From: Adineta vaga
Taxonomy: Eukaryota > Animalia > Rotifera
DNA: 64,000 nucleotides
NCBI GenBank assembly: GCA_021613535.1
Contig: CP075492.1
Coordinates: 14,198,001-14,262,000 of the forward strand
Reading direction: 5' to 3'
The translations under genes were made by a program, and so were the position numbers. The notes under the pieces were generated by a model. The model worked only from the letters and a program-made list of their open reading frames with translations. It had not been told where the DNA came from and ran no database searches. Every line of letters starts with the position of its first letter. Position 1 is the first letter of the stretch. Shown here piece by piece: positions 1-64,000 of the stretch.

Positions 1-181
1 ATGTCATTAGAAATTATAGTATGTTGAGAATAATGTTTTTCTTATCGTTTATTAGTCGAGAAAGATAAACGAAAATGCGCAGAGCCTTTCTATATTACAG
101 ATATCGTTGAAATGATACACATTGAAAAATTTGGTTGTTTTTTTTTGCATTTAGATTATTTCATCTGGAATATACATTTCA

Positions 182-1192
182 ATGTCATCCGATATTGGAA
201 TATTACGTACACCTGATTCATCATTTCTCAATCTATTAGATTATTCTTTTCAACCGAATTATATTGAATTATCTAATCCGGGTTCGATTGGTAATGGTAA
301 AACAAAATTACGTTTACATTATTTAGATGAAGGAAATAAAAATAGTCCGGAAACAATACTATTATTACATGGTGAACCCAGTTGGAGTTATTTATATCGT
401 CATTTTATACCATCATTGAAACAATATCGAGTTATTGCAGTTGATTTGATCGGATTTGGAAAATCGGATAAACCAGTGAATAAAACTGATTATACATATC
501 AAAGACACGTTAACTGGATACGAGAATTTATTGAAAAACTGAATTTAAACAACATAACATTATTTTGTCAGGTAAAATGTTCTATAGAGAAAGAAATGTG
601 GTAATTGAAAATATTTAATATGTAGGATTGGGGTTCTTTGATTGGTCTACAATTAGTTGGTACACAGGAAATAGGTGATCGTTTTGCACGAGTAGCTGTT
701 GCTAATGGTGGATTACCTACGGGTGATGGAAAGATTTCTAAAGGTTTTACTCAATGGCTTAATTTTGCATCACAACAAACAGAAATGGATGTTGGTAATG
801 TTATTAAACTTGGAGTTGTCCGAGATATGAAAGAGGAAGAAATGGATGCATATAATGCTCCTTTTCCAAATGAAAAATATCAAGCTGGTGCTTTAGTATT
901 TCCATTATTAGTACCAATCACTCCTGACAATCCATCGTCGGAATATAATCGTCAAGCTTGGCAAAATTTGAAGAATTTCAATCGACCATTTCTTACTCTT
1001 TTTTCTGATTCTGATCCGATTACAGCAGGTCTTGATAAAATCTTACAATCCATGGTGCCAGGTGCTAGAAATCAAGCACATACAACGATTACTCAAGGTG
1101 GACATTTCTTACAAGAAGATAAACCATATGAAATCGTTGAAAATCTAATTAAATTCATTAAAGCTAATCCTTTGATATCTGCACGATTATAG
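182..1192 (+). CDS. Haloalkane dehalogenase-like alpha/beta hydrolase (HLD-I type), 2 exons (intron 572-625), C-terminal PTS1-like -ARL
   Basis: LRTPD..F, HGEPSWSYLY and DLIGFGKSDKP motifs. Splicing out the GT-AG intron 572-625 restores the nucleophile elbow CQ|DWG. FSDSDPI and GGHFLQED supply the catalytic Asp and His. Confidence 0.9.
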
Positions 1193-1491
1193 TTCTAAAA
1201 ATACTTTAATAAATACAAAACATATTTTCTATGTTTTAATTGACTCTACATCTTATGTAACTAACAGGACAGGTTATCATCACAAGTAAGTTTTATTTAT
1301 CACGACAAATATTGTCCTTGATCTTATAATAGAAGGAAAGTTGTTACGTGATATCATTCCTTTTTTGAAAGGTATTTGCTCTCCATAAAAAGAAAAAGAA
1401 CAGGTGAAATTTGTTCTCTTATGTAACACAGCCACAATATCAGTATATATACTCATAGATTTTAAAGAGAAGACATATTCTTGAAACAAAA

Positions 1492-3602
1492 ATGAGCAGC
1501 CAAATTTCACCAACGGATATCGAAAATGGTTCAGTATTGACACAATCCACGGGTAGCAATGATGGACATAGTCATGGTTCTGTCATAAGTTTTCATTCGA
1601 TTAATTATACTCTTCCTCTGCCAAAATTTTGTAATTGTATTCCAATACCATGTTTAAAGAAAAAGCAACAACAAATTCTGTTTGATATATCAGGTGTTTT
1701 TAAACCTGGTATGAATGCTATCCTTGGACCAACAGGAAGTGGTAAATCTTCATTATTGGATATCCTTGCTGATAGAAAAGATCGTGAAGGTCTCGAAGGT
1801 CAAGTACTCATGGATGGACAAGTGCAAACAGTAGATTTTAAATATCGTGTTGGTTATGTTGTTCAAGATGATATTATTAGTGGAAATTTAACTGTTAGAG
1901 AAAATTTACTTTTCTCAGCTAATACTCGATTATCTGGAAAAGTTTCATCAAGAGATAAACTAACAATAGTTAATGAAGTTATCGAACAATTAGGTTTAGA
2001 AAAATGTGCTGATAGAAAGGTTGGCACTGAATTAAAGCGAGGAATTTCAGGTGGTGAACGAAGACGAACGAATATTGGTATGGAATTAGTTCTGTCTCCT
2101 CGAGTACTTTTCTTAGACGAACCAACTACAGGTAAATCATATAATATAAATGAAATATTATTCAATCATAATTTATGTGTACAGGATTGGATTCATCAAC
2201 AGCTCGAAATGTAATGAAATACTTGCATCAGTTGTCGAGAAAAGGCCGTATGTTTTTCTATTATATACTAATTTTAGTATGATCTACTTTTTAATGAGAT
2301 GTAGGTACTATCATCTTTTCAATTCATCAACCACGTTATTCAATTTTTAAATTATTTGATACTCTTTTTCTCGTCGCTGCTGGCCGTTGTATTTATCAGG
2401 GACCAAGTAAAGTTGTTCTTTCGTATTTCGAATCCATTGGATTTCAATGTGAAGAACATAATAATCCTGCGGATTTTCTTCTGGATGTTTCTCAAGGTGA
2501 TTACCTTCCCACATCTCCATCATTCAATGTTCTTGATGAAAACGATTCAGATCAACAACAAGATCAAGTTGTCAATTACCTCCATGGTGCTTACGAAAAA
2601 TCAACATTGTTTACTATGATTAAACAAGAGGTAACTGATTTAAGTTCTTCGTTAAATCGTATAAGTCCAACAATGCATGAAACAACTAAATTACCAAAAA
2701 AATCTCGTTTATCCGAAACATTCTATGTTGCACAGCGAACACTTCGAAATGCTTTTCGTAATCCAGCATTGATCGGTATGCAAACTGGTGTATCGATCTT
2801 TTTAGGTATACTTATCGGTTTGATTTACATTCGAATGGATCATTCGATAGATACAGGTGTAAAGAATCGTCTTGGTGCAATCTTTTTCATTGTTACAAAT
2901 CAAGTATTTGGTAGTCTTTCAGCACTTGATCTTTTCATTAAAGAACGTCCTTTATTTCAACATGAAAATGTCAGTGGTTATTATCATGTTTCAACCTATT
3001 TCATCGCAAAAATTCTCTGTGATATCATTCCATTACGAACTATTCCATCGATTTTGTTCTCATCGATTGCATATTTTATGATTGGATTTCAACGAACAGC
3101 AGCAAAATTCTTTATTTTCTTCTTTGGAATCTACATTACATCACTTTGTGCTTCATCATTTTGTTTTTTTGTATCGGCAAGTGTACGAGTCTACGGTAAG
3201 AAAATACTTTTATTAAAATTCACGCTCATTCGTTTATTTATCATTGTTGTAGCTATTGCAAATTTACTCGCTGCAATGTATTGTGTTTTAACATTGATAT
3301 TCAGTGGATTCCTTGTAGAAGTTACATCCGTTACAGCCTTTCTTTCATGGATTAAATGGATAAGTATTTTTCGATATTCAAATAATTTATTTGCTATTAA
3401 TGAATTTACAAATTTGAAACTTTGTTTACCAAATGATACAAATACATGTGAAATCGATGGATTAGAAATCTTAAAACAACAAAATATTGATGCATCATCC
3501 GATTGGGATCTATGGAAGAATTTTGTTGCATTAGGTGGTATTATGTTATGTTTTCTTACACTAGCTTATATTCAACTATTTCGAATGAAAAAAACCAAAT
3601 AA
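1492..3602 (+). CDS. ABCG2-like half ABC transporter, 4 exons (introns 2132-2184, 2248-2304, 3196-3252)
   Basis: Walker A GPTGSGKS, signature ISGGERRR, Walker B FLDEPTT|GLD and SIHQPR after splicing, followed by an ABC2-type membrane domain. Confidence 0.92.
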
Positions 3603-3724
3603 ATTTATTTATTTTTTGAATCGATTATTTATAAATAAAGATAAAAATTAGTTGAAGACAGAAAAGTTAAATGGAAACTTTTTCATAGTAAAGTGATCGA
3701 TTATATATACTGATGGATTACTAC

Positions 3725-4470
3725 TAAATTGTTTTGTGAAATCATTCAGCCGATGAAAATAACGTTCTGCAACTCGAAAACTTAGGCACCGTAGATTTGA
3801 GAGATAACTTTTCACGAATGTAATATTCTCCTAGTGTATATGGCATATTTGATAAGTCAAGACGTTGCAGACGAGTTATTCTTTGTAATACATTTGTGCT
3901 TAGAATGATATTACTAGGCGAATTGATCTCGATGCTGAGATATATGAGATTAGGCATCGATTGTAAAAAAAAACATCAGAGCATACCAATCACAGTACAT
4001 ACCTGTAACAGTGGATAGTGTAAAAACGACTTCGTGCCATTTAGGAAACAATACTTATTTGTTCAGTTTAAACGATATAGATTCTCGATTTGAATATCAG
4101 CCAATGATAGAAGACCATTTTGTATATGATATCAAGGAATCCGTCAAGCCACTACAGTGTAAATAAAGTGAACGAAGTTGTTTGAAGAAGAAGATGTTAA
4201 TTTGACCAGGTGCGGCACGTTCAGAAAATGTTAACCGTGTTATTATGTGTTGACAATTGGGAAGATGTTGAATACAAAGACGAAAATCATTTAATCAACA
4301 AGCAATAAAGTTAAAATAAAGTTGTTGACTTTGATAGACGAATGCATCAAAACGTTTGTTTAGTCGCCGATGAAGAAAAGCAAGGAGGAAATCGATCCCA
4401 TCGATATAGTTCTCGAAAAGATCGAGTCAGATTTCATTAGGAAGCGATTCAAACTTTGAAAGTATGACAT
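3725..4470 (-). pseudogene. F-box/LRR pseudogene, copy A (internally deleted duplicate of 11257-12531)
   Basis: Translates as KFESLPNEI*LDLFENYIDGIDFLLAF, with stops and frameshifts. High nucleotide similarity to 11451-11610 and 11955-12560. Confidence 0.8.
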
Positions 4471-4752
4471 CTGTTATGTTTCTGGTGTATTGTCACATGT
4501 TGTAGATATCTTAGAGAATGTAATTCGTATGTTTATTGCTTTTTTTCTCTGTAGTTAAGTAAGCTAATATATATTTATATCAGTATATCATATGAAAATA
4601 AAAATGACAATGACTGATTGTATAAATCATTCTCAAGACATTTTCAACATTAGTTTTCGTTGTTTGTCACAGATTTTCTCACGATACAACGTTCCAAATC
4701 ATATCGTAATGCGCCGCCAGACTGCAGCTGTTCTGTAGAAAAGGTTTCATGA

Positions 4753-4785
4753 TGAGGGTGTGAGTGGGTGTGGGTGATGTGGTAG
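4753..4785. repeat. Solo end of the telomere-like hairpin element family
   Basis: tgagggtgtgagtgggtgtgggtg matches the termini of the 29656-29743 element. Confidence 0.5.
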
Positions 4786-5121
4786 TCAGTGATTCGATTA
4801 TAGTTTAAGACTTTTCAACTATCCAATAGTCGTTCGGCTTTAAAAACTAATTTCCTCTCTTTAAATCACAAGCTGAGTCACATTTCAAGTTAAACTTGTA
4901 TGTAATGGTTACAAACTCCACCAATTTTATTAATTAACACCGCTAAATACATATCATATTCTCTTTATCATTTTAAGGACTGATAAGCATGAATATAAAA
5001 AGACACACTTAGAGATATAGTTGAAGGTACGCAATTTCATACTAAAGAAGTCGGTATTTGAGTTTATTCATTTTCGATTAAAAATCAAATACAAAATAAA
5101 AACGTTTTCTTTTCAATATAT

Positions 5122-6233
5122 TTATGTTATAAAAGATTGATTGAATCGAATAATCAATGCTGCCGAACGTTCTCGAACTTCAATTGTACAACGTTCAATA
5201 AGTAAAAATAATTCTCTACGAAACATTCGCGATGTTAATGAATAAACAATAAATGATATCTACAAACAAAAATTACTTTTACTTAATTTTATAGCAAAAT
5301 CTCTTACAGCTGCATTGATATATTGTAAGAGAGTACACATTTGATAGATATAATTTTCGATAAATATTCGAAATGAAGATTTTCGTTCATATTGTGTTAA
5401 ACCATTATAACACAAATAAATTGTAATAGGTAATGTTAATATAATTGTAACGAATAATTGTATGAGTAGCATTCGAAAAAGAATCCATTCTTCTCTTTTT
5501 CTTCTTTGAAAACTATGTATTATATTCACATGAATTCGATTACGAACGGATTTTATATTTCGAAGTGTTAAGAAACCGAATAGAATCATGAAGAATGGTA
5601 TTGATAAACCGTTGATGAATATTGAATAAAAACTCAAAAATGTTGAATACGAACCAGGTTGATTCGAACAAATACGTTCAGTAGAATTTGATGAGACTTG
5701 AATATCATAAAAGATTATATTATGAATACATATGATCATCCAAAATACACAATTGATGAATATCATTTTCCATGTTACAGGACGACGTAAAAACCAGTGT
5801 TGATTTGTTTTACTCATCAAATATCTATAAATACATGTTTTATTTCAATGATCGATCTGTACTGAAAAAAAAAAAGAAACGAAAAATCTTCATACCTATC
5901 AATAGTAGCTAATACCATATACGATCGAGGTAACATTAATAGAAAACCAACAGCAAAGAATCGTAATTTACAAAACCATGACCATTGTGCTGATGGATCA
6001 AAATTAAAACCAATTTGAAGAAGTCTTAATAGAGATACGGTATTTAGATAAAGTCCGTAACCAATTGATGCAAATATTAAATAAAGTGAGCAAGCACTTG
6101 AACGAAGTTTAGTGCTACGAGAAAAAACGATGACATTTAAAATTGAACCCAAATTACCAATTAAAATTATTAGAGGAATGGAAATAAGAAACAGAGTTTT
6201 TTGAAAGTTGATCAAGTCATCTCTACTCCACAT
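5122..6233 (-). CDS. Orphan rhodopsin-like 7TM receptor, 3 exons (introns 5825-5895, 5260-5307)
   Basis: GN in TM1, WFCK, and a DR|Y motif restored by splicing; hydrophobic helices; the last exon encodes YSLTSRMFRREL. An alternative ATG lies at 6275. Confidence 0.85.
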
Positions 6234-9000
6234 TGTTAAGTAAATGATAGAAAAAAACACAAGGATCGTCTTCATTTAATATACTCAACTTACGTGAAGC
6301 ATCCAGAGAAGTCTATGAAATACTAAACGATTTTAATTATAAGATATCGAATGGTTCAAAGACGTAATTATGGACACGAGCTTCTGTTACCTTAAGATGT
6401 AAATGAAATCTTTGAGTTCTGTTTTATGAAAAAAGAGCGTTTTGGGAATTCCTAAATCATCATCTTCATACCACGATACGAGATACCTTTTGACGAGTCT
6501 GACAATTCAAACTTATTGAAAACTAGATCACTATATAAAACGGTGTTTTCAAAGTGTAACGACGAATTAAATGTATAGGATTTTGTTTTTCGAATGCATT
6601 TTCGCCGGAAATCAAATAGAATGGATTTTATCATTATAAACTGTGAGAATAAATGGCACTGTAGATATATTTCACCTTATAATAAAAGATCTTGCATCGT
6701 TTATTCCCACTAGTCAAACTAGGTTACAATTCTCACAAAAGTCATCTTCCTGATAGGTGTCCTATTATACAGAATGTACTTTTGTTTCTGGCGATTTCGG
6801 TAGAAAAAAGAAGCAATATTGGAAGGGCGTGGAATAGATACTGTCTGGTTGATGCGTAAATTATGACTAACTGGTGCGTTAGAAGGAATCGTATCATCAT
6901 ATATTTGACCAACACTGTTGTTGACCATTTGAAATGGATCAAAACCATGTTCCTTCAAAAGTGATTCCATCATTGCTGCAGGAACTGTAATTCGTAGTTA
7001 GTATATAATTCTTGATCAAGTATTACTTCAGTATAGCGTCTTTCATGACATTCTCTTTAAACCACGAAAGGCATAAGTGAATGTAGTACAATTAGAACAT
7101 AATGCATGTACTGGTGTTGACCATGATATAAGATCTCGATCAAGAAGACATCCTACTGCAAGATACAATGAGAGGTGATGTGTGTCCTTGTCGATGAAAT
7201 CCAGCTGCTCATTAACCGATAATTTCACCATTTTTCAGTGTTAAGCCAGGCATATGAAATTGTAAATGTATACGTTCCAAAACAGTGTTCAGATTGTTCC
7301 TAAATATTTCTTTTTAACAGCAAATGAAAAATACTGGCATATATATATTACTATGGTTCATAATAAAGTCACATTTCATATATTTCATACTTTCTATTGA
7401 TCAACTAGACGTAGAGAGTGAACTGGTACATGTACTGATACTGCTGAAAGCGTACTGCGTAGTCAAACATTTTGAAGTAAAAAGTTTTTACGCAAATATC
7501 GCACATATTCATTGAAATGAATGAAACATTTTATTCATAATTGTCTTGGGATATAACTATATCATATACTAATCTATAAGCATCATTATTGAAAAGATTT
7601 CTAATATGGTTTCAAAAGAGAGAAATATGCTGAAAAATCTTTTGTTATAACTATAGAAAATGAACAGATATACACGTGGAAATATTGCGAAAAGAAGGCT
7701 TCGATCAAGCTCTCACTATCATCCACAATTTATTTGAAATTTACTTATCAAACATAATAAAAGCTGTGAAATTTACAATACAAAGAGAAAGAAAAATGGA
7801 AAAATAATTATTTTATTGTCCGATTTTCGATAAAGAATACACGAAATCCATTTGTTACTTGTGTGTAAATGATGGATTTTGTTGAGGATTGATGTTTATT
7901 GTGACTTTCTCATCTTGTGTTACCGAACAAGGTGGATAATTTATAGAAGAAATTGTTGTTCGAATTATATTTAAAACCGATAATTTCGATTTTGATTGGC
8001 GTGGTAATGCATTTGGATTGTGTGACAATGATTGTTTTTCAGTTGAAGACAATGTATTCGATATTTCTGATTGATAGTCGGATGGAAAATACCAACTAAC
8101 AAACATTTCTTCGAACGTTACGTTTAATCTAAAAGACATAAAACATATTTTAATAGCCATATTTATTCGTAAGAGAAAGGAAACAAATAATCATCGTAAA
8201 AAAAAGTACATGTATAATACTTCAATAAGACATATATATACATATACATCGCCTTTTGCGTCTCTCCCACTTGGAATGTGATATGAAAGGGAGTATAGAC
8301 AAGAAACGAAATAGAATAAGGACGTGAGAGGAGGAGCAAACCATAAATACGTGAAATATTATAATCAATGCCTACGATAATAGTGTATTCATTTGTTAGT
8401 TTACATTGCTGAATAGTTAATAAATCAGCAAATATGATTAGAATATTTACGTGATAAAACAAACGAAATTTATGAGAATGTGTGTACGTCTAAGAAACTA
8501 AAATAGAAAAATATTGACATAAAAATCAAATCTTTAAACAGATGAAAATGTTTGTTGTAACTTAGAAACAATAATTTATCACACGACAACATATGTATAT
8601 AAAATGATTATATTAACTCGACAAAATTTTTTGGAGAAAATGTACAAAGAAAATATCAGATTTTAATGTGACATTACGTCACCTTAGAAACAGGGTAAAG
8701 TGCTTCTGTTGAGAAAAGAAAAAAAGTAGATATCTTTTGATTTTTCGCTGCTTTATTTTAATATTCAAAAACATATTTTTCTCGATTAAAATTAGTCATA
8801 GAATATCATACAACTTCAGCAGCAAGACTGGTCTTAAAATCAACGAACGTTTCGATAGAATGCCTTCTATATATTCCAATATTATAAAAACAGCTGCAAT
8901 ATTAAATTTTTTCGTTCTATCATCAGATCATTATCGTTATTGTTTATCGTACTTTTCTTAATGTTCGTTATCGATATCATGAGTACAATGATCATTTTGA

Positions 9001-9086
9001 ATCTTGAGGGTGCGTGAGTGAAGGTCTGAGTGTGATGATGATGAGGATGGATAGAGACACTGACTTGCACTCATTTACATCCACCA
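9001..9086. repeat. Degenerate copy of the telomere-like hairpin element
   Basis: Begins atcttgagggtgcgtgagtgaaggt and ends cactcatttacatccacca; resembles 29656-29743. Confidence 0.55.
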
Positions 9087-9150
9087 TTTTTTGTATGAGC
9101 ATTTATTTACAAACATATATAAAACAACATCCAAACCAGTTTTCGTTCAA

Positions 9151-10117
9151 TTAACTAATTGTTTTCAGTGGGCAAACTGTTTGTCTATTAGATATGGGAA
9201 TTGGTACTACTTGATTTATTCTTCCCGTTCCTCTTGTATTTATTGGTCGCCCAGTTAATTTAGCAAAAAGAATTTCTTTCACTTGTTTGTTTGTAACGAA
9301 CAGAAATATTGAATGAACTGCAGCAGTAAACGGAAATGATAAAACTTGAATTGAATAGAATGGCCATGGTGCGTAATTAATACGATTCATTATTAAACAA
9401 AACAGATATGAAATACCAGCAATGCCGTAGAGATTAAACGTAAAAATAATATTTTGAAAAATCCTTTTGTTCCTTCGAGCTTTTAATGTACTTTGACTGT
9501 TTGGATTGATACGAGTTTGATAAATTGTATAACGAAGAACAATTCCGTACAGAATCATTAGTATTAACAGTGATACCAATGCAAAAAGAACACTAACTGA
9601 AATTGCTGTTGGAAAATGGTGTGCTGTTAACATACAATAAAGAGATTCTGGATCATATTGATAAGCATAGGGTGATATGAACATTCCAACTGCAATGATA
9701 ACATTGATTAACCAACTGATGATGATTATCATCCACGTTGTACGAAAAGTTAAAAGAGATTTACGTTGATAAAGAACTGATGAAAAAGCGAGTTATTGCT
9801 TGAACTATACACGAATGTGCCACTACTCCAGTACTCAATATTGTTAAACAAGCACTAATTTGACAAAATAGTGCACTCGATGGTAACCCATCGAAATAAA
9901 TTTGTTGAATAACTGAAGGTGTTTGAATGGAATAAGTGATTGCACAGAAAAATAATGCAAAACATGAATTACATATCAGAAGATTAACAATAGATCGACA
10001 ATGAGAATGCCAGTAACGAAGAATGACAAATAATACAGTTGATGTACATAATATAATTATAAACCAAAATATTAGAAACAGAACATTCATTATTTCATGA
10101 AAACGTTTATTTTCCAT
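9151..10117 (-). CDS. Orphan 7TM receptor, intronless, one frameshift near 9780 (error or young pseudogene)
   Basis: ORFs 9761-10117 (TM1-3) and 9151-9732 (TM4-7) join into RFFISVLYQRKSLLTFRTTW if 2 nt are restored. Confidence 0.75.
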
Positions 10118-10982
10118 GATTTTGAAATTGTATCAAGTACAAGTACTAGTTTGACCCGACTGAAGAATGTCTACAAAATAAATGACTGAAATTATATAAA
10201 GGATTCTCTTATTAGAATAGAACAAAAATTGGTTATAAAATTTTAATGAATATTTTTTTCCAATGAAATAAAAGAAATAGACGGTCTTTAGAAGACATCG
10301 TCTTTGAAATAAAATATTAATTCTCAGACGAAGTAGGCAGTCTACGTCTCTATTCAAACAGAATCTTTGAATAGACATGACTTTCCTTACAAGTTGTTAG
10401 AACGTTAATTTGAGAAAAATGCTTTACACTGCAACATTGTCTTTTTACTTATTGCGACGCGTCTTTCCTATAGTCTACCGGAATTCTTTACAATTTTATA
10501 GAACAAAGTCTTTTTTCGGGAATGTTAATGAGGTTCTTGTATTATTTATAAACTATAGAATACGTCTTTTCTATTTTTCTTAAGACATGTATGATGATGC
10601 TAGATTAACTCTCTACTTATTTAACTTTGATTTGTGTCTTCGCGATTATATACTATTTCAAGTTATTGTTCTTTTATAGACTTTTTGTTTTCTCTCCGCA
10701 ATCGATCATGATAAATATCTTCTATTGAAACCTTCAGTTCATGAATGAGAAAAGACTGAACACATTATTCATTTCGAATTACTCATCTTTACGATATGGT
10801 GTCATTTGAGCGAAAAACATTTTTACGAATAAGATTTTCAACGAAATTAAATGATAGGAAAAAATTATGATTCTGAAAGATAAAATAGCAAAACTGATGC
10901 TGTAATCAGTAAAACGCTAGAAATCGAATGAGTCAGAGATTTCCCGTTGATATGGTATAATTACTTATATCTAGCTATGTTT

Positions 10983-11039
10983 TTGAGAGTGTGAGTATGT
11001 GTTTTTCTTCCCATCTGATGTTCATATCCACACTCTCAA
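10983..11039. repeat. Short copy of the hairpin element with a perfect 11-bp inverted repeat
   Basis: ttgagagtgtg (10983-10993) pairs with cacactctcaa (11029-11039). Confidence 0.6.
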
Positions 11040-11256
11040 TGGTAAAATTGGGAATTTTGATGCAAGAAACATGAATTTATCAAATTTTAATTTTAATTGA
11101 ATAAATAATTACTATTCATTTATCACAAATTTTACTTCTGGGGAAATAGGTATATCATCCACATCTACACCCTATCTTAAATTCAATGACTTCTTATGAA
11201 GAAAAACAAGCAAAGCTGCGTCTTGATTGAATATTTATTAATGATGGTAATGAAAA

Positions 11257-12531
11257 TTAATTGAAAAAAGGAATCTTGTATAGTAACTTTTTCTTAACAA
11301 TATTACTGATCATCAGGGTAGGGACCGATTTCACTGATGAATTAGTAAACGTTTTCCAAAATGATTCATTGAAAACTGTTTCATCGATCCATATTTTCAT
11401 CCAATTACGTTCCCATTCGGAAGTAGATAGAACTAGCCAATCCCTGACAAATCGTTTTGTGAAATCATCCAGCTGATGAAAATAACGTTCTGCAACTCGA
11501 AAACCTAGACACCGTAGATTTGAGAGATAACTTTTCACGAGTGGAATATTCTCCAAATGTATGTGGCATATTTAATAAGTCAAGACGTTACAGACGAGTC
11601 ATTCTTTGTATAGAAACATGTACATCAATAGTTAACTGATCATATGTTGGAAAAGTAGATTGATAGCGATGGATTGTTGATCCGATAATGAAATGTGACA
11701 TTCTTGAAAGCATGTTGCTGTGATGGAAGACAAGGTAAAGAAGAAATACAGAGACGTGTAATAGTAATTAAATAATGCATATGTTGAGGTGTAGTCCACC
11801 ACTTTGTTACTGGTAGATAAGTTTCATCATTGCGACTCTGTGGTTCCTGATCTGTAATAATAATAGTGAAGTTTTTCTTTAGCATCCAAAATGTATTCTC
11901 AAACGATGCGAGTATAGTCTGTGGATCCATTTTGTGATATCGTCCGTGACGGTTTACATTTGTGCTTAGAATGATATTACTAGACGAATTGATCTCGATG
12001 CTGAGATATATGAGATTAGGCATCGATTGTAAAAAAACATCAGAGCATACCAATCACAGTACATACCTGTAACAGTGGATAGTGTAAAAACGACTTCTTG
12101 CCATTTAGGAAACAATACTTATTTGTTCATTTTAAACGATATAGATTCTCGATTTGAATATCAGCCAATGATAGAAGACCATTTTGTATATGATATCAAA
12201 GAATCCGTCAAGCCACTACAGTGTAAATAAAGTGAACGAAGTTGTTTGAAGAAGAAGATGTTAATTTGACCAGGTGCTGGACGTTCAGACAATGCTAGTC
12301 GTGTTATTATGTGTTGACAATTGGGAAGATGTTGAATACAGAGACGAAAATCATTTAATCAACAAGCAATAAAGTTAAAATAAAATTGTTGACTTTGATA
12401 GACTAATGCATCAAAACGTTTGTTTAGTCGCCGATGAAGAAAAGCAAGGAGGAAATGATTCCATCGATATAGTTTTCAAATAGATCGAGTAATATTTCAT
12501 TCGGAACCGATTCAAACTTTAAAATGGACAT
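11257..12531 (-). pseudogene. F-box/LRR pseudogene, copy B
   Basis: The start encodes MSILKFESVPNEILLDLFENY (F-box-like) and a later segment ILASFENTFW; multiple frameshifts and stops. Confidence 0.8.
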
Positions 12532-12969
12532 CTCTTACGTATGTTGTGTGTTGTCACATGTAGAAAAGAACTGAAATTAAAACATACTTCTTTTTTCTTT
12601 TCTGTATGTAAGATAAATATAATAAGAATTCTATGTCGATTTCATATGAAACATAAGAGAATGATAAAAGTTGTTATATAAAATATAGATTTTATTTATA
12701 TTCATAAGAAACTAGATAGTATAATTGTGCTTATATAAAAGCAAAAAAAACTAGTATAGAAATAGAAGAATGCGTCGTACTTCTCGGGCGTTTTGCAAAG
12801 CAACATGCTACGACGTGTCTGTTTACATCTTTCCTTCGTTCCTTCATATATATTTTTTTATTTTCTTTCTATTTTGCATCGTCATCGTCATTAATGCATA
12901 ACCATCACTTTATTTTTCTTCGTTGTATTTACACTCACAGACCAAAACATTTAACAAGAGATTGAAAAA

Positions 12970-14072
12970 ATGTCTGCAAGTGTTCCTGAACGTCAGTTAG
13001 GAAAAAATGGTCCAAAAGTATCAGCAATTGGTTTTGGAGCAATGGGTTTATCAGCATTTTATGGTACACCAGCTCCTGATGAAGACCGTTTTAAAGTTCT
13101 TGATCGTGCTATTGAACTTGGAAGTACTTATATCGATAGTGCAGATATCTATGGTGACAATGAAGAATTAATTGGAAAATATTTCAAAAAATATCCTCAA
13201 CAACGTCAAAAGGTAAAATCAAATAGGAAAATTCCCAATTATACTATAGACATTGACGTAGAGAAAATTTCTTTATTGAATAGGTGTTTTTAGCAACAAA
13301 ATTTGCTAATGTCTTTCTTCCGGATGGAACTGCTACTGTTCGTGGCGATGCTGCATATGTTCGTGAATCGATTGAAAAAAGTTTGAAACGTTTACAACTT
13401 CCATATGTTGACCTTTATTATGTTCATCGAATTGATCCAAAAGTTCCAATTGAAGAAACAATGGCTGTCTTAAAAGAATATGTTGACCAAGGAAAAATCA
13501 AATATATTGGTTTATCAGAATGTTCAACTGATACAATTCGTCGTGCATATAAAATACATCCAATAACAGCTGTTCAAGTTGAATATTCACCATTTAGTTT
13601 AGATATTGAAAGAGAAGAAATTGGTGTTTTAAAAACATGTCGAGAACTCGGTATTGCTATTGTATGTTATTCACCATTAGGTCGTGGTATGTTAACTGGA
13701 CAATATAAAAGTTCAGATGACTTTGAAGAAAATGATTTTCGTCGACATTTACCTCGATTTTCCAAAGAGAATTTTCCAAAAAATCTTCAATTAGTTGAAA
13801 AATTACAAAAATTTGCCGAGAAGAAAAGTTGTACGACAGGTCAATTAACATTAGCCTGGATACTTGCACAAGGTGAAGACTTTTTTGTCATACCAGGAAC
13901 AACAAAGATCAAAAATTTAGAAGAAAATGCTGCTACAAGTCAAGTCAAATTAACCAAAGAAGAAATAAATGAAATTAGACAAGCTTGTGAAAATGCCGAT
14001 ACTGCTGGTGAACGTTATACAAAAGAACATAGTAAAAATTTGTTTGGAGATTCAGCTCCTAAGAAAAATTAA
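12970..14072 (+). CDS. Aldo-keto reductase (microbial/fungal YakC-like), 2 exons (intron 13213-13283)
   Basis: IGFGAMG, DSADIYG, FLATKF, YYVHR, IGLSE, YSPLGRG and IPGT motifs; the D-Y-K-H tetrad is intact. Confidence 0.92.
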
Positions 14073-15958
14073 TCTGACATGCCGACGACTATTGCCCAGG
14101 ACAAATCAATATTTCATTTTTAATCTCGCTTTTAGTTCTAGATCTATTTAGCATTTTAATAAATAAAACACTCTTTTCAAGACAAGTAATACGAGGAATG
14201 TTGTTCTTAAAAGTTTGTGCCAGAAATTGACTAAATCAGGTTGTTATCTAGTTCGTTACAGATGCTGAATGTTGAATAAAATTTCCGTTACTATGATTTG
14301 CATTTTCTGTTGGTGAGTGAATATTTTCACCAATGAAAAAAATAGATCAGTAACAAAAGAAAAGTAAATGAATGATAACTAATTATCTTTTTCTTTTCAA
14401 TCATTATATATTCAATAAGAAATTTAAGCAAATATCTATTCGTCGTATAGTGGCAATAAACGATTATAGTGAGACTAAATTGACTGTTTTGATTATATAA
14501 TAAGATCATTAATCTGATTCTTTTAAAACAAACAACACAAAATACAATTGAGCAGTTGGAAAAACAGGTCTTGAAATACGAAATTGAAACTAACATGACA
14601 AGATAAAGAATGTCATAGTATAGTAGCTAAAACAGCGTATTTATGATACAAGCAACAAAACCCGGATGAACTACCAAAGTTTTTTTTCAGCTTTGATTTT
14701 ATTCGAATACTGAGGTAATCAAAGTTTATTTTAAATGAAAGTCAAGATCAACGACGATAAATTTTCTTTCGAATAGTAAAATTTAGAAGATAAAATCAAG
14801 CATTATGCATACAAAAGTGCTTGGCTTAATTGATGGTTAAGTATATATACAAAGTTGCTCCCTTTTATTCATTTTCTGATATGCGGAGAATAAATGTCAT
14901 ATCCGTCCGCCAAATATTTCTACCAAAATTATTTCGAAAATTAAGTCTTGCTTCACTCTTTAATCAATACTTACAGATCAAAGTTTGTATTCCGTTTTCT
15001 GAATAGTGACACATCAGAAATCAATTTGAGTCATAAGTAATATCTAGATAGAAGAAAATAATTGAAAGAAATCCTCACAAATTCCAGTGATTTTTGGAAT
15101 TAATTAATTTGGAAAAAAACTAACAGAAGAACAACTTGTATATTTGCGACGATGTAAGTATTTATTTTTAACTCGAAAGTTTTCTCTATACACAACATAT
15201 ATTTCGATTATATGATCAATAAATCTCCAGGAATTACTCAACACTTGAATAATAATAGTTTTCGTTTTTTGTTATAGATTTGGTTTGATTGTCGATATTT
15301 GAGTGAACGAGCTATTGCACAACGGCAATATGAAGCAAAAAAAGCTGCGGCTTAGAATGAATTTAGTGTCTATATCTCCATTGCTCTAGTTGGAAATCAA
15401 ATTTGTTATACTGGCGATTTAAATCGATTGACTGAAATAGAAAGTATTCATCAATTAAGTAATTTGCTTCTTAATAAAAGTCATGCAAAGTGAATTTTTT
15501 CCTCCACTTGACATCAGACCTGTCGCAGTGAGGAATCTTGATCTAAAAAGTCTACGTCAAAAACTGATTATATCTCGTTGTTTTTTAGTTCGTTACAGAT
15601 ATTGAATATTGGATAAAATTCATGTTACTGATTATCAAATAACTGATAACTTAGTAGTAATATCATTTCGTAGTCTTTAGAGATCAAAGCATAAATAGCA
15701 TGAAAGCAAACTATATTTGAGTAGAAGATTTGCTCATAAATAGAAAATGTTTAAAAAAACAGTTTTTACAAGAAGAACAATAAAAAGAGATAGAACAACA
15801 TACAAAAGACTTGGTCTAAGAAAAAAACGAGTATTTTCTCGAATACATAATTGATATGACGAATTATTGAAAAGAAAAGTCTTGAAAGGTACACATATCA
15901 TAATCATATCTTCAGAATTGTATCATCAGTGTTCATCGATAACGTTATGTACATTGTT

Positions 15959-16273
15959 CTATTTTCCACAGGACAAACCTGTTCCGAATGTAAGTGCGCC
16001 ATTACAACACGTGTAGAACGATGGATTATAGGCTCTCGTACCACAACATGCTTGTCCGCTACCAAAAGTGAGTACACCATTGCAGCAGGTGTAGAATGAT
16101 GGTTTGTAGGCTTTCGTATCACAACATGATTGTCCGCTACCAAAAGTGAGTACACCATTACAACACGTGTAAAATGATGGATTATAGGCTCCACAGGCAG
16201 CACCTTCAGCACTTAACCAAGATGAAACAGTAAGTAGGAAGATTAGAGCTAAAGTGGTCGACGATATATACAT
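15959..16273 (-). CDS. Small secreted Cys-rich protein with three 26-aa galaxin-like repeats
   Basis: Signal peptide followed by AY(N/K)PSFYTCCNG(V/A)LTFG(S/T)G.. three times (78-bp tandem units). Confidence 0.85.
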   Translation of the reverse strand: MYISSTTLALIFLLTVSSWLSAEGAACGAYNPSFYTCCNGVLTFGSGQSCCDTKAYKPSFYTCCNGVLTFGSGQACCGTRAYNPSFYTCCNGALTFGTGLSCGK

Positions 16274-17893
16274 TCTTTGAGTTCAGAACAAAAATATAAG
16301 TAATTATAGTTTTTCTAACCTTATACTCTGTCGTTTATATAATATCTGAGTATAACAGCGACGAAATATTACGACGCAAATTCATATTTGTATAATGAGA
16401 AGAAAAAAAAACTACGACATTCATAAGGAAGTGAATCATTTTTAGTTTATGACAAATTCAGTTTTATCAGTAATTGAGTTTCGATTTATGAGAAAAAAAT
16501 ACATATAGGGCATCCATGATAGACGTATATCTAAGCATGGAAACAAGTTATTAGAGTAATGGATAGAGAAGAAAAAGAAAAACGAACAAGAAGGATAAAA
16601 AACACGTCACGCGAATAAAAACTCCAATGTTTGCTGCGCATATAATTGTTACACAGAAAAAGTAAATGAATCAGTGTAAAAGTGCAATTATTTACTAAAA
16701 ATAATATGACTACTATTTATATGTGTGTATTAGAAGGACAAAATTCAATCGATATATAAATGTAAATAAATAATGATATTCAAACTGGGTATCTGTAGTT
16801 CTTGTTGAATTCAGGATATCGAATAGTTTCTACATCATAGATGAATATGTATATATTTTAATTTAGATAGATGTTTGATTAAAAATAAAGTCATTGATTC
16901 ATGTATAGAACATTCGAGTTGTCCAAGATTAATACATATTTTATAGAAGTGTTCTAATTTATCGAAATTTTCACCTCAGCGCTCAGTTATATTCAAATTT
17001 TTAATATAGATTTGCTTAAATATTTGCATAGTTCATCGTCGGCAAGCCAAAACAAATTAAATGAAAGAAATGTGGGTTTTCAATGATGATAATTATGTTG
17101 TTGGCTAAAACATTTCTTTAACTATATCGGGTGTGTCAAACTTTGAACTGATAAAAGCCAAATGCTTTATAATCGATAAGTTAACGATCATTAGAAGTTA
17201 TTTAGAAAATGGATATGGCACTATCATATAAGAACAATGAGTCCCATATGGATCTTCGAGTAATAATGAAGATTGACTATTTCATGAAAATCGAAATGTA
17301 CTTGACCAAATTGCACTCCAACCGTTAACATCGATAAGAACAGCTGCTATACTTTTCGAATGCTTTATAATTAGGCATTTTGTAGTTCTAGTTGATAATT
17401 GCAGACTTCGTACACAGTCGCACTGGTATTCAGAAGTAGTCATTGTATTGCATTCATCAAGCTTCACTGATTTTTTGTCTTGATTCGTGATCTTGAAAAG
17501 TAACAATTTGTTTTTCTTCAAATAATTTTCTCTATGTTTCTATCATTTTCATTTGTAGTTCAAAGTAAAACAAAGGGCGTGAGTGATGGTGGGAGTCTCA
17601 CACTAAAATAAGTGAATCAAATTTCCCTGACATACTACGCATCTGTTTTCATTACTAATGCACCATAATAGAAAACATCTTACACTTTCTCACTTAAAAA
17701 TAGAGTGTATTTAGTATTTACACAGCACATAAAATACCATTATTTAGTTATTGTATAGAACATCACATAAAGCGATAAAATGAAGTTCTTCTGTGTTTTC
17801 TTGATTCTGATGGCTCGTGTTTCAATTGCAATGAAATAGAGAACGACATGGAATCTAAGTATTCCAGAACTTTTTGCAAGATTTCAGTTGGTA

Positions 17894-17969
17894 TGAGGGT
17901 GTGGATGTGAGTAGGAAATTTACACATTAATCTCACACGCAATTTCACCCTCACCAACATCCTCAAGAT
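17894..17969. repeat. Inverted copy of the telomere-like hairpin element
   Basis: The reverse complement atcttgaggatgttggtgagggtg...cacatccacaccctca aligns to both ends of 29656-29743. Confidence 0.65.
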
Positions 17970-18249
17970 GGGAAGAAACACAGATTCCTTTCGTAGACAA
18001 TGATTCAACACTTGTATGATAACTTTTCATATCTAGTATCAAAGATAAAACTGCAAGAAGAGAAAGATAAATATAAACAGGTGAATAAATATAAAATATA
18101 AAGAAGTTCTTGAGAAGTACCTCAACTGGTTTCTTGGACTACTAAATATCGACAAGAATTCCGTATCAATGAAGCAACACACAGCAATCGTAATGGTATG
18201 TAGAATATATAAGATATGATGTTATCTTTTTGTGTTTTAAGATTCACCG

Positions 18250-18450
18250 ATGAACTACAACACATTTATGCTTGTATTGATTGCTCTTTGCATCATCGGA
18301 ATTATTTTGACTGTCATTTTTATGACTGTTGGCAAGAAATTTAAGAGAATCCGAATGAAGAATGCAACAATCAATGACAATATTTTCGATGATTCATCGA
18401 ATCAAGATGTCGTTTACCGCTCAAACTATTTACGAAAAATCGATGTTTGA
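18250..18450 (+). CDS. Small single-pass membrane protein or 3' remnant of a larger gene
   Basis: One hydrophobic helix followed by a basic stop-transfer segment (KKFKR). A candidate intron (~18196-18241) lies upstream, but the upstream frame is interrupted. Confidence 0.4.
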   Translation: MNYNTFMLVLIALCIIGIILTVIFMTVGKKFKRIRMKNATINDNIFDDSSNQDVVYRSNYLRKIDV

Positions 18451-18825
18451 AGAAATTATTTAATTATAAATTTAGTATATTGCTCTTTTCTATAATAAAC
18501 TATTGATATGCTTCTTCTATATGAAGTCAATCTTCCTTCAGTAGCAGACTTGCTCGCAGTTTTGCTGTTAGATAAAAACGATGGTGAAATGATTGTAGTT
18601 TCTTGATAATGTCTATTCTACACGTGTTATCAAACGATAATGATGGTAGATTCGAGAGAGAAAAAAAATATTTTCGCCATACAACATACAGCTACAAAAC
18701 AACAGAACAGCAAAAAAAATGGTATTTTGCCACGATGATTCTTCGATGTTTCTATACATTGCATCATGTTTTTTTTCTTTTTCTTTTGACACACGTTATT
18801 TTTGTCTAAATAAACGAATTTTCCT

Positions 18826-19642
18826 ATGGCTACCGTTGCAACAGCGACTATTGCTAATACTACTAAAAATGTGTTAAAAAAACAACAAGGTATATTAAGA
18901 CACAATGCATTTTTCTGTATATAAAACCATTGTTTATTTTCTCAGGATGGCGTAGTTTAATTAAACCATATATTTTTTCAACAGTTGCAATTGGTGCGAG
19001 TGCAACATCAGGTGATTTTATATGTCAATACTTAGAAAGACACAAGAAGAAACAAGAGAATGATATCAACGGAAGATTATCATTCTTGTCTTTTTTACCT
19101 TGGTGGAATCGTGAACGATCTTTGATCATGTGTACTTCAGCTGTCTTAGTATCATCACCATGGCATTTTACAGTTGCTCGAACAATCGAACGACTATTTC
19201 CAGGTTTGAACAAAAAACAATATTCATTTTCCATTTTGTCGATTTCTATTATCATTTAACAGGTAAACAAGGTATCCAAATCGCTAAGAAAATACTAGCT
19301 AATACATTAATAGCACCGGTTGGTATCAGTTTAATATTTTCCAGTATTACTCTTTTAAAAGGTCAAACCTTTGCTGATGCCAAAACAAAAGTAAAAAATG
19401 ACATGCCAAAAACTTATCTAGCTGGAACATGTTATTGGCCATTTGTTTCTTTTATTAATTTTCGTTTTGTTCCATTGGATTACCGACCATTTCTTGGTAG
19501 TTTAGCTGGAGCTATATGGAATGTTTATCTTTCATCCGTTGCCAATCAAACATCAGAAAGTTCATCCAACTCTGCAGAATCGACATCGACTTCTATTAAT
19601 CAAACTAATTCAAGAATACCATCGGAGTTAAAAGATTTGTGA
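18826..19642 (+). CDS. Mpv17/PMP22 family membrane protein, 3 exons (introns 18890-18945, 19204-19262)
   Basis: GDFICQ, YWPFVSFINFRFVP and WNVYLS motifs; the splice phases are consistent. Confidence 0.88.
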
Positions 19643-19882
19643 TATTTCCAATCATGTATATTTAAAAGATAAAAATATTAATAATCTTATTTTCTTTATT
19701 ACACCCATATAGTGTCATAATTTTTTTTCTTCTGTTCGTATCAAAAGTCGATATAAATATATTGAATGTCATGCATTCATTCGTTCTTTTCTTTCTCTTC
19801 CTTTCTCTCTATTATTGCACTATGTCATAACAAGAAAAACGGATCATAATCACTCTTTTCTTATTAACCTTCGACTGAAAGC

Positions 19883-21249
19883 ATGCTGCAACGAAAGAAT
19901 CGTTCTTGGACGACATCCAATGATGAAACCGATTCACAAAAACAATCTCTACTCCATAGATTTTTTCATCATCATCATCATATTAGCCCTCACATTTCAA
20001 CACTCTATTCCGCTTGTCAAAACAACGATTTAGTACAAGTTGAAGATTGTTTGAAAAATATGAAACCTATAGAAATTGATCATCAGTATGCACCGAGTAA
20101 TGAAACTGTTCTACATATGGCAACACGAAATCAATCTAAAGAAATGATCAAAACTCTTTTATCATACGGTATACAACGATCATTACGAAATATTCATGGT
20201 CAACAAGCTTATCATTTAGCGCAAAATAAAGAAATTGAAGATTTATTTCAACGTCCAAAATCATCACGTTTTACTTTTTTACATAAAACAAATAGCGTAT
20301 CGAATTTATCTGAATATAAAAATAAATGTAAAAGTTGTTCATTAATTAATGATAAGACATTTTATGAATGGGAATTAATCAATGAAAATGCTTCCCAAAT
20401 TGCTTTAAGATTTCGTCGCGAATTAAAACCATTAATTTTCATGAATGAAAATGATTTCAAACAAAAACTTTATTCTATTCATAAAGGTTATATTAAAACA
20501 CGTTTACAACATATATCGACAGCAGATCATGAACGTATCTCTAGTTATTTCAAACGTGCATTATATGAACATAAACCTTATTATATCATTACAGCTTATA
20601 CAATTTGTCAAAGTTTTACTGAATTATTAAATCAAGATTTAGCACGAAATGTTATTCATGATATTAAAAATGGATGTAGTAAATTTTCTTGTGATTGCCT
20701 TTATTCAACTGAAGATGGAACAAAATCGATAACAAATATCTTTTTTTATCATCCAAAATTTCGAGAACTTTCGTATAAAGGTGAAGTCTATCGTGGTATT
20801 GTCATAGAAAAACTAGTCTTCAACATTATAAAGTTGGGTCATGTATTATAACAACAACATTTCTTTCTGCATCAAAAAATTCACTTGTAGCACAAGCTTT
20901 TAGTGATAAAGGAACATCCGATTCATCAATGCATTCATTCTTTTGTATCTATGAAATATTCAGTGATGAACATACAGCTTTGGACATATCGACAATATCG
21001 GAATTTGAATTCGAAGATGAAGTTTTAATTTTACCGTATTCAGCATTTCTAATTACAAATATGGAAGAAGGAGAAGATATGACAAAGATCTATTTGAAAG
21101 AACAACGTTTAACACAATTATTTGATGAACATACAAAAACATTGAAATCATCGACACGTCTTTTAGAATGGATTGAAGCTGGCTTAAGTAAGTTAATCTT
21201 GTCTGATGATGAAAATATACGATCTCGATCAAAAACGATGCCAATGTGA
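19883..21249 (+). CDS. Ankyrin-repeat + R-S-E (ARTC-type) ADP-ribosyltransferase, 1-nt frameshift in the A-run 20808-20812
   Basis: LYSACQ and TVLHMA ankyrin repeats, AYT, VYRG. Adding one A gives LQHYKVGSCIITTTFLSASKN in frame with EFEFEDEVLILPYSAF. Confidence 0.82.
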
Positions 21250-21256
21250 AAGACAA

Positions 21257-22204
21257 TTATATTGCAGATGAAATTTGTGTAGTATTTGATACATCACTAT
21301 TCGTTCTTTTCCTTGATGTTTCACAAAAAACGATATTTGTTATTACGATAACGAATGATCGTCGAAATTCATTCATATAAACATTCGATGGATAAATATA
21401 AATTAAGAATGTCATTGTAAATGGAATGTTTGCTAAACTTATGAAAATAAAATACAAACGCAAAGTCGTACTTGAATCAATTCGTTCACATGAATAGATC
21501 ACATGTTTAAAAAGATACCATGGTAATATACAAATAATAAAACACAATGGTGGAAGAAAGAAATCTAAATGTTTTATCATTTGTTGTCTCCAAACAAGCC
21601 AATAATTTCTTTCGCCTAAATTGATATATACTTTATGTACACTGATTTGTTTCAGTACGAAATAACTTGACAGAATATGTAGACAACATGTTAATAGAAC
21701 AATACCAAATTCAATACTTTTAATGATTTTTCCTAAGTTCAAAATATTTGTCGAAGTCAAATTATGATTGTTGAAGAATAAAAGAATTGTTGGAATTTGA
21801 GTAAGTAAAGTAATAAAGAATAAGATGACGGAGAAGAGACAAGCAATCATACTTGAATATCACATTGCACAGAAATTGAAAATATTTAATGCAATAGCTG
21901 ATATAGAAAATAAATTTGTATGTTGAATCGATTGTGTATCAGATATAACAGATATTTCAAGAAATATACAACGTATGAGATTACATAATGAGAGAAGAAT
22001 AAGATATATACCGAGATTGGTTATACGAATCGATAGACGAAGACATGTTTGAATAGTTAAAAAATTATTGATAAGAGAAAATTCAATAATTAATTGAAAT
22101 AAAAGAATGAATATATATTCACTATTGGGTAAATACAGAGCTATACTATGATATCTTGATTGTTGCAAGATATCTGTACATGGAATGATTGTTGATGTAT
22201 TCAT
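21257..22204 (-). pseudogene. Divergent 7TM-like receptor with one in-frame TGA (21860-21862)
   Basis: ORFs 21860-22204 and 21257-21850 are in the same frame; multiple TM helices; C-terminal YIYPSNVYMNEF. Confidence 0.6.
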
Positions 22205-22970
22205 TTTAACTTAGATATGTTTATGAGAAAAGAATAATATTTGCACAGTACTATATTATATGTCAAGATTATAGAGTAGAAGAACCTGACGTATACTTCA
22301 TATCATGAATGACCTCATTTTATTTCTGCGTAAATATATATTGATTTGAATAGAAAAATGAGTAGGAGAATCAGAAAAAATAGAAACAGACCACGTGTTG
22401 ATTATTTCACTTATATTTACTTCATTCGATTATAATCTATATATAGTTGCAGATAATTTTGAGCTCTTTTCGTGTAGAATGTAATCAATGTGAGCAGGAC
22501 TATTGTAAATGCTTTGACGAGAAGAAACGTGATTTTTTATAATGATAAATACTTTTAATTCTGAGATCAGTCTGTACTTTGATGTATTTTTCTACTTTAA
22601 AAAGTAATATTCGTCTTTACCCTCACAAATGAACACATTGCTTAATGAAATAAAGTTGATGAAACCCTTTTATCGAATGAAACAAACAAAAATTTGATTC
22701 GACTTGATATTCTATTTTTATTTTAAAGATATTCACCGGGAAAATGAAAGTATAATAAAGGACTCTAATATAATTGAATATTTTGAACATGAACATTTTA
22801 TTATCACCAATAACCTAAAGGATTTTCTCTTGAAACTACAACCTACTGAAATTCTTATTAATGCACTTTTCATCCTAGCTTATAGATACAAAAATAACAG
22901 AACACGCTAATTACTTTTTTTTCTAATTATAAAAGATTCAGTACTGAATTCTATTTTTTCTTTATTCAAA

Positions 22971-23925
22971 ATGAATTCATCAACACCAGTACATCAAATA
23001 CCAAACATTATCATTGATTGTTCAATTATCACAGGCTCTTCAATTACTATTTGCGTTTCACTTGCAATATTTCAATTGATTTGCTATGATTTAATCAAAC
23101 AGAAAACTTCTTTAGATCGAGTTGCACTTCTTCTAACAGCAAATGTTTATTTATCATTATTCTTCTTCTCCGCATTAGTTCTTGAACAGTTTATACGTGC
23201 ATATCTAGGACATCGCTATTTGATGTATCATTAAGTGATGGAATCTATTGTCAATTTCGTTCTTATCTTCCATGGGTGTCCATTTGTGGAATCATGTACT
23301 CGAATACTTTGCAAGGAATCTATCGTTTATGTCGAATTGTTTTTCATACTAAACAAATGCTTCAATCATTTCACTTCTACATGAAAATGATCGTTATTCA
23401 ATGGATTCTATGTTTCACAATTCTCATTCCTTCATTTTTTCTTGATGGTTTTAAATATTCAGTGAATAATTATTATTGTGAAAATGATTATAGAAATATT
23501 CGAAGTACAGTTTTTAATGGTACTCTCTCTTCTACCATTCCGATAACTCTAGCGAGTATGTGTTAGTTTATACATGGAGAAAAATGCATCGAAGAGATAA
23601 TCATTTATTACAAACAATGACACGAATTCAAGAGATGAACGCACGACGTGATTTAGTTGTACTGTTTCGAATTTGTATTATTCATGGATTCTTATCCATA
23701 TTCTTTACACCTTCTTCAGTATTACTTTTCATTTATATTGGCACTGGGTATGAACCTTGGTGGTCACCACAATTTCAATGGTTATTTTTGTGTCTGTCAA
23801 CTACCTGTATTAGTGTTACACTATTATTTATATCACCTCATGTTCAAAATTTATTGAAAAAAAGATTTCATCGACGTCGTCATCAAACATCTGTACATAT
23901 TCATATGAGAGTTACTTGTCCGTAG
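22971..23925 (+). CDS. Orphan 7TM receptor with two frameshifts (~23220, ~23555)
   Basis: Three consecutive ORFs give TM1-7 (YCQFRSY, YRLCRIVF, SPHV). Error versus pseudogene is unresolved. Confidence 0.65.
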
Positions 23926-24265
23926 AGAATACTGAACTGATTATTTGTAATAATATATTCTCTCATTCACATTTTCAAGAGTATCAATTTTGTTGTGAAA
24001 TTAGAAAATGATGATAGACGAACAGTATGTTTATCACAGTGAGAAAAAAAAGTACTAAAATACCTAGTGATTACACAACAAACCTATTGGCTGATTTTTA
24101 TATACTATGAATTTGATGAATCGAGTAGATCGATAAGTTTTCTTTCTCTCATCTTTTGACTCGTACACTCGAAAGTGTTTACATACTGATGTCATATAGA
24201 TGAGAAAAACAAAAATAATTAGATGATAGTATTCATAATTATAGAAGCGTAAGTGATAGTTTGGA

Positions 24266-26414
24266 TTACCATTGATAAAATTGCTTGTTATTCTTCGTAT
24301 CATCACTATTACAACCTGATAACCATTTCGAAGGTTTCGTAATATTTACAAATCCAAGTTTGGCTGCTGGACTATTCCATTTCACTGTGAAAAAATTACA
24401 TTGATTTGTATCACCTGAAAACAATGGATCATCTATAATACTTCCATTGTCTTGACCTGTCTTTTGCCAATCAATAAATGATAGCTGTTGTGGACCGAAT
24501 AGTAATTTAGTACCATACGGATTGAAATAGATATTATTATTCAATACTGCTCTAACGTTTGGATCAGATTTATAAGCTGAATGATTTGTTCCTTGAAATG
24601 TATCATAAACAATATTACGTGTGTATGTCCATGATGTATGATTTTCTGCTAATTGAATACGAACATCACCATCGGGAAAAGGGTCACCTGGTTGTGATGG
24701 TTGAATCAGTGATGCACGAGCAAAAACATTATTTACAATCGTATTATTTGCACCATAATGTTGAAATAAAGAACTCCAACCTGTATTGTATACAACATTA
24801 TTTGAAACAAGTATATTTGATGCACCATCATCAAGATAAATTCCCCACATATATGTTGCATAACTATACACGTTTTTAATAACATTCCCATGGATAACTG
24901 TACCTGATTGAATACCGATCGTATAAATACCACCTTGATCACAAAGTATATGTTGACCAATTGTATAAATATAATTTTCTAAAATGAAAATTTTTGTTGT
25001 TAATGATTCCGTATAACCATTTTGTGAACCAACAGATATACCATTATATCGATGATGATGAATACTATTATCTGCAATAATGATATCATATGCACGAAAA
25101 ACTAATACTCCTACACCACTGGGAAAAACATTTCCTCCATAACTAATTTCATTGGAAATGATCTTATTTGAATTTGCTAATATTGATGCTGGTGTTAGCC
25201 AATCACCAATCCAAACACCACCAGCACCTGTATCATTGACTAATGAATTCATAAAAATAATATTCGATGTCCCTTCTCTTAATCGCAATCCATATGATCC
25301 TGTATGACTAATTTCAACATTAGATATAGTGATTGATGTTGCATTGGCAATAAAAAATGCAACCGATGTAAGAAATGAGGCTGATGCTGAATTGGCTTGT
25401 TCAGTACGACCGATATTCCATGCACCATGTTGTATAGCAATATTATCAATAATAATATCTCGAATGGGATCTGTTGTACAGTTGCTAGCTAAGGAAACAA
25501 CAATTTCTTGAACTGATGTAATGATTTGTGCTTGTGTTGGATCATAGGTACCATCTGTCATCAAGTAGATCGTTTTCGTTTCATTGACAAAACAGAATGA
25601 ATTTGGAATAAGTGCTTCACAAAGATTTTCAATATGAAATCGTCGTTGAGCTTGAGTTGGAAATTCGCCAATAGGATATTGAGAAGGATTAGTAAAGAAA
25701 ATAGTATTATTCGACGGTATGAGTCGATCAATATAATGATGGGATTCTGTCCAACTATGATAAATAACTACCATTGCATCTGTTAATGATGTATAATTGA
25801 ATTGTCCAGGTGCATATTGAAAACCATATCGTGATTGAATGGAATCATTTAAAGGTGCAACATATTGCAAATATTCGGAAAAATTAGTTGGAATACGTGT
25901 ACGAACAATTCGTTGATTATTTACGAATAATTGATTAACGAAGGATATTGATGAAGCAATTGCACTATAAATATTGCCGCTAACATGTATCCAACCAGTC
26001 ACAGGTACTCCACCACTAATCACTGCCGTCTTTGAACGTTGATAGGAACTTTTATGCCGCGATCGATCCATCAAACAAGGTAGTCTCTGCTTCATTCATT
26101 GTTGTTAAACGTATATGACTATGCGCTTGTGTGATGTGCGTAGTGTTAACAAAATGATAGGTTGGATATAAATGAATGGTTATTCTGATTGATGATATCA
26201 TATTATTACGATTATACCGATGTTCAATATGTTGAAGTGCTTGGTGTAATGATGAGTAAGGAAATGCAAGTGATCCATCACTATCTTTATTAAAATTTAG
26301 AAATGGAACAACGTACAAATCGTTCGATAAAGTCGATGAAAGAGCTGACGTTTGATATAATTCACTAATAATTAAAATTAATGTCACTAAAATTTGATCT
26401 TTCGTAATTTTCAT
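24266..26414 (-). CDS. Secreted right-handed beta-helix (pectin-lyase fold, GH141-like) protein, intronless, frameshift near 26055
   Basis: Signal peptide; DGSLAFPY, VISGG, QLFVN, DQGGIYT and WGIYLDDGASN motifs; many parallel beta-helix turns. Confidence 0.82.
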
Positions 26415-26732
26415 TGTATTTCAAAATTCTATAAAGATTCAAACGTTCTTTTTAAAATTTCTATTTACTAACAGCACACATGTTGTTCGAAGGTAAAGAT
26501 GCATACACTTATCTCTCTGTTATCTATACAAAGTTCTTTTTTTTGATCAAGTTGAAATCAGCAACATGCATCTTCTATTTACATCCAGCATTAGATAGTT
26601 TTTTTACTGTCTATGCATTAATTTTGAAATAAAATGAAATTTTAATAAGAGTCTATTGAATTTTGTATTAATTTGAAGAGAAAAATGATTAATTTAAGAA
26701 ATAATAAGAAAAAATTATCTTTTCTAAAGTTT

Positions 26733-27518
26733 CTAACACATCTTTGACATTTCACTTCGTCCACCACATCCATTGAGGAAGACTCACACCATAGGTACCT
26801 AGAAAAAAGGTTAATAGAATTCAAATAGAATCGAAATGGATAAAAGTTCTTACATTTTTTACATTCACCGCAATGCCATTCTCGCCAACCGACACATTCT
26901 TGACATACAATGCAATGCCATTTACAATTATCTTGTTCAAAATCTTCTCGACAGAATGAATAATAATAGCTCGAAAGCTTATTTGATAGAAGCATACGAA
27001 ATAATTTTTGCATATGATTGAGTTTTTCGTCATCGTCAATATCGTTCCATTCTTCCACCCATTCTCCAAGTTCATGATCAAATTCACAAGCATCTGAATA
27101 ACTAAAACGATACATATATTTGATTAGATTTCTTGATAAAGAATAGATTATATATTTACCAGGCGGCTTGCATGATACGTTCTCGTAATTGATTTCGATC
27201 TATTTGTTTCAATGCATCAGCATTTTTAACATTTTCCACAAGCCAACTGGAAAAACAAGGATGAGCTGAATATTTCTTTTCATTACCAAAGAAATATTCC
27301 AAATTATTGAACATATTTTGACAAGATGATTGACATCCACATGATGAATTACATCCACTACCAAATTTGAAACAAGCACAAGTTCGTTTGGTACATCCTT
27401 TGGAGCAATTACATTTATCTTTCTTTTCATAATTTGGATTTTTTTCCGTAATTTGACCACTTTTTGGACCTTGATTTTGTTGTTCATCGGCACTATCAGA
27501 ATAATCGTCGATCCACAT
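26733..27518 (-). CDS. Tesmin/CXC-domain + C-terminal Cys-rich zinc-finger protein, 3 exons (introns 27102-27159, 26799-26853)
   Basis: [33 protein letters not shown]; [22 protein letters not shown]|CTYG. An apparent 2-nt loss lies near 26775. Confidence 0.75.
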
Positions 27519-27815
27519 GGTTGATATTTTTCAAATAAACGAGACGATCGATCGATTTTACTATATCTTTTTCTTTCACGGCGGTCGACAAAGATCTTAC
27601 ATATGGTTATCATATATTAAACATGAAATTTTATAAGAAAAGAATAAATGTTTTCAAATTACATTATTAAAATAGAGAATTATTTAAAATAATGAATTTC
27701 TTTCGATTTTCCAAAAAAAAAGATGTCGCTGAAAAATGGTTTACTTTCCGCATTCTTTTATGTTTTATTGAAATCTAGTCAATGAAACGATATAATTCAA
27801 TTGAGAAAAATGTGT

Positions 27816-29164
27816 TTATAATGATCGTAACCATGTTTGTAAAATCATTAGAGCAATTCTTGTTGGTATTGGTAATGATTCTTCTAATAATACTAATGAA
27901 ATTCTTTCTAAAATATTCGGTATACATTGTGGTAATGTTTTCAATGCTTGAATCAATCCATCGGCAGTGAATAGATCTTTGCCAACAATAGAAGCGATCG
28001 TAATCCAATCGAATACTGGCAATTCACAAACTCCACCTTTTACGTAGCATCTGGGATGAGAATTGAATGCAATTTTTTGTAAAATAGAACAATTCTTTTC
28101 ACAGTTTTCCAAGGGAGATACGAGAGATTTTTGCAAACAATTCATCGTCTTCCCTATCCATCGTTGTCCTCGTGGACTAAATGTTTTTAAATTATGAGTA
28201 AATTTCATACAATATTTCATTCCATAACCTAATGCATATCCATTTGCACCACATGAAACTTTCTCTTCCATACAATCAGAATAAAATGCACAACTATGCA
28301 TAGGTGGATTTATACATGACTGACGACACATGGGATCAGATGGACATTTTGTACAATCTTTGTTACATTCATCACATGTTGGTTGGTTGACAATCATAGT
28401 TTCTGTTCTACTACTATCGGGTAAGAGAATAAGATCAATCGGAGATATTGAAGGTATCATCCCAACTACATCTATTTGATGCTGCTTCGTACGAACAAAA
28501 ATAGAGATTGGCAACGTTGGTACATTTTTGAAAATAACTATGCCATGATTATTCGTTGTACCAATGTGTCCTACATGAGGATTCTCTGTTAAATTCAGAT
28601 TGACTATAACATTACTAGCAACAGTTCCATTGTTGAATAATACACGAATTGGTATCATGATCAATCCAAAATATAAATGAAATGACGTAAATATTGGTAC
28701 ATTATATATATCCAAAGCATATACACTAAGAACTGTAGATGTATCGAATTTTTCTCTTACAATTATAGAATCTTTTGTATGAGATGTATTCATTATTGGC
28801 TGTCCATTAGCAAATATTGCGTAATTATTGATATTGAATATTGGAAATGACGCCATTATTCTTACATCTGTATTTCCATTGTTAAATGAAAATTCATCGA
28901 CATTGATTAGATTAACTTCTACCTTTGACAGTTTCTGGTTGGAAAGTTTTGAGGCAAATCTTTTTGCAGCGCGAGTAACTATAAAATAAAAATAAAATCA
29001 TTATGACAATAAATGATATATTGTATAAATCATACATACATTCTGATGAATCAGCTAAATAGATTGAAATGAGACTGATAGTAAGAACTATTTTAAAAAA
29101 CTTTCTAAAAACAAATAAGATATTTACGAATATTATATTCGAAATTTTACTTTTGTTGTTCCAT
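27816..29164 (-). CDS. Secreted protein with a C-terminal stanniocalcin-like Cys-rich domain, 3 exons
   Basis: Two short upstream exons give MEQQKKFFKIVLTISLISIYLADS (signal peptide) in frame. The C-terminus reads CAFYSDC..CG..GYA..YG.KYC..F..CLQ..AFNSHPRCY..C. Confidence 0.75.
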
Positions 29165-29655
29165 TAGTTTGCACCACACCCCTCAACTTTTTCGTTTGTT
29201 TCTATAAATGTAAACGAGACTATATTGTAGAATATTTCTTTATATTTTTCAATGTAAGAACAATTGTTTACGTCATCATTATGTAAAGTAGATATGATAT
29301 CATTTTTTCGAACAGAATTCGTCGACTAAACTTTAATCTATGAAAATACTTCATCATAAGTGTATATGCAATTTTTCTATCGGAGATATTTTTATACGAA
29401 TCAACAAATATGTTCCGTAATGACGCACAAAGATGAAAATATGATTAAAATCTTTTTCAAATATTATAATAATAAAATTGAACGACATTCATATGATAGA
29501 TGCCACAGTTTGATTAGCATGAAATTTTCCAAGTAATTGTTTTACAGTCAATCGTATTTCATTTGAGATGTACATACAGAGTTCAGATGATATGAAATAA
29601 ACGAAAACAATTGACTACTAATCGTTCGATCGCTGCTCGGAGATCACTTTTTTGC

Positions 29656-29743
29656 ATCCTGAGGGTGTGGGTGAAGGTGCGGATTGGGTTTGGGGTGAGG
29701 AGGACTAGCTAATCGTCTACACCCACACCCACACCCTCAAGAT
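29656..29743. repeat. Best-preserved hairpin element with 18-bp telomere-like terminal inverted repeats
   Basis: atcctgagggtgtgggtg (29656-29673) versus cacccacaccctcaagat (29726-29743), one mismatch. Confidence 0.8.
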
Positions 29744-29973
29744 CTATTTCAATCAGATCTCCTGTCTATCATTTCGGCGGTTTTATGGTACGAATTTACT
29801 GGTAGCAGAATAAACAAGATCATGATAGATTCAAATATAAATATTTATGAATAAAGATATAAAATATGAGTGATAGCACATGAATTTTACGAACGATATC
29901 AAGCAAGTGTCATTTAAACATCACACATGGCTACAACATTTTCTAATTTGTTACACTGTACTTTATTGACTTC

Positions 29974-30960
29974 TTATTCTTTTACAGTATTTAGTACTGG
30001 TGCTCGTGGTCGTTGTGTAGTTGTTTGGCCAGGTATCACTCGGGCCATTGCCATGTTCTCTACACCAATCATACGTCTACTTCGCCAGAAAAAAATAGCA
30101 CCTTTACATTTTGTTCGTAATTCAGGTAATGACATGACACTTGCAAATGGAGTAAGAAAGATAATCCAATAAAGTAAAAATAAACCATCATTAAAGTATT
30201 GGGATCCAAAATTCCATGGTAGACCAGCTGAATATGCAGCATACAAAGTCATTGGTGGAAGATCAAACACTAGATATAATACTGAGATTGGTAATAATTG
30301 ACTGACTAATTTTTTATAATTTCTTAAATCTACTCGTTGTTGAATACGATGTCGATGGTGAATGACACGCACGGGAAGAGCAAAACTGGACAGCACAGTG
30401 ATAAATGCAGGTAGTATAAAATGCACAATACTTTCCCATAAAGATGGTGAACGAGTTTGAACATAACAAGAATATCGATTACACATCCAAGCATTGTACG
30501 AAAATGGAACTGAACATGGTAGAATGAACAATACGATAGCATAAAATATGCATGGACACATCATACATATGATTAAAGGTAGATAATGAAAGAAGAGACG
30601 TTTCGATTTTGTTGCATACCAAGTTGAATGAAATATGAGAATGTGTCGTTCAATTGAACCCCATGCCATTAGTAAAAAGGACGCGATCAAAAATATTGAA
30701 CGAATATATGTCCATGTAAGACAGAATACAGGTGTCCATATGAGTACAGTTTGTGTACGATAATAATAAATTTGCCAAGTATCATCAGTGAGTTCTATGA
30801 ATAATCCACAAGATAAAAGACAAATAATAACATGATTATTGAGAGCATTTCGAAGTGTTGGATTTTTCAACAGATGATATAAAGTGAAGATGCTAACGAT
30901 AATCGATGGAATGAGAGGTACTATTAGAAGCCACGATCGAGTATTATTAGATATTGGCAT
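29974..30960 (-). CDS. Orphan rhodopsin-like 7TM receptor, intronless
   Basis: LRNALNNH, FCLTW, SIERHILIFH, seven hydrophobic segments, LPELR. Confidence 0.9.
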   Translation of the reverse strand: MPISNNTRSWLLIVPLIPSIIVSIFTLYHLLKNPTLRNALNNHVIICLLSCGLFIELTDDTWQIYYYRTQTVLIWTPVFCLTWTYIRSIFLIASFLLMAWGSIERHILIFHSTWYATKSKRLFFHYLPLIICMMCPCIFYAIVLFILPCSVPFSYNAWMCNRYSCYVQTRSPSLWESIVHFILPAFITVLSSFALPVRVIHHRHRIQQRVDLRNYKKLVSQLLPISVLYLVFDLPPMTLYAAYSAGLPWNFGSQYFNDGLFLLYWIIFLTPFASVMSLPELRTKCKGAIFFWRSRRMIGVENMAMARVIPGQTTTQRPRAPVLNTVKE

Positions 30961-32732
30961 TTGATAGTATTTGTTTTGTCAAATGTTGATGTAAAACAAC
31001 AGAGAAAATGAACGAGTATTATTAGAACTTTGTCTCTTTTATAAACAGTAGATGGTAAGTAGTTTAATGTAGAAAATGAATGTTTTTTTGAGATGATCCT
31101 TGGTGTTTTCTTTCATCGCTCATATTTTATTAATTAGAAGCGAATTGTCTTCCGCAGACATCTATCTCACTTTTCTCATGGTTTTCCTTTATAGTTTCGA
31201 AGAACAAGATTCTTCATTTATTTTTGAGTACAAAAAAATACTTTCCGGCAACTAGTTAGATTCGAAAGTGCTTATTTTCATGACATGAATATTAATGTAA
31301 TATAGTACAATAAAAGAGGACACTAGAAAGCTGAAAGGAAATGTACTTAGAAACAAAAGAAATCCATTACGAACTCGTGATGACGTCAAAGCTAGATGTA
31401 ATTTGAAAAATGATTGTCAGTTGTATTTATAATTAAACAATATAATAGAAAAAAAGGTAAGATGACGACTGACGTCCGTTAATAACACTGTTGCAACGTA
31501 ATTTTATCATTGATGAGACAATATAATTATCTGCTAAATTGTGTCAGTCGAATAAGAATGAAATAGTGTAGACTATATGTCATGAATAATTAATGTTTTT
31601 AAACTGATGATTTTGATGAAATCTCTTTTCATACTTTTACAATAAAAAAAAGAAATCTTTCATTTTCTAATACCTGATACTAATTCTTCGACAATTATTT
31701 GTTAAATGAATCATTCGTACTCTTCTTATCTTGCTTTCGTTATAAAACCATTCGGAAAATCGTACACATCATCGAAGTCAGATGACCAGTCAGAAAACAA
31801 TTCAATAAAAATGAACGAATCAATAATAGAACTTCAAATAAACATCTGACTAGATGTTATGGAGTGTTTCGGATTGGACAAAGATTGTTGCTTTAGCTAC
31901 TTGTACTTGCTTATCATCAGATCGACACCAATACTAAATAATACAATCGAAATGAATCTTTGATATTTCCGACTTTTGTACTACAGTAGTTGTACTAACA
32001 AATATGAGAAGAGGTATTTTGTAATGTTCTACGGCAAAAAAGAAGGATGTTTAAGGAAATTACTGAAATCATCAAGTATAAGCATGAATAGATAACCATA
32101 TAACGTATGAATATTTATTGAACTAACATCGATACTGTATTCAAAACACATTTAACTACTGTTTTTTTCCTCTGCGACATGTTACATTATATGATATTAT
32201 ACAGTTTTGCTTTTTCTCGCTACATCCGTATCTTCCTGACTTTCTTTGTTTGAAATTAACAAAATAGAGCTAGAGTAATAAGTATTAGTTTCCGGCTCGA
32301 CTAGAACGTGTTTACTCTATGAACAGTGCCGTTTAATTTAGATGTTATTCTATTGGATAAGTATCATTAAATGATATTCAAAGTCGTATATTATATCTTG
32401 GCGGCAAACAACACCTTCGCCGCATTAAATGCGCACAAAATAATTTTTCTCCGATGATACAGAGATAAGATGAAGTCTGATGTCTTATTTTATCGCATCA
32501 GCAACTAAACTAGATGCCGACAAAACTTGTGAAGACTACCTTTTTTTGAAGAATAAAAACAATTGTTTTCTTTCAAACATGTTACAGGAGGACGTAGGAA
32601 GAAAAGAAAGAAACGGTTGTCGAATTATGATGTAGTTTTTCGAAGAAGTCTAAGTTGGTAATTTCCAATTGTAGAGATTTTCATAGTTATATAAGCTTCA
32701 ATTAATCTCAAAACGATATATTTGTCATATAT

Positions 32733-33224
32733 ATGTCGAATCGTCAGAAGAGTGCTAAGCGTAACAAATCTACAATCGAATGTGGTTTTGGCGAAACGTG
32801 TGCTCGTCCAAATTGTACGTTCATTCATCCTGAAACTCGTAATCTTCAAGCAAATATAAAGACAATTGAGCAAAAGAAACACGAGAATATGATGCATCTT
32901 CAGACACGACAAATGGAAATGATTATGCAATTGTGCTCGAATTACAAAGCATGTTGTCGATTAGATTGTCCTTATAGACATCCTCCTCTTTGGAATCCTG
33001 TGAAAAATCAACAATTAGCTGAAGCTAAACGTCTTCAAAATGAAAAGCGCAGAGAACAAGAACAACAACATGCTTTAACGGTTTACCGTGATCAACATCA
33101 ATCGAGAAATATTTCACAATTAAATAATCGGCTTAACGATGATTATGACTATGATGAAGACTATTTTAATGTTCACGAAAAATTTTGGCAGAAACAAACT
33201 AAACGTCAGGTTGACCAATGGTAG
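32733..33224 (+). CDS. Small protein with two CCCH (Nab2-like) zinc fingers and a Gln-rich coiled coil
   Basis: CGFGETCARPNCTFIHP and CSNYKACCRLDCPYRHP. Confidence 0.8.
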   Translation: MSNRQKSAKRNKSTIECGFGETCARPNCTFIHPETRNLQANIKTIEQKKHENMMHLQTRQMEMIMQLCSNYKACCRLDCPYRHPPLWNPVKNQQLAEAKRLQNEKRREQEQQHALTVYRDQHQSRNISQLNNRLNDDYDYDEDYFNVHEKFWQKQTKRQVDQW

Positions 33225-33692
33225 AAATGACTGAAAATCTTTCATATATAATGTACAGTAATATATATATATACGTATTAAGTGAGAGTGAAGATAAAAA
33301 TAAATAAAACGATGTCGGCATGCGTAAACCTATGATGAGATTGCTCGGCCTCATAACAAAAGAGAAACAAAATATGTATTTCTTTTTTTACTGTTGATTC
33401 TCGATTTAAAAATATCAAATCAGATGATCAAAGTATTGCGGAAAAGTTATAAGAATATTGATAATGTTTATACAAAGAAAAAACGATTATCCAAATGCAT
33501 TGAGGAAGGTCATTATGATCAATTTATAAGAAATATCGACAAGCATTTCCTCCGACACATCCCGATGTAATTCAGACCGAAAAAAATATGCGAAATATCG
33601 CATCAAAATTGATTTAATTTGTTTCTTTTTTTATTCTACGAACAAAGCTACTGAATGCTTTACATAAACCAATGAATCGTTCTATTGTTTGG

Positions 33693-34345
33693 TTAAATAA
33701 CAGAATCACGGTGGGCAGGTCTATGTCTGTGAGGATTGTTCAAATGATGTACTTGAGGACCATGTCGATGGTGACTTGGTTTCATCTTATGCATGCTCTA
33801 TAAAAGAAAAGAAAAGATAAAAATCAGATTCATTTCAATATATCTACCGAAGGTGTTAATAGTCTATGGCGATGACCGATAAGGGGTGTACGGTGATGTT
33901 GTCCATCAGAATTGGATAATTTTGCGGTCAGAACAAAACTATGAACGCCCATAGCAAATGTTAAACGTTCTTTACCACTGACTAATTGTGCTTTTAGTTT
34001 GTCGAATCTATTTTTATAAGTACGACTTCGTAGTAATTGTTCAAGAGAGGATGCATCACTAAATTTTTGTACAAGTTCCAAACACTCTGTAAGACATACC
34101 TCTAAATTCATCAATGGCTGATGAAAATTTTCATCATTTAAATGGTTTGGTGGAATGGATTCTAAACAACGAATAACTTCAAAAACATGTTCATCTAATT
34201 CATTACAATTCTTTTCATTTAATTCATAAGCAACGATTGTACTATGAATTTGTCTGCCCAAAAAGAGAATGGCTGAAACTAAAGGTGGACCAACACTTAA
34301 GGCCAGGCCAACGGAGATTGGTTCGCGATCATGACGTCTTTGCAT
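33693..34345 (-). CDS. Stand-alone MLKL N-terminal (four-helix bundle/HeLo-like) domain protein with a His-rich tail, 2 exons (intron 33798-33847), 200 aa
   Basis: The pattern NEKNCNELDEHV..LEVCLTECLELVQKFS...LLRSRTYKNRFDKLKAQL is typical of MLKL_NTD. A phase-0 GT-AG intron adds SMHKMKPSHHRHGPQVHHLNNPHRHRPAHRDSVI*. Confidence 0.75.
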
Positions 34346-34900
34346 CTTTGTATAGAAAAATAACTATTAAACGATGTAAAATATAGTGAGGATAGGAAAA
34401 TAACCATAGGTAATTTATATACCAATCGTAGGTATGGTCTAATCCTTCTTTTTCCAATAAATTACACATTATCGTTAATGCGTCAGGTAATTTTCCAACT
34501 GCATTTCCTTTTCATGAGTCACATGAAATATTGTCATTCATGTCAAATCCTGATCATTTTTCAGGTGAAAAAAAATCATATCTTATATTATAAAAAAATA
34601 ATATCATTGATACAAAACGATGAGACGAAAAGAAATTATGAGTTTTATCAAACACAGAATGTCTACGATTTTATTTTTTCTGTCGGCTGTTGATGTTTTT
34701 AAATTAAATCGAACATAGAAAAGAAAGAAAAATCCATGCACATGTTGATCATTCAACAGTTTCATTTGTTTGACGAGCAAAGCAAGTAAATCAAATAATG
34801 TCAAAATTCATAAACGACTCACGTAATTCGTCTAATAATTAATTGAATGCATGATTTCTAGTATAGAGTTTGTTATTTTTCTATTTCAGCTGTATTCATT

Positions 34901-36040
34901 ATGGATTCTGGACCATTTTTGGATATAATTCCAACTCTATTAGACTTTTTAGACTTGAAAAGTCGCATACAATTAGCTCGAACATGTCGGTTTTGGAAAT
35001 ATCGAATCTATACTGATTTAAAACGATGGCCAAAAACCATTCAATTACCTTATTTGGGTTGTATGGATACTTATGTTGGCGTACACAATACTCTCGAAAA
35101 TGTTATAGATGCAAAATTATGGTCGATGATTCGACCACCTGAAGATCCGAAAGCTTTAGAACAAGTTCTACAAAAAATGGCATCATCCGAAAATAGTATC
35201 AGACGATTTGCATTGACTACCAACGTATGACTAAACGTAATTTCTCAACTTTACATATTCATTTATTGTTTTTAGGTAGATTTTAAAAATTTTCTTCATA
35301 CTGATGAATCATTACGACTAACTGCGCTTCTATTTCCATCGATTGAACAAATTAGTTTGGAAGGAAATCTCATATCCATAGTTGGTATTCGACGTATAGC
35401 CACGTCATGCAAAAAATTGAAACATATTGAATTCTATCAATGTCATACTATTGACTTGCAAAATGCTTGTCGATTATTTAATACTGAAGAATATCAACAA
35501 AATCTAGAGCGAATATTTATTTATCAAGGTTTTTGGTCTAAATATTCAGTTAAACTACCATCGAAAGTTGATTTACCATTTATGGCATTGTGTCAACGAT
35601 GTGGATTGTATTTTAATGAATCGAAAAATGACAGAGAAATGTTATGTCTTCATCATCCAGGAGTAAATTATTTCCTAGTTAGATTTAACTCGTTTCGATG
35701 AGTTTATTTTTTAGACTTACAATGGATTTGGTCATAGTTGTTCGTCATTCGATTGTTGTGGTAGTAATACACCAAGATATTCATCAACATTAGGTTGTCA
35801 ATATACTTTTCATCAGAAATGTATATCGACAGAAAAGAAACATTACTTTGAATTACATGATGGGTAAAAATATTTTATGAATTCTTTTTATTGATAGATT
35901 TTTATTTTATTATATATAGTCTTCCAGAAAATATGTTTCAAAAATATCCTGATGTGAAATTTTCATTCCGTTGTACGGAACGACGTCGATTAGATAAGTG
36001 TTATAAAAGATGGAATCAAGAACTGAAACAAGACGAATGA
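34901..36040 (+). CDS. F-box/LRR protein with a C-terminal Cys/His (BTK/CHORD-like) Zn motif, 4 exons
   Basis: LDFLDLKSRIQLARTCRFW F-box; CKKLKHI LRR; CQRC..CLHHPG|TY..FDCCG..GC..H after splicing (introns 35225-35275, 35663-35714, ~35864-35919). Confidence 0.8.
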
Positions 36041-36327
36041 AAAAGTTTTCTTTATGTAAATAATTCTGATCTATGATACTTGGTCGAATAAAGTGAGTTA
36101 AGCTTCAGAAAACTTAAAATAGGAGAAGAGACCAAGAAAAACAGACTTATTTTTTTCTCTTCGGTTAGCCTAAATCTCTGCTATAGGTTTCAAATTCGCC
36201 TGATCGAATGCAGTACGCTGTAATTTTCAATATTTCCCTCCGCTAATTGGCTTAACTCAATCAAGATTTTATTAATTAATAAAAAGTAAACGATCACTTC
36301 ACTACGCCTAATTATCGTTCGACTTGT

Positions 36328-37310
36328 TCAGAAACCACACTCACACCCGCTATCCCATGTGAAATCACTAAGTTTCAAAGGTTCGTGTATAGTACATTGA
36401 TATTCTTTCTTCCAAAAATCGCTTTGGAAACGATCAGCTGCCTCAGCAAAAAGGTCCATATCGTACCAATAACTCATACCGAAGCCAAATTCTAATTTAG
36501 CACGTTTCAAATGTGTCAATGAAGATTGGATTGATTTTTCCCATTCATCTGCATTTAACATGCTTAAATCACTAAACACATGGAGAATGAAAATTTTCAA
36601 ATACGTTGTGTGTTGAAGAAGCTTTTTTATGGATGGAAAATCTATAGGATTTTCAATATGTAATTTCTTTAGACATTTAGCTGCATGTCCTTGAAAATCT
36701 AGTTGTCCATTCGAATCTTTAATACGCATGACAGTAAGATCAGATAATTTCGGTGCATTTTGAAAGATTACGGCTAATTGCTGCATAGTTGCACAAGACA
36801 AAGTTTAACTTCGCATTTGCCATAGGCCTGTCGTTGTTTCAGTATCATTACTTAATTGGTCAATTTCTAATCGGATGAATTGCGATAGTACGATATCATT
36901 TTTCATTATTAATTCTTCATAGTCATCCAAACTACTAGTACACGTAAAATATTTGAAGTTTGGCATTAACGATAATAGTGGTATAATTTTGTACACATCT
37001 TCACATGTGAACCGTGTCAAAATCAATGATTCAAGAGATGAGAATTCATTCAGTGGAAAATATTTTAGAAAAAAGTTTGTTTGACATATTGGCAATAAAT
37101 GTAATGATCGGATTTGTTGCTTAAGCGACGGATATTTTTGTAATTGGAGACATCTTTGAAGCTTACATATAATGGAGTTGATCGAATGAGCAAAGAAAAT
37201 CGATAATTAATACAATCGAATGAATGAAATAGATCCCACGCAGTGAAATATTTGAATAATTCAAAGAAAACTTCATTTAGTAGAATTTCTAATGTGCTTA
37301 GAGACGACAT
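36328..37310 (-). pseudogene. F-box/LRR gene broken by two frameshifts
   Basis: TLEILLNEVFFELFKYF..DLFHSF (F-box), LESLIL, LNADEWE and FQSDFW across three ORFs in different frames. Confidence 0.7.
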
Positions 37311-38095
37311 GGTTCATAAATATCTATTATTAGTCAATTTCGTGGAATGAAATTGAGTAAGATCCACCAACAACTATAGATACGTTATAGAACAACTGAG
37401 AAAATGAACATAATTTGTAATGAGAGAACGTCCACTTCATATATGTTGATTTTTTTCATATATTGTCTCAACAAAAGAATCACTTTCACTGGTAGAGTTC
37501 ATCAATCTATAAAGATAAGTTAACAAAGCGTCAGTGATACAATTTGGGGAAAAAATAATGTAAACAGTGTACATTAATTATTCAGAGTTGCTAGTATGGA
37601 TATTGCAAAATTCTGTAATCAATATTATTAATGGCGTAAATACCACTGTTTATCGATTATTCAATCGATAGAAGATTGAATACAACTTCAAATTCAATAA
37701 GTTTTCTATATATAAGTAATCAGAGCAAGCATAAGTTATGTTCTGCTCTACTCTATGTCCTAAGACACGTTCTCTGATATAAATATCATCAATATTCAAT
37801 TTAGAGCGATAAGACAATTTACTCAATACTCCAGAAGACATGCACAAAATTAGCTTATACCTAAACGTCCTTATCTTTCATCTACCTTCACCCAAATTCT
37901 AATTGATATTATCCGTCATATTATAAAAATTCCTCTATCCTCATTACATGATAAACATATTTTCTGAATACTCTTTTTCTATGACATGCATCGCATCTCA
38001 CTTCACCTTTCGTCCAATTTATCTTATACAATGATTGAGCTAATACCTATGATATATATATAAATGAATATTTTTTTTTATTATAGTATAAAGCA

Positions 38096-38477
38096 CAAGG
38101 GGGAAAAGGCGAAAAGTCGGTACTCTAGTATACTCTTTGTACTCCCTCGGTATGTTATCAGTATCCTTGAGATTTTTCTTAGTGTTTTCAAGTTCATCAG
38201 TGACCAGTGTTACAGTGTACCCGCTGGAGTACAATGTAACTAACACTAGCGAGCAGAAAGCCTCAAATATTCCAAAATACTCCAGTTTCGAAGTATCGTG
38301 GAGTATTTGAACATTTCTATTCGCTAGGTTTATTTGCATTGTACTCCAGCGGGTGCACTGTAACACTGATCACCGGTGGACTTGAAAATACTGAAAAATC
38401 TCTCAAGAATACTCATAATTTATCGCGGGAGTACAAAGAGTATACTGGAGTACCGACTTTTCGCTTTTTCCCCCTTG
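38096..38477. mobile_element. hAT-type non-autonomous MITE, foldback/palindromic, 382 bp
   Basis: Ends caagggggaaaag...ctttttcccccttg; the arms stay complementary nearly to the centre; perfect 8-bp TSD ataaagca (38088-38095 and 38478-38485). Confidence 0.92.
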
Positions 38478-38671
38478 ATAAAGCATGTGTTTGTGTATAT
38501 AGTTGAAAACGGTCACTGAAACCACATCCTCAGATTGTATTCACTATCATATTCACGCTTTCTCTATTTATTCTTTTGTAGTTCTTTTTGATCTGACGAA
38601 TTCATTTCGAAAATGCCTCCTATTAGTTTTTGATCTTCCGACAAATAGATCTTCTTTTTATGGGAGTCACA

Positions 38672-39104
38672 CTAGGGGGAAAAAGTGATACTCCAATACG
38701 TCAGTACTTCAGCCTACTCCACTCGTACTCCACTAATACTCCAATAAATTTTTCTTTTCAATAAAGTATTGGTGGAGTATGGTTGGAGTAGAGTGGAGTA
38801 AGGTTGGAATGTCAATAGAGTAGACCTGGAGTAGATTGGAGTAGGATCAGAGTACGAGCGAAGTGAGGTGGAGTAACGCCGGAATAAACTGGAGTAGTGC
38901 TGGATTATGAGCTTCAGCGTATCACCACAGTACATTCTTACTCCAACGCTACTTCAGTCTACTCTAAACTACTCTAATCTACTCCAACCCCACTCTAGTC
39001 TACTCCAACTCCACTCCAATATACTCCAGTCATACTCCGACCCTACTCCAGTCTTACTCCAAAATATTTTTTTGGAGTATTGGAGTATCGCTTTTTCCCC
39101 CTCG
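38672..39104. mobile_element. hAT-type MITE, 433 bp, with internal GGAGT/ACTCC arrays
   Basis: 28-bp TIR c(t/g)agggggaaaaag(t/c)gatactccaatac; perfect 8-bp TSD gagtcaca (38664-38671 and 39105-39112). Confidence 0.92.
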
Positions 39105-39555
39105 GAGTCACACCACCACCACCACAGGCAGTATTAGCAGCTGTAAAATAATCCGTTTTTGTTAAAACATGGAAATAATAAAAGGGAGACGGTGATGAAA
39201 GTATCAGTGAAAAATATTATTTGTATGTGAGATGTTTTGCTGCGTTTGTGTACTTTGTTGTTTATTGTATTTAGTGAATTATTATTCAATATCATCCGTA
39301 TTTCGTATTGGAACATCGAGTAATTTTTTTCATCCGCTTGGGAAAAACCAACAGCAGCATTTCATATGTAACTGTAAAGATTGTAATAACATGTAACTCA
39401 AGTTGGAATTTTTCATCCTTCCAACAACAATACGTTTTGAGAGGCAATAAATAAAAGAAACCTTATCAAGTTTTTATTTTTTCCATGTTCTTTTTCGATA
39501 TAAATGATGTCTGAAATTTCTTCGTTATAGTTAAAATTGAATTTTTCTCCTCCGA

Positions 39556-40836
39556 ATGGCTTTAAGAAGTCATTTTTCTCCTTCCACAACAGAAAAATCG
39601 AACAATGTGAATCCATTCGAAATTTTGGGGGTGAATTCAAATGCATCACCGCAAGAAATCAGATATGCTTTCATGCGAGACATTCGTTCACATTCAAGAA
39701 ATCAACGAGCAAGAGTTGGTTTAGCATACGATATGATATGTTCAAAAGATCCGAGTAAATATACACGATATGGAGATATATTTGTTATTGTTCGAAAAGA
39801 TCATTTTTATTATGTAACGATCGGTGATTATAATTCCTTTGTAAGATTAATCACGAGACAGAAATCTCTTTTGAATGAACGAGACGAACATGGAAGAACA
39901 TTACTTTATATCGCATCTCGAAATGGTTTCCATAATATTTGTAATTTTTTACTGCAAGCCGGTTGTCAAATAAACGAAGTTCAACATTGTGGTAGTACAG
40001 CTTTACATGCTGCAGCATATTATGGACATCAATCTATTGTTGAACTTTTACTTGAATATGGTGCACATCCAAGTATTCGAAATCGATATGGAAACATGGC
40101 ACAAGAAGAAGCTGACATTCAAGAAGTCAAAAGTTGTATTTTATCACACACAGTTGACAAAATTAACACATTATTAAATGAATTGAAACAACAAAGCTAT
40201 GCAAAAAATATGGTTGTCTTGAAACATAATGGGAAACTTATTGGTAAAAAGATTCTACGAAATCCAAGATATCTATCAGGATATTCTTTAGAATATTTAA
40301 ATCAAAATTGGACATTAGCTTGGCATGGAACAAAATATCAATATTTATCATCAATCATGAAATATGGATTGCATCCAGCTGGTACTACTCTTTCACCTAA
40401 TCATCATGTATCGACTCAAGCTGGTCATATTGCATTGAATAAGAAAGTTGGAGCATTTGATAATTGGGCAAATGCTGTATTTATTTCACCAAGTATATTT
40501 TATGCAGCTGATATTGTTTATTCTGAACGGATATTTTCCGATAATCAACGATGGTGTGTAATTATCGAAACACGAGTGAAACCAGGTACATTTACTCGAC
40601 ATAAACAAACTTTATTAAATCAAAGATTGTTATTACCGGGTGAACCAGAAGAATTAGAATATCGTGTTGCTGTAAATGAAGATGATGATTTTATTCTTCG
40701 AGTCGAGTCAACTGAAAATATCATTGTAACAGCTTTGGTTTTTGTTAATTTAAATTTTCTCGAAAATATCAATGAATATTATCAAGGAGAAGATTTATTT
40801 GCTAATTCCGAAGCAGAAAGAACTCTTTTTCAATAA
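39556..40836 (+). CDS. J-like domain + ankyrin repeats + PARP-like (NEURL4-type) ADP-ribosyltransferase domain, intronless
   Basis: NPFEILGV..AS..EIR (DnaJ helices without HPD); GRTLLYIA and GSTALHAA ankyrins; AWHGT, FISPSIFYA, TRVKPG and ELEYR. Confidence 0.82.
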   Translation: MALRSHFSPSTTEKSNNVNPFEILGVNSNASPQEIRYAFMRDIRSHSRNQRARVGLAYDMICSKDPSKYTRYGDIFVIVRKDHFYYVTIGDYNSFVRLITRQKSLLNERDEHGRTLLYIASRNGFHNICNFLLQAGCQINEVQHCGSTALHAAAYYGHQSIVELLLEYGAHPSIRNRYGNMAQEEADIQEVKSCILSHTVDKINTLLNELKQQSYAKNMVVLKHNGKLIGKKILRNPRYLSGYSLEYLNQNWTLAWHGTKYQYLSSIMKYGLHPAGTTLSPNHHVSTQAGHIALNKKVGAFDNWANAVFISPSIFYAADIVYSERIFSDNQRWCVIIETRVKPGTFTRHKQTLLNQRLLLPGEPEELEYRVAVNEDDDFILRVESTENIIVTALVFVNLNFLENINEYYQGEDLFANSEAERTLFQ

Positions 40837-40986
40837 ATTTTCTTGTGAACTACTTGACTTACAATTATTTCGCCTCGTTATCTTTTTGCTACATGTATAT
40901 TACTCAGCATATTGACGTTCTTTTTTTTTCTTCTCATATTAAAAAGTGATACACATGTCAGTTATCTTCATCATAAGTTAAACAGA

Positions 40987-42033
40987 ATGAATCTTTTATT
41001 TTATAATATTATTCTATGTTTTTGTCTAACGACAATTTCAAGTACGATTAGTCCCTGTGCGAAATGGAATACAACAGGTATAACTGTTGCTGGAACAGGT
41101 GAACCAGGAAATTCAAGTTATGAGATTAATTCTGCGAAAGGACTTTTTATTCATAAACGAAGTAATTCATTGTATGTTGCGGATTTCTATAACAATCGTG
41201 TTCAAAAATATTCTCTTAACGATCCATCACATATGGGCACTACGGTCGCATTTGATATTGAAAATCCAATGAAAGTCTTCGTGGACGATGATAGTACGAA
41301 TGGACCAACTGTCTATGTAACACTTCGATTTTTAAATCGTACTGAAAAATGGATCACTGGTTCCATGCATGGAATTCAAATAAGTAATGATTGTCGATTG
41401 TGTTCAGGTGTTGCTGTTGATAAAGATAAAAATGTTTATATGTCAGAATCCGATCGACATCGTGTTGTACGTTGGTCATCTCGTACGAATACAACAACTG
41501 TTGTTGCTGGACAAACAAATACAAGTGGATCGACAAGTACATTACTTGATCATCCACAAGGTATCTATGTAAATCAAAATGGAACTATTGTTTATGTTGC
41601 TGATATGTGGAATAGTCGTATTCAGAAATTTCTACAAGGTTCATCGGAAGCAACAACAGTAGCTGGATCAAGTCAAGGTACTGCAGGTCATGATCCGCAA
41701 ACATTAAATTATCCAAATGATGTTTTTATCGATGAAGAAACAAATGTTGTTTATGTAATTGATACATCAAATAATAGAGTTCAACGTTGGAAATCTTTTG
41801 CAAGTGAAGGAGAAACGCTTGTTGGTGATATGGGTATGTTATAGTGTTAGAGAGAGTAGAACGATGTTAATCTTTTTGTATGTCTAATAGGTGTTGGTAA
41901 TGCAACTAATCAATTAAATAAACCATCAGATTTATCATTTGATCTACAAGGAAATCTTTTTGTAATGGACATGGAAAATAATCGTGTGCAAAAGTTTGAA
42001 TTGATTGATAATCGACCTTGTATAATAACGTAA
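40987..42033 (+). CDS. Secreted NHL-repeat beta-propeller protein, 2 exons (intron 41834-41890)
   Basis: Signal peptide, WNTTGITVAG, and repeated LYVAD..NNRVQK units. Confidence 0.9.
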
Positions 42034-42229
42034 AGAAACATTATTTACAAGAAAAATCTTTTATTTTTAATCACTATGAATAAAATCGATAATAAATGTG
42101 AATAAACTTGAAAAAGAACACGTTTTTTCACCGTAATCTCGCAAGAGAAACGATCGATCGCAACATTACGTTTATTTTTCTTCTCTTTTGTCAAAAACAA
42201 AATCATTTCATTACAATAACAGTAAGAGC

Positions 42230-42487
42230 ATGTCTACACTATCGAACGAACTTGCATCGCTTCCATCTCTTGAAAAACAAAAAGAATTCCTTGGAAATAA
42301 ACTCTTTCCTCTGGTTCTCGAACGTGTTAAAAATCCTGATATAACAAGCAAAGTAACTGGCGATTTATTAGAATTGGATAATGATCAACTTTGTCGTTTG
42401 ATCGATTCACAAGATGCACTCAATGCTCAAATCGATGAGAAAAGAGCGGAAATTGAAATGTGTGAACCATCCATGCAACAAACATAG
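42230..42487 (+). CDS. Stand-alone PABC/MLLE domain protein (85 aa)
   Basis: QKEFLGNKLFPLV...SKVTGDLLELDN matches the PABP MLLE consensus QKQMLGERLFPLI...GKITGMLLEIDN. Confidence 0.85.
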   Translation: MSTLSNELASLPSLEKQKEFLGNKLFPLVLERVKNPDITSKVTGDLLELDNDQLCRLIDSQDALNAQIDEKRAEIEMCEPSMQQT

Positions 42488-42589
42488 AGTATCAAACGAA
42501 CAGACAATTTTCTTCCATTGGACTTAGATTTTTATCAATAAAATCTTTTTCTTTTTATAATTAAATAAAAAAATTCATCAATGAATATT

Positions 42590-42926
42590 TTATTTATATG
42601 TTAAAGTAAAAATTACAGGTAAGATAACAGTATCATTACCATCTATAGAGTATCCATAGCCAGAACCATAATTATTATAACCTCCAACGCCTGGTGCACC
42701 ACCATAGACTTGACCAAAAGTTGGATTTGGATTACCACCTAAGTAATTATCTAATCGTTCACCGAGAGCACCTAGAAAACAAGAAAATAAATAATTAGAT
42801 TATTGTAGTTTATTGTAAAAGATATTTACTATTTAATCCACCGGGAACATTTCGTTGAATCCAAAGATCAGATCGCATTTCTGAGTTGTGATTACCACCA
42901 CGATAAGCACCGTAACTACCGTACAT
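42590..42926 (-). CDS. Small Gly/Tyr/Asn-rich protein not in the ORF track, 2 exons (intron 42772-42829)
   Basis: MYGSYGAYRGGNHNSEMRSDLWIQRNVPGGLNS|ALGERLDNYLGGNPNPTFGQVYGGAPGVGGYNNYGSGYGY...; consistent phase-1 GT-AG intron. Confidence 0.7.
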
Positions 42927-44500
42927 ATTGAATAGATGAATATGAAAAGATAACTTTGTTTTGAGTAATGAATGAAGTTACACGTTTTGCATTCGCTTTT
43001 TATATCGCGATTTGATGTTATTTTCACTTTTCTCTTAGACTACATAGGAAGAGAAGAAAATGATTCATCCATTCGCATAAAATATCAACAAGCTAATAAC
43101 TATATACTTTTGTCTTTCATGACTAATGTTGACAGTTCAATTTTATCTATCTACGCAGGTAACATTATTTTTTCATATCACCTTGATGAATAACATAAAC
43201 ATGTTTTTCTCATCTATCGGTACATATGAATAAATACGTTTGTAAATGAATAATAAAACCACGCATATCAATGATGTCATGCAATAATAATACATTGCTC
43301 ATTTCATTGACGTCAATATTATACTCTCTGTCCTTTTAATTCTCTATGAGTGAAAACGGTAAAACATTTCATTTTGGTTTTTAGCTACAAGGATTCTATA
43401 GAAAATAACTTATTCTGATCATCTGTATTGTTTCTAAAGTTACAAATATATCTTTCTCTTGTAAATGATAATAAACTCTCTATCATTCTAAGAATATTGA
43501 TTAGATTAAAACTCGTCTATATGAACATTTTCTGGTTTATTAATTCTAAACAAACAAAATAACAGATAAAGCATATAAGTAGAAATCAGCACGACATCCA
43601 TGATAGTAATTCAGATATTTCTATAAATCACACTATGAAATATGAATGACATTGGTAGTCGTATTCTGATCGGATTTATTAACAACTGAAACTTCGATGA
43701 AAGGAAATGTGAAGATAAGGATATTTGGATAAAAGTTAGTTTTATGCATGTCTTTCGAATCATTAAGTAAATTGATGTAAACAATTAAATTATATTTATT
43801 TTGATATGATAATCACTCAATAATATTTGAAATTTGTTCAAAGAAGGAATAGATTTTACTGAACACAATTTTCTCTAATGGAATATCATTTTTTATATTG
43901 TGTAAATCTTGAAAGCTTCAATTTATTTGATCATTTGTTCTTATAACAATCAGCAACGATTATTTTTCATTTTGCATAGAATTTTCAGATGATGATGATG
44001 ATTGTAAACAAGAAAAAAAAGCGAAAGGATTTGTCTATAAAAATAGGTCTATCACATCGAACATCATAAAACATCGATCGTTTTGATTATTTGCATTCGA
44101 TATGCACTTTTAATATTCATTTTCATTCTATAGTTGGATTATAAAAGAGATGAAGAGAATTCGTTTTCTTTTCTCATACGTAAATTGTGTAAATAATATC
44201 AATGATTTTATATATTCAAAATAACTATCGATTTCTCTTGAAAGAAAAAGTGCACGTCATGCTATTTTATAACGAAAATTTTCTTTTCTATGAAATATTG
44301 AGATATATTCTACTGCATAACATATCTCCTTGATCTTTTCCTATGCGCTTGATTGATAGACAAGGAGAGAAAATGATATAAAACGTTGTTATTATTTTAT
44401 TTATCTTCTATTCTATTGTTGAAAAATATTCGAAAGAAGGTAAGAAGAGAATATTTGTTAGAATTCGATAAATACAACGAAATAACTGTAGAAAATAATC

Positions 44501-46298
44501 ATGGTGACATTATTCGAAAATCCACATGAATCATCATTAGCAATGTTTCTATTACAAGTATTTATCACATTAATTGTATGCAAAATTCTTGCAAAACTTC
44601 TCTCGTTTGTTCGTCAACCACAAGTTATTGGACAGATTATTGCGGGAATTATTTTTGGTCCATCGATACTTGGTTTGTAAACATAGAAGAAAAAGAACAT
44701 GATTTGTAATTGATATAAATTTCATTTAGGTTATGCTAAAGGATGGTCATCAGCTATTTGGCCAACATCATCATTGAAAATCTTTCAATTAATCGCAAAT
44801 TTAGGTTTAATTTTCTTCATGTTCTTTCTTGGTTTAGAACTTGATTTAAATCAAATTAAAGCTAATTGGAAAGTTACTATACCTGTAGCGTGTGTTAGTA
44901 TTATCTTTCCTGGTAAGTTGATTTGAAGAAAACAAAAATATCAATGAAGTATGTTTTGTTCTAGTTGGAATTGGTTGTGCTGTTGCTCTATGGTTCTATG
45001 AATTGAATGATGGAATTGTTGCAAGTAAAACAGCGTTTATTCTATTTATTGGTAAGGATCAATTTTTGAAATGATATCTTCTTTGTTGCATTGTTAAGTT
45101 TTCATTTAGCTTCTGGATTTGGTTTTTCGGCATTTCCTGTCTTGGCAACACTATTAAATTCGATGAATTTACTCAATGAACCAATTGGTATTCAAACAAT
45201 ATCTTTAGCGGCTGTTGAAGACATCGTTGTTTGGGTTGTATTAGCTGTTGCTAGTGCTTTTTCATCAGGAGGCTCGGCACTTCAAGGTCTTTATACATTA
45301 TTGTTAACATTAGCTTTTATTGGAATAATGGTATTTATTATTCGACCGATTTTCAGTCGAATTCATGACTTTTATCATCGAAAAGAAGACGATTGTAATG
45401 TTTATATTGTTGTTGGTTGTTTCCTTTTACTTCTTATTTCATCATTTACAACTGAAGTGATGGGTAAAAAAATTTAACAGTAAATTTCTTTACTATTGTT
45501 GATTTGTTTAGGAATTCATGCATTCTTTGGAGCATTTATTGCTGGTCTTTGTATTCCACGAAAAGGTGAATTAGTTGAATTTCTTTCCATACGTATTGAA
45601 TTAATAATCGTTGAATTTTTCTTACCGTAAGCAAATTTTCTTGTCACAAATCTTTTCCTTCTCTAATTTTAATCGATATTTTAGTCTATATTTTGCAAAT
45701 AGTGGTTTAAAAACACGTTTAAATCTTTTAAATACTGGCCGATCATGGTGGACATTAGCTGTTCTGATTATTTTAGCAACTGTTTCCAAAGTTGTTCCAG
45801 TGACAATAGCAACGAAAATCTTCGCACGACGCTCTTGGTATTACTGTTCATCTGGGTGTTCTTATGAATACACGTGGTATTGTTCAATTGGTTGTTTTAA
45901 ATATTGGTGTTCAATTAAAAGTTATATCACCGGTTATTTTTGCAATGTTCGTTCTAATGGCAACAATTCTTACACTATTAACATCACCGATTTTATCGTT
46001 TCTCTATAAACGTGATTCTGATCCGAAAGTTTTAGAAGAATCTAAAACAGCTTATGATTTACATATGGCTTTAGAAGGTGAAATTGATCTTGAAAAGGTC
46101 GGAGAAAATGGTACAATAGATAAAGATTCAAACCAATCACCAAAAGAAATATCGAATGGTTCAAATAGAATTATGAAGAGAAATCTAAGTTCATCGAATG
46201 CTCTACATCCTCGATTAAGTGCATTTGATCTAGAAAATCCGCCAACAAATAATGAAATAACTCGACAAAGAAAATGTTCTCGAATGACTTTATTTTAA
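44501..46298 (+). CDS. CPA2 cation/H+ antiporter (KHA1/CHX-like), five introns, frameshift near 45852
   Basis: RQPQVIGQIIAGIIFGPSILG, FMFFLGLELD, SAFPVLA, GIHAFFGAF, LPLYFANSGL and LGVLMNTRG. Confidence 0.85.
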
Positions 46299-46644
46299 TT
46301 TTGCTTTGTGTGTTTTAATGTATCTTTTTACACGTTTTTAGAATGTTGTTTTAGTTAGATTTCACATCAATTGTTTTTCATGAGATATAGAATTTCTATT
46401 TGAAATATTTAGTTAGTATGATATCGATAAGATTCTATTGTGCAATAACGTTACAAAATTTATCTTCTCTTTACTTATGTGAAAAAAGATGCATTTGTCA
46501 CCGTTTCTATAAGAAAAAAAGATAACGATAACAATATTTCATGTGATATGTATCGTTGAGTAGAAATATGATTTAAAGAGAAGTTATGATGCATCTTATA
46601 TCATTTTAAATCATTGATAGTTTTAGATTGAGGTTTATAGAACA

Positions 46645-47529
46645 ATGTCAATTGGTTGTCCATTGTTTGATATTAATCAATTAACTTCTGAACAACAGGA
46701 AAAATTCCAAAATGTTTATAATGAATTAAAACCAAATCATACATCTTATATAGAGTATAAACTTAATTTACGATTGAAAAATCCGATGGAAAAAGACGAA
46801 GAAGAAGAAGAAAATGAATGGAAATATCAATTATATCGATTTCTTCGTGCAAGAAAATGGAATGTAGCACATACAATAAAATCAATTCTAGAAATGTTAA
46901 AATGGAGAATGGATAATCACGTTGATTCAATTTTAGAACAAGAAAATGTGAAAGAACGTATGGATAATCTTCGAAAAATAGTTCCAAATGCTCACCATGG
47001 TTATACTAAAGTTGATCGTCCGTTATACATCGAAAAATCTGGTTTAATTCATGTGGATAAAATCTTAGATAGTTATTCAGTAGAAGAATTAATTGAATGT
47101 CATATCTATTGGTTAGAATTCTATTCTCAATTAACTCGAGAACGTAGTCGACAAATAGGAAAACATATTGAGAGTTTTGCTATAGCTTATGATTTACATG
47201 GATGTAAATTAGATATGAGAAAAATCCTTCCAGTTTTAAAACAATCACTTTTTATCGATGATAATTATTATCCCGAACGTTTAGGACAATTGTTTATTAT
47301 CAATCCACCCATGATTTTTCCTATTCTCTGGAACCTCGTCAAACATTGGCTTGATCCAGTAACAAAAACAAAAATTTTGGTGATTAAAAAAGGTCCAGAA
47401 ACAGCAGCAACGTTATTACAGCACATAGATTCAGATCAATTACCACGAGAATACGGCGGCGGTTGTCAATCATGTCCAGCAGCGCCTAACTGTATTCCAA
47501 TATATGAAGAAAATAAAGAAGATATTTAA
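46645..47529 (+). CDS. SEC14/CRAL-TRIO lipid-binding protein
   Basis: LYRFLRARKWNV, DNYYPERLGQLFIINPP, WLDPVTKTKI and QLPREYGG. Confidence 0.92.
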   Translation: MSIGCPLFDINQLTSEQQEKFQNVYNELKPNHTSYIEYKLNLRLKNPMEKDEEEEENEWKYQLYRFLRARKWNVAHTIKSILEMLKWRMDNHVDSILEQENVKERMDNLRKIVPNAHHGYTKVDRPLYIEKSGLIHVDKILDSYSVEELIECHIYWLEFYSQLTRERSRQIGKHIESFAIAYDLHGCKLDMRKILPVLKQSLFIDDNYYPERLGQLFIINPPMIFPILWNLVKHWLDPVTKTKILVIKKGPETAATLLQHIDSDQLPREYGGGCQSCPAAPNCIPIYEENKEDI

Positions 47530-47582
47530 CATATGATTTTATTCTAATATCTATAAACTGTTTATATCCAATAAGAAAAGTC

Positions 47583-49358
47583 TTAGAAACGAGAGTTCTT
47601 TGTTGATAATGATGATGCTACTTGAATATTGTTAGTTGTTTTCAGTTTTTCTTCTTCATATTTTTTCCATCGATATTCAATTAATGCATAACCACTAATA
47701 CCTACGGTAAGAAATACAATAAGAATGTAGAGAATAATCCGAGTTCGTATATAAGGTGTAATTATGTAGAAAAAAGCAAATCCAGCTGATTCCCACAGAC
47801 GATAATTTGAAAAAGCTGCTTCGTTTGTTTCATTGAATAGAACTCCGTAAAGTGCACTTGTTTGTGATTGCCAAACAGAATCAGCGACACCCCAAAGACC
47901 AGCAATGATAAAAAGAACAATGATTTGATTACTTGACGGATACCAAAAAAGCATTGTAATCATTAGAGCATAATTAATCAATGCAGCTATGACAAAACAA
48001 GGCCAACGTCCAATAAGTTTAACAAGTTGACCAAAAACAAAACTACCAATCGAATCACACAATCCAAAAGCAATCATTATAAGACCAACATATTTTGCAC
48101 TAAATGTACACGAAATAAAAGCCTAAAATAGATCCACTATTTCCTTCGAAATAAGATAAAATATATTTGAAATTTACTTTCGTAAATATTGTAAAAATAT
48201 ATGTTAATTCTAGACCACACCATATACTCATTGGAATCAAAAGAATTTGATCCATATGACGCATATGTTTAATAGTCGATACAAGTAATTTCACTGAATT
48301 ACGTATCATGACAGACGTTTTGTCTCGAGACGTTGTTCGTCGTTGATCAAGAAAAATAATTAAGAGTAATATTGAACTAATACAGAGACAAACATAGATT
48401 ATGCAGAGAATATCAACCTGAAGAGAAAGATATTTGTTTTGAAATTTGAACATTTTTCAACTGACTGTTTTACGATCAATCTTATTAGGAACTTCTGTAC
48501 TTTGATATTCTTGTTCACTGAATTGTGCGCCACATTTATCATACATAGTAAACAATATGGATGTACTTGTGTTGATTCTTGCAGCAGAAACTGATGATAA
48601 TTTATTTTCTGGTGTCAATATGAGATACGAGATTAGATTACCCCAGATTTGACCTATTTTAAATAGAATTATGAGATAGAACATGAAGAAAATATAAACA
48701 TCACTGACAAGATTGAAAGAACATGAAAAAAATGCCAAAAAATCGATTGATAACAGCAGTTTTATCGAGATTCTTTTCAATGGCATAAACTGTACCCATA
48801 TTAGATAAATAACTACATTTTGATGTCCACAGAGGAGCTGCAGCTAAACCAACCAATACAGCAGCTAATATAAAACAAAAATAACTAGTCAGTAATAAAG
48901 ACAGGACAAACATATCTTACCTGGATACATCAGATAAGCTTTGGGATAATAATTGGCAGTCATGAAAATAAGATAACTGAAAATAGGATATCTAATCGTG
49001 GCTTTTCTTGTGGAATGCAACTCGGAAAAGAATCAGATACGTACGGTACTTGTGAAATGATTAAAGTCCATTTCAAACCTAAGATAGTCATTAAGGGATG
49101 TGGTAAGAAGATGGATGAAAATATAAGAAATACATAAATAATTGATAATGAATTGACACCAACATTTGCTTCAGTATTCAATGAACTTTGAAGATTTCCC
49201 ATGCCATTAAATGCTGTAAATTGAAGTAAAAATGCCATACTAATTGCTAAAACATTTTTTATTGTTCGAAAATCGAATCGTTGTTTTTTTATCGTGGTAA
49301 TTTGTTCATCGATGTCATTTGCAACTACTTGCATTTCTAATTCTAAATTCAAACTCAT
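47583..49358 (-). CDS. UNC93A-like MFS membrane protein, multi-exon
   Basis: FTAFNGMGNLQSSLN, GLAAAPLWT, FFGIFFMFFQ, QIWGNLIS and AAFSNYRLWES. Confidence 0.88.
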
Positions 49359-49853
49359 TGTAGATATGTATGTGTGCAAATCAACCTTCAAAAGAATATA
49401 TTAATGTGCTATATATCTAAAAAAAGAAGTGAAGAAGATTACGAAAATGTCGCTATGATGATATATAACATTATTGATTAGAACTTTACCATTTCGAATA
49501 GTTCGTTATTACTTTCTTTCTTCTATACTTGCTCTATTGCTTCGTTATTTTAGTCTCACATATAAATTGTGAACAACGTACATTCGTCTTTTGTCTTCTA
49601 TTCGTGGCGGATTGAAAATGAAATAAACGTAAGAAGAAATCATGAACTATCGGCGTAAAATGTGCTCGCATGGACATAGTCGCTTCTTATACTATACCAT
49701 CGAAAGTGAAATTCATAGGTTACGAAAAAACAAATTTATTGGAAGGTTAAAGAATCAGGTATAAGCTTTTGTCATGACAATCAAAATGTAAAAAACACAT
49801 ACAGTACAATCATTCCACGAAGGGCAAAAATCAAATCAAATGTCTATATAGTA

Positions 49854-50843
49854 TTATAAATTTCTGAATTTATCTGTTGCTGTAACTAATTGATGAACAA
49901 TGCCTGGTTCTTTTGACGAATGGCCAGCATCATCAACCCAATGAAATTCACCTTTTGGCCATACTTTATGTAAATCCCAAGCTGATCGTGGTGGACAAAC
50001 GACATCATATCGACCTTGAACAATAACACCTGGTATATCTTTAATTTTATCGGCATTTTTAATTAATTGTCCATCTTCATTCATAAATGCACCATGTACA
50101 AAGTAATGTGTTTCAATACGAGCAAATGTCACAGCAAATTTTGCATCATCAGTTGCATGAGCTATATAAGATGGATCAACATATAAACGTGATGTTGCCA
50201 ATTCCCATACGGACCATGCTGTTGCTGCTTTCAATTTTTCTTCTTCATTTTCACCAGTTAAACGACGATAGTATGCAGACATTAAATCACCACGTTCACC
50301 GATAGGTATAACTTCTAAATATTTATCCCAAGCATCAGGAAACAACATTGAAGCACCTTCTTGATAAAACCATAATAATTCTTTTCTTCGACAGCAAAAT
50401 ATTCCACGTAATACTAAGGCTTTTACACGTTCGGGATGTGTTTCAGCATAAGCAAGAGACAATGTTGATCCCCAACTACCACCAAAAAGAACCCATTTAT
50501 CAACATTAAAATGTTCACGTAATTTTTCTAAATCTTCAACTAAATCCCATGTCGTATTTTCTTCCAAACAAGCATTTGGTAGAGAATTACCAGCACCACG
50601 TTGATGATAGATTAGAATTCGATATGCTTCCGGATCAAAAAATCGTCGATCACGTTCATCTGTACCTCCACCAGGTCCACCATGAATGAAAATAATCGGT
50701 TTACCAGAAGGATTACCACATTCTTCATAATATAAAGTATGAATTTCCGATACTTTTAACATTCCCGTTTTATATGGTTCAATTTCTGGATATACATCTC
50801 GTAATTGTTTTGTTTCTTGTGTTGTACTGTCGGGCGAAGGCAT
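49854..50843 (-). CDS. pip: Proline iminopeptidase (peptidase S33, bacterial type), intronless
   Basis: HGGPG, GGSWGSTL nucleophile, LRGIF, QGRYD and AGH. Confidence 0.92.
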   Translation of the reverse strand: MPSPDSTTQETKQLRDVYPEIEPYKTGMLKVSEIHTLYYEECGNPSGKPIIFIHGGPGGGTDERDRRFFDPEAYRILIYHQRGAGNSLPNACLEENTTWDLVEDLEKLREHFNVDKWVLFGGSWGSTLSLAYAETHPERVKALVLRGIFCCRRKELLWFYQEGASMLFPDAWDKYLEVIPIGERGDLMSAYYRRLTGENEEEKLKAATAWSVWELATSRLYVDPSYIAHATDDAKFAVTFARIETHYFVHGAFMNEDGQLIKNADKIKDIPGVIVQGRYDVVCPPRSAWDLHKVWPKGEFHWVDDAGHSSKEPGIVHQLVTATDKFRNL

Positions 50844-51981
50844 ATTTTATTATTGAATACGAATGAACAAATGGATATCTGAAAATAAGCATACAGAAAT
50901 ATACATATTTATTTAGAAATCTTTTACATGAGATGAAATGTGACGTGTTCTACTTTGTTTTTGGTCTATTTGATTTGCAAAAGAAAGAAAGAAAGAAAGA
51001 AAAAAAAGAGGAATATAGTCAGGGTTGGTATTTACACATGTTACTTTTATCGTGTGAAGAAAGAAAAATATATAAATGCTTTGTAACTACCATAGTTAGG
51101 TGTTAAATATTACAGAACGCAAAAAGGCAAAGAGAAAACGTTATCATATGAAGAATTAGAACGAGAATAAAAGTTAATTTCAAAATAAGCAATATTATTT
51201 CATGTACTTGACCTTTATACTATGGCAAGAGACTGTAGTTTAGAGATGATAGTCAACATTTCGTGTTGCTATTGAGACAACATACCTGACAGATCACTTT
51301 TTCAAATTTCTAGAAATTTCAAGCGTTGAAAGTGGCAAGTGTTGGGTTGTATCTAATCATGGGTAATCATAATTAGAGCTTTGCCCTACAATTATATATT
51401 GCGTAGTTTATCGTAAATTAATTGAATTTGTCTTGATAGATTCATTGCATTGATAGGAATCGTTATAATTTATCAAACATTATTTCCGCTTATTTTTCTG
51501 ATCATTCTACAAAGTTAACAAAAAAAACAAAAAGAAGAACGCAAAATAGACCGAAAAATACACTTTCCTATACGGTTTTTTTTACGTTCTTTTGATAATG
51601 TTATTCTGATCGTTACTAATTATCGATATGATTGAAAAGAAAAAAAAATGAGAAGGACATATGATTAGAATAAATGATTATCAAGACTAGTCGATAAAGT
51701 TTATTTATTGAAAGTTTTTCCTTGATTGACGAAAAGTTAAATAGATTTGAAAATGATAATATTCACCTTTAGATTTGATGTCTGTTAAGCATGGTGTTTT
51801 TTGTTTTTTCTATAAAATATCGACTGATACAAAATATGTGATCAATGATGATAAAAAAAAGAGGGAAACAGAAAAATAACAAATTTATACTACGCAGTAA
51901 TTAATTTTTTTTAAATTCAGATAGTTAATAAGAAGTAACGTAGAAAAATTATCGTTTATTTTAGATTGTTTTTAATTTAGA

Positions 51982-53247
51982 ATGTTTAAACTTCCATCAC
52001 CTCATGAAAAAGTACTTCCACATCAAATTCATATCATTCGACCTCAGACAAAACCACAGAATTCTTTTCACTTTGATCGAATAGCTGGTTCACTCGTAGG
52101 TTTAGCAGTTGGTGATGCTCTCGGAGCGAGTGTAGAATTTCGATCTCATCAATATCTACTTGCTCATCCTCTTCGTGATATGAAAGCTGGTGGAACATGG
52201 GATTTACAAGCAGGTCAATGGACAGATGATACTTCAATGGCTTTATGCCTTGCAGCATCACTTATTAGTAAACGAGTTTTTAATCCTTATGATCAAATGG
52301 TTCGTTATAAATGGTGGTATAAATACGGTTATTTATCATCGACAGGTGAATGTTTTGATATTGGTAATGGAACTCGTAAAGCATTAGAAGAATTCTATCG
52401 ACGTCAGCTTCAATTAAAAAAGAAACTTCGTTTAAAAGATGATTTAGAAGTTGATCAAGTTTCTCGACAGATTATTGATAATGTACAATTTAATGTCAAT
52501 TGTAGTGGACAAGGAGCATGTGGAAATGGAGCATTAATGCGTCTTGCACCTGTAGCTCTCTTTTTCTATCGTGTTCCTTATGTTGCTGTTGAATTATCGG
52601 GACGCAGCGCTCGTTTAACTCATGGTGATGAAGTTGCCGTAGATGCATGTCGTTATTATGCTGCCTTAATTGTTGCAGCTATTACAGGTGAATCAAAAGA
52701 AAATCTTCTTCATGAACGTTTCTATGATTCACATAAAAGTTGGTTCGGTCGCAAACCTCTTCATCAAGATATTCTTCGTGTAGCTGCTGGATCATTTAAA
52801 CGACCAGGTGGTTATAAAGATGGAATTCGTGGTGCAGGATATGTTGTTCCATCATTAGAAGCAGCTTTATGGGCATTTTGGAAAGGAAAATCTTTTGAAG
52901 ATGGTGTATTGAATGCTATTCATTTAGGTGATGATACTGACACAACAGCTGCTATCTATGGTCAACTAGGAGGTGCTTATTATGGTTATCAAAGTATTCC
53001 ATATAATTGGATACATAAACTTTATGCTAATTCGTTGATTGTTTGCGTGGCTGAATGGTTACAAGCATTGAGTTATCGAAGAACGAAAGTATGTAGTCAT
53101 AAAAGACTCAGACATACTACTATTCGTCCATCGAGAAAGATAAAACAACAAACTGGTTGTATGGATGAGACTACACAAAGTACAATACTACAAACCGTAG
53201 ACGACATATATCGACGAGATATTGGTGCTAAATCAGTGGCAAAGTAG
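51982..53247 (+). CDS. ADP-ribosylglycohydrolase (DraG/ARH family)
   Basis: GDALG, WTDDT, GNGALMR, TH and GDDTDTTAAI metal-binding motifs. The ATG is preceded by an acceptor-like tttaatttag, so a 5' exon is possible. Confidence 0.92.
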   Translation: MFKLPSPHEKVLPHQIHIIRPQTKPQNSFHFDRIAGSLVGLAVGDALGASVEFRSHQYLLAHPLRDMKAGGTWDLQAGQWTDDTSMALCLAASLISKRVFNPYDQMVRYKWWYKYGYLSSTGECFDIGNGTRKALEEFYRRQLQLKKKLRLKDDLEVDQVSRQIIDNVQFNVNCSGQGACGNGALMRLAPVALFFYRVPYVAVELSGRSARLTHGDEVAVDACRYYAALIVAAITGESKENLLHERFYDSHKSWFGRKPLHQDILRVAAGSFKRPGGYKDGIRGAGYVVPSLEAALWAFWKGKSFEDGVLNAIHLGDDTDTTAAIYGQLGGAYYGYQSIPYNWIHKLYANSLIVCVAEWLQALSYRRTKVCSHKRLRHTTIRPSRKIKQQTGCMDETTQSTILQTVDDIYRRDIGAKSVAK

Positions 53248-54038
53248 ATATGCAACGTACAAATGATTTGGCTGATGATACTGTTTTGAAAAAAAAAGAA
53301 ATCGATGTAAAACTATCATTTTATCTCATATTTTCTTGTCATTTTTTTGTTTGAGAGAAACGAGCGATTTTCTATCAATAAATTTGAAAATGTTTGTGTA
53401 TGAGACCTTTTCTAGATTATCCCAAAGGAAGAAAAGATATTTATATGAGTATGATGAAGATTGTTTTCTTCCTTTCCTTGACATATTTTGTATACATTAT
53501 TTTCTCTCGCTTTTTTCTTCTTCTTTTCCCTCTCTCTCTCTGTCTCTCGCGTATATGACATTTTTGTATTCTCTGTTTGATAGTTCGCTATGCCTCGTCG
53601 TGAAGAAGATAAAAACATCCTTTTCACGTGATGAAAGAGAATCGATGAGGAAGATAGATTGTTCTTTTTTAATCGCATAAAAAATCGATAGATTTTGTTA
53701 GCGATATCTTCTTAGTTTTCTTACGAATGCGTTAAAAACAAATAGCGAGAGAGAGAGTTGGATAAGATAAAAACATATGAAAATAATTCTTAGGACGTAT
53801 AATAATATACGAGCGTTATTATTCACTTCATTTTGTTAGAATAAAATTGCATTCTTCTTTATCAGTACATGATATTGAGTAATAAATCTTTTCTTTTTTA
53901 TTACATTCTGTCGATTTTTGTCTAATAAATAGACAGATGGTATAATAATCGTTTAATCATAGATAATGGTAGCTACTTGTTGAATATAAATATATATATA
54001 TGAATGTGAAAAGTGCTTAATTATTCGGAGAGAAAAAT

Positions 54039-56833
54039 ATGGTTGAAGAGATTGCTTTAGTCCCTCGAGAAATATCAAATCGAGATGATGTTGAAAATCA
54101 TCAAGAAGGTATCGAAGTCATTAACCGGTAAGTGCAAATAATTCCATTTCGAACTACAATGAGATATATGAAAATTTTTCTTAGAATATTCAATACGAAA
54201 ACATCTTTGAATCAATTCTTAGTATGGATTTTCTCTTTGATCTGTTTATTACTTATTACTGGTCCATTAACATGGCATATTTCATATTTAGTACCAATGA
54301 TGAAAACACGAAATATTCCATCAAATATGTTTAGTGAAGAACGTGCTCGAGATTATCTACTAAACTTAACTCAATATGGTTCTCGAGTAGTTAATACATA
54401 TGGAAATTATGCTGCACGTGATTATCTTATTTTACAAATTCAAAAAATCTTTTCGATGAGTAAACGAAAACTTCAACTTGAAATTGATCGTCAGAATTTT
54501 ACTGATATTGATTCCAATCCATTACAGAATATTATTATTCGCATTTCAAAGTCATCGGTATACTCTCAAGACCTATGGAATATTCTCCTAAGTGCTCATT
54601 ATGATTCCGGTAAATTGTATATTTTGAAAACGAACATAGTAAGTACATCATCTTTACTTTGTAGTGGAATTCAGTCCTGGAAGTAGTGACGATGGTTCTG
54701 GTGTCGTGATTTTACTTGAATTATTATCAAATATATTAAATGATTTAACAATAGATTTCTCTACTCATAATCTTATTATTGTATTTACTGATGCAGAAGA
54801 AATGGGTTTACAAGGCGCACGTACATTCAAACGTCAGCATGTTTGGTATCGTAATATACAACGTTTTATTAATGTTGATTCAGTTCATTGTAATCAAGTT
54901 GCTAATCTCATACAAATTCAATCATCACAGGTTGGATTTTCTTCGTCAAAACTTCAATAACACTTCATTCTCGTTTTGTATATAGCTTGCTCTTGAATAC
55001 AGTCATGTGCCTAAACCTCGAACAAATGTTCTCTTGCAACATATTGCTGTTTGGCTTGGTATTCGTACTGATTATGATATGTATATTTTATATGATTCAA
55101 AAATATCAGGTTATAATTTCGGTTTCTTTCTCGATGGTTATACATACCATACATCATCGGATGACTTATCTACAATAAAATCCGGTGTTCTTCAAGAATT
55201 AGGAGATAATCTTCTTGTTTTAATACGTAATATATTTCTTGATAAAATCAATGATTTCAATGATGATTCATTTATTTATTTCGATATTCTTGGTCGATAT
55301 CTAATGGTATATAAATTATCAACAACATTGATCATTCAACGAATATTAATTTTCATATTTGTTATAATTAGTATTAGTTTAATTATAATGGATCATTTTT
55401 ATCATCGAAAACGATCTTGTGAATGTCGAAATCTTCATTGTATCTATGTTCAATACAAATATCCATTATCTCTTCGAATTCTGTCGATTATAATCTATTC
55501 CATTTCAAATATGCTTTCATTGGCAAATGGTTTTCTTTGTTCAATCTTAATTGCATTCGTTATGTCATTAACTCAACCATTTTCATGGTTTGGTAGTCCA
55601 TTATTAGCTATTCTTCTATTTAGTTTACCATATTTCCTTGGCGTGTCTATGATTGGATATCTATCCACTCGATTTCATTGTTTTATTCGAAGAAAATTTC
55701 GAAAACAACCAATAATGACAGAACATTTTGATTTTGAACAAAATATATCAATGATGATTATCTTCATCAGTTTAATGATTATATCTATTCGTTGGAAGAC
55801 TCCATTGTTGTACATAGTCTTAGTTTGGACAATCTTTATCTTTCCGATTTATCTTCTTGTAATGATTATTGAGTTTCTTATTGAATGGAAAGAAATACAT
55901 TGGAAGATGTTTCATCGAAAACATTATTGGTATTATCTACCATTGATGGTTTCTCTGTTTCCATTAGCACATACAATTGAAATTGCCTATCGTTTAATTC
56001 GAATTCTTATACCAATTCTTGCGCGAAGATTTTTCTATGGTTGGTCTTTTCATGAAAATCGTCTTCTTTGCTGTATTATCGTTGTTCCTACAATGTTATT
56101 TACATTAATTCTTCTTCCAATACTGCAACGAACAAAATGTTTTGGACGAGTCTTTATTTCACTATCGATTGGATTTGTTATTATTTGGATGCTTGCTTTA
56201 ATTCGACAACCATTTACAAAAAATCATCCAAATACTTTGTATCCTCAACATATGTCCAATACGACTTATAAAATAGAAAATCTAACAAATATTTCGATGA
56301 ATGCTTCACTTGTATCACAATCATCATTGATAAAAGTTCTCATTCTTGCTGATGTTAAACTCTTACCTATTCTTGAGGATTTTTCAGCAAAAAGTGGTCA
56401 TTTATTGCAAAATAAACATTGTTTCAGTCGAGCTAATTGTACGTTTGATGATACATTTAATCGTCCACTTGCTATTGAAAATATTCGAATTGAACCGAGG
56501 AAAACTTCATTAGATTATACTCTTATCATTCAACATGTTTCATCTTATAATATTTACATTTCATCCTTATCTTTTCTGAAATTTAATATTCGTAATCGAG
56601 CAACAATTCCACGAACAACAACGATCATTGATTTATCCTTAAATTCAACTTTGGATTTGATTGAGATGAATATCGTAATTCGACGATGTGATTTAAAAGA
56701 TTCTCCATTTTTATTATTATTTACTCGTTTTGTATCCAATATCCTGCCGATGGGAGATGCAGTCTGTCAAACAATTGAGGATAGTACGAAATTAATTATT
56801 GATTTCAATACATTTTCTAATCTTTCGAAATAA
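54039..56833 (+). CDS. ERMP1-like M28 membrane metallopeptidase, 4 exons
   Basis: FSEERA, SAHYDS, SDDGSG, AEEMGL, TDY and YHT motifs, followed by a multi-TM region and a luminal C-terminal domain. Confidence 0.88.
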
Positions 56834-56898
56834 AATCGAACATATTATATTGCAAAAATCTTTTGAATATTAAAAACAAAAAGCAATTTTTCATTTAG

Positions 56899-58062
56899 TT
56901 ATAGTTTCGATCGAATGCGATGATTATTCATCACCAACAGATTATTTTTTCTAATATCTGCAATTGTTTCACATCCACATAACATCATTGCTAAACGAAA
57001 TTCTTTTTTTAAGATATTCAATACATTTTTCACTCCTTGTTCGCCATCAACTGCTAAACCCCACAATATTGGTCTTCCAATTAGTACTGCTTTTGCACCT
57101 AATGCGATTGCTTTTAATATATCTGTTCCTCGACGTATACCACCATCGACATAAACATCAAGATGAGAATGATGACCTAAAGCATTGATAATATCCGATA
57201 GAGCATCCATAGTATTAACACTTGTATCTAATTGTCGTCCGCCATGATTTGATACGATTATTGCTTGAACACCATATTTAACAGCTTGACAAGCATCATC
57301 GGGATGTAAAATACCTTTGAGAATAATTGGTAATGAAGTGATCGATCTTATCCAATCTAAATCTTTCCATGATAAGGAAGTATCACGTGGTAATTCTTGA
57401 TATTTCTTTGTTGATTCGTCTTGTTCATCAATCAAGTTTTCTGCTCGTATACCATCGGGTAGAGAAAATTTATTGTGAACACTTGATTCTCGATTACCTA
57501 TGACACATGTATCAACAGTGAGAACTAATGCTTTATAACCTGACCTTTCTGCTCGTTCAATTAACTTTTGGGTAATCTGTCGGTCTTTGAATACGTAAAG
57601 TTGATACCAAAGTTGTGAATGACTTTGAGGAAAATATTCTCGAATTTGACGTCGATGTTCATCAGCTATAAGTTCCATACGTATTGATGAAATCGTACTC
57701 ACACACATAATTGTTGAACAAGCAACAGCAGCTCGAACAGTAGCTAATTCTCCATGTTCATTATGTGCTAAACGATGTAGAGCAGTAGGAGCAATGATAC
57801 ATGGGAATGATAGTGTTGCTGTCGAATTTAAAATCTGAGTTTCAGAACTGATGGAATCAGTTGTTGTATGTTTTGAAACATCGATCAATACTTTTGGACG
57901 TAATTGTATACGACGAAATGCTTTTTGATTATCAGTTAATGTTAGTTGATCATCGGAACCAGTATAATAATAATCGTAAGCCATTTGTGATAATTTTTCT
58001 TTGGCTCGTTGATGATAATCTTCAATATTCAATAGAGCACGAGCTATTTTTGTTTGATTCAT
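56899..58062 (-). CDS. FMN-dependent (S)-2-hydroxy-acid oxidase (glycolate oxidase/HAO-like), PTS1 -SKL, intronless
   Basis: WYQLY, LTVD, LKGI, VSNHGGRQLD, DGGIRRGTD; ends RSKL. Confidence 0.93.
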   Translation of the reverse strand: MNQTKIARALLNIEDYHQRAKEKLSQMAYDYYYTGSDDQLTLTDNQKAFRRIQLRPKVLIDVSKHTTTDSISSETQILNSTATLSFPCIIAPTALHRLAHNEHGELATVRAAVACSTIMCVSTISSIRMELIADEHRRQIREYFPQSHSQLWYQLYVFKDRQITQKLIERAERSGYKALVLTVDTCVIGNRESSVHNKFSLPDGIRAENLIDEQDESTKKYQELPRDTSLSWKDLDWIRSITSLPIILKGILHPDDACQAVKYGVQAIIVSNHGGRQLDTSVNTMDALSDIINALGHHSHLDVYVDGGIRRGTDILKAIALGAKAVLIGRPILWGLAVDGEQGVKNVLNILKKEFRLAMMLCGCETIADIRKNNLLVMNNHRIRSKL

Positions 58063-58644
58063 TCTCGAAAATGAATATCGTTGTTTTTTTCAATATAAGA
58101 AAGAAAATACTCGTCGTCAATTATATTTTACTTCGGATTCTTTTATGATGTTTATCAATGATACCATGTGCGCGCGTGATACCTGCTATCCTACATTCAT
58201 ACTTTTTTTTCTCGTAATTCGATCACTCTTATCATTTGTAACTCGCACACAAACATATTGCATTTTTCTCTATGATATTTCACTATTCGGAACTTAATTT
58301 ATAAATATCTTCTATCGAACTCTTTTTCTTATCTTATTTCAATCAATAATCGTTGACTTGAATCATTGAATGACAAAAGCTACTATCATATATGATTTTC
58401 CGAATATTCCATTCATCTGAAACACCTGTGAACACTCGAGTACTCTTAAAACAACTCTTGTTTATGCCAATAGAAATTAATCGTCTTCATTATCAATTTC
58501 ATTAAACTATAACTCTTTTGGTAGTTTGATTAATTTATTAAATTGTAATGTGACAAAATTGAGTGTTATAACTTTTTCACATTGTCAATATATGATTATC
58601 TTTGAGTATTAAATAAAACTAATCGCTCAATGGATTATTTTTAC

Positions 58645-59718
58645 TTAATCATCGTCATCGTCATCATCATCACTGTCATCGTCGTCGTGTTGGTCGTTCA
58701 CTTTTTCACATTCTATCAGGTCAATTTTGACATACTGTGGACCAAGTTGTTCTATTGATCTGATTACAAATGCTGTATAAGGTCCAACAAGAACTTCTTT
58801 CTCCATTGAATATTCCGAAAGTCGTTCAATATCAAGTCCTGTTCGATTGTTAATAATTTCGTAGCTGCATATTGCCGATAGTTTACAATGTTCACCATGG
58901 ACAGTTTGACGGTCAGTTTTATTCTTCGTTGCGAATTCTGCAGCGACTTCTGGCACCTTCGTTGTCGACATAAATGCTTTATTCATGACTTTTCCTCCTA
59001 TTCCGTACTGTTTTAAATCATCTTGCGTGATACACATACCACGGTAAACTTTTCCTATGTATGAAAGATTTTCGAATGCTGGGTTATTATAGAAAAAATC
59101 TATGAAATACGTAATGCCATAATTAGTTCCTTGATCGAAATGTTTCGTTGCAAGATCTTTGTTTAGTTTCTTATAGAAATCTGACTCAACAGTGTAGGCT
59201 TTTAACAGATAAATGGGATCTCCTGTCTGCTCGGCATCAGCAAGAAACTTTCCAATACGTTCAACATCTGTATGAGACATTTCTTCTCTAATAAATTTAA
59301 TCCGATGATTAATATGTTGACTCTTCCAACCAAGTCCTGCATGGCGAAATCGATAGTTTCTCGCCACTTCTTCTGCTGCATCATCACATTTCATCCAGTC
59401 AATATGACCAGAGTCACCGGTAGAAAATCTGCTTTCTGATTGTCGAAGGAACAGTTCTTTAATGTCTTGCTTTCCTGCTTCGTCAAATGGAAGACATTTA
59501 TATTTGTTTTCTACCGAACGACTGGCACCTCGATCTAATAACAATTTGACGATTTTTTTGTGACCATAATAACTAGCGACATGAAGAGCAGTTGATTTAT
59601 TAACATGATATGCATCAATTTCTTCTAACGACATTTTAGGCAATAAATCTTGAACTTCATCTACTTTTCCTGCGCGACACAACTCATAAAGCGTGCTGGT
59701 TGCCGATGAAGAAGCCAT
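58645..59718 (-). CDS. Ankyrin-repeat + R-S-E ADP-ribosyltransferase with an acidic tail (5'UTR intron 59723-59790)
   Basis: STALHVASYYGH ankyrin; KAYT, VYRG, FMSTTK and SMEKEVL; poly-Asp C-terminus. Confidence 0.9.
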   Translation of the reverse strand: MASSSATSTLYELCRAGKVDEVQDLLPKMSLEEIDAYHVNKSTALHVASYYGHKKIVKLLLDRGASRSVENKYKCLPFDEAGKQDIKELFLRQSESRFSTGDSGHIDWMKCDDAAEEVARNYRFRHAGLGWKSQHINHRIKFIREEMSHTDVERIGKFLADAEQTGDPIYLLKAYTVESDFYKKLNKDLATKHFDQGTNYGITYFIDFFYNNPAFENLSYIGKVYRGMCITQDDLKQYGIGGKVMNKAFMSTTKVPEVAAEFATKNKTDRQTVHGEHCKLSAICSYEIINNRTGLDIERLSEYSMEKEVLVGPYTAFVIRSIEQLGPQYVKIDLIECEKVNDQHDDDDSDDDDDDDD

Positions 59719-59930
59719 AGATCTATTTAAAGGAATATATTGCAAAAATTCTCTTCTATAAACATTTCTGACTGAATGAAAAACACTTACCAGTATACTT
59801 GTTATATATCACAAATATTAGTACCTCAAATATATTTGAAATCAATGTAAAAATCTAAAAAAAAAAGAAGTGCATTTATCCTTGACATCAAATAAAAGTG
59901 TGAAAGAATAAAATAAAAAAACGTTTTTCA

Positions 59931-62900
59931 TTAACCAGATTGTAACTTATCATCAATTTTCTGGATGAGTTTAGTCAATGCAGTATTGAAGTTATTCTCT
60001 GTAAATTCAAATGGTATATTTCCTCCAATGAGATGGTCTAACCAGCCTTTGACTTTATATTTGTTTTCGACTATTAGTGGTATAATCGGAGAATTGTGAT
60101 TGAAAGCATATTCAACTTCTGCCATGCAAAATTTTGATGAACGATAAGCAGCTGACATACAGACAAGCATTACACATTTCTTATCGATTGCTTTTTGCAT
60201 AAGTTCTAAACGATGTTTTCCGTCTGTTTCTGTATAGATTCGATAATTTTTTCCCTTAAGACGTTTATACATTCGAAGACAAATGCGCCTATCACTTGGA
60301 TTATTACAATAACTCATTACCAGGTCTAAGGGAACTGACTCATCCCATTGATCATTTGTAGTAATGTGTTCGTCATTAAAATCAGCATCTGTTTCTCCTT
60401 CTCTTTCTTTTTTATCATGTTCTGAACGAAAGGATCTTTCATCACCCATTTTCCACATGATACCACTTGCGATTGTTCTTAGATTTTTTGATGGATCATT
60501 CAACAAGTATAAGATATAATCAATGAACAAGTCAATTTTTTTCAGTTCCTTGCTCATGATTGGTCCGTGTATTGAACTGAGTAACTTCCAAATAATATCT
60601 AATGTTAATCGTCGAATTTTTCTCAGGATCGAGACATTTGGCTTGTCAGGACAACTAACAGATATACATTTCGCTATTGAAGACATTGCTTTTTCTTCTA
60701 CAGCCATGTATCTTTCAATCAAATTATTTTCAATCAGAACTAAATGAATTGAGTTAATATTGTATTTGAAACTATTCTTTTCAAAAATATACCTTGTAGA
60801 TGTTGTAATATGCCGTGAAGTTTTATGCCTTCGTATGCTTGTCTCGGATCTCTTGATGAGTTGGTCATATATTCAACGTATGTTCTAGATAGCTCAAGAG
60901 GTTGAGGTAAATTATCAATACGTTTTGAATCAAATTTTGCCACTAATGTTTGTGAAACGAATTTGATTATTTTATCGTTATCTGATTGAAATCTTGTGCA
61001 AACATTTAAAAGATTTCTATTTTTTATTACAGAAAACATTTGTTTATCAAATACTAAATTGTATATTAATATTAATGATTGTCCTACAATATTTGTCATA
61101 ACATCAATGACATGTCCATTTGTATCTGTCAATGTTTTATTTTGCAAAACGTGTAAAATATGATCGAGTATTGGGGCTGATAAAAACTCTTTTCGCATCG
61201 ATGGAGTTAATGCTACATAATTCAATAGTTTTATATGATAAGTCATTGCTTCAATTCAAGTATGCTTCATATCTTCAGTATCATTTTCATCTAAAACAAG
61301 ACGTATAAACGAGTCTTAGTGGATATTCATCTTACCATCATTGTTGAAAACAGCTGGTAGATGTTGAGTAAAAATGATCTGAGCTTTATCGATGATTTTC
61401 TTGTTCATCAACAAAGTATTGAATTCTTTTTGTCGCTTGTAACCATGTTGAATAAGAAATTCGGGACATTCTCGCATGAAAAACATTTGTTTTAAAGCAA
61501 GAGTGCGGTTTTTTTGTACCATACCAGACACAGCTCTTGCTTGACTAAGATCAATGTTTTTGTAGGCATCCATATAATTATTTGAAATTATACATAAAAG
61601 AACGGGATCTAACAACGATTCTACTACATTCGTTTCATATTTCGTACAATTATGAAGACGTCGCGAAACTTCTTTGTATTTGGATACATTTGATGGATAT
61701 TGATAGATAGATAAATGTACAATATCTTTGTATAATTTATCTAAATATGCTTCGGTTAAAGGACTAAGTTTTACATCAATTCTTTTTTCTAAATATGATC
61801 CAACAAGAATGAAAACTATATATATTTGATTAAGATTAACATACTCTCTATATTTTTGATAGGACCCACTGTTGTTTTCTCTTTTGATTCGAAAATCATT
61901 TCATTGATAAACTTTTTAAAAGCCTTCTTCAGTTTACCAGGTTCATGCTTCTTACTAATGACTTCTTGCGTTAAAATCTCCATCAACATTTTAGATGCAA
62001 AATGAATTGTATAGTCTTTCTCGGATACCATTTGCGAACAGATATCTGCGAGATCGTCTTTTTTCAACATATTAAATATATTTTGCTCATACGCCAAATT
62101 CATTAAAATCATCATACTAAATCCAACAATTCGAACGTTTGGGTCAAATAAATACTCAGTGTATGATGTCTTGATAGTCAGATTTTGTCGTAAGATTATC
62201 AGTAACTGTGTGACAATAGAACTTTGCATAGTTAATTTTCTGAAAGAAGGTGTCAGTGATAAGTTGTATAGGAAATAACAATGAGAACTTGAAAGATATG
62301 CTTCTAATAGAGCACTGTCATACATATCCCATGTGGGTTCTACGCCTTAAATTAAACCAATAAGACATGGTTATGAAAAACTGAAAAATATTCTCACCAC
62401 GTGTTGCAGTATATTTATCAAAAATAGATTTACTAGCCGCTATCAGGGATTTTGATAATAACGCAGCAACTTGATTGTCTTGTAGGAACTTATGTCGAAC
62501 AATATATTGTGGACATATTTCAGTAAAGAAAATTTGTTTTGGTGTGAGTCGTATTTGATCGGGTTCCATTGTTTCGAATACTTGCCGATAATATTTTGAG
62601 CTTAAACATTTTACAACAGAATTGAGTAACATATCAACAATATTCAGTTTAGAGCAGAGAAGAACCAGACGATTAATGACTTTGTATTTAACGTGATATG
62701 AAGGATATTCGTTTCTTGATAGATCATCAAGAGCATGAACTAAAGTTTGAAGAAATGAGTCCGTTAAAAAGATAACGTGATACTGCACTGAAATAATTCT
62801 TGTTTCATCGTTTTCCGATAGGGAAAGATTAACATTGGTATCATTAGATGTCGAAATGGTTTGATATCGAAATTTTCGAGATTTCGGTAGCTCAGTTATA

Positions 62901-63475
62901 GTCATTTTTTTTTGTTCGGTTGGACGTGCCTTTGGAGCGTTTGGAGGTAGACGCGCTGTCTTAACATTTAGTTTTTCTGTAAGTTGCTTGATCATCCTGT
63001 TATTTTCATGCAAATTCACAACTTTAGTATTTACTTTTTCCGTCACCGGAACTACTTCTGTAGGCACGTCTCCATAGATCAAACCTCCCGATTCATTTTG
63101 ATATAAACATAGCTGTGTTACCAAATAACTTATTGAATTGAAACAGTCTTCTTCTTGTTTAGTCATTGTTACTGTTCGAGAATGATTCGATTTGATCAAT
63201 AACAATTCTAATGTTTGACTAATATAATCGAAAATTGGATGGTTTCTAAGAATTAGATGATCAAATAGTTTACGCATCTTCAACGTAGCTAAATCGTCAC
63301 AAAAAGTTGTGAGAAAACTCAATCCATCGTTTTTTTTCTTTTGTGAAGATGCTTTGTCCAAATAAGAAATAATATCGTCGAACAAATGTTTCATATCTTC
63401 AATTCTGAACATACGTCGTTTTTGACGAAGTCGACGGACAATAATCCCGTATCGCAATGACAAGTTCTCCATCAT
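59931..63475 (-). CDS. Large multi-exon helical/ARM-like repeat protein with a C-terminal TIR domain (5' end uncertain)
   Basis: TIR motifs DLVMSY, LVCMS..YRSSKFCMAEVEYA and IIPLIV..GWL. ORFs 62318-63490, 61816-62325, 61316-61615, 60740-61246 and 59931-60722 are separated by short GT-AG gaps. Confidence 0.8.
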
Positions 63476-63600
63476 AACAGTATAGCTCAATATAAGAAAA
63501 TTATATGATAATCTAAAATTATAATGTTCGTTTATGTTTTAAAATATTTTATACTTAATTCAATGTTTGTAATAGAGAAGAAGAAAAAATCAGTTCTATC

Positions 63601-64000
63601 TTAATTATTATGAATGCCACAAAGTCGTCGAAAAGTGATAACATTTAGTCTGCTATATTCTAAGAATACTTCTAATGCTTTTTGATCTTTTTGGCTTGCG
63701 TCGTCGATCTTTTTTTCTATTTTTTGAACATCGTCTTTGGTCACTTGAGATCTTTCTTCAATGGTCCGTACCATAAGGTGTCTCTTTCGTCGACTGAAAT
63801 ATCGTAGAATTCTTTTCCTTAATTTCAACATTAGATTAAGATCAAGCAGCTGTTGAAAATTTTGAAAAGGTTTCATAGTTTTCGTTTTATCACCAGTATC
63901 AATTTTGTTATCTTGAATGCTTTCCTCTTCGTTATTGTCTGAATATCTTTCGGGCCACACTAATTCGTTCTCTTCAATTTTGGTGTTGAAAATATTGATT
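63601..64000 (-). CDS. Partial coding exon running off the window (coiled-coil rich); separate gene or upstream part of the TIR gene
   Basis: The frame is open to the window end; VQKIEKKIDDASQKDQKALE is coiled-coil-like. Family not identifiable. Confidence 0.45.
   Translation of the reverse strand, partial: INIFNTKIEENELVWPERYSDNNEEESIQDNKIDTGDKTKTMKPFQNFQQLLDLNLMLKLRKRILRYFSRRKRHLMVRTIEERSQVTKDDVQKIEKKIDDASQKDQKALEVFLEYSRLNVITFRRLCGIHNN

Follow-up and report, generated by a model that had tools for sequence, protein, structure and literature searches.

A candidate TIR/ankyrin-ADP-ribosyltransferase gene module in bdelloid rotifers, at the edge of a mostly chance gathering of NAD+-related genes on Adineta vaga chromosome 3

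Introduction

Catalytic TIR domains and ADP-ribosyltransferases (ARTs) are central to the immunity of bacteria and plants; among animals, SARM1 is, to our knowledge, the sole well-understood TIR enzyme. SARM1 is an ARM-SAM-TIR NADase, whereas bacterial TIR signalling (Thoeris ThsB and its effector) and the plant TIR pathways place a catalytic TIR beside a second protein linked to NAD+ or ADP-ribose, which in the bacterial TIR systems is a SIR2, Macro or TM effector. ADP-ribosylation of arginine is paired with an eraser of the ARH family in Tre1-Tri1 and DraT-DraG. Members of these families are found in the stretch of DNA analysed here, a window of 64,000 nucleotides from chromosome 3 of Adineta vaga (14.198-14.262 Mb), where six genes spread over 44 kb had been read from the sequence as a single NAD+-consuming defence toolkit.

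All six of the domain calls in that original prediction hold, with caveats. NAD+/ADP-ribose enzymes with the expected motifs are indeed present, one of them (the ankyrin-ART at 19883) being broken by a frameshift. Of the three writers proposed, the one at 39556 is PARP-like by fold only. The arrangement itself is another matter: the span is probably not one system, and is better described as a conserved module at its right edge, an ARH and an Ank-PARP-like gene that sit in a housekeeping block, and scattered MLKL_N and frameshifted Ank-ART genes.

The TIR and Ankyrin-ART Genes at the Right Edge of the Window

The Ank-ART gene (58645..59854, minus strand) was delimited by Pfam matches to Ank and ART and by spliced cDNA-type contigs. 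Both domains lie in the open reading frame 58645-59745(-), with PF01129 scoring 26.8 bits against a cut-off of 22.3, and the coding sequence (58645-59718) specifies two to three ankyrin repeats, an ART domain of the R-S-ExE type and an acidic tail. The spliced contigs define an intron of 68 nt (59723-59790, GT..AG) in the 5'UTR, preceded by a 5' exon that runs from 59791 to at least 59854. The YRG, S and E-x-E motifs claimed for this ART are present as YRG, STT and EKE, with R226, S251, E306 and E308 invariant in nine Ank-ART relatives. R, S-x-T and E-x-E are common to the ARTC family (vertebrate ecto-ARTs and bacterial C2/C3-type R-S-ExE toxins; PF01129/PF03496), which is represented in A. 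vaga by at least 150 loci, and arginine specificity is expected from the E-x-E. Unlike the ecto-ARTs, the protein carries N-terminal ankyrin repeats and the acidic tail, and reading of its sequence by eye revealed neither a secretion signal nor a GPI anchor; the N-terminus, MASSSATSTLYE, is without a hydrophobic leader, the C-terminus is poly-Asp, and the enzyme is presumably cytosolic. The gene is single copy in the A. vaga genome, and its orthologues in Adineta, Rotaria and Didymodactylos are 58-69% identical.

Gene H (59931..63475, minus strand), delimited by Pfam, contig joints and colinear orthologues, comprises five exons, the contig joints placing its introns at 60740-60792, about 61292-61337, 61789-61844 and 62345-62396. 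Its product of ~1,100 aa consists of alpha-helical repeats followed by a C-terminal TIR_2 domain (59931-60722(-); 49.9 bits against a Pfam cut-off of 28). As had been predicted for the TIR at this position, its CMAEV motif presents a Glu at the catalytic position, where MyD88 has Q; four orthologues keep this Glu, and the C1 fusion paralogue has Ile in its place. Long helical repeats ahead of a Glu-bearing TIR of the TIR_2 type recall SARM1, and a SARM1-like logic of sensor plus NADase may apply. Unlike in SARM1, SAM domains were not detected in gene H by Pfam or by searches with the helical part, which returned generic HEAT/ARM-like leads and no specific ARM family match, and gene H is accompanied by an adjacent or fused R-S-E ART, which SARM1 is without. 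In E. coli, TIR domains from rotifers produce cADPR and deplete NAD+, an activity that depends on the Glu (bioRxiv 10.64898/2026.04.20.719644), and it is the analogy with these other rotifer TIRs that suggests an NADase or cyclase activity for that of gene H.

Two further TIR genes adjoin this pair. Gene U has its 3' end within the window (63601..64000, minus strand) and extends to about 4.1 kb past the window's end; it was recognized by its orthologues and by a TIR_2 match beyond the window (L006 1073-1498(-)) in which the catalytic Glu is absent. Gene P (L006 5681-8708, plus strand) lies just outside the window, head-to-head with U, and its TIR_2 match (L006 7809-8708(+)) has the Glu. With H and Ank-ART following on the strand of U, gene order and orthology indicate that the four genes constitute a bdelloid module.

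The H/Ank-ART adjacency was compared in A. steineri, A. ricciae, Rotaria sp. Silwood2 and R. socialis, the Didymodactylos contig being too short. In each of the four species the two genes stand in tandem on the same strand, 44-291 bp apart, and the gene immediately upstream of Ank-ART is colinear with all exons of gene H. A. vaga shares the order U-H-Ank-ART with A. steineri, A. ricciae and R. socialis, where U is both orthologous and colinear, and the downstream flanks of the pair all differ (FMN dehydrogenase, SAM synthetase, 7tm receptor, DAG kinase, ubiquitin). Chromosome 3 of A. vaga holds, at 4.25 and 4.86 Mb, two old paralogous copies of the module, P/U/H(/ART), that retain order and orientation at 27-38% identity, and chromosome 6 carries an H and Ank-ART pair of which both genes have decayed. 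In addition, TIR_2, Ank and ART are fused into single proteins in A. vaga (1038 aa), A. steineri and Didymodactylos. The helical-repeat TIR and its neighbouring Ank-ART were therefore rightly, if unknowingly, grouped together, given the tandems in four other bdelloids, the two paralogous modules and the fusions. Since the block is inherited as such and its TIR-Ank-ART paralogues are fused, the module genes most likely act together on NAD+.

The ARH Gene and the Question of an Eraser

The DraG/ARH call at 51982..53247 (plus strand) is borne out by a nearly full-length match to PF03747 (252 bits, profile positions 1-285 of 287). The protein is of bacterial type; its closest solved structures are those of Thermus 2cwc (6e-58) and Serratia Tri1 6dre (7e-53), with which the metal-binding motifs WTDDTS and GDDTDT align. 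It is not part of the conserved TIR/Ank-ART module: no ARH or MLKL gene lies within 10 kb of the H/Ank-ART pair in the four other species examined. Within A. vaga, two of the three module copies, here and at 4.243-4.249 Mb of chromosome 3, have an ARH gene less than 10 kb away, against 0.6-0.8 expected (P 0.13-0.20), which may hint at a loose tie.

It is unlikely that this ARH serves the module Ank-ART as a functional, trans-acting eraser in the manner of Tre1-Tri1 or DraT-DraG, though unlinked elsewhere. Its kinship with bacterial Arg-ADP-ribose hydrolases, Tri1 among them, and its position near two of three module copies would suit such a role, as would three immediate ART-ARH tandems elsewhere in the genome that resemble Tre1-Tri1 and DraT-DraG (0.3-0.5 expected, P 0.004-0.02, with the best 150 of 418 ART candidates). 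The tandems, however, may be duplicates of one ancestral pair. Unlike in the bacterial systems, two unrelated genes separate the ARH from the ART in the window, and neither A. ricciae, A. steineri nor Rotaria keeps them adjacent; in a genome that holds 35 ARH loci and at least 150 for ART, proximity of 5 kb is insufficient to infer pairing.

Transcription of the H/Ank-ART Pair

H and Ank-ART are both transcribed and spliced, as judged from cDNA-type contigs; none of these contigs spans both genes, and the depths of their contigs differ. Short intergenic gaps are normal in the A. vaga genome. The adjacency could in principle reflect shared transcription, whether operon-like or from a shared promoter, or simple inertia, in either case without biochemical coupling. 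At most 77 nt separate the H stop codon from the start of the Ank-ART 5' exon, which is directly preceded by a polypyrimidine-AG acceptor-like site, and spliced-leader trans-splicing is in use in bdelloids (PMC3795323). Such an explanation is nonetheless distinctly improbable, since the repeated fusion of TIR, Ank and ART in Adineta and Didymodactylos is hard to explain without joint function; it is also at odds with an order kept through duplications so diverged, and with the decay of both genes in the chromosome 6 copy.

The Other Genes of the Span

The Ank and PARP-like gene at 39556..40836 (plus strand), here termed gene c, encodes 426 aa and was defined by its Pfam Ank match, a fold match and orthologues, being conserved in bdelloids at 72-83% identity. 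The "J-like" part attributed to it found no Pfam support and lacks an HPD motif. As for the PARP-like part, the fold match is modest and the Pfam threshold is not reached: the C-terminal domain scores 15.2 bits against a cut-off of 26.7, was missed by the genome-wide PF00644 scan, and belongs to a family in which 15 of 17 members give weak PF00644 matches. All of the top 50 Foldseek matches of the modelled structure (pLDDT 70.6) are PARP catalytic domains, including PARP10 (E 1e-4, TM ~0.4), and residues H43, Y102/Y108 and E154 of the domain are conserved across the 17 sequences compared. The fold suggests a divergent PARP-like ART of the H-Y-E type. The domain would resemble the PARP10-like mono-ARTs (H-Y-E/I clade) in fold and in its conserved H, Y and probably E, and differs from them in its sub-threshold Pfam score and modest structural match; its N-terminal J-like and Ank architecture is confined to bdelloids. 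Gene c is not linked to the TIR/Ank-ART module.

The MLKL-like four-helix bundle predicted at 33693..34345 (minus strand) was recovered as MLKL_N above the Pfam cut-off (PF22215, 33830-34345(-), 39.7 bits against 27). It is one of 11 such loci in the genome and is absent from the syntenic region of A. ricciae. The MLKL_N match is shared with the MLKL/HeLo-like executioners, but unlike MLKL the gene is small and stand-alone, without a kinase-like domain or conserved linkage.

The second Ank-ART gene (19883..21249, plus strand), recognized by Pfam and by intact homologues, has its Ank repeats in the open reading frame 19883-20851 and the C-terminal half of its ART (PF01129, 27.2 bits) in another frame, 20809-21249. 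Because the two pieces abut without a gap relative to intact homologues, the frameshift is placed in the A-run at 20808-20812; either the gene is a pseudogene or the assembly is in error at this homopolymer. The Ank repeats and the predicted motifs (YRG, SAS, EDE) are there, split by the frameshift, and it is the intact reading frame that fails. The gene is of a different subfamily, 27-37% identical to that at 58645.

Genome Counts and Synteny of the 44-kb Span

All of these families are expanded in A. vaga: at least 150 ART loci (418 candidates) accompany about 90 TIR, 58 PARP and 35 ARH loci, and the 11 of MLKL_N. The ART statistics are lower bounds because the best 150 of the 418 candidates were used. 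With this set, permutations revealed no co-occurrence of family pairs above chance at 64 kb genome-wide. Places with at least three of the five families number 6 against 4.5 expected when megabase-scale density is kept (P 0.29), and the window's own megabase holds 12 family loci where the genome averages about 3.4. The enrichment anticipated by the original prediction was accordingly not found beyond regional density. ARH, TIR and MLKL occur together within 64 kb only here in the genome, with 0.04-0.09 such places expected (P 0.04-0.09) for families chosen post hoc.

At least 12 unrelated genes are interspersed among the six, including Mpv17, beta-helix, stanniocalcin, GPCR, Na/H exchanger, CRAL-TRIO, UNC-93, abhydrolase, M28 and FMN dehydrogenase genes, among others. 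In A. ricciae, gene c is followed by NaH, CRAL_TRIO, UNC93, abhydrolase, ARH, M28, FMN_dh and then unrelated genes; of the proposed set this block holds ARH and gene c only, with neither the TIR/Ank-ART pair nor an MLKL gene. ARH and the Ank-PARP-like gene are hence part of an ordinary block of housekeeping genes that is syntenic within Adineta. The MLKL_N gene and the frameshifted Ank-ART represent very large families and lie scattered in a chromosome region dense with such genes. A defence-island-like cluster of 44 kb was considered and rejected, there being no excess over regional density and no conserved linkage.

A single NAD+-consuming immune circuit of all six genes, in which selection holds writers, eraser, TIR NADase and MLKL-like pore-former together, is very doubtful: all six domains and most of their catalytic motifs are present, the ARH, TIR and MLKL combination is unique and desiccation-induced A. 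vaga genes are enriched for 'ADP-ribosylation' (PMC10809525), but one writer is frameshifted and the pair counts, the regional density, the intervening genes, the A. ricciae block and the four-species comparison all speak against it.

What stands of the proposal is the helical-repeat TIR and Ank-ART as one unit, and not the 44-kb set as a single circuit. The prediction's own caveat, that expanded families may cluster by chance, accounts better for most of the span, which is mostly a chance gathering in a family-rich chromosome region. At a density of at least 150 ART and about 90 TIR loci per 100 Mb, chance alone should bring members of different families together within tens of kilobases.

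Discussion

For the module, a route of joint action can be proposed. Activated through its repeat region, the gene H product would cleave NAD+ or make a cADPR-type product; the ankyrin repeats would anchor the ART either to the TIR assembly or to the ART's target, an arginine of which would then be mono-ADP-ribosylated.

More tentatively, P/U/H/Ank-ART may be an animal counterpart of the prokaryotic TIR defence operons, with the TIR providing a signal or NAD+ use and the ART acting as effector. A trigger would cause the helical-repeat TIR to make a cADPR-type signal or to consume NAD+ locally, Glu-less TIR proteins would scaffold the assembly, and the ankyrin-ART would be the effector arm, Arg-ADP-ribosylating a host or pathogen target; the family would have diversified across Bdelloidea via duplication, fusion and fission. 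As in Thoeris and the plant pathways, a catalytic TIR stands beside a second NAD+/ADP-ribose-linked protein, and the gene order is kept as in a prokaryotic defence operon. Unlike those pathways, the bdelloid module has an animal host, introns and separate mRNAs, and its partner is an ankyrin-ART.

In bdelloids, a system should be claimed only where gene order is conserved or genes are fused. The TIR/ART block, whose order has survived ancient duplications and is shared between genera, and whose genes have been fused repeatedly, would be a tractable place from which to learn how animals may use NAD+ in immune or stress signalling and how gene linkage of the prokaryotic kind can persist in a eukaryote.

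Domain Content of the Predicted Genes

A 44-kb NAD+-consuming "toolkit" had been predicted here, composed of three ART writers, an ARH, a TIR protein and an MLKL-like effector. The domains of all six genes are real, and five of the six calls were confirmed directly by Pfam. The window spans 14,198,001-14,262,000 of chromosome 3 in the A. vaga genome (100.8 Mb in six contigs, 31% GC). The ankyrin-ART gene at 58645-59745 on the reverse strand (hereafter Ank-ART) exceeded the PF01129 cut-off of 22.3 bits with a score of 26.8, the ARH at 51982-53247 on the forward strand matched PF03747 with 252 bits, the TIR_2 domain at 59931-60722 (reverse) of the helical-repeat TIR gene (gene H; 59931-63475) scored 49.9 bits, and an MLKL_N domain was located at 33830-34345 (reverse; 39.7 bits). 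Ankyrin repeats were recognized by Pfam in both the 19883 and the 39556 genes of the forward strand. The motifs were found as originally described: a Glu occupies the catalytic position of the gene H TIR, and the R, S and E-x-E motifs of Ank-ART are invariant across nine relatives. With its di-metal motifs intact, the ARH is nearest to bacterial proteins (Thermus 2cwc, 6e-58; Serratia Tri1, 7e-53), the match to animal ARH3 being far weaker (1e-15).

The 39556 gene (gene c; 39556-40836, forward) had been read as a J-like/ankyrin/PARP-like protein. Its ankyrin repeats stand, the J-like N-terminus was unsupported by Pfam, and the C-terminal domain fell below the Pfam PARP cut-off; three lines of evidence nonetheless point to a PARP-like fold. 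PF00644 was matched weakly by 15 of 17 members of the family, language-model features led to PARP clusters, and the best 50 Foldseek matches of an AlphaFold model (pLDDT 70.6) were exclusively PARP catalytic domains, with PARP10 at an E-value of 1e-4 and a TM-score of about 0.4. The domain has a conserved H and Y and a probable E; searched alone against PDB sequences, it returned no match. In Rotaria socialis, the gene for a bona fide PARP-domain protein of 1565 aa is found at a distance of 8.6 kb from the gene c orthologue (L017 11459-12811). In the window, gene c is followed after 76 bp by a secreted-looking NHL-repeat gene of like orientation (40912-41844, forward).

The ART of the 19883 gene, which belongs to another subfamily, proved genuine, but the gene is broken: the C-terminal half of the ART (20809-21246; PF01129, 27.2 bits) lies in a different frame from the ankyrin part. 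The two pieces, queried separately with the frame unrepaired, meet without a gap against intact homologs, which places a frameshift in the run of A residues at 20808-20812. The gene is either a pseudogene or the product of a homopolymer assembly error.

Two other genes of the window are of note. A small CCCH zinc-finger gene (32733-33224, forward) adjoins MLKL_N and resembles the ZAP-like CCCH finger profile PF22628 weakly, below threshold (E 3.4e-4). The product of the gene at 24266-26095 (reverse) is a NosD-like right-handed beta-helix protein of 609 aa (PF13229), a type commoner in bacteria, and hence the gene was possibly acquired horizontally.

Clustering and Synteny of the 44-kb Span

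Genome-wide six-frame HMM scans identified about 35 ARH, 90 TIR_2 and 58 PARP loci, 11 MLKL_N loci, and at least 145-150 R-S-E ART (PF01129) loci. For the last family, scoring covered the best 150 of 418 first-look candidates, a set that does not include the ARTs of the window itself; all 150 were significant in 100.8 Mb and 48 are on chromosome 3. The R-S-E ART family is hugely expanded in A. vaga, and no paper describing this expansion was found.

At least twelve unrelated genes are interspersed among the six, including those for Mpv17, the beta-helix protein, stanniocalcin, a GPCR, the CCCH finger, an Na/H exchanger, CRAL-TRIO, UNC-93, an abhydrolase, an M28-like peptidase and an FMN dehydrogenase. 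The significance of the clustering was assessed against two null models, uniform placement and a jitter of each locus by 0.15-1 Mb that preserves regional density. With ART represented by the best 150 of 418 candidates, no pair of families co-occurred within 64 kb above chance; ARH and TIR, for example, were observed together three times against an expectation of 3.6-3.9. The ARH, TIR and MLKL triple occurs in this window alone genome-wide, against an expectation of 0.04-0.09 for families that were picked post hoc. Six sites carry at least three of the five families (ARH, TIR, ART, PARP and MLKL_N); the uniform null gives an expectation of 2.1 (P 0.015), and the null that preserves regional density one of 4.5 (P 0.29). 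Twelve family loci fall in the megabase containing the window, which is among the densest, the mean being about 3.4. On these counts, co-localization of the families did not exceed regional density.

The only short-range signal to stand out was an immediate ART-ARH tandem, observed three times against 0.3-0.5 expected (P 0.004-0.02; ART again being the best 150 of 418). In these tandems (C3:13370141-13372233, L012; C1:12543132-12545030, L013; C4:9022371-9024300, L014), the ARH follows the ART by about 400-500 bp on the same strand. None of the three is in this window, and all may descend by duplication from a single ancestral pair. On chromosome 1, a CRAL-TRIO paralog (C1:12901866-12903497) directly adjoins another MLKL_N locus, which echoes the presence of both families in the window but is probably a coincidence.

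Synteny led to the same view of the wider span. A block of the A. ricciae genome is colinear with 39.5-58 kb of the window, with common genes 74-86% identical in the order gene c, Na/H exchanger, CRAL-TRIO, UNC-93, abhydrolase, ARH, M28 and FMN dehydrogenase. Past the FMN dehydrogenase, a condensation-domain gene and FAF1 take the place of Ank-ART and the TIR gene, and no MLKL_N was found near the block. Given this colinearity without Ank-ART, TIR or MLKL_N, both the ARH and the PARP-like gene count as ordinary constituents of a synteny block of Adineta. The neighbors of gene c in R. socialis are different again. No colinear ohnologous region was found within the A. vaga genome, where FMN dehydrogenase paralogs are on chromosomes 1 and 4 and those of CRAL-TRIO on chromosomes 6, 2 and 5. 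The 44-kb set is largely a chance juxtaposition within a family-rich region and an ordinary synteny block, and for most of the span chance clustering, the caveat attached to the original prediction, is the preferred reading.

A Conserved TIR/ART Module

The right-hand 5.4 kb of the window, together with about 7 kb past its end, represents one copy of a TIR/ART module conserved in bdelloids. A. vaga has a single copy of Ank-ART, the next best paralog being 43% identical, and orthologs of Ank-ART share 58-69% identity. In A. steineri, Rotaria sp. Silwood2, A. ricciae and R. socialis, a gene H ortholog is found 44-291 bp upstream of Ank-ART on the same strand, with every exon colinear; adjacency was compared in these four species, the Didymodactylos contig reaching just some 350 bp beyond the start of Ank-ART. 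The downstream flank is distinct in every species (FMN dehydrogenase, SAM synthetase, 7tm receptor, DAG kinase or ubiquitin). The tandem of gene c and the NHL-repeat gene serves as a control: it is absent from A. ricciae, in which gene c is followed by a Methyltransf_7 gene, and this shows that close tandems are not generally conserved.

Upstream of gene H, a second TIR gene (gene U; 3' end at 63601-64000, reverse) likewise has colinear orthologs in A. steineri, A. ricciae and R. socialis. In A. vaga, the TIR of gene U is without the Glu, and the gene is arranged head-to-head with a further TIR gene located just past the window end, gene P, whose TIR has it. Chromosome 3 carries paralogous copies with the same order and orientation, P/U/H(/ART), at two further sites (4.25 and 4.86 Mb); their identity is only 27-38%, and hence the duplications are old. 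A decayed pair of H and Ank-ART in the same order was recognized on chromosome 6 (C6:701438-702931; L007 2442-3929, reverse), with several stop codons in both genes. On chromosome 1, a paralog (C1:13699580-13702800; L005 2069-5308, reverse) combines the helical region, TIR and ankyrin repeats in a single ORF, after which comes an intact ART exon. This 1038-aa fusion is UJR17609.1, in which the TIR catalytic Glu is replaced by Ile and the ART retains R, STS and E-E-E. Single proteins that unite TIR_2, ankyrin and ART domains were recovered by an exhaustive search from A. vaga (the 1038-aa fusion) as well as from A. steineri and Didymodactylos carnosus.

No description of the module was found in the literature searched. 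Papers on A. vaga desiccation/radiation, spaceflight and fungal infection mention at most ADP-ribosylation or PARPs, and not the pairing of TIR and ART.

Transcripts of Gene H and Ank-ART

Public runs provided spliced cDNA-type contigs that diverge from the reference by about 1%. They resolve gene H into five exons and show that Ank-ART is transcribed as a separate mRNA with a 68-nt intron in its 5'UTR. The 5' exon of Ank-ART starts no later than 59854, 77 nt past the gene H stop codon, and its cDNA contig terminates immediately after a T-rich tract and AG at 59855-59870 (reverse). This polypyrimidine-AG site may be a spliced-leader or a cis acceptor; leader sequence was absent from the Ank-ART contig. 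A fusion transcript of H and Ank-ART in the window was rejected, as the Ank-ART mRNA has its own 5' exon and none of the cDNA-type contigs bridges the two genes. The exons of gene H were queried singly; an atlas search with exon 1 returned generic alpha-solenoid leads only, and for the last exon AlphaFold gave an unusable model (pLDDT 42).

Proposed Pathway

The conserved gene order, its persistence through old duplications and the repeated fusion argue that the catalytic TIR protein and Ank-ART probably share one pathway. The E-x-E motif of R-S-E ARTs typically goes with arginine specificity, and arginine-specific mono-ADP-ribosylation is predicted for Ank-ART. Other rotifer TIR domains produce cADPR and deplete NAD+ in a Glu-dependent manner (bioRxiv 10.64898/2026.04.20.719644). 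Within such a pathway, the ankyrin repeats would tether the ART to the TIR assembly or to its target.
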